A stretch of 64,000 nucleotides of DNA, from contig CAZVGK010000004.1 in the NCBI GenBank assembly GCA_964626665.1, positions 32,001-96,000 of the forward strand, given 5' to 3'. Shown here piece by piece: positions 1 through 64,000 of the stretch. The position numbers and the translations under genes were made by a program. The notes under the pieces are model-generated. The model ran no database searches. It saw nothing but the letters and a program-made list of their open reading frames with translations, and was not told the origin of the DNA. Numbering within the stretch: position 1 is the first letter of the stretch; each line of letters opens with the position of its first letter. The stretch comes from an uncultured Gemmatimonadota bacterium (GTDB lineage Bacteria; SM23-81; DAOVCL01).

Positions 1-293
1 AACTGGCCGCATTCTTAGGGGTTCCAGAGAGGATCTTGCAGAAGAAGCCCTCCGCCGACCTCTGGGCCAGCCAGACCGATGAGGAAGAATTGGGTTTTAC
101 CTATGAAGAGGTAGATACCCTTCTCTACTTTATGGTGGATAAAAGTTACACATTTTCCAAGTTGAAGGAACTGGGATATAAGAGGGAATTCGTGAGGGAT
201 GTATTCCTAAGAATCCAATCATCTCAATACAAGAGGAGACTCCCTTTAGTTGTTAAGCTCTCAGAGAGGACAATCAATCGGGGCTTTAGATAA
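1..293 (+). CDS. nadE: NH3-dependent NAD+ synthetase, C-terminal part (5' end outside window)
   Basis: KKPSADLW..QTDEEELGFTY and SQYKRRLP motifs. TAA at 291-293 is followed in frame by PRDWNG*. Confidence 0.85.
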   Translation, partial: LAAFLGVPERILQKKPSADLWASQTDEEELGFTYEEVDTLLYFMVDKSYTFSKLKELGYKREFVRDVFLRIQSSQYKRRLPLVVKLSERTINRGFR

Positions 294-990
294 CCCAGGG
301 ACTGGAACGGGTAGGCTCTATCTGGTAGCTACTCCCATAGGCAATTTGGAGGATATAACCCTGCGGGCCCTACGCATCTTGAAAGAGGTTGATTTCATCG
401 CCTGTGAGGATACTCGGAGGACAAGGAAACTCCTTGCCCATTACGGAATAGGGAAAAGACTGGTCAGCTACTATGATTACAACAAGGAGAAAAAAGCCCC
501 TTGGTTGGTGAAGAACCTATTGGAGGGAAAGTCTATTGCCTTGGTCTCCGATGCTGGCACTCCGGGGATCTCTGATCCAGCCTTCTACTTGGTGAGGCTG
601 GCCATCAGGGAGGGTGTAGAAATAACCCCTATCCCTGGGCCAAATGCCGCCCTCTCGGCCCTTATCTCCTCTGGTCTTCCCACTGACAGGTTTGTCTTTG
701 AAGGCTTTCTTCCCTCCAAACCAGGCCCGCGGAGGAGAAGGCTGCAGGATCTGGAGAGTGAGAGGAGGACCTTGATCTTCTATGAATCCCCTCACAGACT
801 TTTGGCCACCTTGCAGGATATGGCAACTATCTTCGGGGAGAGAAGGGTTGCTTTAGCCAAGGAACTGACTAAAAGGTTCGAGAGGATAATAAGGGGAACC
901 ATCGATCAGCTAATTCAGCAATTGTCCGAGGGGAAAGTTAAGGGGGAGTGGGTAATATTGGTAGAGGGGAAGAGAGATAAAAAGAGCTAG
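250..990 (+). CDS. rsmI: 16S rRNA (cytidine1402-2'-O)-methyltransferase; true start probably near 307
   Basis: LYLVATPIGNLEDITLRA, ACEDTR, VSDAGTPGISDP, FYESPHR, KELTK, KGEWV motifs. Confidence 0.95.
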   Translation: MLSSQRGQSIGALDNPGTGTGRLYLVATPIGNLEDITLRALRILKEVDFIACEDTRRTRKLLAHYGIGKRLVSYYDYNKEKKAPWLVKNLLEGKSIALVSDAGTPGISDPAFYLVRLAIREGVEITPIPGPNAALSALISSGLPTDRFVFEGFLPSKPGPRRRRLQDLESERRTLIFYESPHRLLATLQDMATIFGERRVALAKELTKRFERIIRGTIDQLIQQLSEGKVKGEWVILVEGKRDKKS

Positions 991-1390
991 CTGTGCAGGT
1001 GGGGTCCCTGTGCTGGTAGGACCTTAACCCAATCTATCCATAAATCCGCAGGTAACACTTCAGATCATCTGGAGGGGTTCTTACGGTAGGGACAGATCTT
1101 TAGAACTGTCCGAGGAATGAATGAACTTAGCACCCTACGGACAAGCTATGAGGGATGCAGATAAGCAGGATTTCTAAACACTTTCCTCTCCCTTGATGGA
1201 GGAGGACTAAGGAGAGGGAACTAATATAACGGTAGTGGTGCCTTCGTAGGTGGCAACAGAGAGCAGACTAAAGTCTGCGGCAGCGGGAATTTTGGCCAGC
1301 AACCCCAAGTGGTCTTGTAACTCTTTGATAACCAATGAGTAAAAGAAGGAAATTCCTATACCTTCAAGCTAAGTTCTTCTGGGAGGAAAG

Positions 1391-1924
1391 ATGAAGGTCA
1401 GAGTAGGAAATGCCGAAGTAGAAATCTATCAGGGAAACATAACAGACCTCGCTGTCAATGCCTTGGTCAATGCGGCCAACAATCGACTCTGGATGGGCGG
1501 AGGGGTGGCCGGGGCCATAAAGGCCAAAGGAGGAAAAGCCATCGAGGAAGAGGCGGTAAAGAAGGGACCCCTACCGGTGGGGGAGGCCGTGGTTACGGGG
1601 GCGGGAAGTCTTCCCGCCAAGTATATCATCCATGCTGCAGTTATGGGGCAGGATCTGAGAACAGATAAGGAGAAGGTAAAAACCTCCACTCTCAACAGTC
1701 TAAAGAGGGCCGAGGAGTTGAAGCTAACCTCCCTTGCCTTCCCTGCCTTGGGAACTGGGGTGGGCAGGTTCTCCCTCTACGAATGTGCCCAGATTATGAT
1801 TGATGTGGTGGTGGATTTCCTGCAAAATACGAAGGTCATTGAGAAAGTTGTGTTTGCCCTCTACAGTCAAGCCCCCTATGAAATCTTCCACAAATACCTG
1901 ATGGAGAAGTTTTCCTCCAAATAG
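1391..1924 (+). CDS. Macro-domain protein (O-acetyl-ADP-ribose deacetylase/YmdB-like)
   Basis: GNIT..VNAAN..GGGVAGAI, IIHAAV, AFPALGTGVG motifs; GGAGG SD before ATG. Confidence 0.9.
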   Translation: MKVRVGNAEVEIYQGNITDLAVNALVNAANNRLWMGGGVAGAIKAKGGKAIEEEAVKKGPLPVGEAVVTGAGSLPAKYIIHAAVMGQDLRTDKEKVKTSTLNSLKRAEELKLTSLAFPALGTGVGRFSLYECAQIMIDVVVDFLQNTKVIEKVVFALYSQAPYEIFHKYLMEKFSSK

Positions 1925-1937
1925 GGAGAAAATCTGC

Positions 1938-1966
1938 TTGACAGAAGTGAATTTAATCCTTAACTT
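1938..1966 (+). promoter_or_regulatory. sigma70-type promoter upstream of the tRNA-Asn locus
   Basis: TTGACA-17 bp-TAACTT. Confidence 0.6.
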
Positions 1967-2064
1967 CTTATGGCAGTTGACTACAGGATTTCATGAAAGT
2001 CAAAAGCTGCCTCGGCTCCTTCCCGATCTCCGAAAACTGATCTCTGATAGCTATTGTAACTGAC

Positions 2065-2135
2065 TCCCCGGTAGCTCAATGGTAGCCTGCCCGAGCCGAT
2101 TCCTGCTCGGGCCAGCGGCCAGGGAGCGGGTGGCT
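2065..2135 (+). pseudogene. Duplicated 5' half of tRNA-Asn with a ~39-nt palindromic insertion in the D-loop
   Basis: TCCCCGGTAGCTCAATGGTA-[insert]-GAGCGGGTGGCT matches tRNA-Asn 2554-2585; identity stops just before the anticodon. Confidence 0.85.
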
Positions 2136-2312
2136 ACTTATACATTTCGGAATTTCTAAGAAATTTCGAAACGTCGGGGAATGTTTTAAAGGGGGTATGC
2201 CTTCTTCAAGGGTGACAGCGGAGCAATCCGAGCGAGCGTAGGATTGCGGAGCGCCATAGGGTCGGTGAGACCCTCTGGAGAAGTTAGCGACCGAAGGGAG
2301 CTAAGTTCTGTT

Positions 2313-2597
2313 ATGTTTTATGTTTACATACTACAAAGTCTGAAGGATGGTCAATTCTACACAGGGCATACTGTAGACCTTAATCAAAGGCTAAAGATGC
2401 ATAATAGTGGACAAGTACATTCTACTCGGAACAGACGTCCATTTGAGCTAATATACAGTGAAAAATTCGCCTCGCGCAATGAAGCAATCAAAAGAGAAAA
2501 GTACCTTAAGAGTCTTAAAGGAGCCAAAGAGGTAAAATCTAAATTAAAGTCACTCCCCGGTAGCTCAATGGTAGAGCGGGTGGCTGTTAACCACTAG
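2313..2597 (+). CDS. GIY-YIG nuclease family protein; 3' end overlaps tRNA-Asn
   Basis: FYVYILQS..YTG.T..L..RL..HN.G....T....P..L.Y.E......A..RE..LK pattern. Confidence 0.9.
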   Translation: MFYVYILQSLKDGQFYTGHTVDLNQRLKMHNSGQVHSTRNRRPFELIYSEKFASRNEAIKREKYLKSLKGAKEVKSKLKSLPGSSMVERVAVNH

Positions 2598-2628
2598 GTT
2601 GGCGGTTCGAGCCCGTCCCGGGGAGCCA
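2554..2628 (+). tRNA. tRNA-Asn (GTT)
   Basis: Cloverleaf with TCCCCGG/CCGGGGA acceptor stem, CTGTTAA anticodon loop, GGTTCGAGCC T-loop and encoded CCA. Confidence 0.97.
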
Positions 2629-2639
2629 ATGTTTCCTGA

Positions 2640-2680
2640 AGAGATAAGCCTGCTTGGGTAAATCATGCAGGCTTATCTCT
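2640..2680 (+). terminator. Strong hairpin after tRNA, probable terminator
   Basis: AGAGATAAGCCTGC...GCAGGCTTATCTCT 14-bp stem. Confidence 0.6.
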
Positions 2681-2806
2681 ATTCTACCTATTCATTGGGA
2701 CTTAGTTCATACCCGCCTGTGAAAGGTCTTTTCCGACGGGATGAACAGGATTTACCTGATTTTTATTTATCCCGTTTATCCTATCTGAAAATGGAAATTC
2801 CTGTGC

Positions 2807-2999
2807 GTTCAAGTCCAAGATGAGGGGAATCCCCCTTAGCCATAGATGAGGTTTTCCGGAAGAAAAGGAGAACTTGGCCAGGTATCGAGCCGGAAAGAGA
2901 GGGCTCTTTGGCTACTTCGTAGGCCAAGTGATGAAAAAAACCGGCGGAAAAGCCAACCCCCAGTTGGTAAACAGGATTCTGAAGGAAAGGTTGAGCTAA
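2807..2999 (+). pseudogene. gatB: Frameshifted GatB/YqeY C-terminal fragment
   Basis: Manual translation gives VQVQDEG / AIDEVF / [46 protein letters not shown] across frames. Confidence 0.8.
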
Positions 3000-3163
3000 C
3001 CAGTCTCCAAATTCCCTCTCAGTTCCCTACTCAGAATACGATGACCTCTTAGGATAAAACCATCTCCCGAGTGAAGCCCGGCCATAGGCCAAAAGGGAAC
3101 TCATCTCCTTTGGAAACCCCAGAATAGGGGACGCTGCCCTCTTATAACCTCCGAAGCGGATGG

Positions 3164-3212
3164 CATTCATCCCCCGCTCACAAGCCAGGGTATTCTATCA
3201 TATCTTTTATAA
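3164..3212 (+). mobile_element. IS200/IS605-like end (orphan), copy 1
   Basis: CATTCATCCCCCGCTCACAAGCCAGGGTATTCT..CATATCTTTTATAA; near-identical to the reverse complement of 62938-62985. Confidence 0.5.
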
Positions 3213-3577
3213 ATCTGCCTCCTTTTGGAGGAAATGTATCAAACTTTTAAGCCATAAGCAAATATGAAAGTAGGTTCCATCCTCAGGTTGTATAATTTTT
3301 GTGTTGATGTAAAACCTCGGTAGTAGTAGGCACAGATTTTCACTGTCAAGTTTGGGACAAGCTCCATAAGTAAGAACTTGTCGGTTTGAGGCGAAGCTTC
3401 GCTAGACTCTATGGGTTTTAAGATAATGTTTTTGGGTCAACTACCTTAGGGAAAGCCCATTTAACAAAAGCGTTTGCCGTTGCTAACCCCAAAATCTTTT
3501 TCTTAAACTGTATAAAACAGGAGAATCCTAACCTAAAATTTTTAAAAATGTCTAAATTTGGTGTGAAACAATAAGCT

Positions 3578-5107
3578 ATGCACAAACTCAATATCAGCAT
3601 CATCGACCTTGTCGTTAAAGCTCCGACTCGAAAATTATACGCGCACGTCATGAATGCTAATTTCGCGAGTATCATGCCCCAAGTTATAGCTACGTGGTGC
3701 GAAGAAGAAGGACATAACGTTACACTGGTGTGCTACACTGGCTTTGAAAATCTTGTTGAGGAGTTACCGGACGACGCTGATCTTGTTTTCATAGGATCCT
3801 TTACTCAGTCTGCACAATTGGCATACGCGCTAAGCAACCTGTTACGATCGAAAGGCGCCGTCACCGCTCTTGGCGGACCCCACGCGCGCTGCTATCCGCA
3901 AGATGCACTGCAGTACTTCGACTACGTCCTGGGCTTCACCGACAGGGCGGTGATCCGTGAAGTCTTACACGATTGTTCACAGCATAGACCAATTGGTTTG
4001 CACATCACAGCGAAACAGCAACCCGCATCGCTTCCTGGAGTACGCGAGCGCTGGAAATTCATTGAGAAAAATCTCCGGAAGTCTTCATTTATTAAGATTG
4101 TTCCGATGCTCAGCAGTTTAGGTTGCCCGTACACCTGCAGCTTTTGTATCGACTCGGTCATACCATATCAGGCCCTGGACTTCAATGTAATCAAAGAGGA
4201 TCTCAGGTTCCTTTTACGAAAGATGCGGCGGCCGCGTGTAGGCTGGCACGACCCAAACTTTGGTGTCAGATTTAACGACTGCATGGACGCCTTTGAGGAG
4301 GCTGTGCCTCCCGGCAGTATTGACTTTATCGCCGAGACTAGTCTGTCCATCCTATCGGAACCGCACCTGGAGCGACTCAAACGAAACGGATTCATTGGCA
4401 TCCTCCCCGGTATTGAGTCCTGGTACGGCCTGGGCAAGAAATCGAAAACAGGTGAGTTGAAGGGAATGGACAAAGTCCGTCACGTTTCAGAACATGTCAA
4501 TATGATCCTAAGGTACCTGCCTTACGTACATACCAACTTCATCCTCGGACTCGATGTAGACGAAGGACCAGAGCCATTTGAGCTCACGAAACGATTTGTT
4601 GACCTAACGCCAGGTACCTTTCTTGCTTTTTCGCTGCTTTCGGCATTTGGACGGGCCGCGCCGCTCAACCTCGAATACCAACGCGCCAATCGTATTCTAC
4701 CATTCCCGTTCCACTTTTTGGACAATAATCACGCCATGAACGTAAAACCGCTGCACTATTCCTGGCCTGATTTCTATGATCACCTGATCGATTTGACCAA
4801 GTACACATTTTCATGGCACGCGATTATCAACCGCTTCAAAGCGAACAAGGGCATGATCCCACGATGGATGAACATGCTGCGGGCGGTATCGTCAGAAGGC
4901 TTTGGTAGGATCAAATACTATACTGAAGTGCGTCGACGCCTGGACACCGACCGGCAGGTCCGCCGATATTTCGAACAGGAGACGACCGAGCTACCGCAGT
5001 TCTATATTGACCAGGTACGAAAGGACCTGGGGCCACTGGGGGAGTGGCTTCCGAAAGGGGCGCTGTATCACGACCCAAACGCCTATCTCAAGTCAGAGAA
5101 AGAGTAG
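3578..5107 (+). CDS. Cobalamin-binding radical SAM protein
   Basis: N-terminal B12-binding-like region (LGGPHA) and CPYTCSFC CxxxCxxC motif. Confidence 0.85.
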   Translation: MHKLNISIIDLVVKAPTRKLYAHVMNANFASIMPQVIATWCEEEGHNVTLVCYTGFENLVEELPDDADLVFIGSFTQSAQLAYALSNLLRSKGAVTALGGPHARCYPQDALQYFDYVLGFTDRAVIREVLHDCSQHRPIGLHITAKQQPASLPGVRERWKFIEKNLRKSSFIKIVPMLSSLGCPYTCSFCIDSVIPYQALDFNVIKEDLRFLLRKMRRPRVGWHDPNFGVRFNDCMDAFEEAVPPGSIDFIAETSLSILSEPHLERLKRNGFIGILPGIESWYGLGKKSKTGELKGMDKVRHVSEHVNMILRYLPYVHTNFILGLDVDEGPEPFELTKRFVDLTPGTFLAFSLLSAFGRAAPLNLEYQRANRILPFPFHFLDNNHAMNVKPLHYSWPDFYDHLIDLTKYTFSWHAIINRFKANKGMIPRWMNMLRAVSSEGFGRIKYYTEVRRRLDTDRQVRRYFEQETTELPQFYIDQVRKDLGPLGEWLPKGALYHDPNAYLKSEKE

Positions 5108-5186
5108 TCGCTAACGATAGTGAGCGTCAGAGCTGCGACGTACTTGTGGCGAGAGGAACGGGGACAATGAGAAAAGGAGGTACGCA

Positions 5187-5312
5187 ATGGGAGACAAAGG
5201 CAAGAAGGATAAGGAAAAGAGTCAAAAACAGAAAGCAGCAAAACAGCAACAGAAGGCAAAAAGGAAATTGGACAAGCAACAGAAAAGACCCCCGGAACAG
5301 AAAACATGGTGA
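5187..5312 (+). CDS. Small basic Lys/Gln-rich protein (41 aa, MGDKGKKDKEKSQKQK...)
   Basis: AAAGGAGG SD 6 nt upstream of ATG; open frame to TGA 5310-5312; below the ORF-track size cutoff. Confidence 0.6.
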   Translation: MGDKGKKDKEKSQKQKAAKQQQKAKRKLDKQQKRPPEQKTW

Positions 5313-5611
5313 GATGTCCGCCTCACTCGTCGGGTCCCTTGATAGACCGGTAGTGGGGGATGATTCCACCTCATTGGCTTTTCGGCAAGACTGAGTTCAA
5401 ACACGTAAAGACCACAATTCGTGACGAAGTTCGATGCCTGACCACGGAACTTCAGAAAGCCAAAAGGCTAACCATGTCATGCAGTCGACGGCAAATGGCG
5501 CTCCTCATGGCTGTCCTTACGCATCGCATTTGCGGGTTATCGAAGTCAGCACGCCAACGTTTAAGCGATGGGATTCGGTAAAGAGGTCTCTGGTATCTTG
5601 GATGAGCCGTT

Positions 5612-5794
5612 GTAGGACAGCGGGGAGCTACTTTGGTTGCTGGTAAAGAAGAAGCCGGATACAAGACCACCAGGTGGGATGCAGCTTCTCTCTCCAATGG
5701 GATCTACTTCTATCGGCTACAGGTCCGAAGGACTCCGGACTCCTTCGAGGCTGGGGATTTTGTGGAGACAAGGAAGATGGTGCTAATCAGATAG
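5612..5794 (+). pseudogene. Orphan C-terminal fragment of a T9SS-type/FlgD-like sorting domain, with an in-frame palindromic insertion
   Basis: VGQRGATLVAGKEEAGYKTTRWDAASLSNGIYFYRLQ[VRRTPDSFE]AGDFVETRKMVLIR* aligns with the C-terminus of the 42452-48526 protein. Confidence 0.8.
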
Positions 5795-6247
5795 AGATAG
5801 AGATGAGAGGCCGCCCAGCCCTTACAAAGGGAGGAGAGAATGAGTTCCTCCTTTTTTTGTTGGCTCCTCCGGATGGAGAGGACTTAAGGCCAGCTTAGCC
5901 CTCAAAGTCCCTTGACGGAGGGCTCCTGAGTGGCTATATTGAGAAATAGGAAGGTTTGAATTGTGGTAAAACCTGTTCAAAATAGGGTAGGTCTTGCTTG
6001 GCAGTTTTAGTAGGTTAGACCAGGGGCTTCGGAGGTGAGGGCGTATTGCCCAGAAGAACCTCCTGAAAAGCCTCCGAGGCTCTCTGGTTAAGGAAAAGAT
6101 GAGAAAGCTTATCGCCCAAAAGATAAAGCTTTCGACCGATATTTCCGATAATCAATATAAGCCACTTTGCCCAATACATTTTTGGACTTGACAGCCAAGT
6201 CTTGCATTGATATATTGGTTTACAGGAAATCAAATAAGGAGTTCGAA

Positions 6248-6496
6248 ATGGCTCTTGATAAAGACATAAAGCAAGAGTATGATTTTTACCTGAGTCAACC
6301 CGAAGAGTGGAAAAAGGAGAACTACGGTAAAACTGTTTTAATCAAAGATCAAAAAATCCACGGGATATATGCCAGTCATGAAGACGCCTTTCAAGAAGGC
6401 ATTAAGAAATTTGGAGACTCAAAATTCCTTATCCACGAAATCGGCAGTGAAGATGTTCTAAATTATAATACCTTCTCTCTTATAGGGGCGACCTAA
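6248..6496 (+). CDS. Small protein (DUF5678-like), partner of downstream aspartyl protease
   Basis: YGKTVLIKDQKIHGIY.S.EDAF.EG pattern; TAATG stop/start coupling to the next gene. Confidence 0.6.
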   Translation: MALDKDIKQEYDFYLSQPEEWKKENYGKTVLIKDQKIHGIYASHEDAFQEGIKKFGDSKFLIHEIGSEDVLNYNTFSLIGAT

Positions 6497-6939
6497 TGCC
6501 CTCATTTCTAACCAAAAACCCCGCCTTAATCTCGAAAGGCCCAATTATTCCTATAAAGATAGGGTTGCCCAAAATGCTCAGAACTTTTCTTACAGAAAAA
6601 AAGCAGCCAATCCCGAGTCCAATTCCAGTCAACGCTCTCATTGATACTGGGGCAAGTTTTACCGGCATTTCGCAGCGTGTTGCCAAAGACCTTAGCTTAA
6701 CTCCTCATGGTGTAACCAAAATGCTTACTGCTGGAGAACCTACCCTTTCTAATTTATATGAAGTCTATATAGATATCGGTTCTGCATTCAAAACTCATAT
6801 TATTCTTGATCCGCTCCGAGTCAGTGCAACCCCACTTATAGGACAAACCGATATAGATTGCCTGATTGGTAGAGATCTTCTGCGTCAAACAGTATTTATA
6901 TATATTGGCTATGCCGACACTTTTAGTCTTTCGTTATAA
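6496..6939 (+). CDS. Retropepsin-like (clan AA) aspartyl protease
   Basis: ALIDTGAS catalytic motif and C-terminal LIGRDLL. Confidence 0.85.
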   Translation: MPSFLTKNPALISKGPIIPIKIGLPKMLRTFLTEKKQPIPSPIPVNALIDTGASFTGISQRVAKDLSLTPHGVTKMLTAGEPTLSNLYEVYIDIGSAFKTHIILDPLRVSATPLIGQTDIDCLIGRDLLRQTVFIYIGYADTFSLSL

Positions 6940-7217
6940 TTGGCCATTTATGATTATTTCCTGATAGTATAAGAAGGCTTAAAAAAATCACTGGTGGGAC
7001 ATTGCTTTTTCGAATGGCGTTTGAATCTTCTGTTGTTGATCCGCCAGGGCAACGGGAGGTTTGAACGCCATTTGCCTTTAAATAAGGGAGTTATCACATT
7101 AAGAGATAGTTTTTCATCTCTGGCAAAAGTCAACAACCTTGACAAATCTTTTGACAAAAACGCAGCTCTCTATACCCTAAGTAGTTGGAACCAAAGTCGG
7201 TTAGATGTGACAAAACT

Positions 7218-7643
7218 ATGGACAAAAATCTGGTCAAAAAAATTAGAACTTTTAAATCTCATCAATTCGTATTTAGTCGGAAATTCTCAACCGAAAAAAT
7301 GGCCAGCTCTCTCGTTGAGGCAAGAATCCTTTACCGCACAGTCATTGATTTGCCTATATTACCCCAATTAGCCGCACAGATTGGGGAAGAAGCAATTATA
7401 AAATCGATTTTTGGTACTGCCGCAATTGAAGGGAATCCTCTAAAAGAAGAAGAAGTTGCCGAAATCCTTTCAAAATCAGGAGAGACAGAGAAACTTGAGC
7501 GCGCAGAAAAAGAAATAAGAAATCTCAATTCACCTATGATTTTATTGCTGGTTTGCAACGGACAGTATCACCTTTTTGCCAAAGTCGGGTATAAATGCGT
7601 AGGAGCAGGGCTAAAGCCTGTTCGAAAAAAGCTTGCCCACTGA
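7218..7643 (+). pseudogene. Truncated Fic-family protein (N-terminal part only)
   Basis: SIFGTAAIEGNPL..EEV...EIRNL N-terminal Fic pattern; no HPFxDGNGR motif; tail runs into a REP-like repeat. Confidence 0.6.
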
Positions 7644-7654
7644 GAAAAAAAACC

Positions 7655-7865
7655 TTGACAGAAAAGATATGATTCAGTATTTTTAAGCATACCCAGGAAA
7701 GGTTCCTAATGATAGAGGCTTTACCTCACAGAAAGGGGAACGTGGAGTGATTTGGAGGGCAAAAAGGAATAGCTCTCCAGCAGTTGTTTCAAAGCTGGAG
7801 TCCAATAGGAAGGAACAGCCGATCTGCTGGGGTACTATACCTGGAGGCAGGTCGGTTTTTGTTTG
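7655..7865 (+). ncRNA. Candidate small RNA unit (promoter to terminator), copy 1
   Basis: TTGACA-17-TATTTT, conserved core TTTCAAAGCTGGAGTCCAATAG, hairpin CCGATCTGC..GCAGGTCGG plus T-run; homologous to 49697-49913. Confidence 0.45.
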
Positions 7866-7961
7866 GGCTTTGCCCCGAAGGGGAAGGCAGAGTATCTGGT
7901 TTATTGAGTAAGCGAGATGCACTTAAAAAAGTGTGGCGAGAGGGAAAAATGGGAAGTGTCC

Positions 7962-8279
7962 CTAATTGCCATAGTTCGACTCTTTCTTGGCTTTTCTGGA
8001 AAAGGCAGTTGCAATCTCAACTAAATTGACACTTCTGACCTTCAAAAGTGCAATAAGAAAGTTGGCTAAGAAGCCTATTCTTGCAGCGTTCCATTTCAGA
8101 TGATCTTTGAAGGCTTTCTTTATGATTTCAATCTCAGTCATGGCGCTATCTCCTATTAAAGAAGTATTTCCCGACGTCATAACTGAGCATATTATTCACG
8201 AAATGTCAAACAATTTTTTAACTAACAACAATTATCTCAAATGATTAATCCATTTCCGGGGGATTTTTGTCCTGCACAG
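7962..8279 (-). mobile_element. IS4-family element remnant (left end plus truncated transposase N-terminus, ATG 8141)
   Basis: WNAARIGFLANFLIALLKVRSVNLVEIATAF..KESNY; putative terminal repeat CTGTGCAGGACAAAAA at 8279-8264. Confidence 0.7.
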
Positions 8280-8486
8280 AGAATGACCGTATAATAGGAT
8301 GCGAATATCACCTTCTGTTTCTGACTTGTACTTGTAACCAATTTCAGGCAAATCGCGTAACATTTGTGACTTTTCGTAGATTCCAGAGACAAGTTTAGCA
8401 GCAGCATTTGGATTATCCTGGGCGATGTAATCATAAATGTCTTTGAGCCATCTCTCGGCTTCAGCTGTCCACTCTATTTCTGCCAT
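8232..8486 (-). pseudogene. RelE/ParE-family toxin, C-terminus replaced at the IS4 junction
   Basis: IEWT.EA...L.DIYDYIAQDNP.AA..LV..I..LPEIG..RILLYGH, then unrelated sequence beginning at the IS end. Confidence 0.8.
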
Positions 8487-8659
8487 GTGCGAATTCGATG
8501 CCCCATTTCTTCATTCGATATTGTCCGACCAGCACGAGAGTCTCTTAACCCACGCTCTAACACCCGTGCAAACGCTAACTCACGAAGAATTTCGTCATAC
8601 GTGCTATCTTCTGGCTGTTCTTGAATAATTTTAGTCATTTTCTCTTTTGCTATTGCCAT
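8474..8659 (-). CDS. Antitoxin partner of ParE-like toxin
   Basis: AKE....I..QPEDSTYDEILREL...ERGL.D...GR.IS.EE pattern; GGAG SD; overlaps the toxin start. Confidence 0.75.
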   Translation of the reverse strand: MAIAKEKMTKIIQEQPEDSTYDEILRELAFARVLERGLRDSRAGRTISNEEMGHRIRTWQK

Positions 8660-8679
8660 GATACATCTCCTATCCAAAG

Positions 8680-8737
8680 GCCTAACGAGAAGCTCAGCCG
8701 CGTGCTTTAGCGCGTCTGCTGGAGCGCTTTGTTGGGC
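8680..8737 (-). other. Integron attC site (58 bp)
   Basis: Minus strand GCCCAAC-AAAGCGCTCCAGCAGACGCG-CTAAAGCA-CGCGGCTGAGCTTCTC-GTTAGGC: RYYYAAC/GTTRRRY ends and imperfect palindrome. Confidence 0.9.
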
Positions 8738-8942
8738 CAACCCATCTCTGTGCTACATCAATAAGGGAACGAAGGGCATCATTTACGGCCTCTTCAGTTG
8801 GAAACGCCTTCGCTACATCAGGGCTGAGCAGGACCAAATTGGTTCCAGCCCGGTAGGCATCTAAATACTTGCCTCGGACACCGCGGCCAAGGTCTTCACG
8901 CCGATACTCCGGGCGCAGTTCGTCAGATTTAGCCTTCTTCAT
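8694..8942 (-). CDS. BrnA-like antitoxin; stop lies inside attC
   Basis: DELRPEY...RGKY...V.L.PDVA.AFP..EAVN.ALR pattern directly downstream of BrnT. Confidence 0.8.
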   Translation of the reverse strand: MKKAKSDELRPEYRREDLGRGVRGKYLDAYRAGTNLVLLSPDVAKAFPTEEAVNDALRSLIDVAQRWVGPTKRSSRRAKARG

Positions 8943-9201
8943 ATATCCTCCTTTCATGGCGTGTCATGAGACGCGCACTGATGATCCTCACTCTATCACC
9001 ACGGTCAAAATGTGAGACGACCATCAGCCGGTCGAATCTTGAAAGGCCAAAGGAGAGGTATCGCTCTTCATCAATAGAATGATCAGAATCTGTGAAAGTG
9101 ATGGCCAGCGGATCTCCAAAGATTGTTGCTGCCTCATGAAAACTGACGTCATGTTTTCGTTTGTTCCCTTCGGCTTTTTTCGGGTCCCATTCAAATTCCA
9201 T
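8929..9201 (-). CDS. brnT: BrnT-family ribonuclease toxin
   Basis: MEFEWD..K...N..KH.VSF.EA...F.DP...DHS.DEER...G...RIISAR. Confidence 0.92.
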   Translation of the reverse strand: MEFEWDPKKAEGNKRKHDVSFHEAATIFGDPLAITFTDSDHSIDEERYLSFGLSRFDRLMVVSHFDRGDRVRIISARLMTRHERRIYEEG

Positions 9202-9300
9202 TTAATAGCCCCTTCAGAAACAACTGGCAAGCCGACTCATCAATATCGGTTCAAGTGTCTTGTGACCGGCGCGTCCAGTGAGCACTTTAGTCAATTCCGA

Positions 9301-9492
9301 TCACGCCTCATTTGCGGCAATTTTGAGCGCAGACTGTTCCTCAGCAGAGCAATGCTGGAGATCCTCTCTCAAACATTCAAACATGTCCAATGCGGAGCCT
9401 GAGATGTCGCTCTCTCCCTCTCCAACACTGTCGATGAACCATAGGGCGTCAACAAGTGTCTTTGCCAAGATCTGCATGATACCTTCTGTCAC
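9301..9492 (-). CDS. Small hypothetical cassette protein
   Basis: 63-aa ORF immediately downstream of attC in cassette orientation; no family recognised. Confidence 0.35.
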   Translation of the reverse strand: MTEGIMQILAKTLVDALWFIDSVGEGESDISGSALDMFECLREDLQHCSAEEQSALKIAANEA

Positions 9493-9524
9493 GATGCGTG
9501 TGTGGTCTGTGTTCGTTCTCCAGT

Positions 9525-9655
9525 GGATACCGATAGAGTTCAGCGGCGGCGGGGAGGATTACCACCAAATTTTATAAACAGAACCAACTTTGGTGAACCT
9601 CAAACTTTTAAAAGCTGTGCGCCCCCCCGCCGTCCGCTGCAACGATTTGTTAGGC
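9525..9655 (-). other. Integron attC site (131 bp) with degenerate R' box
   Basis: Minus strand GCCTAAC-AAATC-GTTGCAGCGGACGGCGGGG...CCCCGCCGCCGCTGAAC-TCTATC-GGTATCC; stem has extrahelical G and A; R' reads GGT instead of GTT. Confidence 0.8.
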
Positions 9656-9667
9656 AAGATGTTTTGC

Positions 9668-10069
9668 TTATACCTCCAATATTCCCTCATCAAAGTCTAT
9701 TTTTAATTTAAGTTCAACTAACGATTTTACTCCAAGCAATCCATCCACATAGCTTTTTGGCGGAAGGCCATGGACAACAGCTTCAACTCTTTCTATTCTC
9801 TTCCCCAAAACAACTATAGACTTCAAGGTGATTAGAGGAGCTCTTTCCACTCCACTGGCAGTAATTATTTCTATTCTCTCTTTGGATAGCTCTGGTTCTA
9901 ACCCCAAAACTTCAGCAATCTCCAATGGGATCATAGTATAAGTTGCTCCTGTATCAAGAGCCACCCTTATCTTTTGTTTGGAATTACCCTGACCCTCCAA
10001 TAAGATAGTCAATATAATTACTGGTGCTTTGGTATTAAATCTAAATTTCGACATAGAATGCAACCGCAT
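9668..10069 (-). CDS. Retropepsin-like (clan AA) aspartyl protease in integron cassette 1
   Basis: VALDTGATYT catalytic motif; DGLLG..L..LK..IDF. Confidence 0.88.
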   Translation of the reverse strand: MRLHSMSKFRFNTKAPVIILTILLEGQGNSKQKIRVALDTGATYTMIPLEIAEVLGLEPELSKERIEIITASGVERAPLITLKSIVVLGKRIERVEAVVHGLPPKSYVDGLLGVKSLVELKLKIDFDEGILEV

Positions 10070-10271
10070 AACCCTTTTTGGGGATCTTCCCTGTATAGAA
10101 ATGGTAGGTATATTTACCTTTTGCTTTTCTCATTGCAGCATAGGTATCATCTCTATTTTTGGAATGGACTATCACCCTCACTTCTGTAGGTTCTCCTAAT
10201 TCATCCTCTTTCAATACCTCAGCTAATACCCATTCATCCCAATATTTTTTCTCTATCTCTTTCACCTTCAC
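10041..10271 (-). CDS. Small DUF5678-like protein upstream of the protease
   Basis: EIEKKY.DEWVL......G.....VI.HSK.RD..Y.......FYTG.IP pattern; GGAGG SD. Confidence 0.7.
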   Translation of the reverse strand: MKVKEIEKKYWDEWVLAEVLKEDELGEPTEVRVIVHSKNRDDTYAAMRKAKGKYTYHFYTGKIPKKGYAVAFYVEI

Positions 10272-10291
10272 TTTTGCACCTCCAGTATAAT

Positions 10292-10330
10292 GCCTAACTA
10301 AGGATTATATGGTTTCCGTATAACACCCTT
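10292..10330 (-). other. Putative integron attI site
   Basis: GTTAGGC core (minus strand, 10298-10292) between the intI stop and the first cassette, with no palindromic partner. It complements the GCCTAAC R'' box of attC 9655. Confidence 0.6.
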
Positions 10331-10343
10331 GCACCTCTTCTTT

Positions 10344-10750
10344 TCATAGAGCGTCCACAGGACTGCGTACTCCCTTTCCGCCTCGATTTAGGACATGCGT
10401 GTAGACTATCGTTGTCTTGATGTCCTTGTGGCTGAAAGGTTCCTAAACGGTCCGAATATCATAACCGCCTTTCAGCAAATAGGTCGCAGTGGATTTCCCG
10501 AACCTTTTCAAATGTGCGTGAAATGGCTGTTTCACGATGTCGGGAGGAATGGTCAACCGGTTTTTGCTTCCCTGCTGCGACATCTTTCGGATCAAAATGG
10601 GCTTTGCAATCCGAAAATCTGATTTAGGGCGAGAAAACTAAAATCCTCCCCAATTCCCTCGATGCACTCGTGCAACTTCAACTGTTCCAGGATGCAAGGC
10701 GCATGCCCCAATATCGCAATCACCAATATGATACCTCCCTCCCCCAGCAT
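10344..10750 (-). pseudogene. intI: Integron integrase pseudogene (stop, frameshifts, internal deletion)
   Basis: Minus strand [43 protein letters not shown] is the IntI C-terminus. Upstream remnants are LTIPPDIVKQPFHAHL and LKLHEC...NQI. Confidence 0.85.
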
Positions 10751-11296
10751 GTCAAGCAGATTGTTTTGTTTTTCTGACTGATAGCCCCACCAAGTTACCA
10801 CCTCCCAAAGGTCCATTCGAGAGCTCTACCCTGGAGAAGGCAATGCTTGTTCTGTGACTAGAAAACTCCAAAAGCATTAACAGAGAAGCCATATTATTTT
10901 CTCGGTAATAGAGAACAAAGGGGATGGTTTAGGCGAAAATATAGGTTCGTTAATTTACTTTGCCCAGTTGAAAATAGGTGCTGAATTCTCCTGAATGATT
11001 CGGAGTTGGTTCAAGCTTTTAACCCCTTCCCGCATTCCAATTTGATTCTTCTTTTTTGCTCAGGGCGGGGTGGGTATTGCACAATGAGGTAGGCGCTCCA
11101 CCAATGGATTAAGTAGCCTCCAAGGCTTTGTCCTGCCTGTCCCGAGAGAAATCGTGGGAACGCCTCCCGACAAAGAGTCGGGATACTTGGACTCGTGCCT
11201 CACCGCCCCGCCCCCTCTTTTCCTCAAACATCGATTTTCAATTTATCAAGCCCGGTTGTCAAAAATACGGGAAGTGTTCCTAATTTCGATCACTTC

Positions 11297-11635
11297 TTAC
11301 AGAAATTCGATATGGTTCTTCATATCTTCAACTGATAAGAGATCAACCAGTAACTTTATTCGCCGGATACATTCACCGATACTCAACTTTTGTGGATGAG
11401 CGTAAATGATCCCGTAGTATTCTTTCTTCTCTTTGGTCCACTTATCAGCCAACATCAGAAAATCGTCATCTCTCGTGAAAACCACAGCTCTTATCTTAGA
11501 GGCGTATTTCAACTGTTCTTCATCAGTCATACCCAAATTCCCTGCATCCCTTGCAGACCAAGCTTCTATACCCCTTCGCTTAAGCCCTTCGGTAATAGCA
11601 ACATTTACACTCTCATTAGTGTAAACCTTGATCAT
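11297..11635 (-). CDS. DUF5615 PIN-like toxin
   Basis: YTNESV...I..GL..RG.........G..DEEQL.YA......TRD.DF....GII. Confidence 0.85.
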   Translation of the reverse strand: MIKVYTNESVNVAITEGLKRRGIEAWSARDAGNLGMTDEEQLKYASKIRAVVFTRDDDFLMLADKWTKEKKEYYGIIYAHPQKLSIGECIRRIKLLVDLLSVEDMKNHIEFL

Positions 11636-11958
11636 CCCCTGAGAAGTCCTTCAATTTTGGAGATATATATTTTTTTCAGCTCGGCAGTCCTCTTCTCTTT
11701 AATTGCCATCTCTTTGTCAAGTTCTGTTTGATTTTCATAGTAGTAAGACAAGGCGTCGTGGATTTGGGATAGATTTAGGTGGGGATGAGCATTAGCTATC
11801 TCATCTGGCGAGTATCCAAGCCGGTCGTACTCGACAGCGATATCTATCACACGGGTTCTAGTTCCTACAATAATTGGGCTGCCGTCGCATATTCTTTTGT
11901 CCCTTATAATATACGCATGGTTTACTTTCTTTTTTGCCAATGTTTTGGGGGCCATCAA
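11632..11958 (-). CDS. DUF433 antitoxin
   Basis: ICDG.P.I.GTR..V..I......G.SP.EI...HPHL.L.QI.DAL.YY. Confidence 0.9.
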   Translation of the reverse strand: MMAPKTLAKKKVNHAYIIRDKRICDGSPIIVGTRTRVIDIAVEYDRLGYSPDEIANAHPHLNLSQIHDALSYYYENQTELDKEMAIKEKRTAELKKIYISKIEGLLRG

Positions 11959-12365
11959 TGTCTCCTTCTCACATTACCCGTTTGATGTTCACTTTATCGA
12001 TTTTCATGTTTTACTAAGCTCTTTCCCTTTTCCTTGGCTCTTTGTATTTCACATCATCGGTGGAGGGGTCACAGAATATTGAATTCTTAACGATCTAGAT
12101 ATATCGTAATAGTATTTAATTGATTGTCAAGCGTCAAGATTTGACTCCATAGAGTATTGGAAAACATCTTTGTCGTTGCTAACTTCGCCATTTTCAACTC
12201 CTGAGAATTTTAGTCTTACCAGTTAAGAATATAGCGCAGTATAGAGCTTTAGGCAAGGGAAATTTGATTCAAATCTCTGGGAAGCTAATGTGGAAGTAAG
12301 TTACAGAATGGGCCGCCCCTTAATAACCGTTGAGAACCCAAAAATGCACTCAAAAAGTACATACC

Positions 12366-12632
12366 TTATTTGGCGATAAATTTGTCGCCTTTCTTCTCAA
12401 TTCGCAATAGTGGAAGGAGAATCTCACGCCAGTCATCAATTGACCCGTTCACACCATTTATTTCAAGCCCTTCAGGATCGTAGTATACTTCCAACTTTTC
12501 ATCGCAACAACCACATTTCAAAAGATAACGTGGCATTTTCTTTCCTGAACCCTTTTTGTGGTAGACTCTGATTTGAGGGTAACCATCTGGCCTGATGTAA
12601 TAAAAACGATTGGTTCTTTTCAGTATGTTCAT
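12366..12632 (-). CDS. Hypothetical protein with CGCC motif
   Basis: 88-aa ORF overlapping the upstream stop; RYLLKCGCC..LEINGVNG..W. Confidence 0.55.
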   Translation of the reverse strand: MNILKRTNRFYYIRPDGYPQIRVYHKKGSGKKMPRYLLKCGCCDEKLEVYYDPEGLEINGVNGSIDDWREILLPLLRIEKKGDKFIAK

Positions 12633-12820
12633 TTAACACTCCATTTGCTGAGTAAATTACTTATCATCCTATCTTCAACAATTTGGCATAGTTCATTAAA
12701 CACCGCCCGAGGGTCGTCTCCATGACAGCCGCCGTAGAAAAGCTCTGGACAACTGCCAATGAAGCATTGATCCTCGTCGGACCATTCGACGAGCTTCACA
12801 TACTTGGCTGCTTTATTCAT
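12629..12820 (-). pseudogene. hicB: HicB-like antitoxin, probably truncated
   Basis: Y...VEWSDED.CFIG.CPEL..GCHGD pattern; C-terminus diverges. Confidence 0.7.
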
Positions 12821-12823
12821 TTC

Positions 12824-12913
12824 TTAGCCTTCTTTATAGTTACCCTTCCCTCCTCGGTCAACAAAACCCACTTTCTGCAAATCTCTTATGAGATCCCTCA
12901 CTTTCTTGGGCAT
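12824..12913 (-). pseudogene. hicA: HicA-like toxin with internal deletion
   Basis: MPKKVRDLIRDLQKVGFVDRGGKGNYKEG*; HicA N-terminus lacking the GSH histidine and central region; abuts hicB. Confidence 0.65.
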
Positions 12914-13659
12914 TCTCTATTCTTTTGCATGACATTGTCTATCCTGACGGCCTCGTCTAAAACCGTCAGGGCAGGAACTCTGACGGCACTGAATGAAACC
13001 CGAAAGGGTAAATTCCTTTCTCCGCCTCTCGATTTAATAATACTAAATCAAATTCTTGCCGTCAAGGCCTTTCCCTTGTTTTGTTGACTGGAAACCCCAG
13101 AAGGTAACAATCCACGGGGGTCAGCATTTGGGTATTCATCTGTTGCCAGTTGTCACAGATTTTTCCTGATCCCCGGGAACTGTAAAGTTGTGGGAGAAGT
13201 CTCCAGACCTCGACAATAATCGGCATCAGGAGATGCCTCCCACATATTTTTGCCTAATTTCCGCTGTCTTATCCAATACCCACTTTAACAGCCATACCTT
13301 CCAAATCCTGATAATCCTTGAAAACTCATCTACTTTCCCTGATCCCTGGGAACTGTAACGAGTTAATTTTGCCTACTTCCGGGGGTGTTCGTATATTGAA
13401 CACCCTTGGCCGTTTTCCGTGCAAAATCCTCCTCTCCCCACCTCTCCTCAATAAATTTCCCTTATGTAACTCCCCTGTTGATTTGTAGATAAGGTCATTT
13501 TCTCCCCAAGGGGATTTGGCATACAAGTTGCAAAGTATGAAAAAGCTCATAGCAGCCAGCAATCAGGGATTTTTCGGTTGTCGGCTGTCAGTTCCTATAG
13601 ACCTTTCCTGATCCCTGGAAACTGACCCCTGGGGACTGTTAATAAATGGGAGATTAGTA

Positions 13660-16600
13660 ATGTTCAAAAGATGGCTATTGCCTTTAACCCTGCTTGTCTG
13701 GTGGTCTTTGGCTCCTTTGGCCATGGCTTATAACCATCTGGAGATAGTAACCTCTGGTGGGGAGAGCGATGAGACCCAGTCTGTTGGTTTTTCAGTGATA
13801 GTCACTGCCAGAAACCCTGACGGCTCCATTGATGCCGGTGCCTATCCCTTAGTCTCCTTCACCTCATCTGATCTTAATGCCTCCCTTCCCCCGAACAGCT
13901 ATCTTTCCGGTGGTCAGGCAACCTTCAACAACCTGGTGCTAAATACCCCCGGAAACCAGACAATTACGGTCAGTGATGTCTATGACCCAACTGTTTTGGA
14001 GGGAACCCTTCCCCTGAATGTCCACCGCTTCGTTGACCGCTTCGACTTTGACATCCCTCATGGGGCAAAGGATGTAGGGTTTCCCTTCCAGACAACCATT
14101 GTGGCCAAGGACAACACCGGAGCCACTAATACCATCTTCTCCGACAATGTGAGCTTAAGCGCTGCCGTGGGGCGGATAAGCCCCAGTTCTGTCCTGGGCT
14201 CCTCCTTTACCAATGGAGAGACCACCCTGATGGTTACCTTATATGGAACGGATCCCACCACCCATATCAATAGTATAACTTGCACCAACGCCATATCCTA
14301 CCCTGGCCAGTCCGAGCTCCCCTCTGGAACAAGCGAGAACATCACCGTCAACCCCGGTTCTTATAGCACTGTGATTCTCCTCTTTCCCGGGGAGGACCTC
14401 ACCCCCGGCACGGCTCCGGGAAAGAGTGGGGAACCAAACCAACAGGTGGCTGGAGTTCCCTTTCCTCAGGTTGAGGTTAAAGCCGTGGATGAATACTGGA
14501 ATCCGGTCTCCTCCCACCCTTATCCTACTATCTCTTTTGGTTCCACCGATACCCTGGCCACCCTTCCCGCAGCTACCTCGATGACCTCCAACAGCGAGAG
14601 CTTCTCTGGCGTGGTTTTGAAGATCGCGGGAAATCAGACGGTCACCGTTGAGGAGGATATAAACTACAATACCAGTGTAAGCACCATTCCCATCATCCAT
14701 TCTTCGGTAGACCATTTCACCTTCGCCCAAATACCCAGTCCCCAGACGACCATTACCCCCTTCAATGTCTCCATTACCGCCAAAGATGCCTTCGAAAACC
14801 GGGTCTATTCATTCAATTCAGACATCGCCTTAGAGTCCTCTACTGGACCTTATACCTATACCCCCACCTTGGTTACCCTATCAAATGGATTTTGGTCGGG
14901 GTTGGTCCATATAACCAAGAAGGCAAACAATGCCCAACTTAGCTGTGACGATCTTGCCGGTCATACAGGATTGAGCAATAACTTTACCATCAATGCAGGC
15001 CCTTTTAGCGAACTATTGATCGTCCTTCCCGGGGAGACCTATACGCCTGGAATTCCACCTGGCCGCAGCAATCCACCCACTCCTGTGCTTACTGGGGAGA
15101 CGGTCACAGCAACTATCCGAGCAGTGGACCAGTACTGGAATCAGGTGGCCGGGCCCTCGGTCCTGGTTCCCATAAGCATTAGCTCTCCCACAGGATATAT
15201 AGAGTCCTTGGATGATGGGGCTCAGCTCACCCAGTTTGGAATTGGTGATTACCGGGTGATCTTCCGCACCTATCAGGGGCAGAGGATCAGGGCGGTCAAC
15301 GGGTTCAACCCCGACATGGACGATTTGAGCAGTGTGATAATCGTCCACTCCGGACCATACTCTAAGCTTGTCCTGGCCGCCCCCGGAGAATCCCTTGATG
15401 CGGGGACCTTTGAACCAGATGGCAAGTCGGGTTCACCGACCACACAGATGGCCGGGAACAAGTTTCAGATCGAGGTGGCGGTCACCGATAGCTACTGGAA
15501 CCCTATAGAGGATCCACCCCCTTATCCTGTGATAGATTTTGCCACAAATGATCCTCAGGCGACCCTGCCCCCAGGCGGAGAGGCAATGGGGAGCCCGGTG
15601 CAGAGTTATCCGGTGACCTTAGCCACGGTGGGGTTAAATTGGCTAAAAGCCACTGACTCCAATGATTCCGACAAGGAGGATCTGGTCAACATCGAGGTCA
15701 CTGCCGGCCCCTTAGACCACTTTAGATTTAGCCAGATATCATCACCCCAACAGGTGGGGCAGCCCATCCACCAGGTGAAGGTTACCGCCAGGGATGGCTT
15801 TGGCAACCAGGTCCTTAGCTTCAACCAGGAGATCAGCCTCCTCTCCTCCACCGGAGAGGGGACATTTACTCCCCTCAGCATTACCCTGACCAACGGGGAG
15901 TGGACTGGGACCGTGACCATCTATCGGGCGGGAACGGGGGTTGAGCTCTCCTGTGAGGATGGGATGGGACATTCTGGAACGAGCAACCCATTTGATGTTT
16001 TGGCTGCCACATACAGCAAGATTCTCATCACCCTACCTGGGCAGGATTATACTCCAGGGGTGGCCCCAGGAAAGAGGGGATCGGCCACATCCACCACTGC
16101 TGGGGTCTCCATACCGGCCATGGTAAGGGCGGTAGATCAGTACTGGAACCTGGTCCCCGCTCAGCCAACTGTGAACCTCTCTACCAGCGGCTATGCGGTG
16201 ATCCCGGGAAACGACAGCAGGCTAAACCCTGATGGGACGAGGGAATTTCAGCTCCTCTTCCGCACAGCGGGGATAAATTCCGTTATAGCCAAGGATGTGA
16301 ATGACACCCTGATTGCGGATACAGGCGCAATCTCCGTCTCCCCGGCAGATTTTGTCCAGATCCAGCTCCTTGCCTCCGGGGAGACCCCTGATCCGGGCAG
16401 TCCTACGGGCAAGGTCGGCTCTATCCTTCCTCAGACGACAGGTATCATCTTCGACTGTGGGGTCAGGGCGGTGGATGAATACTGGAACCTGGTTCCCACG
16501 ATCAATGGAGAACAAATCAGGCTGTCCTCATCTGACAACTCCCTGAATGACAACAATCCGCCAAACCAGGGGCAGTCCTTTGTCAATGGGGAGATAACCT

Positions 16601-19600
16601 TCAGCATCTATTTGGCCCATACCGGGCTAATCTCTGTCACAGCTACTGACTTAGACGATATGAACAAGACCCAGACGGTGGAGATAAATGTCCATCAGGG
16701 AGCCTATTATGAGTTGATCACCCCGAATACAGTCACCGCCGGGCCACCGGCAAGCTTTCCCATGACCGTGAGGCTTATTGACCCCCAGACCGGGGAGCCG
16801 GTCAATGCCTCCCATGGTTTTTTCCTTATTCCCCTTTTGGCCAACCACGACCCCACAGACGGAACTTTGGGAACCACCAGCGGCATCCTGGATAGTGGGG
16901 TGGTGGTAATTGACCACCAGACCTACGACCAGGTGGAGTCCATCTGCATCAGGGTCTGGGATGACTACAGCAGGGAGACCTTTTCCAATACCATCCGGGT
17001 GGTGGCCGGCGATGTCTTCTATCATATATCAGTTCCGGAGGCGGCCACAGTTGGCCCCCCCAAGACCTTCCCGGTGACCGTTGAGCTGAGGGACGCCCAG
17101 ACCGGAAACCCCATCACCACCGAGGATCGGGAGGTGAAGCTTACTATCTACTCGGCCTCGAGTGGGGAACCAGGAACGGGGATAACTGATGTCACTACGA
17201 TCAACCTGATTCAGGGGCGGGCCTCAATTCAGGAAAGTTATACCAAAGCCGAGGATATATATATCGTGGCTACAGATACCTTAGGGGTGAGGGGAACATC
17301 TTCTGTCTTCCCTGTTGATCCAGATGGCTACAAGAAGCTCCAGCTTATAGCCCCAGGGGAGACTTCCCAGCCGGGCTCCATCTCGGAGAGCGGTAAATCG
17401 GGGATACCTGATCCCCAGAAGGCAGGGGTTCCCTTCACGGTTTTAGTAAGGGCTGTGGATCAATATTGGAATTTGGCCGACACAACCCAATCTGGAAGGA
17501 TCCACCTCAGTTCCAGCGACAACTCCCTGAACGAGGAGAATCCCCCCGACCAGGACCAGCCTTTCGTTAATGGGGAGAGGATATTCAACATATTCCTGAG
17601 CAATGCTGGGTTCGTTGAGGTGACCGCCTCTGACAACTCGGATCCGGCCAAGCTCCCCCAGGTGGTGCCCATTGAGGTGAGGGAGGGCCCTCATTATGAG
17701 ATCACCGTCTCTGACACCGCCCTGGCCGGGCCTCCGGCCACTTTCTTCGTGGTGGTCAAACTGATTGACCCCCAAACCGGGGAGCGTGCCTCCTCCTCCA
17801 ACAGTTTCACTATGACCCCATTTCTGGCCAATCATGACCCGGCTCATGGGGTTCTGGGCAGAACCTCAGCTACCCTGAACGACGGATCGGTAACTATAGT
17901 TGATCAGACCTACAACACCGTAGAGGATATTGTGATCAGGATAGATGATGACTACGGACGTCAAGAATATTCTCATCCCATTAGTATTACCTCCGGTGGG
18001 TTCTACTACCAGATCACCGTTCCCGATTCGGCCACAGTTGGTCCCCCCAGCTCGTTTCCGGTGGATATAACCTTAAGGGATGTAAATACCAATGCCGTTG
18101 CCGTTACCGAGAACAGGGAGCTATCGGTGGTCATCTATTCGGCTGAGACCGGCATTCCAGGGACTGGCTCTGTGGGGGTAACCAGGGTCAACCTTGAAAG
18201 GGGGAAGGCAGACTTCCTTCAGACCTACACCAAGGCCGAAGGGGTCTTCATCAGGGTCTCAGACAGCCTGGGCCTATCCGCGGTGAGCTCCGTCTTTTCC
18301 CTGGCCCCCGATAGCTACAAGAAGCTCCAGTTGGTCGCCCCGGGGGAGGCTGCCGAGCCAGGCTCCATCTCCCCCACAGGAAAGAGCGGCCTCCCCCGGG
18401 TAGAGACATCTGAGGTTCCCTTTGTGGTCACCTGCTTGGCGGTTGATCAGTACTGGAACCTAGTGGATGTCAACAACGGGGTTGTCCATATAACCTCATC
18501 GGACAGCTCCCTGGATGGGACCAACCCTCTGAACCAGGATTCCCCATTTACAAACGGGAGAGTGGACTTCGAAATAGTCCTCCATCGCCAGGGACAGATA
18601 AAGGTTACCGTTGAAGACTCAGTCAACTTAGAGAAGACCCCCCAGTCCGTGGATATCCCGGTCAATGCGGCCACTTATGAGATCACCGTTCCCACCACGG
18701 CAGTGGCCGGTCCACCAGCCACATTCCCCATAACCGTCAAGCTGATCAATCCGGCCAGCGGAGGAGTGGTCGGTGCCTCCCACTCATTCATTATCAACCC
18801 ATTTAAGGCAAATCATGACAGCACAGATGGAAATCTCCTGGTAAAAAGTGGGCTTTTGGAGAACGGGATTTCCGTAATCAACGATCAGGCTTACGACAAG
18901 GCTGAGGCCATCTGTATCAGGGTGAGGGACTACTTAGGGCGGGAGGCCTATTCTCCCCCCATAAACATCCAGGCCGGAGGGGTCTACTATGCGGTGGAGG
19001 CGCCGGATACGGCCACGGCAGGGCCGCCGGAGAGGTTTCCGGTTACGGTCAGGCTCTTAGATGCCAATACGGGCAATCTGGTAACCACTCAGGATAGGAG
19101 AGTTTGGCTTCAGGCTTATTCGGCAAGCTCGGGGTTGCCAGGGGATAGCTTAGGGGTGGGGGTGGCCCAACTGGTTGAGGGGAAGGTTACCATCCAGGAG
19201 ACTTATGCAATTGCCGAGCACATTTATATAAAGGTCTGGGACGATGGAGGGTTAGAGGCGGTCAGTCCCCCATTTCTGATCGTTGCCGGAAGGGAGGCCA
19301 GCCTGGTGGTGACGGCAAATCCGGTTATGGAGGGTGGCCAGACGACTTCCCTGGTGGCCACTCTAACCGATGCACAGGGGAACTACATCTCCAATGCCCG
19401 GTTCTCCTTCTCGGTTCTGGAGGGACCGGGAAGCCTTAATTCGTCCTCCGGGGTTACCAATGCACTGGGGCAGGCATCTGTGGAACTGACGGCCTGGCCG
19501 GGTAGCCAGGGGATCATTAGGGTGGAGGTGAGTTCTGATCTGCTTTATAAGCTAACGGAGATTGAGGTCTTGGGTCCACCCCTCACTGAGATGAGTTTTG

Positions 19601-20145
19601 ATGGAATCCATATAGAACTGGGAGAAATCGTTTACATAAAGCCAACTACCCAGATAATCCTCTCCTCCAGCTCTCAGATCGGCCTGGACAGCATCTATTA
19701 TTCCTTAGACGAGGAAGACTGGCAGGTCTATAGGGAGCCCTTCCCCATCGAGGAGGTGGGATCTCACCTGATCCGCTACTATGGGGTGGACATCCACGGA
19801 AACAGGGAAGAGGTTAGAGTAAGCAAAAGGCTCTCCGTGAGCCAGACCTTGCGAGGGAAGGTCAACAACTATCCCAACCCATTTCGGGCGGGGTGCCAGC
19901 CTACCCATATAGAGTATCTCCTGGAGGAGGCCTCCGATGTGACCCTCACCATATATGATCTTCTGGGGGAGGTCGTCTGGAGAAAAGAGTTTAAGGCGGG
20001 AGACCCGGGGGGAGAGGCTGGAGTGAACCTTTTGGAGTGGTGGGGGAAAAATGGAGCGGGAAAGGTTGTGGGCAATGGCGGATATATCTGCCTGATCAAA
20101 TCCAAACGGGAAGAGCTAAAAAGGAAGATAGCGGTGGTTAAATAG
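13660..20145 (+). CDS. Giant secreted repeat protein (2161 aa): Ig-like repeats, Big-1/OmpL47-like domains, C-terminal NYPNPF sorting-like domain
   Basis: Signal peptide; 7x DxYWN modules; 6x GPPxxF modules; IYYSLD..YYGVDI.GN.E; NNYPNPF...IYDLLG...KIAVVK. Confidence 0.85.
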   Translation: MFKRWLLPLTLLVWWSLAPLAMAYNHLEIVTSGGESDETQSVGFSVIVTARNPDGSIDAGAYPLVSFTSSDLNASLPPNSYLSGGQATFNNLVLNTPGNQTITVSDVYDPTVLEGTLPLNVHRFVDRFDFDIPHGAKDVGFPFQTTIVAKDNTGATNTIFSDNVSLSAAVGRISPSSVLGSSFTNGETTLMVTLYGTDPTTHINSITCTNAISYPGQSELPSGTSENITVNPGSYSTVILLFPGEDLTPGTAPGKSGEPNQQVAGVPFPQVEVKAVDEYWNPVSSHPYPTISFGSTDTLATLPAATSMTSNSESFSGVVLKIAGNQTVTVEEDINYNTSVSTIPIIHSSVDHFTFAQIPSPQTTITPFNVSITAKDAFENRVYSFNSDIALESSTGPYTYTPTLVTLSNGFWSGLVHITKKANNAQLSCDDLAGHTGLSNNFTINAGPFSELLIVLPGETYTPGIPPGRSNPPTPVLTGETVTATIRAVDQYWNQVAGPSVLVPISISSPTGYIESLDDGAQLTQFGIGDYRVIFRTYQGQRIRAVNGFNPDMDDLSSVIIVHSGPYSKLVLAAPGESLDAGTFEPDGKSGSPTTQMAGNKFQIEVAVTDSYWNPIEDPPPYPVIDFATNDPQATLPPGGEAMGSPVQSYPVTLATVGLNWLKATDSNDSDKEDLVNIEVTAGPLDHFRFSQISSPQQVGQPIHQVKVTARDGFGNQVLSFNQEISLLSSTGEGTFTPLSITLTNGEWTGTVTIYRAGTGVELSCEDGMGHSGTSNPFDVLAATYSKILITLPGQDYTPGVAPGKRGSATSTTAGVSIPAMVRAVDQYWNLVPAQPTVNLSTSGYAVIPGNDSRLNPDGTREFQLLFRTAGINSVIAKDVNDTLIADTGAISVSPADFVQIQLLASGETPDPGSPTGKVGSILPQTTGIIFDCGVRAVDEYWNLVPTINGEQIRLSSSDNSLNDNNPPNQGQSFVNGEITFSIYLAHTGLISVTATDLDDMNKTQTVEINVHQGAYYELITPNTVTAGPPASFPMTVRLIDPQTGEPVNASHGFFLIPLLANHDPTDGTLGTTSGILDSGVVVIDHQTYDQVESICIRVWDDYSRETFSNTIRVVAGDVFYHISVPEAATVGPPKTFPVTVELRDAQTGNPITTEDREVKLTIYSASSGEPGTGITDVTTINLIQGRASIQESYTKAEDIYIVATDTLGVRGTSSVFPVDPDGYKKLQLIAPGETSQPGSISESGKSGIPDPQKAGVPFTVLVRAVDQYWNLADTTQSGRIHLSSSDNSLNEENPPDQDQPFVNGERIFNIFLSNAGFVEVTASDNSDPAKLPQVVPIEVREGPHYEITVSDTALAGPPATFFVVVKLIDPQTGERASSSNSFTMTPFLANHDPAHGVLGRTSATLNDGSVTIVDQTYNTVEDIVIRIDDDYGRQEYSHPISITSGGFYYQITVPDSATVGPPSSFPVDITLRDVNTNAVAVTENRELSVVIYSAETGIPGTGSVGVTRVNLERGKADFLQTYTKAEGVFIRVSDSLGLSAVSSVFSLAPDSYKKLQLVAPGEAAEPGSISPTGKSGLPRVETSEVPFVVTCLAVDQYWNLVDVNNGVVHITSSDSSLDGTNPLNQDSPFTNGRVDFEIVLHRQGQIKVTVEDSVNLEKTPQSVDIPVNAATYEITVPTTAVAGPPATFPITVKLINPASGGVVGASHSFIINPFKANHDSTDGNLLVKSGLLENGISVINDQAYDKAEAICIRVRDYLGREAYSPPINIQAGGVYYAVEAPDTATAGPPERFPVTVRLLDANTGNLVTTQDRRVWLQAYSASSGLPGDSLGVGVAQLVEGKVTIQETYAIAEHIYIKVWDDGGLEAVSPPFLIVAGREASLVVTANPVMEGGQTTSLVATLTDAQGNYISNARFSFSVLEGPGSLNSSSGVTNALGQASVELTAWPGSQGIIRVEVSSDLLYKLTEIEVLGPPLTEMSFDGIHIELGEIVYIKPTTQIILSSSSQIGLDSIYYSLDEEDWQVYREPFPIEEVGSHLIRYYGVDIHGNREEVRVSKRLSVSQTLRGKVNNYPNPFRAGCQPTHIEYLLEEASDVTLTIYDLLGEVVWRKEFKAGDPGGEAGVNLLEWWGKNGAGKVVGNGGYICLIKSKREELKRKIAVVK

Positions 20146-20170
20146 TCGAAGTAGAAGCTTAGGAACACGA

Positions 20171-20564
20171 ATGACACGAATAGACGAACCTACACGAATA
20201 GATAAGAAGATTATTCATAAAGAGTTGTCTTTTGCCATTATGGAGGCATCATTTGAGGTGCACAATGCACTTGGTCCTGAGTATTCAGAGGGTATCTATG
20301 AGTCAGCGCTGGTCAAAGAATTCAGAGATCGAGACATCAAATACGAAAGACAAAAACTCATAGAGGTTCGGTGAGAAGATAGGCGAGTATCGATTAGATA
20401 TGGTTATTGAGGGCAAGATAATTCTAGAGTTTAAAGTTGTCTCCGAGTTAAATAAGATCTTTGAAGCGCGGATTCTTTCATATCTAAAGGCCACTGGGAT
20501 GAAGTTAGGGATATTGCTCGACTCTGGAAGCAAGAAGGTAGAATACAAAAGAATAGTAGATTAG
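20171..20564 (+). pseudogene. GxxExxY (PD-(D/E)XK-like) protein, frameshifted near 20370
   Basis: FEVHNALGPEYSEGIYE..L, then in another frame GEKIGEYRLDMVIEGKIILEFK..YLKATG.KLG.L. Confidence 0.85.
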
Positions 20565-20673
20565 GATTCGTGCTATTTGCATATTCGTGGGATTCGTGTT
20601 CAAGGCCTTATTTATATAAACCCTAAATTAACCGTATAAAGCCGTTTGGACGGCCTAAACCAAATAGGTGAAA

Positions 20674-21924
20674 ATGAAAAGATACTTAGCATTTGTTCTT
20701 TTTGGAGTTTTGCTTGGTGCCCCCCAGGTCAGAGGAGGGTCGGAGGATGGTGGGCTCCCTGGTGGCTACCTAAGGTGGGGGGCAAGCGCCCGTTGCCTGG
20801 CCTTAGGCGGGGCCTTTGTGGGGTTGGCAGATGATGCAGCAGCCGCCTACTGGAATCCGGCGGGGCTGGAGCAGATCCCATCCACCCAGCTTCTGGTTAT
20901 GCATGCCATTCTGTTCGAGCAAACAACCTACGATCTTTTGACCATAATCCAGCCTACCAGGAAGCTGGGGACATTTGGCTTTGGTGGAGTATGGCTCTCC
21001 TCCGGCTCCTTTGAGCGGACCGATGAGCAGAACCGCCCCCAGGGCCACTTCTCAGATCTGCAGAGTTCTCTCCTTTTCTCCTATGCAAAGGAGTTGGGGA
21101 GGATTTCGGCAGGCTTAAACTTCAAGCTGGTGGGACACAAGCTTGCGGGATATTCCGGATCGGGCACTGGAATGGACCTCTCCCTCACCTATCGCCCCTT
21201 GAGGAACCTGAACCTTGGGTTGAGCCTGCAGAACCTCCTCCAACCCAAGCTCACTCTGATCGAAGAGGAGGAGAGCTTTCCCAGATGCATCAGGGTCGGC
21301 CAGGCGCTCAAGTTCCTCAACCGCAGGCTCTGCTTAGTTACAGATTTAGAAAAGGTTGAGGGACAGGAGCTGCAGGTGCACACCGGGATGGAATATTGGG
21401 TTTTTCCCTCCCTGGCCCTGAGAGGTGGATATGACGGCCAGGTGAGGGAGTATTCCCTGGGAGGTGGGTTCAGGTTCTCCCGCTACCAGGTTGATTACTC
21501 GATGCTAACTCATGAGCTGGGTATCTCCCATCGCTTCTCCTTTATCTGGAGGTTTGGTGTCCCCTACGGGGTGGAATTGACTGTCTCTCCCGGACTTTTC
21601 TCTCCCACCGGTAAAGTTGACCGGGTTAAACTAAGGATAAAGACCTGGGATAAATACCCCATGGAGAATTGGAGACTGACCATTGAAGATCAAAAGGGTA
21701 ATCAGGTGAAAAGCTACCAGGGGGATGAGAACCCGCCTGAGGAGATAGTCTGGGAAGGTGAGGATGAGCTGAACAGAAGCGTGGGGGATGGGGTATACAA
21801 GGTGAAGATTACGGTCAGGGACGGGTTTGGGGATACCTGGGAGGACTCCGATGAGGTGAGGGTGGTCAACTTCCAGGAGGAGAGGGAGGTTCCCATCAAG
21901 ATAAAGGTGAACAGAGGGGATTAG
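20674..21924 (+). CDS. PorV/PorQ-like outer-membrane beta-barrel with C-terminal FlgD-like Ig domain
   Basis: GASAR.LALGGAF..LADDA.A.YWNPAGL N-terminal motif, alternating beta strands, LRGGY, DYS..H.LG..HRFS; then FSP.G...W.L.I.D..G..V...W.G.D....DG.Y. Confidence 0.8.
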   Translation: MKRYLAFVLFGVLLGAPQVRGGSEDGGLPGGYLRWGASARCLALGGAFVGLADDAAAAYWNPAGLEQIPSTQLLVMHAILFEQTTYDLLTIIQPTRKLGTFGFGGVWLSSGSFERTDEQNRPQGHFSDLQSSLLFSYAKELGRISAGLNFKLVGHKLAGYSGSGTGMDLSLTYRPLRNLNLGLSLQNLLQPKLTLIEEEESFPRCIRVGQALKFLNRRLCLVTDLEKVEGQELQVHTGMEYWVFPSLALRGGYDGQVREYSLGGGFRFSRYQVDYSMLTHELGISHRFSFIWRFGVPYGVELTVSPGLFSPTGKVDRVKLRIKTWDKYPMENWRLTIEDQKGNQVKSYQGDENPPEEIVWEGEDELNRSVGDGVYKVKITVRDGFGDTWEDSDEVRVVNFQEEREVPIKIKVNRGD

Positions 21925-21926
21925 AG

Positions 21927-24917
21927 ATGAAACTAAAGATCGTTGGAGTTTGTGTTGTCTTCCTCTTGATGCTTTTGGGCCCGGGGAGAGGATGGGCCAA
22001 GCCCATCCCCAGCGAAGAGGATCTTTTCCTCTCTGCTTCCCAGAAATACAGGGAGGAGGAGGACAAGACCCAAGCCTTGAGACAATATTGGCTCTTCTTG
22101 CAGAGCTATGCGAGGAGCAGCTATGCCCCTCCTGCCCAATATATGGTGGCCGAATGTCTCTTTCAGAAAGGGGATTATCAGAGGGCTATCCGGGAGTATA
22201 AGCGGGCAAGGGGTTATCCCTCCAAGGACGAATTTGCCTCAACGAGTATCCTCCTGAGGATGGGTGAGACCTATTTTAATCTAAAGGAATATGGTCACGC
22301 CCTGAACTGCTTTAACCGTCTGATTAAAAATCATTCGAAGTCATTCCTGGTGCCTGAGGCCCTCTACGGGAAGGTGGAATGTCAGATTCAAATGGGGAAA
22401 TGGGAGAAGGCCGAAAAATCCCTGCAAAAGCTGGTTCAATTGAGACCTTCCTACAAGAAAATAGCCAAAATCAGCTTCTTGAAAGGTCTATTACTCTATC
22501 ACCAGGAGAGATATGAGGAAGCCCTCAAGTCCTTCGAATTGGTCCCCGAGGACCGAGGGATCTACTATTGCGGCCGCTGCCTGGAGAACTTTGGGGAGTT
22601 CCTCCCTGCTGTGCAGAAATACAAAACGGTTCTGGACCAATTCCCCCGGAGCGATCTGGCGGACAATGCCTCCTACTCCATCGGGGAGTCCTTCTGGAAG
22701 GCGGGACAGTTCTCCTTGGCCACCGAGTCCTTGCAGCGGATGATCGACCAATATCCCCACAGTCCCTTTGCCCCTTATGCCTATTACCTCTTGGCCTGCG
22801 TTCTCTATCAGTCGGGGAGCCACGAAAAGGCCATAGATCTGCTCTATCCTCTGCCCCAGAAATATCCCCAGAGCCCAGCCATCCCTTTTGTGCAGTATCT
22901 CATTGGAAATAGCTTTTTGGCCCTGAACAGATTGGATGATGCCATCTTTGGCTACACAAAAGTGGCTAAGTCCTCTCCCGACGAAGAGGTTGCCGCTGCT
23001 GCCCAACACAAGATAAGCTGGTGCCAGGGGAAGAAGGGGGAGTTCGTCAAGCTTATCATGTCGGCGGAGGAGTTTACCAGGAGGTTTGGAGGGGATAAGC
23101 TCGCCGGCCGGGTGAACCTCCTCAGGGGAACCTCCTATCTCAAGCTAAGGAGGTTCAAGGAGGCCATAAAGACCTTTGGGAGCATTCTGGACAAATACCC
23201 GGGCACAGAGCTGGCCGAAAAGGCACTCTATCTTTCTATTATGTCCTACTACCTGCAGGGGAACTATGAGAGGCTGGTAACCAACTACAGGTATCTGACC
23301 GACAACCTCTCCCCCTCATCCAGCCCCTGGCGGGCGTTGACCTATTTCTATCTGGGTGAGGCCTATTATCACTTAGGGCTGTGGAAGAAGGCCGAGAGGA
23401 TGTATAGGTTGGTGGTGGAAACCTATCCTCAAAACCCCCTGGCACCATACGCGGTTCAAGGGGTAACAGCCTGCTTTTCTCAGAGAGGAGAGTATGGGCT
23501 GGCCCTCCAGGAGCAGAAGAGGCTCCTGAGCCAGATAGCGGATCAGGATGTCTTGAAGGGCAGTGATCAACTGACCATAGCGGGTATCTACTTCAACCAG
23601 AGGGAGTATGAGAAAGCCCTGAGGCTCTTGGAGGATTTTGTTTCCCATAACCCCAAATCTCCCCAGGTCCCTTCTGCCCTCTTTCAGCTCGGGAGCTGTT
23701 ACTACAGGCTGCGTTACTATCAGCAGGCGGTTGAGAGCTGGAAGAGGCTCATTGATCAACACCCTGATGATCCACAGGTTCCTGAGGCCATCTTCAAGAT
23801 TGCCCAGACCCAATTTGGGCTTCAGGATTACGGCTCTGCCCTTCTCACCTATGGGGAGATCCTGAAGAGAGGGGGAGAAAAAGCCAAGGAGGCCCTCTTC
23901 CAGACCGCCAACTGTTATTACAATATGAAGCTAACTCAGAAGGCAATCGATGCCTACCAGAAGTATATAGACCAATATCCCGATGCTCCCCAGGCAGGCG
24001 CTGCCTTGGAGGGAATTCAGCTATGCTATTATCGGTCGGGTAAGAGCTTAACGGATTTGATCAAGAAATATCCGGGGAGCAAACTTGCCGCTGATGCCTA
24101 CTGGCAGAAGGGGAAGGGGGCTTTTGCCCGAGGAGACTACTCCACCGCCAAGACCTTTTTCCAGAAGGTGGTCTTGAACTTTCCTTTGAGCAAGTCAGCT
24201 CCCCCCAGCCTCTTCTATATGGGGGAATGCCACTATAAGCTAAAAGAATATGACCGAGCAGTGGTCTGTTACCGCAACTTCGTCTCCACCTATCCCCAGG
24301 ACAACCTCAGCCCCCAGGCTAAGTTCAAACTGGGAAATGTGCTCTTCAAACTAAATAAATATAGGGAGAGCATAAAAGTCTACCGGGAGATAGCCGAGAC
24401 GATTGACGATACAGTCTTTGCTCCTGCCTCCCAGTATAATATTGCCCTCTGCTACAAGAAGCTGGCTGGGTGGGGGGATCTGATAAAGGCCTATGAGAGG
24501 TTTGTTCAAAAGTACCCCTGGAGCCCAAAGAGGGACTTCGTCCTGATGGATTTAGGGCTTATCTACCAGCAGAAGCTTAAAGACTACCAAAAGGCAATCG
24601 TCGCCTATCAAAAGGTCCAGCCGGGGGGGGAGGTTAGTTACTCCGAGCTCCATTTCAAATTAGCCGAATGTTACGATAAGTTGGAGAAGGGGGAGGAGGC
24701 CGTCCAGGAATACAAGAGGGTGGCCTCGACGAAACCCACAGCGGATTCATATAGGTTGGCCGCTCTGGCCAGGTTGGGCCAGAAGTATGAGGATCAAGCC
24801 AGATGGAAGGATGCCATAGCCATTTACCAGGATATCCTCTTCAGTGGGGGAAGGAGGGAATGGGTGGAGGCGGCCAGGGAGAGGATTGAGCAAATAAAGA
24901 AGTTGGACAGATTGTAA
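21927..24917 (+). CDS. Large periplasmic tetratricopeptide-repeat protein (BamD/CpoB-type repeats)
   Basis: Signal peptide; many A.Y..G..Y......A...Y......YP.S repeats. Confidence 0.9.
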   Translation: MKLKIVGVCVVFLLMLLGPGRGWAKPIPSEEDLFLSASQKYREEEDKTQALRQYWLFLQSYARSSYAPPAQYMVAECLFQKGDYQRAIREYKRARGYPSKDEFASTSILLRMGETYFNLKEYGHALNCFNRLIKNHSKSFLVPEALYGKVECQIQMGKWEKAEKSLQKLVQLRPSYKKIAKISFLKGLLLYHQERYEEALKSFELVPEDRGIYYCGRCLENFGEFLPAVQKYKTVLDQFPRSDLADNASYSIGESFWKAGQFSLATESLQRMIDQYPHSPFAPYAYYLLACVLYQSGSHEKAIDLLYPLPQKYPQSPAIPFVQYLIGNSFLALNRLDDAIFGYTKVAKSSPDEEVAAAAQHKISWCQGKKGEFVKLIMSAEEFTRRFGGDKLAGRVNLLRGTSYLKLRRFKEAIKTFGSILDKYPGTELAEKALYLSIMSYYLQGNYERLVTNYRYLTDNLSPSSSPWRALTYFYLGEAYYHLGLWKKAERMYRLVVETYPQNPLAPYAVQGVTACFSQRGEYGLALQEQKRLLSQIADQDVLKGSDQLTIAGIYFNQREYEKALRLLEDFVSHNPKSPQVPSALFQLGSCYYRLRYYQQAVESWKRLIDQHPDDPQVPEAIFKIAQTQFGLQDYGSALLTYGEILKRGGEKAKEALFQTANCYYNMKLTQKAIDAYQKYIDQYPDAPQAGAALEGIQLCYYRSGKSLTDLIKKYPGSKLAADAYWQKGKGAFARGDYSTAKTFFQKVVLNFPLSKSAPPSLFYMGECHYKLKEYDRAVVCYRNFVSTYPQDNLSPQAKFKLGNVLFKLNKYRESIKVYREIAETIDDTVFAPASQYNIALCYKKLAGWGDLIKAYERFVQKYPWSPKRDFVLMDLGLIYQQKLKDYQKAIVAYQKVQPGGEVSYSELHFKLAECYDKLEKGEEAVQEYKRVASTKPTADSYRLAALARLGQKYEDQARWKDAIAIYQDILFSGGRREWVEAARERIEQIKKLDRL

Positions 24918-24955
24918 GTGAGCTAATGACAAGATCCAATCTGAGGGAGGATAGG

Positions 24956-25570
24956 ATGAAGAGGCCTGGTATAATTGTCCTGCCGATTCTATTTTTGAGT
25001 ATTCTGCTGGGATGTAGTCGAGAGGATGCAGTCTCCATCCCAGATGTATCGCCGAAGATGTTGTTGCCCCAATTGGGTGGGTTGGGATTCAAACTCCAGG
25101 AGGCCAATGAGATAGATCATTCTGCATTGTTTAATCTGGCCAAAGATGTGGCCAGTCAGTTTGGCATTCCCGTCTCCCAGCGAGATTTGGATAAGATAGA
25201 TTTCCCCCGGCGAATGGCCATAGGAAAATATAGAGATGAGGCGGGGACGATTACTATAAAGATCTCTCAATTTGAGGATGGAACTACTGCTTATAAGGAG
25301 CTGAAGTCCCACTTAGATAAAGTTAAGGAGCTGGAACGTCTTCTCCGAAGAAGCAAGAGCGTCATAGGTGGAAAACCTGAGAGAATAAGGGTAAACGGTC
25401 AGAAGGCTTATTGGCTTGAATATCTGATGAGACCCAGTAATGTTGGGCTGAGGTATGAATTCCGGCTTATCTGGGCAAATGGGCCTTATCTCTTTGAGGT
25501 TAACTCTTATGGAGAAGAGCCTCGGATGATTGCAGAGGCCGTAGAGATAGCGGGGGAGATTGGACTTTGA
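24956..25570 (+). CDS. Hypothetical lipoprotein
   Basis: MKRPGIIVLPILFLSILLGC lipobox; GGAGG SD. Confidence 0.75.
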   Translation: MKRPGIIVLPILFLSILLGCSREDAVSIPDVSPKMLLPQLGGLGFKLQEANEIDHSALFNLAKDVASQFGIPVSQRDLDKIDFPRRMAIGKYRDEAGTITIKISQFEDGTTAYKELKSHLDKVKELERLLRRSKSVIGGKPERIRVNGQKAYWLEYLMRPSNVGLRYEFRLIWANGPYLFEVNSYGEEPRMIAEAVEIAGEIGL

Positions 25571-26150
25571 ACTCACGGCTAATATATTGACACTCAACCT
25601 CACAATTGTTCACTACTGAGCCCCACAGTGCGGCAAAGCCGTAAAAAAACAAGGGCCACAGATTACACTGACTCTTAGGAACACGAATGACATGAATAGA
25701 TCCAGAATCGAGGTGGCAGAACCCCGATTCTGCCACCATCCTTCTGCCGTCAGAATCGGGGTTCTGACGGCTCGGGAATTTCTATTTTCCGTTTTTCTAC
25801 CCGGCTTTAACCGGTTTGGAATGCTGTGACTCCTGTCACAGCATGCGTCAACAGGAGTTACCACACTCCATAGTGACCTGCACTAAAGTGCGGTGGAAGT
25901 TGGAGATTGCTTCGGCTTGCCGCCTCGCTGCCGCTGGGGCAAGCCTCGCAATGACAGACAGGGGGGACCCGTCATTGCGAGGAGCACTTCGCTATTGCTC
26001 AGCACAGGCTCCGCGACGAAGCAATTTTGTTCTACCCGGTTTTAGCTGAAGGTTTCCCCAGAGGGTGGCAGAAGCCCTCTTCTGCTACCAAAAAGAGAAA
26101 GATCAAAAAACGGTAACAATTCACGGGATCAGTCTCCAGGGATCAGGGAG
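25570..26150. repeat. Mosaic of short palindromic (REP-like) modules
   Basis: GAGGTGGCAGAA..TTCTGCCACC, GCCGTCAGAA..TTCTGACGGC, TTCTACCCGGCTTTA, GCACTAAAGTGCGG, GAGATTGCTTCG..CTCGCAATGAC, TGCTGTGAC..GTCACAGCA. Confidence 0.85.
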
Positions 26151-26232
26151 TCAGATGCTCTTTCATTCTTCATTTTACATTCGAAGCTTCCCTGACCTCG
26201 TGGGCTGTTAAACCAAACGAAAGGAGAGGAAG

Positions 26233-26871
26233 ATGTTTGAAGGAGTTCAAATTCTTGATCTCTTCAGGGAAAGCCCCATAATGTCCGTTCTCCTGGTCTG
26301 TTCCATTATTGCCTTCACCTTTGCTATAGAGAGGTGGTGGTTTTTCAGGAGGAACAGGATCAATGTGCCGAAGTTTATGGAAAGGGCAAAGGAATTTCTC
26401 AGGAGAAACGAGCTGGATCATCTCTTTGGCTACTGTGAGACCAAGAGGGGACCAGTTCCCAGGATGATCCACACAGCTTTGAGCAACTTGAGCCTATCTA
26501 AGGAGGAGATGGAGCAACTCTTGGATACGACAAAGGAGAAGGAGGAGGTGAAATTCGAGAAAAATCTCTCCATTTTAGGGACCCTGAGCAACATCGCCCC
26601 TCTTCTTGGGCTCTTCGGCACGGTCTTGGGGATTATCAGGGCCTTTCGCGATATAGCGGTTACCGGTTCAGGGGGCTCGGCAGTGGTGGCTATGGGTGTA
26701 GCCGAGGCACTTCTTACCACGGCAGCCGGGATAATTATCGCTGTCGTCTCCACCATCTTTTACAACTATTTTATGCGCCGCATCAGGGTGATGGATGTGG
26801 AGACAGAAGATGTGAGAGTAAACCTCTGGAGGATGTTGAGGGAGGCAAACGGCAACAATGTTCAAAGATAG
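26233..26871 (+). CDS. exbB: MotA/TolQ/ExbB proton-channel protein
   Basis: LGT..NIAPLLGLFGTV.GII.AF...VA.GVAEAL.TTAAG. Confidence 0.93.
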   Translation: MFEGVQILDLFRESPIMSVLLVCSIIAFTFAIERWWFFRRNRINVPKFMERAKEFLRRNELDHLFGYCETKRGPVPRMIHTALSNLSLSKEEMEQLLDTTKEKEEVKFEKNLSILGTLSNIAPLLGLFGTVLGIIRAFRDIAVTGSGGSAVVAMGVAEALLTTAAGIIIAVVSTIFYNYFMRRIRVMDVETEDVRVNLWRMLREANGNNVQR

Positions 26872-27283
26872 GTCCATCGTTTCCATAAACATCACCCCTT
26901 TGGCCGACGTGACCATGACTCTGATCGTTATCTTCCTCATCACTATGCCCTACATTATGTGGTCGGGGATTAAAGTCAACTCCACCAGGGCAGTGAAAGA
27001 CAAAAGGATCGTTAAGGCAGCAAAGGAGCCTGAGCCCATAGTGCTTGTTCTCACGGCCAAGGAGGTCTATTTAAACAGGGAACGGGTAAAGAAAAAGAGG
27101 GATCTCGAGCTCCTTTTACGAGGGCTTCTCAAGGAGAGGGCTGACAAACAGGTCATCATCGTCCCAGATGGGGATGTTCTCTTAGGAAGGGTGGTGGAGG
27201 TTCTGGACATAGCTAAACAGAGTGGGGCAGCAAAACTGGCCCTCTTAAAGAGAAGAGAAGGGAGGTTAGCTCTGAGCCAATGA
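26858..27283 (+). CDS. exbD: ExbD/TolR family protein 1
   Basis: INITPLADV (TM Asp present); D.DV..G.VV.VLD.AK.SG. Confidence 0.9.
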   Translation: MFKDRSIVSINITPLADVTMTLIVIFLITMPYIMWSGIKVNSTRAVKDKRIVKAAKEPEPIVLVLTAKEVYLNRERVKKKRDLELLLRGLLKERADKQVIIVPDGDVLLGRVVEVLDIAKQSGAAKLALLKRREGRLALSQ

Positions 27284-27684
27284 GGGAAGACAAGATTAGG
27301 TCACATATAGATGTATCGCCGGTGATAAATGTCTCCCTGGTGATTGTCCTAACGCTGATGATCATCTCCCCCTTTCTCGGTGAATCCAAGGTAAAGGTAA
27401 AACTACCCCAGGCTACGACAAGTGAGGTAAAAGACCAGGAGAAAGTGGAGATCACCTACTCGGTGGAGGGAGAGCTCGCCGTGGGGGAGGAGATTGTGAC
27501 CTTAGCTCAACTGCCCCATGTGCTTAAAGAGAGGTTTCAGACCAATCCAGGACAGATGGCGGTGATAAAGGCAGACGAGAGAGTCAGATATGAGAAGGTG
27601 GAGAAGATCATAGCTATAGCCAGGGAGTGCGGCGCAGAAAGAATAGCAATAGCCACCGAGCAGAAAAAGGGGAAGGGAAAGTGA
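27280..27684 (+). CDS. exbD: ExbD/TolR family protein 2 (TM Asp replaced by Asn)
   Basis: IDVSPVINVSLV...V.LPQA...IKAD....YE.V......G...IAIAT. Confidence 0.88.
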   Translation: MREDKIRSHIDVSPVINVSLVIVLTLMIISPFLGESKVKVKLPQATTSEVKDQEKVEITYSVEGELAVGEEIVTLAQLPHVLKERFQTNPGQMAVIKADERVRYEKVEKIIAIARECGAERIAIATEQKKGKGK

Positions 27685-28853
27685 ACATTGGCTCTACAAA
27701 AAAGGAGACCAGAAGGTCCTTTTTTATCTCAGTAACTTTGCATCTGGCTGCCCTCCTTCTTTTGATCTTTAATGGGGGGACCAAACAGAGATCTATGGGT
27801 TCAAAGCTTACCGAGGTATCCTTCATAGAGAGGTATGGGCCGGATGTGGCCAGCAAGATAGTGAGAAGGAGGATCCCCATCCGCACTCACAGCCTATTGA
27901 AGAAGATATTTCCCTCCCAGAAGAAGGGAGATAAGTCCGCCGGGGTGAGAGAAAGGTCACGCCCCTCGGGTCACCAGGGGAGAAGCAAGCCAATCGGTAA
28001 AAGCATAATTGCCTCCCACACCAAAAAGGTGGAGGATCTAATAGATGTTGACCAGGATGTGAGGGTAAGCAGTCAACCAAGGAAGAGATCGACAATTGCC
28101 CAGGGGAAACTGGTGGGAAGAAAAGCGGAGGTTAATCTTAGAGACCTCCCATTTGAGGTAGAGGAGGATCTGCCGAAGCTAGAGAGCGCAGATATAGAGA
28201 TGGCAGTGAAGATTCCGGTAGGCGGATTAGAGTCAGGAAACAAGCGCTTTGTGGGGGGGATATTGACCAAAGGGGAAAAGGGTCTGGAGGAGCCGGTTAT
28301 CTTTCCTCTGGCAAGTTCAGGGGATCTGGTCGACATTTCAGATGGTGGCGGAGGTGGGGGACGGGGTACTCTTTTGAACTATGGGGAAACGGGTTCTGCG
28401 GGAGGGGGTGGAAATCCTACGGGAAGGAGAGGAAATTCGGAAGTGATAATCCCAAAAGCCAAGAGATTGAAGATGCTGAGCGAAGAGGTTGATGCCCAGG
28501 TAGTTGTTAAATCACAGAGGGAAGAGAGAGGAGGAAACCTCAAGTCTGGCCGAGGGGTGACGATGAGACTGTCTGGACCACTTTCGGGCAGAAAGATCTT
28601 AAGGTCCTTTGCCCCAGAGTATCCGGAATGGGCGAGGAGGAAGGGGATAGAGGGAAGAGTAGATCTCCACCTAACGGTGAATCCGAATGGGTTTGTCAAG
28701 GATAATGTCTGGGTGGAAAGAACCTCCGGACAAACTGGCCTTGACCGGGTGGCCATTGATGCCGTAAAGAGATGGGTATTTGCCCCTCTGCCTTCGGACG
28801 TGGCTCAAATAGAGCAGTGGGGAATAATTACCATCTTCTTCAGGTTGGAATAA
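27681..28853 (+). CDS. tonB: TonB-family energy transducer
   Basis: N-terminal TM with SVTLH (SxxxH), long charged/Gly-rich linker, C-terminal P.YPEWAR..GIEG.V...V...G.V...SG...LD..A..AV..W.F.P. Confidence 0.88.
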   Translation: MNIGSTKKETRRSFFISVTLHLAALLLLIFNGGTKQRSMGSKLTEVSFIERYGPDVASKIVRRRIPIRTHSLLKKIFPSQKKGDKSAGVRERSRPSGHQGRSKPIGKSIIASHTKKVEDLIDVDQDVRVSSQPRKRSTIAQGKLVGRKAEVNLRDLPFEVEEDLPKLESADIEMAVKIPVGGLESGNKRFVGGILTKGEKGLEEPVIFPLASSGDLVDISDGGGGGGRGTLLNYGETGSAGGGGNPTGRRGNSEVIIPKAKRLKMLSEEVDAQVVVKSQREERGGNLKSGRGVTMRLSGPLSGRKILRSFAPEYPEWARRKGIEGRVDLHLTVNPNGFVKDNVWVERTSGQTGLDRVAIDAVKRWVFAPLPSDVAQIEQWGIITIFFRLE

Positions 28854-29151
28854 ATATCAAGTCCACCACGGACTAGCACAGCGCGGAAAAGCCGCAACCA
28901 AACAATTCACCGCAAAGTCGCAAAGGACGCAAAGCCTACCACGGAACCTCACGGATAAACAATAGCCACAGATTACACAGATTTCACTGATAATGAAAAA
29001 GATACTTGAGATTTCAGGCGTTCACCTGGTATATACCGCAATTTACATTCAAACCTTTGTTTTCTCTGCGCCTACTTTGCGAGCTTTGCGGTTAAAAAAC
29101 TTTACCCAAAAAACAAGATCTTGCAAAATTGTAGTTAAGGGGGAAAATAAA

Positions 29152-30054
29152 ATGCGAAATTTACTCTCTTATCTTATCTCGCTTTTCTTTATTTTTTTCT
29201 CTGTGGCTCCCAATTGGGCCGAAGAGGGAACGGGTGATGTCTCCCTCCCGGATGTGGTGGTGAAAGCCAAGAGCAAGGAGAAAACAAAGATAGAGAAGGC
29301 TGAATCCCCTCTCTCGGTGGAGACCTACATCATAGATGAGGCCAAATCCCCTCTCGATGCCCAGATTTTGGAGATATCCCCGGTGCAGAGTGTTGAGGTC
29401 TACCTAAAGGACATCCCCCCTCTAACCACTGAACAGACTATTCACCCCTGGTTGCCCCCCATAGTAGCTCAACCAGTGGTGGTCTTCTTCCCTCAGGAAA
29501 AGGAAGGGATGATCGAATGGGAGCTGGTGATCACCGATTATCAGGGGGAGGAGGTAAAGAAGTTCAACGGCAAGGGCAGGCCTCCAGATAGGATAGAGTG
29601 GGATGGGGTAGACCGCAATTACCGAACCCTAAAGGTAGGGTTCCCCTATTCCTATGTATATACCGCAGTTGATGTGGGGACCAACTCCCATACCTATGTA
29701 GGGGAGCCTTTCAAGGTAAACGCATTTAAGTATCCCAGAGAGCACGACCTTGTAGTGGACATCGTCAACGCCAAGCTCTTTGGGGAAGAGGGCCTTAATT
29801 TAAGCAGAGATGGCAGCTTCCTTATGGGGAAAGTCGCCGATCTGGCCAGATCTTATCCCAACTCCCCAATTTCGGTCACAGTCTATAGCCAGGGCGCCTC
29901 CCTGGCCCAGAAGAAGGCAGATGTGCTGGCTGATTATCTCTCCCAGGACCTGATCATCTCCCCGGAAGGGATTAAGAGGGTGGGCAAGAAGCCAACTGGC
30001 CCCGGCATCGATCCTGGCGGCTATACGCAGATCGTCATCTCCCATGCCAGGTAA
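29152..30054 (+). CDS. Secreted hypothetical protein with FlgD-like Ig domain and possible degenerate OmpA-like C-terminus
   Basis: Signal peptide; WELVITDYQG.EVK.F.G.G.PP..IEWDG.D; LA.KKA..LA.YL......I...G. Confidence 0.65.
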   Translation: MRNLLSYLISLFFIFFSVAPNWAEEGTGDVSLPDVVVKAKSKEKTKIEKAESPLSVETYIIDEAKSPLDAQILEISPVQSVEVYLKDIPPLTTEQTIHPWLPPIVAQPVVVFFPQEKEGMIEWELVITDYQGEEVKKFNGKGRPPDRIEWDGVDRNYRTLKVGFPYSYVYTAVDVGTNSHTYVGEPFKVNAFKYPREHDLVVDIVNAKLFGEEGLNLSRDGSFLMGKVADLARSYPNSPISVTVYSQGASLAQKKADVLADYLSQDLIISPEGIKRVGKKPTGPGIDPGGYTQIVISHAR

Positions 30055-30443
30055 AGACTCAACTCTTAGTTATATTCTCCTTGCTTGTTGAGGATGTTAT
30101 CATCCTCAACAGAGGTTCCTTCTGTCATTGCGAGCCCCGTTAGATATCAATGACGTTTCGCTGAACTCCGAGATTGGTAGAAATTATCTAACGGGGCGAG
30201 CGAAGCGAAGCAATCTCATAGGTGTTCAACGGAGGCTTATTGGATTCTTGAGGGATGATAACATCCCTCAAGAGCCGGGCGACAAAAGTTTTTGTGCTCG
30301 ATTTCATATCGGGCGGAAAGAGACGCCCCATCTAAAATGGGGCGCTACCGTTTATCATCGTAAGGAAAGGAGGTTTTGAATGTAACAAGCAAAGAGATGT
30401 TTTTTTGTCCAATAACTAACCCATAGAAAGAAGAGGAGGCACG

Positions 30444-31331
30444 ATGAAGAGGTTACCCTTGTTTCTTTCTCTAATAGTCCTTTTTGCCCTGACGGGCTGC
30501 AGTAAGAAGAGTACAAATTCTGAGCAAACAGATGAGGGAACCATCCGGGAGTTTATCTTTGACTCGGACTGGTTTAAACTCACTAACCACTTTGAGGGTG
30601 AAGCGGTCAGCGACTCTGGGGATACGAGCACAACGGCGGGCAAAGTCCTCTGTGACACCCTCACCGTACTCTGGGGAAGGAAGATCACCGATCATCCTGA
30701 TCCCCAGGTGACCATCGAGATCACGGGAGATTCGGCCTTCGTCTCCTGGACGATAAACACAGTGGGCTGGTTTCACATTATCAAATGGGTATCATCAGAT
30801 AGTAGTCATTGGGTGCACATCAAGAAGCCCCTGAGCGAGACGGCCAATCTTTATGCCATATTCAAGAGAAGGGGTGAGGTCAATCTTCCCCATCGAGGAT
30901 GGGAGTTGAACAAGATCTCCGGGGCTGAGGGAACATCGGACTCGGTGTGCACGGTAGAGATTCTAAGCATTAATATCCAAAGCAGTAGCTATGATACCAC
31001 CATCACCAATCCCCTGGAGCTGTTTGACATAACAGATGTGCTCACCTTTGAGACCGGAGAGGAGGTCAAAATTACGGTGGAGACCACCGGTGAGCCCGCC
31101 AAGCTCTTCCTTCATGTCTTCACCCACCTCTGGCCCTGGCATTTTAGGATACCCTTTCAAAAAGAGGAGGGTGGAACCTTTATCGGCACCTGGAAGGTGC
31201 AGAGGATACCGGCAGTCAAGTTCGCCGTCTTTGATCTGCTGCGACACGAGACCATCTACGACGACAGCTACCCCTACGACTCCAACGGCTGGCTCTTCCC
31301 TTACTTGGTAAAATCAACCGTGAGCAACTAA
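30444..31331 (+). CDS. Hypothetical lipoprotein
   Basis: LFALTGC lipobox; AGGAGG SD. Confidence 0.8.
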   Translation: MKRLPLFLSLIVLFALTGCSKKSTNSEQTDEGTIREFIFDSDWFKLTNHFEGEAVSDSGDTSTTAGKVLCDTLTVLWGRKITDHPDPQVTIEITGDSAFVSWTINTVGWFHIIKWVSSDSSHWVHIKKPLSETANLYAIFKRRGEVNLPHRGWELNKISGAEGTSDSVCTVEILSINIQSSSYDTTITNPLELFDITDVLTFETGEEVKITVETTGEPAKLFLHVFTHLWPWHFRIPFQKEEGGTFIGTWKVQRIPAVKFAVFDLLRHETIYDDSYPYDSNGWLFPYLVKSTVSN

Positions 31332-31364
31332 TCTTGCTCATTCAGGATTTTCTCATCCTGAACA

Positions 31365-31396
31365 AGGGAGGGCCGGGTAGCCCCGGCCCTCCCTTT
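31365..31396 (+). terminator. Rho-independent terminator
   Basis: AGGGAGGGCCGGG-loop-CCCGGCCCTCCCT followed by T's. Confidence 0.75.
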
Positions 31397-31750
31397 ATGT
31401 GCGGATTTCGGTCAGGATCAAAGAGCCAAAGGAGGTGTTTGACCTGATTCCGAACAGGGTTGGTTTAAAAAGGTTACTAGGATTACCTCCAATGGTTAAG
31501 TTCTCCTCCAATTGGCAGTTAGCTGAAGAGTAAAGTTGCCTCCTTCTGGTTTTTTGGTATAAAAATTGCAAATAGTTAAAACAGTTTTCCACGGAATCTC
31601 ACGGAAAAAAGCAATTAAGGATTGAGAACTAAAAATGAAATTTATGCTGGCTATTCCCGATCCTTGAAGACTAATCCCTGTTTTTCTGTGCAAACCCGTG
31701 GTTGTATGTGGTTAGCTATTAAAAGAAAACCAGATCCTCTCAAAAAACCC

Positions 31751-31779
31751 TTGACAGAGGGAAAAGGATTTAATAATAT
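31751..31779 (+). promoter_or_regulatory. sigma70-type promoter
   Basis: TTGACA-17-TAATAT, 16 nt before ATG 31796. Confidence 0.65.
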
Positions 31780-31795
31780 CCTCTCAATTTGAGCG

Positions 31796-33826
31796 ATGAG
31801 AAAACGATGGTGCAGTTTCGGCGTTCTCTTGGGAGGAATTATCCTTTGGGGGGCTCAGGGGGCATTTTCTCTTCATAACCTTCTTTTAGACGACCAGAAG
31901 GTTGATACGGTCTCAGTGGGCCAACCATTTCTCCTCTCCTTTGATTTAGAGAGGATGGGGGGCTTAGTGGGAGCGGAAATATGGATGGATCTAAATAGGG
32001 ACCAGCGCATAGAACCGGGAAAGGATTTCTTGGTGACATCAGGCAAGGGAATGTTTAAAGACGGTGGCCCAGATGATCAGGACAGCCTACAGGATGGTTC
32101 CTTTAGGCAGATGATCAGGAGGAACTGGCCTTTTCCGATTGGCTTTATCTTCCGGGCCTGGGAGAATGGAGTAGGCGATTCGGCATATCTTCTTCAGACC
32201 CCAGTTAGTTCTCGGTACTCGATCTCCGGTATGGTGGTTAACCCCTTGGAGAAGGAGAAGTTGGTGGTCTATGCCTCCCTGGGAATGGGGAAGCCACTAG
32301 CCGAAGAGGTTTCCTATGCGGCCTTCACTGACCAGAATGGTGATTACTGGATATGGGTTCCAGAGAGCCTGGGGGTGCGGAATTGGTTGGTGGGAAGCCG
32401 AGATATAATGGGGGTAGCCCCTGGTTATATCCCCCCTGCCCCCCTTTCAGTTTTGGTGGATGGGGAGATCACCGGGGTGAACCTTGCTTACCAGGAGGCC
32501 ACAGCATGGATCCAGGGGAGGGTTATGGCCCAGGATGGGAAACCAATCTCCCAGGTGAGGGTCAGCGCCAGAGGAGAGGAGAAGAGGTTGAACCCCGCAA
32601 CCCTCAGCGATTCCTTGGGAGATTACCTATTAGGTGTTAAAGGTGGCAGATGGGTTATAGGTCCTGATGCAGGTGACCTCATTCCAAGCTATCTGGCCCT
32701 CCAGCCCCGCAGGATCTGGATTGACCAGGGCGACACATCCTTGCTGGATCTGGTCTGTTTTAAAGCTAACAGCACTATCTCTGGCACGGTCTATACAAAC
32801 CGAGCAAATCCATTGGGGATAGAGGTGGAGGGATGGTGTGACTTTGGCTGGACGCGTACTACCATCGATACAGCAGGGACTTACTCCCTGCGGGTAGCCG
32901 ATTTAGTTGGTGGTTATAGCTTAAGGGCAATGCCCCCGCAGGGCTACTATGTAGAGGAAAGGCAGCTCGATGGGATCCTGGCGGGAGAACAGAGGGCAAA
33001 TTTTCATCTCCGGCAAGCAAAGGCTTCTTTTCAGGGATCGGTCTACAACCAAAGAGGAGAGGGGATCTTGGAGGCCAAGGTCCTTACCTGGGGAAAAGGT
33101 GGTTCCTTTAGCACCCGGACAGACCAGAGAGGACAATATAGGATATGGCTTCCTGCAGGGACTTACATCCTGCAAGCCCAAAAGGATGGTTATCATAGCG
33201 GGACCCTTCAGGATGTGCTGCTGAGAGATTCAGTTGTCACCGAAAATTTCTGGCTGAAAGCCCTTTCTGGCGTTGTATCCGGCCATATCTACGGCACCGA
33301 TGATACCCCCTTGCGCTGGGCATGGACCACCGCATATGATTCCCTCCCTGAGGATAACTTCTCTGTGAGCACGGACTGGAGTGGCTTCTATCGGCTGAGC
33401 GTCCCTTTTGCCCCCCTCTCCCTCACTGCCACCGCCGCCGGATATGGGGAACAGCGGGAGGAGGGAATAACTCTCACTCCCTCTCGTCCGGATACAGAGG
33501 TTGATTTCCACCTTCCACCATCCGGGGTAACCGAGGAACTGAAAAGGTTCCTCCCCCCCCTTCTCTTTCCTAATCCCTTTAGCCAGAGGACAAATATCCG
33601 CTTTCTCCTTAGGGGGAAGGGGGAAAGGAAAGTCAGGGTAGGTGTTTATAATCTCCAAGGGGAGAGAATTAAGCTCATTTTTGCCGGGCAACTTCCCCCG
33701 GGGCCTTATCAGTTCTCCTGGAGGAGTAGAGATGAGGAAGGGGAGGAAGCCAAAAGTGGCTTATACTTTTTGAGGTTAGATGTGGGGGATGAGGAAGAGA
33801 TAAAAAAAATGTTTCTTATCCGTTAA
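31796..33826 (+). CDS. Secreted protein with carboxypeptidase-regulatory-like repeats and C-terminal sorting-like domain
   Basis: Signal peptide; repeated I.G.V....G.P...V......TD..G.Y; FPNPF...YNLQG...SGLYF.RL....KKMFLIR. Confidence 0.8.
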   Translation: MRKRWCSFGVLLGGIILWGAQGAFSLHNLLLDDQKVDTVSVGQPFLLSFDLERMGGLVGAEIWMDLNRDQRIEPGKDFLVTSGKGMFKDGGPDDQDSLQDGSFRQMIRRNWPFPIGFIFRAWENGVGDSAYLLQTPVSSRYSISGMVVNPLEKEKLVVYASLGMGKPLAEEVSYAAFTDQNGDYWIWVPESLGVRNWLVGSRDIMGVAPGYIPPAPLSVLVDGEITGVNLAYQEATAWIQGRVMAQDGKPISQVRVSARGEEKRLNPATLSDSLGDYLLGVKGGRWVIGPDAGDLIPSYLALQPRRIWIDQGDTSLLDLVCFKANSTISGTVYTNRANPLGIEVEGWCDFGWTRTTIDTAGTYSLRVADLVGGYSLRAMPPQGYYVEERQLDGILAGEQRANFHLRQAKASFQGSVYNQRGEGILEAKVLTWGKGGSFSTRTDQRGQYRIWLPAGTYILQAQKDGYHSGTLQDVLLRDSVVTENFWLKALSGVVSGHIYGTDDTPLRWAWTTAYDSLPEDNFSVSTDWSGFYRLSVPFAPLSLTATAAGYGEQREEGITLTPSRPDTEVDFHLPPSGVTEELKRFLPPLLFPNPFSQRTNIRFLLRGKGERKVRVGVYNLQGERIKLIFAGQLPPGPYQFSWRSRDEEGEEAKSGLYFLRLDVGDEEEIKKMFLIR

Positions 33827-33832
33827 TTTCCC

Positions 33833-33862
33833 TTGACAAAAATATAGGGGATAGAGTATAGT
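33833..33862 (+). promoter_or_regulatory. sigma70-type promoter of pilMNOPQ
   Basis: TTGACA-18-TATAGT. Confidence 0.6.
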
Positions 33863-33892
33863 AGGGTCAATTGCTAAAGAGCAGGTGAATTT

Positions 33893-34945
33893 ATGGCCAT
33901 CAGTTTGAGAAAGAAATCGGTTATCGGATTGGACATAGGTGCTTATTCCCTCAAGTTAGCTGAGGTAACGGGAACGAGGGAGAAGCTGATCCTCTCCAAA
34001 TGGGGAATGAGGGAGCTTCCTCCCGAGGCCATAGTAGCGGGGGAGTTCAGGGATAGGGACCTGGTCCTCTTACAGCTTCAGAACTTGATCGACCAGTGCA
34101 ATGTGAAGACCAAGGATGTGGTCTTTTCCATTTCTGGCCATGGCGTGATCACCAGCAGGCTGATAATGGATTATAAAAGCGGTGAGGAGGCCGAGCAGGC
34201 CATTCTCTTTGAGGCCGAACAAAGAAGCCCGTTTGATACCGAGGATGTAACCCTGGATTATAACATAGTCTGGGTGGATGAGGACAAGAGCAAGATGGTG
34301 GTGGTCATCGTTGCCGCGCGCAACGAGATCTTGAACAACTATCTTGAGCTTTTGGGTGATGCTGGGCTCAATCCGGTGATTATAGATGTGGATGCCTTTG
34401 CCCTCCTCAATGCCTACGAGGTGAACTACCAGGTAGATGCCGATCGCATATTGGCCTTGGTGAATATCGGGTTTGACAGCACAAATATAACCTTTATCAA
34501 GGATGGGGTCTACCACTCGATGAGGGATCTGGCCTCCGGGGGAAGGATGTTCTTTGAGTCCATTGGCAAGGAGTTAAGTCTTAACCCTGATCTCACTGAG
34601 AAGGTGCTGCGGGGGGAAGAGGTGGAGTCTGTGGACTCTGATATGTTGAAAGCCCTCATTGCCAGCACCGGTGATGAGCTGGCAGTGGATATAGAGGTGG
34701 CTTTCTCCTACTTCGAATCTGCGTCTAAGGCAGAGGGAATCGATTGGATAGTCCTGAGCGGTGGGGGGGCACTCATCCCCTATCTGCCAGAGTACCTCCA
34801 AGAGAAGCTCTCCATTCCAGTAGAGATCTTCAACCCCCTGCGGAGCATAAAGTTCGATGCCGCCCAGTTTCCTGGCCTGCAGGCGGAAAAGATGGCTCCT
34901 TTAATGGCTGTGCCCATAGGATTGGCCTGTAGAAAGGTCCTTTAG
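33893..34945 (+). CDS. pilM: Type IV pilus assembly protein PilM
   Basis: IGLDIG..S.K, EAEQ..PF, IDVD.FAL.N, VNIG...T, LSGGGA, NPL, IGLA.R. Confidence 0.95.
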   Translation: MAISLRKKSVIGLDIGAYSLKLAEVTGTREKLILSKWGMRELPPEAIVAGEFRDRDLVLLQLQNLIDQCNVKTKDVVFSISGHGVITSRLIMDYKSGEEAEQAILFEAEQRSPFDTEDVTLDYNIVWVDEDKSKMVVVIVAARNEILNNYLELLGDAGLNPVIIDVDAFALLNAYEVNYQVDADRILALVNIGFDSTNITFIKDGVYHSMRDLASGGRMFFESIGKELSLNPDLTEKVLRGEEVESVDSDMLKALIASTGDELAVDIEVAFSYFESASKAEGIDWIVLSGGGALIPYLPEYLQEKLSIPVEIFNPLRSIKFDAAQFPGLQAEKMAPLMAVPIGLACRKVL

Positions 34946-34946
34946 G

Positions 34947-35546
34947 ATGATAAAGATAAACCTATTGCCCAGGGGATTACGGGAGGAGAGGAGGGGGTTA
35001 AGCAAGGGGACAGTCTGGCTTATCGTTGGTTGTGTAGGGATAATTCTGATCCTCTTTGGCCTTCTCCAATACGAGAAATACAAGTTGGGAAAGATGAAAA
35101 AAGAGATAACTATAGCTCAGATGGAGACCAGGAGGTTTGCCCCCCAAATAAAGGTGGTGGAAAATTTGGAGAAACTGAAGGCTAAAGTAGAACAAAGGAT
35201 GGGGGCGATTGACAAGCTGGATAAGAACAGGGCCTTCTGGATAAATCTTTTGGAGAGGCTTAGTGTGGCGGTTCCGGAGAACCTCTGGCTAACCTCCTTT
35301 AAGGAGTTGGTTGGGGGTGGAACTCCCCAGGTTATCATCGAAGGGGAAAGCTATTCCCTCAACAATTTGGCCTCCTTTATGCTCAGGTTAGGTCACACCC
35401 CTTTCTTCAATGGGGTTGAACTGAACTGGGTCAGACAGGTAGAGGAGGAGAAGAGGAAGACATTTTATTTCCAGGTTTCCTGTAACCTCAAGGGGGAGCA
35501 GCTTGTCACCCCGCAACCTAAGGCAGGGAAAAAGGGTAAGGGATAA
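34947..35546 (+). CDS. pilN: Type IV pilus assembly protein PilN
   Basis: MIKINLLP motif, TM helix, coiled coil, P..LWLT. Confidence 0.93.
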   Translation: MIKINLLPRGLREERRGLSKGTVWLIVGCVGIILILFGLLQYEKYKLGKMKKEITIAQMETRRFAPQIKVVENLEKLKAKVEQRMGAIDKLDKNRAFWINLLERLSVAVPENLWLTSFKELVGGGTPQVIIEGESYSLNNLASFMLRLGHTPFFNGVELNWVRQVEEEKRKTFYFQVSCNLKGEQLVTPQPKAGKKGKG

Positions 35547-35550
35547 AGCT

Positions 35551-36219
35551 ATGGATCTAAGAAACCCGAAAAATCAGAAGATAGTTGTTATTATAGTCAT
35601 AATGTTGGGTGTTGTTTATCTTTGGTATACCCAGCTATTTAAACCGACCCAGCGGGAAATTGGGAGGAAGAAGCTCCAATATCAGGCTATCTCCTCAAAG
35701 CTGCAGACGGTGAAGCATAAGGCAGGGAGCCTGCAGGGGCTGAAAAGGGATTACCAGAGGTTGTTGGCCCAATACAGGACGGTTAAGCTCCTTCTTCCCC
35801 CGCGCCGTCAGACCCCAGCCCTGCTCCGCAGGCTGCATCGGGCCGCGGGGCGTTCGGAAATTTACATCTCGGAGATTACCCCTCAGACTCCGGTGCAGAT
35901 GGATTTCTACGCGGCAAATCCTTATTTAGTAAAGCTAAAGGGAGAATTCCATAAATTAGGGAAGTTTTTGGGCTATGTGGCCAACTTCCCATTTATCGTC
36001 AACATTTCAGAGGTGAAGATAGATGATTTGGAGGAGGAGAAATCTTCAAATACGATAAAGGCAGAGCTAAAGCTTGCCACCTACAACCTCTCCCCAGGGG
36101 AAAAGGAGATCAGCGAGGAGGAAGGGGAGAAACCTAAGGGAGGGATCTTGCAGAAACTGAAATTGCGGAGGAAGGAGTTTGAATCGGAGTCAGGTGGCCA
36201 GAAGGGAGGGAAGATATGA
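35551..36219 (+). CDS. pilO: Type IV pilus assembly protein PilO
   Basis: TM helix, coiled coil, LLP....P.LL, FY...P....L.G.FH.LG.F...VA. Confidence 0.9.
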   Translation: MDLRNPKNQKIVVIIVIMLGVVYLWYTQLFKPTQREIGRKKLQYQAISSKLQTVKHKAGSLQGLKRDYQRLLAQYRTVKLLLPPRRQTPALLRRLHRAAGRSEIYISEITPQTPVQMDFYAANPYLVKLKGEFHKLGKFLGYVANFPFIVNISEVKIDDLEEEKSSNTIKAELKLATYNLSPGEKEISEEEGEKPKGGILQKLKLRRKEFESESGGQKGGKI

Positions 36220-37097
36220 GGAAGGTTCTCTTTTTGGGGGTTATAGCTCCCCTTCTCTTTTTCCTTTCAGCCTGGGGCTCTCCTAAATCTCTTGTCAAGG
36301 ATATTCAAATAGAGAGGAACCAGAAGGGAATTCTCCTGTCCATCCTTTGCCAAGGGAAGATTAGCTACCAGGTTTGGGAGATGAAAAACCCTCCCCGGGT
36401 GGTTATCGACTTTGAGGATGCTAAACATGCCCTTCCTCGCTTGAATTATCGGCACCTTCCCCCCTGTGGTATAAAGTCGATTAGGACAAGCCAGTTTAGG
36501 TTCAATCCTCTGAGAGTAAGAGTTGTTCTGGACTTGGAGAGGATGATTCCCCATCAGGTGGTGGACAATGGGGAGAACTTTCAGCTTCTCTTCCCCGGGA
36601 TCGAGCTACCTCGGTTTAAAACCTGGCTGGCCAGCCGGACAGAGCCAAAGGGCAGTAAGATAATGTCTCCAGGGAAAATTGCAGAGAAGAAGATGATCAA
36701 GAAGAAACTGAAACCAGTCGTCCCCCCGCAGCCGCAGGAGAGTGCGCTACCCTCCTTTACCCCCCGGCGGGCCGTTCATTACTCGGCGGGCGGCCGCAGA
36801 GATCCCTTTAGACCCCTTTGGCAGGAAGGGGAGTTGCAATTTGGCGCGGTTCCCTTGCCCAGTGTCGATGGCCTAACCCTGGTGGGGGTTCTGGAAGATT
36901 CTACCGGATTTCGTGCCCTTCTGGAAGGCCCAGGTGGTTACGGATATATACTGCGCAAAGGTGACCGGGTGAGAAACGGCTATGTGGCCCGGGTCACTAA
37001 AGATAAAATCATCTTTCAGGTGGTGGAGTATGGGTGGACGAGGACAGTAGTGCTTAAAATGAAAAGAACGAAGAAAAGCGAGGTTGGTTATGAATAG
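36216..37097 (+). CDS. pilP: AMIN domain-PilP fusion
   Basis: NPPRVVIDF..IRTSQF....VRVVLDL (AMIN) followed by Y...GRRDPF.P..L.LVG......AL....G.G..L..GD....G.V..V (PilP). Confidence 0.8.
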   Translation: MRKVLFLGVIAPLLFFLSAWGSPKSLVKDIQIERNQKGILLSILCQGKISYQVWEMKNPPRVVIDFEDAKHALPRLNYRHLPPCGIKSIRTSQFRFNPLRVRVVLDLERMIPHQVVDNGENFQLLFPGIELPRFKTWLASRTEPKGSKIMSPGKIAEKKMIKKKLKPVVPPQPQESALPSFTPRRAVHYSAGGRRDPFRPLWQEGELQFGAVPLPSVDGLTLVGVLEDSTGFRALLEGPGGYGYILRKGDRVRNGYVARVTKDKIIFQVVEYGWTRTVVLKMKRTKKSEVGYE

Positions 37098-38352
37098 GAG
37101 AATGCTTACCCTTGCCCTCATCTTAAGCTTAGGGTTGGCTTTGAGTTGGGGAGGAACTCTCTACTCCCAGGAGCAGGGTGAACCCCCAGGGGGGACAATT
37201 AAAAATCTCAATCTACAACATGCTGATATTCATTCAGCCCTCGATTTTCTCTCCAGTTACTCCGGGGTGAATATTGTGGCTGGCCCCACGGTTGAGGGGG
37301 AGATTACCCTGCAGATAAAGGATGTAACCTGGCGGCAAGCCCTGAATATCATCACCGAGACCAATGGTTTGGTTGTGGTGCAGGGGGAGAATTATTTAAG
37401 GGTCTTACCCCAGAAGGACTTCATTTCTGAGGAGATGGCCAAGGGGAAGTATGAGGCAGATAAGGCTAACTTGGGAAAACTGGATACAAGGGTCTTCTAC
37501 ATCAATCATGCCAAGGCCAAGGCCCTTTCCAGAAGCCTTAAAGACCTCACCTCCTCCCGAGGGAAGATAGAGGTGGATGGGAGGACAAATTCCCTCATCA
37601 TTAAGGATCGTCCCGATAACCTAAATATGATAGCAGCCCTTATAGATAGCCTGGACCGGGCGACCCCGCAAATCCAGATAGAGGCCAAGCTTTTGGAGAT
37701 AGACACATCTTCCCTCTGGGAGTTAGGAATTGACTGGTCAGCGGTGAGAGGGGGGAGCAGTCCAATGGATGTCTCTCAGAGCACCGCCGGGGAAGTCACC
37801 AAAGCGATCGGGAATTTTGCCTATGGAACGGTAAAAAACAGCTTTGCTTTAAATGCGACAATCGCCAACCTGGCCAGCCAGAACAAGGCCCACATCCTGG
37901 CTCAACCCTCCATCTCTACAATGGATAATGAAACGGCCACCATCCTTATGGGCCAGGAGATCCCCCTAAAGATGTTCGATCAATCAGGCAATGTGGTTAT
38001 AAAGATGTATCAAGTGGGTACTAAACTTATTGTTACCCCTCATGTTACCTCTCCGACCAGGATACTTATGCACCTACGTCCAGAGAGGAGCTCTTATAGC
38101 TATGATCCTAATGGGGTGATTATCTCTACGCAAAAGGCAGAAACAAATGTGGTTGTCTCCGATGGCCAGACAGCAGTGATTGGCGGTTTGACCAACCAGG
38201 AGAAGAAGTCATCCAAGGTGGGGGTTCCTATTTTGAAGGACATACCCCTTTTAGGGATGCTCTTCAGATATACAAAGCATGAGACTGTGACCAATGACCT
38301 GGTCATATTCGTCACCCCCCATCTGATTAAAGATGAGGTGGGCCAGAAGTAA
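37090..38352 (+). CDS. pilQ: Secretin PilQ (short, no AMIN domains)
   Basis: LNLQ.ADI, V.W.QAL..I, DGRTNSLII.D, QI.IEA, V.DGQT.VIGGL, VP.L.DIP.LG.LF, LVIFVTP. Confidence 0.93.
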   Translation: MNRRMLTLALILSLGLALSWGGTLYSQEQGEPPGGTIKNLNLQHADIHSALDFLSSYSGVNIVAGPTVEGEITLQIKDVTWRQALNIITETNGLVVVQGENYLRVLPQKDFISEEMAKGKYEADKANLGKLDTRVFYINHAKAKALSRSLKDLTSSRGKIEVDGRTNSLIIKDRPDNLNMIAALIDSLDRATPQIQIEAKLLEIDTSSLWELGIDWSAVRGGSSPMDVSQSTAGEVTKAIGNFAYGTVKNSFALNATIANLASQNKAHILAQPSISTMDNETATILMGQEIPLKMFDQSGNVVIKMYQVGTKLIVTPHVTSPTRILMHLRPERSSYSYDPNGVIISTQKAETNVVVSDGQTAVIGGLTNQEKKSSKVGVPILKDIPLLGMLFRYTKHETVTNDLVIFVTPHLIKDEVGQK

Positions 38353-38812
38353 GTTAGTTCCACCATCTCCCTTCAGGGGGCCGGAAGGCCCCCTTTTTTC
38401 TTTGCAGAGGCGAGCAAAGTATTCTGTCATTGCGAGGCACCGAAAGTGCCGAAGCAATCCTATTGGAGGTTGCTTTGTTTGCCCTTTTGTGCTGGTAGGT
38501 CTTTTGCCCTGACGGAAGGATTATTCTTTCTACCCAGCTTTAGCTGGGGGCGATAGGGCTTTAGCCCGGGTTTCTATTGGGTTTTTTGTAGGGGTCGGAT
38601 TCATCCGACCCGCTTCTGAAAGTCTTGTAGGGACAGACATTTATGCCTGTCCGCAGATCTCTTTAGCCGAGGGTTAAAAGGTTTTAGCCTCTTCAAAAAC
38701 GAGGTGGCAAAAGCCCTCTTCTTCTGCCACCGTCAAATTTGGGGATCTGACCGCTCAGCGGCTTGAGTGTATGAATTCTGTCCATTCCTTGGACTTCATT
38801 TATTGAAATAAA

Positions 38813-39634
38813 ATGATGAAATTGAATTTCGTCAAAATGTCCGGCTCAGGGAATGACTTTATCCTCTTTGACAACCGTCGGGGAATCCTTCCTCTTGATC
38901 TCCCCAATTTGGTGCGGATGGTCTGTCGTCGCAGGTTTTCTGTGGGGGCCGATGGGGTATTGGTCTTGGAGCAAAGCGAGAAAGCCGATTTTGGGATGAG
39001 GTATTTCAATGCCGATGGTGGAGAGGCTCCAGTCTGCGGCAACGGAGCTATGTGCATCGCCAAATTAGCTCAACTGTTGGGCATAGTAGGGAAGGAACCA
39101 GTGTTTGAATCCCCTGCTGGGCTGCATAGGGCTAAGATCAGGGGGGACTCGGTTATGGTAAGGTTACAAGAGCCATCTGAAGTCAGGCTTGGTTTTCCCC
39201 TTGAGATTGGTGAGAAAACAGTGGAGGCCTCTTCAGTAAATACGGGGGTTCCCCACCTGGTGCTTGTTTTGGAGGAGATAGCCAAAGCCCCGATCCTCTC
39301 TTGGGGCAGGAAATTACGGTATCATCCCCTCTTCTCCCCCCAGGGGACAAATGTGGACTTCGTGCAGGTATTGGATGAAAACAGATTGCGGATGCGCACC
39401 TATGAGAGGGGGGTAGAGGGGGAGACCTTGGCCTGTGGCACCGGTGCTGCCGCTGCCGCTTTAATTGCTGCTTGGAAAAGGCTGGTTGAGTCTCCAGTTG
39501 AAGTAGAGACAAGGGGAGGGAATGTTTTAAGGGTTTACTTTAAAATTTCGGAGAAAACGGCTGAGGATGTTTGGATTGAGGGAAAAGCAGAATTGACTTT
39601 TGAGGGAGAAATTTCCCTTGCCACGGAAAGCTGA
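38813..39634 (+). CDS. dapF: Diaminopimelate epimerase
   Basis: FVKMSGSGNDF, GADG, CGNG, NTGVPH, TYERGVEGETLACGTG. Confidence 0.96.
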   Translation: MMKLNFVKMSGSGNDFILFDNRRGILPLDLPNLVRMVCRRRFSVGADGVLVLEQSEKADFGMRYFNADGGEAPVCGNGAMCIAKLAQLLGIVGKEPVFESPAGLHRAKIRGDSVMVRLQEPSEVRLGFPLEIGEKTVEASSVNTGVPHLVLVLEEIAKAPILSWGRKLRYHPLFSPQGTNVDFVQVLDENRLRMRTYERGVEGETLACGTGAAAAALIAAWKRLVESPVEVETRGGNVLRVYFKISEKTAEDVWIEGKAELTFEGEISLATES

Positions 39635-40062
39635 GGTGGCAGAACCCCTCTCTTTTACCCTCCTCTGGCTCAGGGGATTGTGCTGTGCCGTCAGGGCTCT
39701 ACCCTGACGGAAGGGGTCTTTTTTACGCGCTCTTTGTGGATGTTATCATCCACAAAGAGACTTCTTCTGTTTGGGCAGGAACCCTGACAACACAGGAATG
39801 GTGGGAGCCTGATGGCCCAAAATAATGAGGTGGCAGAACCCCGATTCTGCCACCATCTCTTCCTTTTTCGTCAAATGACGGTTCGGTATTTTCTACCCGG
39901 CTTTAGCCGAGGGTTCCCTGGGCTTTAGCCCGCTTACTGGCAGGAACACCATACCAGAAGCCCTCTTTTCAAAACAGAGGTGGCAGAAACCCTCTTCTGC
40001 CACCTTTCTCTCTCATCGTCAGATGAGGGCATCTGACGGCTCATCGGGAATTTGCTTCACAT

Positions 40063-40527
40063 CTATGAGTAATTTGGCTTAGGAATAACAGCATATCTGA
40101 TCAATTTCCCCTTTTCAAACCAAAACTCTCCTTGAAGGCTTTTTCCCTCTATTACCAAGGGAAGCCAATGCCTGTCATCCTCCCACATTCTATCAAAGGG
40201 GATTTCATTTAGGGGGAACCATAAAGGATAGGCCTCACCGCTCTCTGTGGGCTGGCCTTCATACTCTTCTACTCGGAAAAGATAGACCAGCCAATTTAGT
40301 TTCCCGTTCTCATAGAAGATAAGAGTCCCCAATTCCCTCTCCCTTTTCACCTTAATCCCAATCTCCTCTCTTAGTTCCCTTCTTAGACAATTTTCAGAGG
40401 GCTCCTCGAATTCCATTTTTCCCCCAGGCCCATTCCACTTGCCCCTGCCATGTCCCCTTTTCTTTTTGATCAGGAGGATCTGCCCATCCCTGATGATATA
40501 CCCCAAAACAGCCTTGGTAACTTTCAT
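40063..40527 (-). CDS. Nudix hydrolase, MutT/MTH1-like 8-oxo-dGTPase
   Basis: KKRG.G.GKWNGPGGK.....RE..EE.G Nudix box; MW.DD..WLP. Confidence 0.9.
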   Translation of the reverse strand: MKVTKAVLGYIIRDGQILLIKKKRGHGRGKWNGPGGKMEFEEPSENCLRRELREEIGIKVKRERELGTLIFYENGKLNWLVYLFRVEEYEGQPTESGEAYPLWFPLNEIPFDRMWEDDRHWLPLVIEGKSLQGEFWFEKGKLIRYAVIPKPNYS

Positions 40528-41083
40528 ATCACTCCAGTAGTATCCCTTGTGCCGTCAGGGCTCCTGCCCTGACGGAGGGGTTCTCTCTTCTGCCGAGCTC
40601 GGTCCTAACCCTCCCCACTAAAGTAGTGTAGAACTATTCTTTTCTACCCGGCTTTAGCTGGGGTAACCTCTTTGGGGCTTTAGCCCATTCTTAGGGCCTA
40701 AAGGCCCTGAACCCGCACTAAAGTGCGGTAGAACCATTGCCTGGTAGGGCAGAGCCCTACCAGCACATATCCGCGTAATTCTGCGTTAATCTGCGCTCCT
40801 TGTTTTCTTCTACCCCCGCAAAAGCGGGGGGGGTGTCCTCTTTATAGGTTTTAGCCAACTCACTGACAAAAATCGAGGTGGCAGAAGCCCTCTTCTGCCA
40901 CCCGCACGGTCAGATCACCCGCTTTCAGAGATGGCCTCAAACCTCCCGCAGATTCCAAATCTGCGGGAGGTTCCACTTTGGGCTCAACCCATTCTGCCAT
41001 TGGCGAGTTGCAGGAACCGAGGTGGCAGAAGCCCTGCTCTGCCACTGTCAGATTAGGGTTCTACTCTTCGGCCATAGTGCGGG

Positions 41084-42070
41084 TTACTCCCTAATGTGCA
41101 CTGGAAGATCATAACCTAATCCCTTTAACCTTTCTCTCTCCCTGTGGAGAAAATCAAAGATAACATTGCTTTTTATCACAAAAGTAAGTCCGTAATCAAT
41201 TAGCTTCAAATCTTTGACATATGTCTCTCCCTCATAAGGCAAATTCTGATATAACTCATAAATATTTGGCTCATCGGGCGGAACAAGGACTGTTTCCGGA
41301 CTGTAGGCAACCGCATTGGCCATTCCGATTAGTTTATACTGCCCGTCTTGGGTAAAGAGAATGGCTACACCCCCGGAAAACCCTCTATTAAACAGAGCAT
41401 CAACCATAAACCTGTTTTTGTATGGCGAAGGACTGGCTAATCCTCTCGTAACCATAAAATAGCCCTTCGGAAAACCCAGTAGGTAAATCTCCTCTCCTAA
41501 TTTGATCTTTTCTGCATCTCCAAACCGCCCTGCAAAAGGGGATTCGGATAATAAGATTTCATCTCGATCTGTTTCAATTAAAGCAAGATCATTTCGTTCA
41601 TCTACGGCGATTATTTTACCCAGACTACTTCTACCACTCATATGAAAGACTAAAACATTTTGTTCCAATTTGATAGAAAGAGAATGGAGAAATTTTGTCG
41701 GCTGTTTCTCTTTATCCAAGTAGTACGTTTTAAGAGTATCTTTAAAATCAAATAAATGATAGCAGGTTAGTAACACCATTTTACGCAAATCTTGGCAGAT
41801 AATAAGTCCAGTTCCCGCAACAGAATTGGTTGTTATGTACTCGCTGATTAAAAGGCTTTTTTGGGAGGACGTATCTGCTTGGCCTGAAGGATTGGCGTAG
41901 AAGTAATTTTGATAGTTGGCAGAGCAGGTAACCTTCAGGATTGATCTCTGGAGTTGGCTCAATTTTTCAAGCTGAGGTTGTTTAAAATTGGAAGGAGAAT
42001 GTGAGTAAGGTGGATGGGAACAGGAGAGAGTTGCTAAAATGGCCAATGGAATTACCCAATAAAACCTCAT
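41084..42070 (-). CDS. Trypsin-like serine protease, lipoprotein
   Basis: LSC lipobox; catalytic triad motifs LTCYH, DLALI, NRGFSGG. Confidence 0.8.
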   Translation of the reverse strand: MRFYWVIPLAILATLSCSHPPYSHSPSNFKQPQLEKLSQLQRSILKVTCSANYQNYFYANPSGQADTSSQKSLLISEYITTNSVAGTGLIICQDLRKMVLLTCYHLFDFKDTLKTYYLDKEKQPTKFLHSLSIKLEQNVLVFHMSGRSSLGKIIAVDERNDLALIETDRDEILLSESPFAGRFGDAEKIKLGEEIYLLGFPKGYFMVTRGLASPSPYKNRFMVDALFNRGFSGGVAILFTQDGQYKLIGMANAVAYSPETVLVPPDEPNIYELYQNLPYEGETYVKDLKLIDYGLTFVIKSNVIFDFLHRERERLKGLGYDLPVHIRE

Positions 42071-42451
42071 CTTAACCCTCCTTTTAGATTAGACAGGATA
42101 AACATGATGATCAAGATATGCAATTCATGAAACACCGAAGATCACCGAATAATAACCCCGGGTTATACGTTGAGAAACCACGAGATTTCACGAGATATTC
42201 AGAATAAAGAGGTTTACAAATTCATGACCCGTTTCTCACCTAAAAGATGCATTCTTGAATATTTTTATCTAATCTGTGAAAATCTGTGTTCATCTGTGGT
42301 ATAGCGTGTTTTGGGTTTATTAGACAGAGCCTGATCCCCCTTTATCCACTTATATAAAATTGAGCCTTCAATGTCAACCATAAAACAAGAAGGGGCTCCG
42401 ATAACCTGGAGCCCCTCCCTTTCCATCATCTGTATAGCCACCAGTCACCCA

Positions 42452-45400
42452 TTAGCTCAGAAGAACCATCTTGCGGGTGGAGGTAAAATCCCCAGCCGAG
42501 ATTCGATAGAAGTAGATGCCGGAGGAGAGAGAACCTGCATCCCATCTGACGGTTTTATATCCAGCCCTTTGCTGAGCATCGACAAGAGTGGCTATTCTTT
42601 GCCCTAAGATATTGTAAACCTCCAACCTCACCCAGCAATCCCAGGGCAAGGCATACTTGATCTCGGTGATGGGGTTGAATGGGTTCGGGTAGTTCTGGTA
42701 CAAAGCGAAAGCCGTAGGGAGAATTGAGCCAACTTGATGTATCGGGATGGAAGTAGAAATACCACCTACAGGACTTGATAACTCACTCTCATTCTCCGAC
42801 ATATCCACACAGGAGATTGCAAACCAGTAAACTGAATCTTCAAGGTGGGCAAGATAGACAACTCTTGATGTGCCAGGTTCAACACTTATGGGTGAAGACG
42901 GGCTATAGGGACTCGTTCCATCCCAAGGGGAAATGGAATCCGTATCGTAGTAAAGCAAGTATCCGAGGATGTCTTCCTCTTCATTTGCATGCCATGTTAG
43001 AAGCACGGCATTTGTGTCCACAATCTCAGCTTTTAGGCCGATGGGTTGAGCCGGGGGGGTTGAGTCTAAAAACCATATTCTTGTCCAACCACCTGCCTCT
43101 CCGGTCACAGATTGAGCCCAAACGTAGGCAATCCAACCGACTTCAGATGCCCTTATTTCGAAGTTGATAGTCCCTCCTGAGGATAGAACTTGAATGCCCT
43201 CAAGAGCCGTGTCTGTATCTGCCGTTATTATCTCACCACCAGTTGTTGAGATTGTGAACGGCGTCCCATCCTCTACAGGCGTCCCATCGTTATTATAAAT
43301 AATGTCACTGGTAACTTGAGATACTGCCGTTCCATTGGCCGCTAATGTGTCCGGATTAGGTATAAGATTGAATCCAGAGCCCGGCATTGTAGGCGCAAGG
43401 GTATATTCACCGAATTGGGCTATTTCTGCCCTCACCCAATTACTATCGGGTTTGACTACTCCACCTACATAGATCCAATTTTTGAGTGAATCATCCCAGG
43501 TGTACATCCTTAGTGTACTTTCATCAATATCTGCCACCTCTGTATCAGAATAGGCCAAGGTGAATGTTGCCGGGGTTACCCACTCCAAAGAATCCGGCAC
43601 CAGATGATAAAATCCACCTATCCCATAATGTAGTCCGTAAAACTCCTGAAGCCTGTCTTTAATATTTTTCCTCAGTCTGAATTCGCTTTCTGTTAGGTGA
43701 CTGGACCTCGTTTTTGACGAGTTGCCCCACCAGTTCCAGTTATAGGCTCCGATTAGAGTCCCCTCCTGAAGAGCACCTGCAGGAATATCAAGATAAGTGT
43801 CTCCCATCTGAAAATGTGTGCCCGTAGCAAGAACTGTATCCTGATAATAGGTAAAGACGCTGTCCAGCATTCCCTTTGCCCCTGATCCAAAGAGATTGTC
43901 AAGTAAAGCTTGAGGAACACCTGCAACATCTATAACTACATTGGTATAGGAATCATCCGTATACTCCTCCAAGAGATAAGCCCTCCCTGCTATCCATATC
44001 CCCCTCTTCTGTAAGATATCCTTTTCCACAAAACATCCCCCTTTGAGCCCAATAGAACCCTTAAGCGCCAGTCCCACATTTAGTCTCAGAGTAGTTGGGA
44101 TTGAAGCTATCGACTCAGTTGAAGATTCTTCATACTGAACCGTTATGTCCGAGCCACTCTCCTGCATCTCCCCAATTTGCTTGAACAAATTAAAAAGGAG
44201 ATTCGCTGCCTCGACAGGTGCGAGGGACAAATTCGCCGCCCCGCCTGTTGTGAGCATTACAAAAAGGACTGATGAGTTTCCATAAGCGTCCAAAACAGCT
44301 TGAAGGACGGACTGGTCTCCTGAGATTGTTATTAGATCACACTCGGTTTCCGATACGCCAAGAGGTTTCTTTTGGGTTTCAACGATGATTTTGAATTGGC
44401 CTGCCCCATCGGTGAGGAGTTCAATTTTAAATGATAAATTACCGTTGTAGCTGGGATGGTAATCCTGGTCCAATATATTCAGCCATTGGGGCACATCATA
44501 GGCATCAGACCACAACCCTAAGGGGGTAAAGTCAAAGTCGCAGTCGGCTGATACATCTATCTTCCCAAGAAGTTCATAGCCTACTCCGCAATAAGATTCA
44601 ATGGGATAATTGGTGGCACTGAACTTTGAATGTAGAGAGCCGTTCACGTTACCTGCAAGATGGAAATGAGGGGTCGCGATAACCGTGGGGAGCAAATCAA
44701 AGCCAAGAATCCCCTCTGCTCTGCCTCCTCCCCAGATATCAACCCCCTTATCCCCAGCGTAATAGCCCTCATCGAGGACATCACCCACAGTAGTAAAATG
44801 GGTTATCAACCATTCGTGGATACTCCATAACCATCCTGTCATGGGAACATAATGAAGGGGGTCGAAAAGGACAACAACCGGTGCTGCACTATACTCCAAG
44901 CCCCCCTGAGGGGGATAAGCAAATTGGTAATTGTCCTCTTTGAAAGCCCCTGCACCTACCTCAAGTCCTGCTCCTGCATACGCTCCGGCATCATAATCAT
45001 TTATTGTCAGGGAGACCCCGATACCAGCGCCTGCGCCAAAAGTGCCTCCCAATTCTCCGAATCTATGCCACAACGATGTGTCCGGGCTACTCTTTGTTCC
45101 ACTTAGAGCCCAGCCGACTGCATTTTCCACCACCGTTCCCCAATCTTCAACATCAAGATTGAATTTTGCTTTAAACCGATTTCGCCTTTCATATTCCCTA
45201 TCCTTAATTGCCACATCAAATGAAACCACCTGATAGGATTCCAAAGGCTGTCCATTTACAGAGACGATGTTCACGGTAACAAGGTCGTTGAGTCCACCAA
45301 GGTCATCTGCCAATAGGTCAATATCTACGATCCCCTCATCATCGGTCCAAAAAGCAAGGCTCTGGGTTTGAGTTTCTACCCCAACGCTAACATTCGGTTG

Positions 45401-48400
45401 GGGGTCATCATGCCAATCCCGCACTCTGTAATAACGATGGACTGTGCCACCCTGCATCACCGTTGACATGTCCGGGTTTGTAGGGTTTGGATCTGGGGAA
45501 AGGGAGACAACGGGATGTAATGGAGGTAATGTGAAGTCAACCTGAGTGACTTGTGCCTCACTTATCTCTATACCATTATGAGTAACGGGATCATGACCTT
45601 CCTTTGAGGCCTTAACATCATAAGTGCCGACTGGGATATTCAGATAATAAGTCCCATCCGTGGCCGTCCTGGTAGAATTAACGACCTCTCCGTTCTGTAG
45701 GGCTTCTACCAAAGCATTTGGGATAGGAGGTGCTGGAGGGAATTGCATTTCTGAGACAGTGCCGGAAATAGCACCCCGTCCAGGCACCCAGGCCACCAGC
45801 ACATTGTCAAAGCGGACGGTGGCACTTCCGTAGGCACCGGAGTAGGCGGTGACGGCAACCTGGCCGTGGTCTAAGGGAGTATCCGTATCAGTGTAGTCTA
45901 TGACCTGGTTGTCATCTACCCAGACCTTTATATTTTCACCGATAACCTTGACCTTGATGTGATACCAGGTATTAAGCTGACTTGTATAATCAGTAGTGAT
46001 AATCTCGGTAGAGACTCCGTCTACTATTCTGGAGAGGGTAACTTCATCTGCCCCCATCCAATCGCTTCTCACATTCACCGCATAGAAGTTGTCCTCATTA
46101 ACAACCCGAAATGCCACTACCTTATCCACACCCGCATCTCCATAGACTTCGGCCTCCAAGATATAATCCGTCCAATCAGAATTACCAGCCACACTGAGAC
46201 ACCAGACTTCAGTACCGCTCACGCTGGAGGTGTATTCTTCATTTTCAACCGTCCAGGTGCAACCGCCGTATTTCTGCCACCCATCGTCATTGCCATCAGC
46301 GAAATCATCAAAGAACAGGGTATCCGAGGGACTGGGGTTAAGCTGGAAATCAACGGTTGTGGTCTGATCGGCAATCACTTCCTTTCCATTTTCGGTTTTG
46401 GTCTCATAGCCATCCTTTGAGGCTCGGACATCGTAAGTGCCCACAAGTAAATCTGGAATGCTGTAGCTCCCATCCGATTCTGTAATGTCACTGCCAATTA
46501 TATTTGCTCCTTGCATAGCCTCCGCAAGTGCACCTTCTATCGGGTTTTGGGTGTATGAGTCTTTCACTGTGCCGGCAATCGTCCCGCGCTCGCCGCCATA
46601 AAATTGAAGGATGATCAAACCAGCGCCATAATCTGCTACATAGGCATATGAACTTAAGATATGCACATTACATGCAAGGGCAAATGGCGAAGCCCACTCG
46701 GGTGGAGTAATGTAGTAACCCTCTTCACTCGGGTTAGCCGGATCAGCCACATTGATGATCCTTAAACCACCAAAGAGATCTGCGACATAGGCGTGAGGAC
46801 CCAAAACATAAACATCCGCTGCACTGTGTGGAGTGTCGAAGTAGCCTACCTCATAGGGGTCAGCCGGGCCAGCCACGTTGATGATCCTTAAACCAGCACT
46901 TCCGGCTGCAAGATAAGCATATGAACCCAAAACATACACATCCGGTTCATAGCCTGGAGTATCGTAGTAGCCTTCCTCATAAGGGTTAGTCGGATCAGCC
47001 ACATTGATGATCCTTAAACCAGCATCATAATCAGCGACATAGGCATAAGAACCCAGGACATATACACCATATGCACGGCCTGGAGTGTCGCAGTGGCCTA
47101 CCTCATAAGGGTTGGCCGGATCAGCCACATTGATGATCCTCAAACCAGCATAATAATCAGCGACATAGGCATAAAAACCCAAGACATATACACCCCATGC
47201 GTTGTGTGGAGTATCATAGTAGCCTACTTCATAGGGGTTAGCCGGGTCAGCCACGTTGATGATCCCTAAACCAGCACTTCCATCTGCGACATAGGCATAA
47301 GAACCCAGGACATATACACCATATGCACGGCCTGGAGTGTCGTAGTGGCCTACTTCATAAAGGTCAGCAGGATCGGCTACGTTGACAATCCATAAATCAT
47401 TTTCATCGGCGACATAGGCATAAGAATCCAATACATATACATCGGTTGCATAGTTTGGAGTATCATAGTAGCCCACCTCATAGGGGTTAGCCGGATCAGC
47501 CACATTGATAATCCTTAAACCACCAAAGAGATCTGCGACATAGGCTAAAGAATCCAAGACATATACATCCCGTGCAGAGCCTGGGGTATCGTAGTAACCC
47601 ACCTCGTAGGGGTTGGCCGGATCAGCCACATTGATCACCCTCAAACCAGCATTCGCCCCTCCGACATAGGCATAAGAACCTGACACATATATGCCCCCTG
47701 CACCGTCTGGAGCGTCGTAATAGCTCACCTCATAGGGGTTGGCCGGATCAGCCACGTTGATAATTCCTAAACCAGCACTTCCATCTGCGACATAGGCATA
47801 AGAACCCAAGACATATACATCCCGTGCCCAGCCTGGAGTGTCATAGTAGCCTACTTCATAAGGGTTGGCTGGATGAGCCACATTAATGATCCTCAAACCA
47901 GCCTCATCGTCGGCGACATAGGCATAAGAATCCAACACATATACACCATATGCTTGGTCTGGAGTATCGTAGTAGCCTAACTCATAGGGATGAGCCGGAT
48001 CAGCCACATTGATCACCCTCAAACCGGCCCACGCAGCTGCGACATAGGCATAGGAACCCAGGACATATACACTATATGCATGGCCTGGAGTGTTGTAGTA
48101 ACCTTCCTCATAAGGATTAGCTGGATCAGCCACATTGATGATTCTTAACCCAGCATAATAATCAGCGACATAGAGATGGAGGTTGTTAACAAAAAGACCC
48201 TCTACTACACTTGGGGTGGCAATCTCGGAAATTTTAGTCGGTAATGTGGGGTCTGAGATGTTGAGGATGTATATCCCTCCGCCTGAACCAAGATAGGCGT
48301 AATCGCCTTGAACTGCCACAGCAAAGGCGGGTCCATACGGCCACCGACCGACACAACGTACATTCAGGCTATCGCCTTTGCCTCCAGAGAAAGCTGCGGG

Positions 48401-48526
48401 CACCCCTCTCAAATCCGACCCTCTCCTCTGGGGACCAAAACCCTTCTGCCCCCAATCCATCGGCTGCCCATAGGCCAAAATGGGCACAACCAAGGCAACC
48501 CATATCAAAAACAAACGCTTAACCAT
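42452..48526 (-). CDS. Large secreted protein (2024 aa): 14 LVIVD repeats, CarboxypepD_reg-like, DUF1080-like, FN3-like and C-terminal sorting domains
   Basis: Signal peptide; [20 protein letters not shown] repeats; [51 protein letters not shown]. Confidence 0.9.
46600..48350 (-). repeat. Tandem ~126-bp coding repeats (LVIVD blades)
   Basis: Recurrent GGATCAGCCACATTGATGATCC / GACATAGGCATAAGAA at ~126-bp period; boundaries approximate. Confidence 0.9.
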
Positions 48527-48779
48527 TTCTCACCTCTTCAGTTTAAAAGGTTTTCCGATGTTATGTAGGGACAGACATTTATGTCTGTCCGCTTTCCTCG
48601 GACAGGGCTAAAGCCCTGTCCCTACAGACCACCTACGGCGGCCCGGGATAAGTTCCGACCTGTCCTACACAAATCCTCTTTCGGACTACGATAAATTGGA
48701 ATCCCTAAGAAATCTCTATACATCCGGTGGTAATCCTGGTTCCATTCGCTTGCATCAACACCTCAAAAGAACTTCAAGT

Positions 48780-49241
48780 TCATTTGATTGCTGGGTTGAT
48801 AACTTCTAACCCTGCAATTTGGGCAATGTGACATAACACTGGATCTGCACAGACAAAGTAGGTGAGTTCTCTTCTCTCGGAGAAGGCACTGGCAACTGAT
48901 AACTGAATGGCATCAAGGGTCCTCAAATTGTTCCTTACTCCGAACTCAATTAGCGAAACAATTGCTTTCTGGTAGTAGACAGGTTCCATAGGAACTACTC
49001 GGATTCTCTCATTAACACAATCATCATAGAAGGATTGCAGTGCCTTATCCATCTCATCTTTGCTAAGTTCTTTTACCCTCACCTTCTTGACCAGGGCCGA
49101 ATGGATTTCAACAGTCCCCATTTCCGAAACAAAAACCAGACTATCACTCTCATTAAATATCTCCTCAGCTTTCTCACTTCCATCTTCCCGATGATACAAC
49201 TTTACTAAAGCACTGGTATCAAAGAAGTAATTGGCCGTCAC
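48780..49241 (-). CDS. vapC: VapC-family PIN-domain toxin
   Basis: FFDTSALVKLY..E.GS, E..SAL, LRTLDAIQL, F.CAD..L. Confidence 0.92.
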   Translation of the reverse strand: MTANYFFDTSALVKLYHREDGSEKAEEIFNESDSLVFVSEMGTVEIHSALVKKVRVKELSKDEMDKALQSFYDDCVNERIRVVPMEPVYYQKAIVSLIEFGVRNNLRTLDAIQLSVASAFSERRELTYFVCADPVLCHIAQIAGLEVINPAIK

Positions 49242-49522
49242 TTCCTATCCCTTCTATCATCGATAATCGCTTGCGCCAATGAGCCTTTTATCGAAGAGAG
49301 TGCCTTTTGAGCCTGCTTATGGGAGACCTTCTCATGAAGATGGCCTTTCATAAAATTGAGAAGAAAAGAATCCTCTTCCATACCAAGAGGAGTTAATATA
49401 ACCTCATCTCCGGTAAATATACACCTTGCTTTCTTGCCCAACAAACCCATCTTCTCCCAGATTGATGGATCTATTCTTGTGGTTCCATCTTTCTGGATTT
49501 TTATCTCTGTCACCATTTTCAT
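49238..49522 (-). CDS. Putative antitoxin (VapB-position partner)
   Basis: Overlaps the vapC start; AbrB-like N-terminus; C-terminal SL...II..R; GGAGG SD. Confidence 0.65.
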   Translation of the reverse strand: MKMVTEIKIQKDGTTRIDPSIWEKMGLLGKKARCIFTGDEVILTPLGMEEDSFLLNFMKGHLHEKVSHKQAQKALSSIKGSLAQAIIDDRRDRK

Positions 49523-49696
49523 AGTCCTTACCTCCTATGAACTCAGCCCCCTTCAGTTTCCTTCGGACTTCGATAAATCAGAGTCCCTACATTGACTTCC
49601 TTCTACAAGGCTTTCCCGACCCGTTGCGCGTCGGGACGGGTAGCCGAGGGTCTGCTTAACCCCGCACTAAAGTGCGGTAGAATTTCCTGATACAGC

Positions 49697-49913
49697 CAAA
49701 GAAAAACCGACCTGCTTAACTTTGACACTATGGCAGATCGGCTGTTTCTTTCTATTGGACTCCAGCTTTGAAATAACCCGCTGCAGAGCCCTCGTTCTTT
49801 GCTTCCCGACTCTCCCTCACCCAATCCTGTCCTGTCTGAATGGTAAGGTATTCTCATCATCAGAAACTTTTTTAAGAACACTTAAAGATAATGAATCACA
49901 TCTTTCCTGTCAA
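49697..49913 (-). ncRNA. Candidate small RNA unit (promoter to terminator), copy 2
   Basis: TTGACA-17-TATCTT, same core TTTCAAAGCTGGAGTCCAATAG and terminator stem as 7655-7865. Confidence 0.45.
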
Positions 49914-50106
49914 GACCTTTCTCCCCTTTTCCTGCCTATGGAACGCAACCTCCCGCAGGTTTGAAACCTGCGGGAGGTTCAGCCCTTCTTCCGTCAGGGC
50001 AGGAGCCCTGACGGCACTGGTACCCCGTCAGAGCAGAGCCCTAACAGCATCCATCTGCGTAAATCTGCGGTTCCCTGTTTCCTTCTAGCTGCCCCTTTTT
50101 CTAATG

Positions 50107-50352
50107 TTATGCCAACACCTTTAATTTTTCATACAAGAACTCAGGGGCAAAATCAGCACCATTAGGCCAGGTAATGGTGTGCAGCTCATGATCCACCTTG
50201 AAATTCTTGAAATAGGAGATGTCTTTTAGAGGCTCGAAAATCTCTCCGTCTAATTCCTGTTCAAGGTTTACTTCACCTTCTGAACCATCAGAAAAACGAA
50301 GATGAAGGGTATACCCCTTAACATACTTTACTTCAATCACTCTTGGTATCAT
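50107..50352 (-). CDS. DUF2442 protein
   Basis: Y.L.L.FSDG..G.V.L...L.G.IFEPLKD...F......TI.WPNGAD.APE.LY. Confidence 0.9.
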   Translation of the reverse strand: MIPRVIEVKYVKGYTLHLRFSDGSEGEVNLEQELDGEIFEPLKDISYFKNFKVDHELHTITWPNGADFAPEFLYEKLKVLA

Positions 50353-50356
50353 AGTA

Positions 50357-50425
50357 TCACTCCAATGGCGCTATTTTTTTTAAATGCTTCTTTCCCTCTG
50401 CAAGTTGCCAGTTCTCAAGCAGCTC
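50357..50425 (-). pseudogene. DUF4160 C-terminal remnant
   Basis: ELLENWQLAEGKKHLKKIAPLE* immediately upstream of DUF2442, its usual partner. Confidence 0.65.
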
Positions 50426-51299
50426 GAGAAATTGAGGGACGGTGGTGCAGAAATTGCTAAACAATCCGGCCTCGTGAATTTTGAAATTGGATTTAGAACT
50501 TGCAGGAGGTTCAACCATGCTCGGACAGGGCTAAAGCCCTATCCCTACGCCTTTTCTACCCAGCTTTAGCTGGGGTAACCTTTTTTGGACTTTAGCCCAT
50601 AAAGGGGGCCTAAAGGCCCTTAACCCACACTAAAGTGCGGTAGAAAGGTCCCGGGCAGAACCCTACCAGCACATATCCGCGTAATTCTGCGGTAATCCAT
50701 TGGAGGAGGCAGAAACCCTCTTCTGTCTCCTTTCCCTTCAAGAGCTGTCAGGAGGTAACTCCTGACAGCACATTTTCGATTGGCATCGGGAGATGCCTCC
50801 CACATTCTCCTACCCGGCTTTAGCTGGGGTAATCTCTTCTGGGCTTTAGCCCCATTGGAATGCGTCAACAGGAGTTGACGCACTCCATAATGACCCGCAC
50901 TAAAGTGCGGTAGAAACTCTGAGGTCTGGAGATTGCTTCGCTGCGCTCGCAATGACAGACAAAGGGATCGTCATTGCTCGCCCTGTCAGGAAAAATAGAA
51001 AAATAGGGACACTTCCTATTTTCTCCATTCCACCCCACTTATGCTATAGCAAGCCTTTTGGGCTTTAGCCCATAGAAGGGCCTGAAGGCCCTGAACCCGC
51101 ACTAAAGTGCGGTAGAAGTTGAAATTCATCCTGAGGTGGCATCCCGATTCATCGGGAGGCCACCTTTCCCTCTGCCGTCAGAATCGGGGTTCTGACAGCT
51201 CAGGTTTTTCTACTCGGTTTTAGCTGAGGCAACCTCTCCTGGGCTTTGGCCCTGTCCCTACTGGGTTAATTAGGGTCAGGCCTTCAATTTACACAAATT

Positions 51300-51548
51300 T
51301 CAGGTTACTTGCTGAGGAGATAGATTCCGCAGGGAAAAAACAGGCACCTTTTGGTACTTCTCAGGCTTCCCTTTCTCTTTGATGATCCGATCCATCTCTT
51401 GAGCCACCGCTGAAGAAAAAGAAATATCACCACAGCTCTCACAAACTAAAGCTGGCACATCCTCAAAACTATAAAGTTCTTCTTTGAAGTGAACTTCATA
51501 GCTAATGATCTTCTCCTTGAGTTCTCCTCCACACAAAGAACATCTCAT
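51300..51548 (-). CDS. YgiT-type zinc-finger protein (MqsA-like)
   Basis: MRCSLCGG....VPA.VCESCG. Confidence 0.88.
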   Translation of the reverse strand: MRCSLCGGELKEKIISYEVHFKEELYSFEDVPALVCESCGDISFSSAVAQEMDRIIKEKGKPEKYQKVPVFSLRNLSPQQVT

Positions 51549-51550
51549 TT

Positions 51551-51868
51551 TTATCTCCTCCTCCTTGTCCAAGGGTCAATCCATTTCTGAGGATCTAACC
51601 AATGGACAGTGATAATATAAACAGTCTCACCATCAAAACCGCAGAGAACATACAAAGGTTCTTCTTCTTTCACAAGGCCCATAAAAAGATAAGCGGGAAA
51701 AGGGTTGGCTTTAGGATAAGCCTCTATCAGATCACCGTGAAGAATAACCTCCCGTACTTCCTCGAAAAGGATCCCCCTCTTAAACATTCGGCGATGAGCA
51801 TGACGTCTGATATTTATCTCTCCTTCAAGAACAGCTTTCCTAATTCTCTCTATCACAAGCTCTGGCAT
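51551..51868 (-). CDS. DUF4258 protein (RelE-like toxin)
   Basis: HA..RM..RGI...EV..VI..G..IE.YP...P.P..L..G....PL.V.....IIT...DP..W. Confidence 0.88.
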   Translation of the reverse strand: MPELVIERIRKAVLEGEINIRRHAHRRMFKRGILFEEVREVILHGDLIEAYPKANPFPAYLFMGLVKEEEPLYVLCGFDGETVYIITVHWLDPQKWIDPWTRRRR

Positions 51869-52517
51869 AATTTAAGTATTGACCGTCCACAAAATTCAAG
51901 TCAATAGCTATCCTCATTTTGAGCACTTCTTTACCAAAATTAACCATATTTATCAGAAACGTCAAGCCATTTTTAGAGGTTCCCCTTTGACCTTTGATTT
52001 GTCAGAGTGCCTACGACCTCAATCATCGGCATCAGGAGATGCCTCCCACAATACGCTCTTCTATCTGGCTTTAGCCCGTTCACTGGATGGACTCAACCCC
52101 AAGGGGCCTAAAGGCCCTAAACCCGCACTAAAGTGCGGTAGAAGTTGGAGATTGCTTCGGCTTGCCGCTTCGCTGCCGCTCAGGGCAAACCTCGCAATGA
52201 CTGGTAAGGGAATCGTTATTGCGAGGAGCGGTTCGACAAAGCAATCTGGTTCTACCCGGCTTTCGGACAGGGCTGAAGCCCTGTCCCTACGGTTTTGGAG
52301 TGCTGTGACTCCTGTCACAGCACTCCATATAGGGCCTAAAGGCCCTTAACCCGCACTAAAGTGCGGTAGAAGTTTGAATTTTCTACCCAGCTTTAGCCGA
52401 GGGTTAGCTTGAGGTGGCAGAAGCTCTCTTCTTCTCCACCGCCAGAACAGGGGTTCTGACGGCTCGGAAAGGAGAGTTATGATAGTTTTTTATCTGTGAA
52501 ATCCGTGTAATCCGTGG

Positions 52518-54197
52518 CTATTGTTTGGATGCGGCTCTGCCGCGCTGAGTCAGCATCGGTATCTTTATCCCCTTCTCCTTTGCGGTTTTGATGGCCTCCT
52601 CATAGCCGGCATCGGCGTGTCTCATCACTCCAGTTCCAGGATCATTAGTGAGCACCCTATTTAGCCTATCCTCTATCTCCTTGCTGCCATCGGCAACTAT
52701 GACCATCCCGGCGTGGAGGGAGTAGCCTATTCCCACCCCGCCACCGTGGTGAACGGAGACCCAGGAGGCACCAGAGACGGCATTGAGTAACCCATTGAGG
52801 ATGGGCCAATCGGCGATCACATCTGAGCCGTCCTTCATCCTCTCGGTCTCCCTATTGGGTGAGGCTACGGAGCCGCCGTCCAAGTGGTCCCTGCCGATCA
52901 CTATAGGTGCCTTCAGCTCCCCCTTGGCCACCATTCGGTTGATTATCTCTCCAAAGTGGGCCCTCTCCCCGTATCCCAACCAACAGATGCGCGAGGGAAG
53001 CCCCTGAAACGGCACCTTCTTCTGGGCTTTGTTTATCCATTTTATCAGGGATTCATCCTCCGGGAACTCCCTTTTTACTACCTCATCGGTCTTGTAGATG
53101 TCCTCCGCTTCCCCGGAGAGGGCCGCCCAGCGGAAGGGCCCTTTCCCCTGGGCTAAGAGAGGCCTGATATAGGCGGGGACAAAGCCGGGAAAATCAAAAG
53201 CATCAGCGATCCCTGCCTTGTATGCTTGACCTCTTAGGTTGTTTCCATAGTCGAAGACCACTGCCCCCTTGTGCATAAAGTCGAGCATTGTGCGCACATG
53301 TTTGGCTATGGAGTCCATTGACCTCTTGATGTACTCCTGGGGATTATCCGCCCTTAGCCTGAGGGCTTCTTCATAAGGAAGCCCCGCGGGAACATAACCG
53401 TTTAATTCATCATGGGCGCTGGTCTGATCGGTGAGCAGATCTGGAATCACCCCGCGGCTGTAGATCTCCGGCAGCACTTCAGCACAGTTTCCTACCAAGC
53501 CAACAGATAAGGGTTGGCGGTTTTTCTTGGCCCCTAAGACCAGCTCCAGGGCCTCATCTAAATCCTCAGTGAATCTATCGCAGTACCCGTTTTCCACCCT
53601 TCTCTCTATCCTCTTGCGGTCCACCTCTATCCCTAAGAAGGTAGCCCCATTCATCGTGGCAGCCAAAGGCTGTGCTCCCCCCATTCCCCCCAATCCCCCG
53701 CTGAGGAGGAGCCTCCCCCGGAGGTCTCCCCCAAAATGCTTTTTGGCTGCTGCGGCAAAGGTTTCGTAGGTGCCCTGGAGTATGCCCTGGGTGCCGATGT
53801 AAATCCAACTGCCGGCGGTCATCTGGCCATACATTGTCAGGCCCAACCTCTCCAATTCCCGAAACTTCTCCCAGTTGGCCCAGTGGGGGACGATGAGGGA
53901 ATTAGCAATCAGGACCCTAGGGGCATACTCGTGGGTGCGGAATATCCCCACCGGCTTGCCGGATTGAACAAGAAGGGTCTCATCGTTCTCCAGTTCCTTT
54001 AAGCTTCTTACGATGGCATGATAACTCTCCCAGTTGCGGGCCGCCTTCCCCGATCCCCCATAAATAATTAGCTCCTCGGGTTTCTCGGCCACCTCTGGAT
54101 CCAGGTTGTTCATCAGCATCCGGAGAGCTGCCTCCTGATGCCAGCTCTTGCAGCTCAGGGTTGTGCCCCGCGGGGCCCTGACAGGTTCGTAGCCCAT
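52518..54197 (-). CDS. hutU: Urocanate hydratase
   Basis: [65 protein letters not shown] before ATG 54197. Confidence 0.98.
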
Positions 54198-54341
54198 TTT
54201 TTGCCTCCTTTGATTATGACAGTTACCGGCGGTCAAGGATCAGCAGTCAGCAATCAGTAGTCAGCGGTCAGCTCAAAAGCAGTTGTCGGTTATCGGTCAT
54301 CAGTTGTCAGGTGTTTTTCTGATCCCTGGAAACTATTACTT

Positions 54342-55871
54342 TCAGTTTAATCTACCGATCTTCTCCTCCACCCTTCTGATGATTTTCCCTTCATCAATAA
54401 GTTTTTTCACCTTTTCTATATCCTCGGCCAGGATCCTGTCCTGGTTTAGTTTGGGGACTACGGTGCGGATGACCCTCCAGGCTTCCTCGGTTCCCCTCCC
54501 AGGTTTGAGAGGAACTCTGAAATCAATCCCCTGGGCGGAGGCCAATAGCTCGATGGCTAAGATGTTCTCCACATTATTCACAATCTCCCTGGCCTTCCTG
54601 GCGGCAATAGACCCCATACTCACATGATCCTCCTGATTGGCTGAGGTGGGGACAGAGTCGACCGAGGCCGGATGGGCCAGGATCTTATTCTCCGAGACCA
54701 GGGAGGCAGCAGTGACCTGGGCGATCATAAATCCGGAGTTGAGCCCGCTTTCCGAGGAGAGAAAAGGCGGAAGTCCACTCTGGGTTTCGTTCATAAGAAG
54801 GGCTATTCTCCTCTCCGCTATGTTTCCCAGTGCAGAAACCGCAATTCCCATCAGGTCCAGGAAAAGGGATACCGGCTGGCCATGAAAATTCCCTCCGGAG
54901 ATGACCTTTCTCTCCTGGGGAAAGATTAGGGGATTATCGGTGGCGGAGTTTATCTCTACCGTTAGAACTGACTTCACTGATCTGAGGGCATCTCTGGTGG
55001 CCCCGTGGACCTGCGGCATACAGCGGAGACTATAGGGGTCCTGGACATTTTCACAATTCTTATGGGACTCTACAATCTGGCTTCCCTCTACCAGCCGCCG
55101 CAGGTTATCAGCGGATTCCTTCTGTCCCTTGTGGCCTCTTACCCTTTGGAAGCCCTCGTCAAAGGCGGCCGGGGTAGCCAAGACACCCTCCAAGGTCATC
55201 GCCCCGGCAATATCGGCTAACTTACAGAATCTGATTGCCTTGAGAAGGCTGAGGGTTCCTATGGAACTCATAAACTGGGTGCCGTTTATCAAGGCCAACC
55301 CCTCCTTGGCCTGCAAGTTGAGTATTTCTATCCCCACCCTGGCCATTGCCTCCTTCCCCTCCAGTATCTTTCCCTTATACTCCGCCTGGCCCAGGCCGAT
55401 GAGCACCAGGCCAATGTGGGCCAAGGGAGCCAGGTCGCCAGATGCCCCCACCGAGCCCTTCTCCGGCACCAAGGGGTGAACCCCCAGATTGAGCATTTTT
55501 ACAAGGGTTTGAATCAGCTCCAACCTCACCCCTGAGTGGCCCTTGCTTAAAAGGTTGACCCTTAAAAGCATTATCCCTCTGACCTCCGGGATGCTTAGAG
55601 GCCTCCCCACGCCGGCTGAGTGACTTTTGATCAGGTTCTTCTGAAGCCTACTTAGCTGATCCCTATCTATCCTCACCCGACAGAGTTTTCCAAAGCCGGT
55701 GTTTATCCCGTATACTGTCTCCTCCCTTTCCACGATTCCCTCTACAAACTTCCGGCAGAGGTTTACCTTTGATTCAACCTGGGGAGACAGTTCAACCCTG
55801 GCCCCTTTGAGGGCTGCCTCTTCCACCTCCTGTAAGGTGAGGTTCTCCCCATCTATGTACACTGTTCCCAT
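54342..55871 (-). CDS. hutH: Histidine ammonia-lyase
   Basis: VYGINTGFG, GSVGASGDLAPL (MIO motif), QDPYSLRC.PQVHG, GGNFHG, NQEDHVSMG. Confidence 0.97.
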   Translation of the reverse strand: MGTVYIDGENLTLQEVEEAALKGARVELSPQVESKVNLCRKFVEGIVEREETVYGINTGFGKLCRVRIDRDQLSRLQKNLIKSHSAGVGRPLSIPEVRGIMLLRVNLLSKGHSGVRLELIQTLVKMLNLGVHPLVPEKGSVGASGDLAPLAHIGLVLIGLGQAEYKGKILEGKEAMARVGIEILNLQAKEGLALINGTQFMSSIGTLSLLKAIRFCKLADIAGAMTLEGVLATPAAFDEGFQRVRGHKGQKESADNLRRLVEGSQIVESHKNCENVQDPYSLRCMPQVHGATRDALRSVKSVLTVEINSATDNPLIFPQERKVISGGNFHGQPVSLFLDLMGIAVSALGNIAERRIALLMNETQSGLPPFLSSESGLNSGFMIAQVTAASLVSENKILAHPASVDSVPTSANQEDHVSMGSIAARKAREIVNNVENILAIELLASAQGIDFRVPLKPGRGTEEAWRVIRTVVPKLNQDRILAEDIEKVKKLIDEGKIIRRVEEKIGRLN

Positions 55872-55880
55872 AGCAAATTT

Positions 55881-55969
55881 AAATTAGATGCCCCAGTGTA
55901 GATTGTCAAGGCCTATTTGCCTCTGGATAAAACAAATTGCTTGACAAACAGGGGGGGATTACTTATCCT
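55881..55969. promoter_or_regulatory. Divergent sigma70 promoters (hutH and pfkB-tldDE)
   Basis: Minus strand TTGACA(55909)-17-TAATTT; plus strand TTGACA(55941)-17-TATCCT. Confidence 0.55.
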
Positions 55970-56033
55970 TTTTTAGTTAGCTGTTTTAGTTTCCCCCTTA
56001 TTTGGAAGAGGCGGTTTTTGGGGGGGTGCTGAT

Positions 56034-56933
56034 ATGCTCAGCGGGTTCAAGGTTGCTGTCCTGGGCACCATAAACCGGGATACGGTCTTCACCTCTCAGG
56101 GAGAGAAGTGGGAAGGGTTTGGGGGAATACTCTATAACCTCCTTGGCCTCTCCTTCTGGGGAGGAGAGGAGATCACCCTGTATCCGATCTGTAACTTGGG
56201 AGAAGATTGTTATAGGGAGGTTATGGGGATTATTTCCCAATTTGAGAATATAAGCCCGGATGGTATAAGGAAGAGGAAGGAAAGGAACAACCATGCCACC
56301 ATCAGATATAAGCCGTCTGGAAAGAGGGAAGAGGCCTTAGAGGGGAGGCTGCCTCCGTTGGGATATGAGGAAGTGAGACCATTTTTAGGGGTAGACCTCC
56401 TCTTAGTGAACTTCATATCCGGTTTTGATCTCGAGCTTTCTGCCCTGAGAATGATCCGCAGGGAATTTGCGGGGGCAATATATATGGATTTGCACAGCCT
56501 TACCTTAGGAGTTGATCCTCTGGGGAGAAGGTATCTCCGGCCCATCCCCCAAGGGGAGAAGTGGATCGCTCAGGCAGATATCCTCCAGGTCAACAAGGAG
56601 GAAGCCGAGCTTCTCTGGGGAAGCCCTCTAAAAGGAACCAAGGAGTTCTCCAGATTTGGGAAGAGGATGCTATTCTTAGGGCCCTTTTGTCTGCTTGTCA
56701 CCCTTGGCCCCCAGGGAACATTCCTTCTGGAAAGCAGTGGCACCACTCATTTCCCCTCACCCAGCGGGGCTCTATTTGGTAACCCCACCGGTTGTGGGGA
56801 CCTCTTTGCTTCCGGCTTTATCTGGGAATACCTGAAGAGCGAAGATACCCACGAAGCTTGCCGGAGTGGAAACCGGTTAGCTGCAAGGGAAGAGCTAATC
56901 AGCCAGTTTAGGGTAAGAATGAGGAGGGGCTAA
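56034..56933 (+). CDS. PfkB-family carbohydrate kinase
   Basis: G.INRD, GG..YN, N.EEA..L, VTLG.QG, NPTGCGDLF.SG. Confidence 0.85.
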   Translation: MLSGFKVAVLGTINRDTVFTSQGEKWEGFGGILYNLLGLSFWGGEEITLYPICNLGEDCYREVMGIISQFENISPDGIRKRKERNNHATIRYKPSGKREEALEGRLPPLGYEEVRPFLGVDLLLVNFISGFDLELSALRMIRREFAGAIYMDLHSLTLGVDPLGRRYLRPIPQGEKWIAQADILQVNKEEAELLWGSPLKGTKEFSRFGKRMLFLGPFCLLVTLGPQGTFLLESSGTTHFPSPSGALFGNPTGCGDLFASGFIWEYLKSEDTHEACRSGNRLAAREELISQFRVRMRRG

Positions 56934-57050
56934 AGATCTGAAAATCTTATCGGATTTCACAAAACTAAAGAAGTGTAGAGAGATGAATTCGGATGAATCC
57001 GTCCCCTACAAAAGTTCATCTCTTTTGTGATAGTTGGTAGAATTTTAAAG

Positions 57051-58499
57051 ATGGAGGTGTTTTTGAAGGATTTTATGAAAGATTCCATCAAGGGGTTAAA
57101 GAGGAAAGGGGTTGACTACGCCGATTTGAGAAGGGTGGAGAGCCAATCCCAGAAGATAGGGGTAAAGAATGGGGAGGTGGAGGGTATAACTTCAAGCCAA
57201 AACGCTGGTTTTGGCATTAGGGTGCTGAAGGATGGAAGTTGGGGGTTCTCCTCCTCAGCGGTGATCTCAGAGGAGGAAATAGAGAGGGTAGCCTCTGAGG
57301 CCCTGCGGATAGCCGCGGCCAGCGCCTCTGTAAACAAGGAGAAGTCTCAGCTAAGCGAGGAGAAGCCCTGGGTGGATACTTACCAAAGCAGTTGCTTGGA
57401 GGATCCCTTTGAGGTTCCCTTAGAGGAGAAGACAGAGCTTCTGCTGCAGGCAGTGGAGGCGATGAGGGGGAAGAAGATAAAGGTGGCTGAGGGTATACTG
57501 CTCTTTGACCGAGAGCAGAAGCTCTTTTTGAATACAGAGGGGGCAGAAACCGAGCAGGTGATCACTCAGAGTGGAGGGGGGATTGTGGCCACCGCCTTCG
57601 ATGGCCAACAGGTGCAGAGGAGGAGCTACCCTAATTCTGGGGGGGATTTTGCCACTAAGGGCTATGAGTTTGTGAGGGGTTTGCAGCTTGTGGAGAACGC
57701 GGAAAGGGTAAAAGAGGAGGCCATAGCCCTGCTTTCTGCCCCAGAATACCCTGGAGGGGAAACTGATATCATTATCGGTGGTTCCCAGTTGGCCCTCCAG
57801 GTGCACGAATCCTGTGGCCATCCCACTGAGCTGGACCGGGTTTTAGGCACAGAGATAAGCTATGCTGGGGGAAGCTTCCTCAGCCTGGATAAGCTGCACA
57901 AGTTCCAGTATGGCTCCCCCCTGGTAAACATCACCGCAGATGCCACCTTAGAGGGAGGGTTGGGGACGTTTGGCTATGATGATGAGGGGGTGAAGGCTCA
58001 AAGGAGCTTCCTGATTAGGAATGGCCTCTTTGTCGGCTACCTAACCTCCCGGGAGACAGCGCTTATCTTGGGCCAGAGGTCCAATGGGGCGATGAGGGCG
58101 GATGGATGGAACAGGATCCCCTTGATCAGAATGACGAACATCAACTTAGAGCCTGGGGAGTGGAGCTTGGAGGATCTCATTGCCGACACCAAGGAGGGGA
58201 TTTACTTAGATACCAACAAGAGCTGGAGTATAGATGATCAGAGGCTAAACTTTCAATTTGGGACGGAGATCGGCTGGGAGATAAAGAGGGGCAAAAAGGT
58301 GAGAATATTGAAGAATCCAGTATATACTGGGATTACTCCTCAGTTTTGGAGAAGCTGTGATGCCATCTGTAACCGAGAATTCTGGCACATCTGGGGTGTC
58401 CCCAACTGTGGAAAGGGGGAGCCCAGCCAGATTATGCGGGTTGCCCATGGAACATCCCCTGCCAGGTTCAAAAAGGTGAAAGTGGGGGGGCAGAGATGA
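57051..58499 (+). CDS. tldD: TldD metalloprotease subunit (start may be TTG 57063)
   Basis: G.GIRV...GSWGF, HESCGHPTELDR, DDEGV, RMTN, CGKG. Confidence 0.93.
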   Translation: MEVFLKDFMKDSIKGLKRKGVDYADLRRVESQSQKIGVKNGEVEGITSSQNAGFGIRVLKDGSWGFSSSAVISEEEIERVASEALRIAAASASVNKEKSQLSEEKPWVDTYQSSCLEDPFEVPLEEKTELLLQAVEAMRGKKIKVAEGILLFDREQKLFLNTEGAETEQVITQSGGGIVATAFDGQQVQRRSYPNSGGDFATKGYEFVRGLQLVENAERVKEEAIALLSAPEYPGGETDIIIGGSQLALQVHESCGHPTELDRVLGTEISYAGGSFLSLDKLHKFQYGSPLVNITADATLEGGLGTFGYDDEGVKAQRSFLIRNGLFVGYLTSRETALILGQRSNGAMRADGWNRIPLIRMTNINLEPGEWSLEDLIADTKEGIYLDTNKSWSIDDQRLNFQFGTEIGWEIKRGKKVRILKNPVYTGITPQFWRSCDAICNREFWHIWGVPNCGKGEPSQIMRVAHGTSPARFKKVKVGGQR

Positions 58500-59848
58500 T
58501 TGAGAGAGAGAGGGTCTTTGAGATTCTACAAGGGGTTTTGACCACCTCAGGGGCTGATCAGACCGAGGCCATCTTTATTGGAAACCAGAAGGGGCTAACC
58601 AGGTTTGCCAACAACTCCATCCATCAAAATGTTGCCGAAAGGGACACCAGCGTCATTTTTAGGGTGGCCTTGGGCAAAAGGGTGGGGGTGGCCACAGCCA
58701 ACTCCCTAAATAAGGGGAGGTTGATAGACACATTGAAGGAAGCGGTGAAGATAGCTAAGCACCAGGTGGAGAACCCGCATTTTTCCTCCCTTCCCTCTGC
58801 CCAGGAGTATAAGAGGCTAGAAACCTTCTTTGAAGAGACGGCAGATTTCACCCCCGAGGAGAGGGCGGAGAGGGTGGGGAGAATCATCAAAATGGTGGAG
58901 GATAAGGGCTTGCAGGTGGCCGGGGCCCTTTCCACAAGCAGCGGGGAGATAGCTGTTCTGAACAGCTTTGGGGTGGCAGCCTATCAACCCCTCAGTGCAG
59001 CAACTTTGCGAATAGTGGTTAGCTCCGCGGACAGCTCTGGCTATGCTGATTCCCTCTGCCGAGATATAGGAGAGCTTGATGTTGATGAGCGGACAGAGGT
59101 GGCCATAAAAAGGTGTCTGGAGAGCAAGGGCCCACGGGACCTAAAGCCAGGGAGATACGATGTTCTCTTGGAGCCCCCCGCCGTAGGGGAGCTTATCGAG
59201 TGGATGAGTATGATCGGTTTTGGGGCCAAGAGCCTTCAGGAGGAGACGAGCTTCCTCAGCGACAGGTTAGGGGAAAGGATAGTCTCTGAGAAGGTGACCA
59301 TCTACGATGATGGCAATGATCCCTCAGGGATAGCTATGCCCTTTGACTTTGAGGGTATTCCCAAGCAGAGGGTTTACTTCATTGATAAGGGTGTTGCTCA
59401 GGGGGTGGTCTACGATTCGGAAACCGCCAACCGGGAGGGAAAAACCTCCACGGGCCACGCCCTCCCACCCACATCCCATTCCGGCCCAATGCCGCTGAAT
59501 GTCTTTTTCGCGCCGGGAGATGAGGGGGAAGAGGAGATGCTCAACTCTATGAGGAGGGGGATTTTGGTCACCCGCTTTCATTATGTCAACGGTTTGCTGA
59601 ACACCAGGGAGGCCCTTTTCACCGGTATGACCAGGGATGGGACATTCTTCGTAGAGGATGGGAAGGTCAAATATCCCATAGAAAACTTAAGGTTCACCGA
59701 GAGTATGCTGAAGGCCCTCTCCAATGTGGAGATGGTTTCCAGGGAGAGAAAAGCCATCAACGCCTGGTGGGAAGCAGTGGGGGCAGCAGTTGTTCCCTCC
59801 CTTTTGATCAAGGATTTTAACTTCTCCGGAAAGACCTCCGGACAATAG
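58496..59848 (+). CDS. tldE: TldE/PmbA partner subunit
   Basis: TRFANN.IHQN, PG.Y.V.LEP.AV, FD.EG.P, STGHA, TG.TRDG; no HExxH. Confidence 0.88.
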   Translation: MIERERVFEILQGVLTTSGADQTEAIFIGNQKGLTRFANNSIHQNVAERDTSVIFRVALGKRVGVATANSLNKGRLIDTLKEAVKIAKHQVENPHFSSLPSAQEYKRLETFFEETADFTPEERAERVGRIIKMVEDKGLQVAGALSTSSGEIAVLNSFGVAAYQPLSAATLRIVVSSADSSGYADSLCRDIGELDVDERTEVAIKRCLESKGPRDLKPGRYDVLLEPPAVGELIEWMSMIGFGAKSLQEETSFLSDRLGERIVSEKVTIYDDGNDPSGIAMPFDFEGIPKQRVYFIDKGVAQGVVYDSETANREGKTSTGHALPPTSHSGPMPLNVFFAPGDEGEEEMLNSMRRGILVTRFHYVNGLLNTREALFTGMTRDGTFFVEDGKVKYPIENLRFTESMLKALSNVEMVSRERKAINAWWEAVGAAVVPSLLIKDFNFSGKTSGQ

Positions 59849-60163
59849 GTTTGATCGCTAGCGAAGCTTCGCCTTCCCGGCCCGGGACGGGCAAACCGAC
59901 GAGGTTTGGCAGTATAAACTGGGCGAAGCTTCGAATGTAAAATTCACCCCGTTAAATATTTGCTTATTTTACAAGGTTGCATCCTTCTTCTCATAACTCC
60001 GTTTCCGCTTCTCTAATTTTTGGTGAAACTTGCTATTTAACGGGGTGAAGAATGTAGAATTAAGAATGAGAAAACCTGCAGCCAAGGGGCCTGGGGCTAA
60101 GCTTATTGTCCACTTCTTTCTTTCTGCCCTCAAAACTTGACATAAATTTTAAGATCTTGCCTT

Positions 60164-60634
60164 ATGAAGGAGGTTAGAGCCCATCAGTTAAACCTGAGCA
60201 TTTTCCGGCTCCTCTGGCTCAGCGTTTTGCCCCTTCTCCTTTTTTTTGGCTGCAGCAAAAGGGAGAGGGAACCACAGACTTCTCAGGGGATGACCACAAT
60301 TACGGTTGCCGGCCATCCCCTCAAGGTAACCGTCTGTCAGACCCCGCAGTCCCGCCAAAGGGGACTGATGTTTAGGAAGAGCCTTCCATCAGATGAAGGG
60401 ATGCTCTTTGTTTTTCCCCAGGAGGGCTATTACCCCTTCTGGATGAAGAACACCTATATCCCTTTAAGTATTGCCTTTATCAGCCGAGAGGGAAGGATAA
60501 TTCAAATCGATGAGATGGAGCCGCTGAACATCACGCCTCATACTCCTTTGGGCCACATTCTCTATGCTCTGGAGACAAATAAGGGCTGGTTTAAGAACAA
60601 GGGGATAAAGGTAGGGGATGAGGTAAGGTTTTAA
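60164..60634 (+). CDS. DUF192 lipoprotein
   Basis: FFGC lipobox; RGLMFR....GMLFVF....FWMKNT.IPL.IAFI...ALE...G.F....I..GD. Confidence 0.92.
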   Translation: MKEVRAHQLNLSIFRLLWLSVLPLLLFFGCSKREREPQTSQGMTTITVAGHPLKVTVCQTPQSRQRGLMFRKSLPSDEGMLFVFPQEGYYPFWMKNTYIPLSIAFISREGRIIQIDEMEPLNITPHTPLGHILYALETNKGWFKNKGIKVGDEVRF

Positions 60635-60775
60635 GCAATTAGCCTTGGGAAATGAGGAAAAAACACCAATGACACCGAGACATCAAAAAGCAGTAAAGCA
60701 CTCTCCCTTAGGTGAGAAATCTCCTATTGCCCGAATGGATGTTCTTGTTTCCATAAATCTTGCACCCAGGAGGGG

Positions 60776-61633
60776 TTATATATACCCCCTCTGCAGGGTC
60801 CGTTTGATCCTGATAAGTAGATTCCGCATCTGGGCATCTCCCCACTTCATCTCCTGGATGATATATACTCCCACCCCTCGCCTTCCCTCGACCAGGCCGA
60901 TATGGGTCAGATCCCCAATGATGTTCTTTTTCATTTGAGTAATTTCCTCCTGGGAAAGGGCTGGAACCTTGGGAGCTCGCTTGGGTTGGTTTTGACAGTT
61001 GATAACGAAGAGATGGGCCCACCGCAATGGCCTATATTCCTTGAGAAGGAGCCTATCTGCGTAGTTCTTCAAACTGAGGGGTTGGGCCAGTATCTTGGAG
61101 ACGTCAACCTTAGAGGCTATCAACTCCAATAGGGGCTCAGGTAACTGGGAAAAATCTATGGAAGGTTCCTCTAAATCCTTATCCTTCTTTCCCCGGGAGG
61201 CTCCGGTTAACAGGGGCAACAAACTTCCTCCGAACTGCTGGACAAAGGCTAAGGAGAGGCGATGGGCCAGTTCCTTCCGGGGGGGAAGTATATGCCCTTG
61301 CGGAGGGGGTGGGGAGAGGAATATGGTCAACGAACCAGAGAGCTCATATTTTAGGCTGTCATAATCGGAGGAGTTGGCCTCAATCACACTCAGCATGGGT
61401 TCATTATCCCTCCAGAAGAGATATTCCCTATGGCCTTCCTGCACCCTTTCCAGATCTTCTCCCTTTCGCAAGATTGTTGCTCCAGGAGGAGAGGAAAAGT
61501 TAGCTGAATTCTTGTCCCCCGGCAGCCAATGATAGAAGGAAGGGATAAAATAGGGCAACTTTTCCTCTATTGTCTCTATTAAAGCTGTCTTCCCCGATTT
61601 TCGCGGGCCAATAACAAAAATTTGGTTATCCAT
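60776..61633 (-). CDS. Hypothetical protein with N-terminal Walker A-like motif
   Basis: VIGPRKSGKT; GAGG SD. Confidence 0.6.
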   Translation of the reverse strand: MDNQIFVIGPRKSGKTALIETIEEKLPYFIPSFYHWLPGDKNSANFSSPPGATILRKGEDLERVQEGHREYLFWRDNEPMLSVIEANSSDYDSLKYELSGSLTIFLSPPPPQGHILPPRKELAHRLSLAFVQQFGGSLLPLLTGASRGKKDKDLEEPSIDFSQLPEPLLELIASKVDVSKILAQPLSLKNYADRLLLKEYRPLRWAHLFVINCQNQPKRAPKVPALSQEEITQMKKNIIGDLTHIGLVEGRRGVGVYIIQEMKWGDAQMRNLLIRIKRTLQRGYI

Positions 61634-61688
61634 TTTACCTCTTTACATGGAGTTCGTTAAAGAAAACCGTGGTATGGTTATTTTCTCC

Positions 61689-62159
61689 TCAATCCAGATA
61701 TGACTCTAAGACCTTCCAGGAGATCTTGCCGCCTGAAGAGACCCTAAATTCGAGGAGCATCCATCCCCCCCTGTGTCCATCCTCAAAATAGGCAAATACC
61801 CATTGTTTGCTTAAAACCCATATCATATCTGCGGAGTAGAATCCCATCCTTCCTCCGTTAACGCCTTTGTAAGGTATTAACTCAGGATGTTTTTGTAGAT
61901 CCGCGACAATCTCTTTCAATGGGTTTTTTAAGCCCTTCCTTTGGAATTTTTCTAAATCCCATCTGTTTAATCCCGGTCTTCTCTCCAGTAGCTTTTGGTG
62001 TTTATTCAGCGAAGACCTCAGATCTTCAATTTGGGTGAGCAGACTGGCCTTCTGTTTTGTGTGCTTAATTTGCAAGAGAAGGGTTAAACCCGCCAGGCCA
62101 ATGAAAAGGACAATCCAGAGGTAGCGGCCAAATATAGGGGTTTGTTTAAGGGTTTTCAT
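61689..62159 (-). CDS. Hypothetical membrane-anchored protein
   Basis: N-terminal TM helix, coiled coil, ELIPY.GV.GG.M.F....WV.A.FEDGH..G; AGGAG SD. Confidence 0.7.
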   Translation of the reverse strand: MKTLKQTPIFGRYLWIVLFIGLAGLTLLLQIKHTKQKASLLTQIEDLRSSLNKHQKLLERRPGLNRWDLEKFQRKGLKNPLKEIVADLQKHPELIPYKGVNGGRMGFYSADMIWVLSKQWVFAYFEDGHRGGWMLLEFRVSSGGKISWKVLESYLD

Positions 62160-62190
62160 ATTAGCTCCTTGCGGTATTGTTTGGTCAAAT

Positions 62191-62799
62191 TCATTTTTGC
62201 AGGTAAGCTATGCCACTTTTTATCAGCATTGCCATATAGCCAAATAGTATAAGTCCCAAAATTCTAATGAGATAAATAAAATATTTGCTTTTAAGCAAAC
62301 TTTTGCCTCTGTGAGTAACGAGAGCAACTGAGATTTTTGATCCGACTAAAAAGGCGTAGAATCCGAGCAGGAATAGACCACAATCCAAGGTGTTACCTCT
62401 AACCAAGAAGGATCCGCCGACGGAAAGCCAAAATATATATGGATGAGGATTAAGCGCATTTGTAATGACAGCTTTTTGAAGAGATCGGCCTCTATTGCTT
62501 TTTGTCTGAAGTTTGCTTAGATTTACTTTTAAATTCTCGTATCCAAGGTATCCGAGAAAAAGCCCTCCCGATATTGAGATAAGTGCTAAGGGAGTGTTTG
62601 AATTCTTCAGTTGATCAAAGACTAATAATGTGACCACAATTATGGGTAAGTCTGTAAGGAGGGGAGCAAGAGCTACTTTAATCCCGCTTTTTCTGCCCTG
62701 CTGCAGTGTTTCTGAGATGACTAATGTTAAAAGTGGCCCCGGTGACAACCCCGCCGTTAATCCAAGGAGAATCCCAGGCAATAAAAAATTAGCAATCAT
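62191..62799 (-). CDS. LysE-family translocator
   Basis: SPGPL, G...A...L.D, N.LNP....FW; multiple TM helices. Confidence 0.9.
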   Translation of the reverse strand: MIANFLLPGILLGLTAGLSPGPLLTLVISETLQQGRKSGIKVALAPLLTDLPIIVVTLLVFDQLKNSNTPLALISISGGLFLGYLGYENLKVNLSKLQTKSNRGRSLQKAVITNALNPHPYIFWLSVGGSFLVRGNTLDCGLFLLGFYAFLVGSKISVALVTHRGKSLLKSKYFIYLIRILGLILFGYMAMLIKSGIAYLQK

Positions 62800-62937
62800 T
62801 TAACCACTTTAATTTCGGTTTTTGTAGTATGGCACCAAAAGTATTTGCAACTCTGTAAAAAAGGTTTTGCTGTATCCAAAGGCATAAAGAAAGTGATTTC
62901 CTCTACTTCCAACATTTCTGAAGGGGTTCATAGACCA

Positions 62938-62985
62938 TTATAAAAATATGCCAGAAAACCCCCGCTCGTGAGCGGGGGATGAATG
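62938..62985 (-). mobile_element. IS200/IS605-like end (orphan), copy 2
   Basis: Palindrome CCCCCGCTC-GT-GAGCGGGGG next to ATGAATG; matches 3164-3212. Confidence 0.5.
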
Positions 62986-63172
62986 GTATCCTTGATTCTC
63001 CTCAGGTTCTCCTCCTCTTAAAAGAAGTCATCAAAGGATGATAGGCACTATGGTAACAGATCAATCTGAAAATTTTACTATTATATTTAGCACACTTTAT
63101 GGCTATCATTTTTATTCATATTTTAAAAGAATCCAGAGCTTACTTTCACCCCATCTACGAGGATTGTTAATC

Positions 63173-64000
63173 TCATTTTTGATCGTTCAACTTCATATTT
63201 TTATAAAGTTCTTTAGCTAAGTTCCAATAATGATTGGTATTGACCTTGCCTTTAGCATAATCATTATGCCATCCGACGGGGACGGGCATGTCTCTATATA
63301 AATTTTCCCGTCTGGCTTCAAGCAACATCCTGGGTTTTTTCATGAAATCAGCTCCACAAATAACCTTTTTATCTGTTCTGGAGGATAGGCACTTTATCCA
63401 TTTAGCTCCTTCATAATTTCTCATTAAATGGTGGTCGAGGATTAAAATATCGACTTTTTGAGAAAGCCGTTTAGCATTGTACCAGGCTTTCTTAACTTGG
63501 CTTCTGGAAAATCTATGAGATAAATAAAGAGGAGGTCCACCAACTAATGCAATATCAGGTCTCCATTCTAATATTTGGATAACAGCCTCATTATTAAGGA
63601 GCTGGATATCGGAAGCATGCACAAAGACGCAATCTTCTGCAATTTTGGTCATCATTACTTTTCCTAATCTGTTATTCGCTTCTCCATGAGGGACTGATTT
63701 GGAGAAAGCCATTATCCCCTGTTCCTTCCCTTCTCCTTCAATTAAATCTTTCTTTAAAACCAGAGAAAGGGAGTCTGCTCTTTTCTTCTCGAGTGGGGAA
63801 AGGTGAGCCAAGATCTCGGTCCATATTCTGACTTTTGGATTTAATTTAGCTACCTTCTTGATGTTGAATTGATAAGGATTTGCATCCACTAAAGGAACAT
63901 GGTCTCCATGAAAATGGCTGATTATTATATCCGTAGCTTCAGACCACCTTTTAACAATCTTCTTTTGTATCTTTTCGTCTACTGCTACTTGAAAGGGATG
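63173..64000 (-). CDS. MBL-fold metallo-hydrolase (UPF0282-like); 5' end outside window
   Basis: Frame is open to the window edge; ISHFHGDH, VPHG, HASDIQ, GGPPLYL, LDHHL.R. Confidence 0.85.
   Translation of the reverse strand, partial: HPFQVAVDEKIQKKIVKRWSEATDIIISHFHGDHVPLVDANPYQFNIKKVAKLNPKVRIWTEILAHLSPLEKKRADSLSLVLKKDLIEGEGKEQGIMAFSKSVPHGEANNRLGKVMMTKIAEDCVFVHASDIQLLNNEAVIQILEWRPDIALVGGPPLYLSHRFSRSQVKKAWYNAKRLSQKVDILILDHHLMRNYEGAKWIKCLSSRTDKKVICGADFMKKPRMLLEARRENLYRDMPVPVGWHNDYAKGKVNTNHYWNLAKELYKNMKLNDQK

Follow-up and report, generated by a model that had tools for sequence, protein, structure and literature searches.

Eight of the eleven genes of this locus form a conserved cassette, which encodes a giant secreted protein, an outer-membrane barrel, a TPR protein, ExbB, two ExbD proteins, TonB and a protein here called TBO. 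Judged from its sequences, the cassette looks like an undescribed and optional machine pulling on a long stalk-like surface protein, and a published description of the eight-gene arrangement was not found in the literature. The explanation that we prefer, and hold to be somewhat probable, is that of an accessory machine in which the pull of TonB on TBO serves to extract a single dedicated carrier-adhesin pair, to hold it or to reposition it.

Organisation and conservation of the locus

The eleven co-oriented open reading frames listed in an initial annotation are all present in the window (the whole stretch of 64,000 nucleotides analysed; Table 1), together with the tight coupling described there, with gaps of 2 bp between the barrel (porV) and TPR genes and of 8 bp between the TPR and first lipoprotein genes, and with exbB, exbD1, exbD2 and tonB overlapping. 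Two starts were corrected: tonB begins at a GTG and overlaps the exbD2 stop, and TBO was moved to the ATG at 29152 because the first 53 codons of its listed frame are repeated intergenic DNA. In the larger intergenic gaps lie repeats that occur throughout the genome and a broken nuclease gene of the GxxExxY type; in G002, a genome of the same genus, the gap between giant and barrel is 32 bp, and here the nuclease gene and repeats are inserted in it. In a promoter/terminator scan of the locus, the counts were on a level with those of shuffled sequence (13 vs 11.5; 21 vs 18.1), and no RNA sequencing run was listed as containing the locus. Among the 34 window proteins scanned there was no TonB-dependent receptor, TolB, Pal, Gld or SprA protein, as had been claimed.

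Table 1. Genes of the locus, with their positions in the window and the evidence for their assignment.
Feature	Position	Strand	Evidence
Giant secreted protein, 2161 aa (cassette gene 1)	13660..20145	+	family scans, structural model
Broken GxxExxY-type (PD-(D/E)XK) gene and repeats, between giant and barrel; outside the machine	20197..20564	+	
PorV/PorQ-family outer-membrane barrel (gene 2)	20668..21924	+	NF033709, 125 bits (cut-off 90)
TPR protein, 996 aa (gene 3, invariant core)	21927..24917	+	TPR repeats above cut-off
Lipoprotein matching no known family; accessory	24926..25570	+	
ExbB/TolQ-type motor subunit (gene 4)	26233..26871	+	PF01618
ExbD1 (gene 5)	26858..27283	+	PF02472
ExbD2 (gene 6)	27280..27684	+	PF02472
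TonB-like transducer, 390 aa, GTG start (gene 7)	27681..28853	+	TonB_C PF03544
TBO, 300 aa, ATG start (gene 8)	29152..30054	+	AlphaFold model, Foldseek, motif
Second lipoprotein; not conserved in the cassette	30444..31331	+	
676-aa protein, carboxypeptidase-regulatory-like repeats and ordinary type A CTD; not conserved in the cassette	31796..33826	+	

The conservation of gene order in other genomes, on which the initial proposal depended, is far beyond chance: the eight genes keep their order in G006, which belongs to another family, in 19 of the 20 loci retrieved from a different phylum, in 3/12 Elusimicrobiota loci and in two of six further fetched genomes. Three supposed parts of the machine fall outside the conserved set, namely both lipoproteins and the second protein with a CTD. 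The first lipoprotein lies within the cassette only here and in G002, the TPR gene being followed directly by exbB at the other loci, and the second has a paralogue elsewhere in the genome under study (G000).

The motor

In family scans all four motor proteins scored above cut-off, and TonB is formed by a single N-terminal helix with SxxxH, a long linker and a TonB_C domain, so that the components of a Ton system are present. The cassette ExbBs form one clade, with 47 cassette rows on one side of a 99/97 branch of the tree; the DNA-pattern scan was built on ExbB because the alignments of TBO were too variable. The proton-carrying Asp of ExbD1 is found in 43/43 rows, and the essential-Asp position of ExbD2 is occupied by Asp in 30, Asn in 13 and Ser in 1 of 44 rows. 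The 13 Asn rows, which include the present locus, all fall in the subclade with long giants, and exbD2 is without variant in contigs from three DNA sequencing runs covering the genes. According to the available part of 10.1101/2022.09.26.509584, the same Asp-to-Asn change inactivates E. coli ExbD, which counts against the mechanism that we favour.

Nine TonB-dependent barrels are encoded in G000, all outside the locus and none adjoining the cassette motor. They might be taken to mean that the cassette is an ordinary, surplus Ton system that serves nutrient receptors and only happens to lie beside T9SS genes, but two further ExbBD-TonB clusters already exist in this genome, no receptor gene stands at any cassette position among the loci read, and the linkage with TPR and TBO is fixed across phyla. 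We give this reading hardly any credence and reject it.

TBO and the TPR protein

TBO presents a signal peptide, a TonB-box-like motif, a linker, an FlgD-like Ig domain and a divergent OmpA-fold domain. Its earlier description as Ig/OmpA-like is borne out by the structural model (pLDDT 83.9), whose best Foldseek matches are OmpA/MotB-like domains (E 2e-6); PF00691 does not detect the OmpA domain, which makes wall binding unsure. The motif, L-x-[DE]-V-x-[VI]-x-[GA], is retained in TBO, and its profile reaches 13.4 and 13.6 bits on two of the nine TonB-dependent receptors of G000, the other seven being unremarkable, and 9.4 bits on the best of 121 CTD proteins. From these sequence features TBO is proposed as the target of TonB; complex prediction of TonB_C with TBO, using 40-row alignments, gave scores of 0.39, 0.27 and 0.19, the median lying below the 0.32 mark. 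The TPR protein, presumed to be a periplasmic scaffold, has a signal peptide and no lipobox, and in the family scan it resembles CpoB/YbgF repeats. It remains below the cut-off for SprE (145.7/250) and scores 62/600 against PorE, in its TPR part only.

Many Elusimicrobiota retain only the last six genes of the cassette, from TPR to TBO, and the barrel and giant do not lie beside this core in 6 of 12 Elusimicrobiota loci and in G269; the T9SS link may therefore be secondary. Furthermore, an FlgD-tailed barrel was not found in G010, G099, G119 and G269, so the motor can exist without the present carrier. The six-gene core might thus be a Tol-Pal-like envelope machine, in which TonB, by pulling on the box of TBO, turns a wall tether on and off; TBO would then unite the parts of TolB-box and Pal, and some lineages would have recruited the barrel-giant pair as a passenger. 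The OmpA fold of TBO, the CpoB/YbgF resemblance and the absence of a Pal-like lipoprotein among the three OmpA hits of G000 agree with this reading, which we nevertheless consider rather unlikely: the cassette is optional, as it was not found in G001, a 97% complete genome of the same genus, nor in G003-G005; TBO, having neither lipobox nor barrel, needs an outer-membrane partner; and barrel and giant track the motor subclades, the barrel tree having the same subclades as the cassette ExbB tree.

The giant and its putative carrier

The giant is formed by a signal peptide, a tandem chain of Ig-like β-sandwiches, a Big_1-like domain and a C-terminal CTD, and is presumed to be a stalk or adhesin cargo. 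The model of residues 25-897 is all-β (pLDDT 88.7) with no catalytic fold among its hits; Foldseek returned many Ig-chain proteins at TM 0.12-0.19 and no single homologue, and an atlas search gave low recognition and no named family. The CTD scores below the cut-offs of FlgD_ig (26.7/27) and TIGR04183 (18.7/23) and represents a distinct 'RKIAVVK' subtype, carried by only two of the 132 CTD proteins of G000, the remaining 130 having a different CTD. The genes for both stand immediately 5' of their own barrel, and the suggestion of a dedicated carrier-cargo pair is supported by this appearance. The barrel, the presumed dedicated carrier, stays below the cut-off of the PorV equivalog NF033710 (37.5/250) and matches the solved PorV structure weakly (E 0.15). 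Its C-terminal FlgD-like tail, probably periplasmic, is homologous to the Ig domain of TBO (HHalign 98.6%), and in some Elusimicrobiota FlgD-like repeats, barrel and OmpA are fused as one chain.

Type IX secretion context

SprA is encoded elsewhere in G000 (TIGR04189, 746 bits, cut-off 200; G000:C18:15937-21696) and is present in all cassette genomes checked, and the supposed independence of the machine from SprA is lost. GldM (TIGR03517) was found in 0 of 1, 5, 201 and 41 genomes, in searches whose would-be controls (a Parabacteroides record, the 201-genome sample and 41 genomes of the phylum of G366) were all silent too; plasmids with the FGE domain, examined for a further control, gave no gldK locus among the 60 matches listed of 381. 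The PF03781 search worked in three controls and did not find a gldKLMN-type GldK: the one match in G000 is without such neighbours, and G009 and G010 gave none. Of the genome-wide searches proposed in the initial annotation, the one for SprA was positive and those for GldK and, without positive control, for GldM were negative, and a complete canonical T9SS accounting for the CTD proteins was not encountered.

SprA occurs in 7/7 genomes of the phylum of the host, three of which have the cassette, in 140/151 Elusimicrobiota vs 26 with full-length TBO, and in 101/101 genomes of the phylum of G007 vs 69/101 with full-length TBO; in the 201-genome sample it occurs in 8/8 genomes with full-length TBO vs 74/201 overall, these co-occurrence counts treating kin as independent. 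Most SprA genomes, one of the same genus included, are without the cassette, which argues for an accessory machine and not a general T9SS engine. The latter, energising type IX secretion in phyla that lack GldLM, would suit the 74 sampled SprA genomes, with GldM found in none of the 201 (an uncontrolled search), and the SprA of the cassette genomes; it is very improbable and we reject it, since SprA is commoner than the cassette in each group counted and the 130 other CTD proteins bear a different CTD.

Comparison with known systems

As described in the available sections of PMC12618676, SprB-SprF and the type B CTD-PorP-PorE triads share with the cassette a large cargo resembling an adhesin, whose gene immediately precedes that of its own barrel, as well as TPR and OmpA-fold domains within the operon and SprA elsewhere in the genome. 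The cassette differs from them in its PorV/PorQ-family barrel with an FlgD-like tail instead of PorP/SprF, in its FlgD-like rather than type B CTD, in having TPR and OmpA on two non-lipoprotein chains without WD40 instead of the TPR-WD40-Ig-OmpA lipoprotein PorE, and in its own ExbB-ExbD-ExbD-TonB motor. Family scans of the window proteins gave no type B CTD or PorP match. With the chain of GldLM, the GldKN hub and SprE, in the accessible portion of PMC10994853, the cassette has in common a proton-driven 5:2-type motor and a TPR protein so positioned that a carrier-cargo pair can be pulled, although its motor is of Exb/Ton type, its TPR protein falls below the SprE cut-off, and it is optional and serves one cargo. 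Ton, Tol-Pal and TPR-tolQ-tolR-tolR-vWA operons, in the available text of PMC12204202, use the same motor families, and in the vWA operons, too, a TPR gene accompanies paired heterologous tolR/exbD genes; unlike these, the cassette locus is without receptor, TolB, Pal or vWA, and its proposed target is soluble and periplasmic.

The Myxococcus Agl-Glt system, as outlined in the available parts of PMC3169522 and PMC11761067, resembles the cassette in its one ExbB/TolQ, two ExbD/TolR, TonB-like protein, TPR protein, barrel and adhesin, the AglR + AglQ + AglS-type motor being matched at the family level by one ExbB and two ExbD. This layout, with a pure Ig stalk as cargo, could denote a motor for gliding or surface crawling, of Agl-Glt type, that drives the giant along the cell. 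We regard this as improbable: GltC (28/450 bits) and the AgmX/PglI tail (24.5/40) are below cut-off, there is no GltC/GltG-family score, TonB has no cytoplasmic FHA domain, cytoplasmic platform genes are missing from the cassette, and genes for flagella and for type IV pili are present in G000 as well. The PorV-type barrel, the CTD cargo and the TonB-box/OmpA protein are further differences. The initial idea of a CTD/PorV module joined to an Agl-like motor in a dedicated machine therefore survives in the gene order, the cognate pair, the separate motor clade and a candidate partner within the locus, but not in the kinship with Agl-Glt, which the family scores do not support.

Proposed mechanism

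In the accessory machine that we favour, the giant, for which a signal peptide is seen, would cross the inner membrane by Sec and the outer membrane via the SprA translocon encoded elsewhere, with its CTD bound to the barrel of the adjacent gene, as the carrier-cargo pairs of T9SS suggest. ExbB and the ExbD1/ExbD2 pair, recognised by their families, would energise the cassette TonB, which is predicted to grip the TonB-box-like motif of TBO in place of a nutrient receptor. TBO would be anchored to the cell wall through its OmpA-fold domain, kept in place together with the TPR protein, and would transmit the pull to the periplasmic FlgD-like tail of the barrel; the stroke may extract the carrier-cargo from SprA and/or hold, release and reposition the pair on the surface. 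The machine would thus be a local substitute, for a single cargo, for the role of GldLM and the GldKN hub in Bacteroidota. Pulling carrier and cargo off SprA needs energy (available portion of PMC10994853), and where the carrier gene lies immediately 3' of the cargo gene, the carrier is specific, with possible anchoring to the wall by PorE (available sections of PMC12618676). A broader version, which we put forward tentatively as possible although doubtful, is that of a second, GldLM-independent power for the type IX translocon, in which, in several uncultured phyla, a TonB stroke would pass through TBO and TPR to a carrier of PorV type and so extract and move a giant adhesin, driven in the present subclade by a heterodimeric 5:2 motor that has only one proton-carrying Asp.

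To our knowledge, GldLM is the only known energy source for T9SS export. SprA-like genes are widespread where GldM was not found (in an uncontrolled search), and the cassette offers a defined candidate for the link from motor to carrier. If true, the proposal would give the Ton/Tol/Agl motor family a new output, in the form of a soluble target with a TonB box in place of a receptor or TolB, and the natural Asp-to-Asn ExbD2 bears directly on whether both proton sites are required in a 5:2 motor.

Composition of the locus

The initial annotation had proposed a T9SS-like export or surface-assembly locus of eleven co-oriented genes, and all eleven open reading frames are present in the same orientation. 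A Pfam/NCBIfam scan confirmed the TPR protein, ExbB, two ExbD proteins and TonB (TonB_C), and matched the PorV-like barrel to the PorV/PorQ family at 125 bits against a cut-off of 90. The CTD proposed for the 2161-aa giant is borderline, as this C-terminal domain scores slightly below both the CTD and the FlgD cut-offs. Two gene starts were moved (see Table). The long intergenic gaps are built of repeats with many copies in the source genome, and one of the three also contains a disrupted nuclease gene of the GxxExxY type; in the same-genus genome G002, giant and barrel are 32 bp apart. The neighbouring pilus operon has its own promoter-like site and does not adjoin the cassette in other genomes.

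Table. Positions of the locus features, its neighbours and related genes (source genome unless another is named)
Feature	Position	Remark
tonB	window, start moved to 27681	
OmpA-like gene (TBO)	window, start moved to 29152	
Repeat-built intergenic gaps	window 20145-20668, 25570-26233, 28853-29152	short repeats, up to about 150 genome matches
Promoter-like site of pilMNOPQ	window 33833	
pilM-pilN-pilO-pilP-pilQ type IV pilus operon	window 33893-38352	directly 3' of locus, same strand
LVIVD-repeat protein, 2024 aa	window 42452-48526, -	ordinary type A CTD
sprA	C18:15937-21696	
3218-aa protein and its barrel	C29:15926-27658 (L019, L130)	
1004-aa TPR paralogue and 537-aa protein	C3:2584-7463 (L018)	
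exbB-exbD-tonB cluster	C2:95686-97448 (L017)	
Flagellar genes	C1:142000-156000 (L134)	flgD, flgE, motAB, fliL-R region
Second cassette, short-giant type	G002 C141 (L049)	
Giant-repeat open frame, Elusimicrobiota	G010:C1 about 1950-1968 kb	6,024 aa
Giant-repeat open frame, Elusimicrobiota	G099:C18	14,374 aa
Giant-repeat open frame, Elusimicrobiota	G151:C8	12,044 aa

Conservation of the cassette

G006, from another family, keeps the order giant-barrel-TPR-exbB-exbD-exbD-tonB-TBO at 23-44% identity; the two lipoproteins and the second CTD gene, formerly counted as parts of the system, are missing there. This eight-gene order, whose conservation the annotation had asked to be checked, recurs in the phylum of G007, distinct from that of the source genome, at 19 of the 20 loci fetched from 74 matches with long contigs favoured, the remaining locus ending at a contig edge. 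Deviations among the 19 comprise one frameshifted giant, one insertion and one in-frame joining of exbD2 and tonB. Among 12 Elusimicrobiota loci fetched from 44 matches, three carry eight genes and six only the last six (the six-gene core); one adds a FlgD-repeat/OmpA gene, one has rearranged parts with a small cargo and one is different. Six further genomes gave eight genes in two, six in two (one ending at a contig edge) and short contigs in two. G002 holds a second cassette beside the orthologue of the window's. An ExbB scan returned 17 loci, 15 of them cassette-type and mostly Elusimicrobiota, and the cassette is absent at eight ExbB loci without TBO.

The TBO profile matches 69/101 genomes of G007's phylum, 30/151 Elusimicrobiota (26 full-length) and 9/201 of a broad sample (8 full-length), all lower bounds because scoring was limited to 11-23 candidates in each genome. 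In a tree with rows picked by similarity and a small outgroup, one 99/97 branch separates 47 cassette ExbBs from 13 others; the barrel tree shows the main subclades again, with the tailed barrels not resolved as a single group.

Relation to the type IX and Ton genes of the genome

The source genome (3.17 Mb, 99.65% complete) encodes SprA, nine TonB-dependent barrels, 132 CTD proteins, two ExbBD-TonB clusters besides the cassette, and 12 PorV-like barrels, for six of which the gene immediately upstream encodes a CTD protein. SprA is found in 8/8 full-length-TBO genomes vs 74/201 of the broad sample (Fisher p 2.6e-4, kin not being independent), and in 26/26 full-length-TBO Elusimicrobiota, which is uninformative against a background of 140/151. 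It also occurs in 7/7 genomes of the source phylum and 101/101 of G007's phylum. No cassette was found in the same-genus G001 (97% complete) nor in G003-G005; since SprA occurs in genomes where no cassette was found, the cassette is accessory. SprA-like genes are common outside Bacteroidota; in Elusimicrobiota they are single copy and occur also in 1-1.5 Mb genomes. GldM searches of 1, 5, 201 (the broad sample) and 41 genomes gave no match, nor did their controls. A search for FGE-sulfatases, with three controls matched, found one gene of the source genome in a setting that is not gldKLMN-like. None of the genome's three OmpA-domain matches is Pal-like.

A paralogue of the cassette TPR protein adjoins a protein of 537 aa that matches no family and carries both a motif like a TonB box and an outer-membrane-type C-terminus. 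The closest paralogue of the cassette TonB lies in an exbB-exbD-tonB cluster on C2. Pair and cluster are possibly a housekeeping sister machine and a candidate general energiser.

The giant, TBO and ExbD

The first 873 mature residues of the giant are predicted as tandem beta-sandwich domains (pLDDT 88.7), for which a structure search gave none but generic Ig-chain matches. A cassette-CTD profile scores the giant, itself a profile member, at 132, one other protein at 94 and the next at 59; by these scores the giant's CTD is a separate subtype. Both top-scoring proteins sit directly upstream of their own barrel. The second, of 3218 aa, precedes a barrel of the PorV family that carries a fused TPR tail; no motor genes adjoin the two. 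The giant's repeat module recurs in very long open frames of G010, G099 and G151, which hold only the six-gene core; in G010 the protein has this CTD subtype at its C-terminal end.

TBO, the product of the last cassette gene, combines a signal peptide and the conserved motif L-x-[DE]-V-x-[VI]-x-[GA] with a linker predicted at low confidence, a FlgD-like domain that shares homology with the tail of the barrel (HHalign 98.6%) and an OmpA fold that PF00691 does not match. Two of the nine TonB-dependent receptors score above all 121 background CTD proteins with the motif profile; the other seven do not stand out. ExbD1 keeps its Asp in 43/43 rows. ExbD2 has Asn in 13/44, all from the long-giant subclade and including the window's cassette; in E. 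coli, D25N inactivates ExbD (10.1101/2022.09.26.509584).

Discussion

The energy-requiring step of the T9SS is the release of carrier and cargo from SprA (PMC10994853), and cargo with a shuttle gene directly downstream uses that shuttle, in some cases with a PorE wall anchor (PMC12618676). By analogy, the cassette appears to hold a counterpart of cargo, shuttle and anchor, together with its own motor, and would resemble this module in its way of working. Beyond the observed family identities, folds, synteny and distribution, we infer its contacts and function as follows. TonB would pull on the TonB-box-like motif of TBO, and TBO and the TPR protein would transmit the force to the FlgD-like tail of the barrel, so that the adhesin may be extracted, held or repositioned, a mechanism that we favour by a modest degree. 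Against such pulling on the carrier, a FlgD-tailed barrel was not found in four genomes with the six-gene core (G010, G099, G119, G269), nor a giant homologue in the last two.

The PorV/CTD module with an Agl-like motor proposed earlier holds as to layout, which is like that of Agl-Glt (PMC3169522, PMC11761067), and not as to membership of that system. As far as the family searches reach, the cassette belongs neither to Agl-Glt nor to the canonical T9SS energy chain, the two textbook systems that the annotation had said it does not fit, nor does it belong to Tol-Pal. The available part of a survey of force transducers makes no mention of PorV (PMC12204202), and full-text searches of the open literature returned no account of the cassette. 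The cassette is a real, conserved and apparently undescribed variant of the Ton/Tol/Agl kind of motor.
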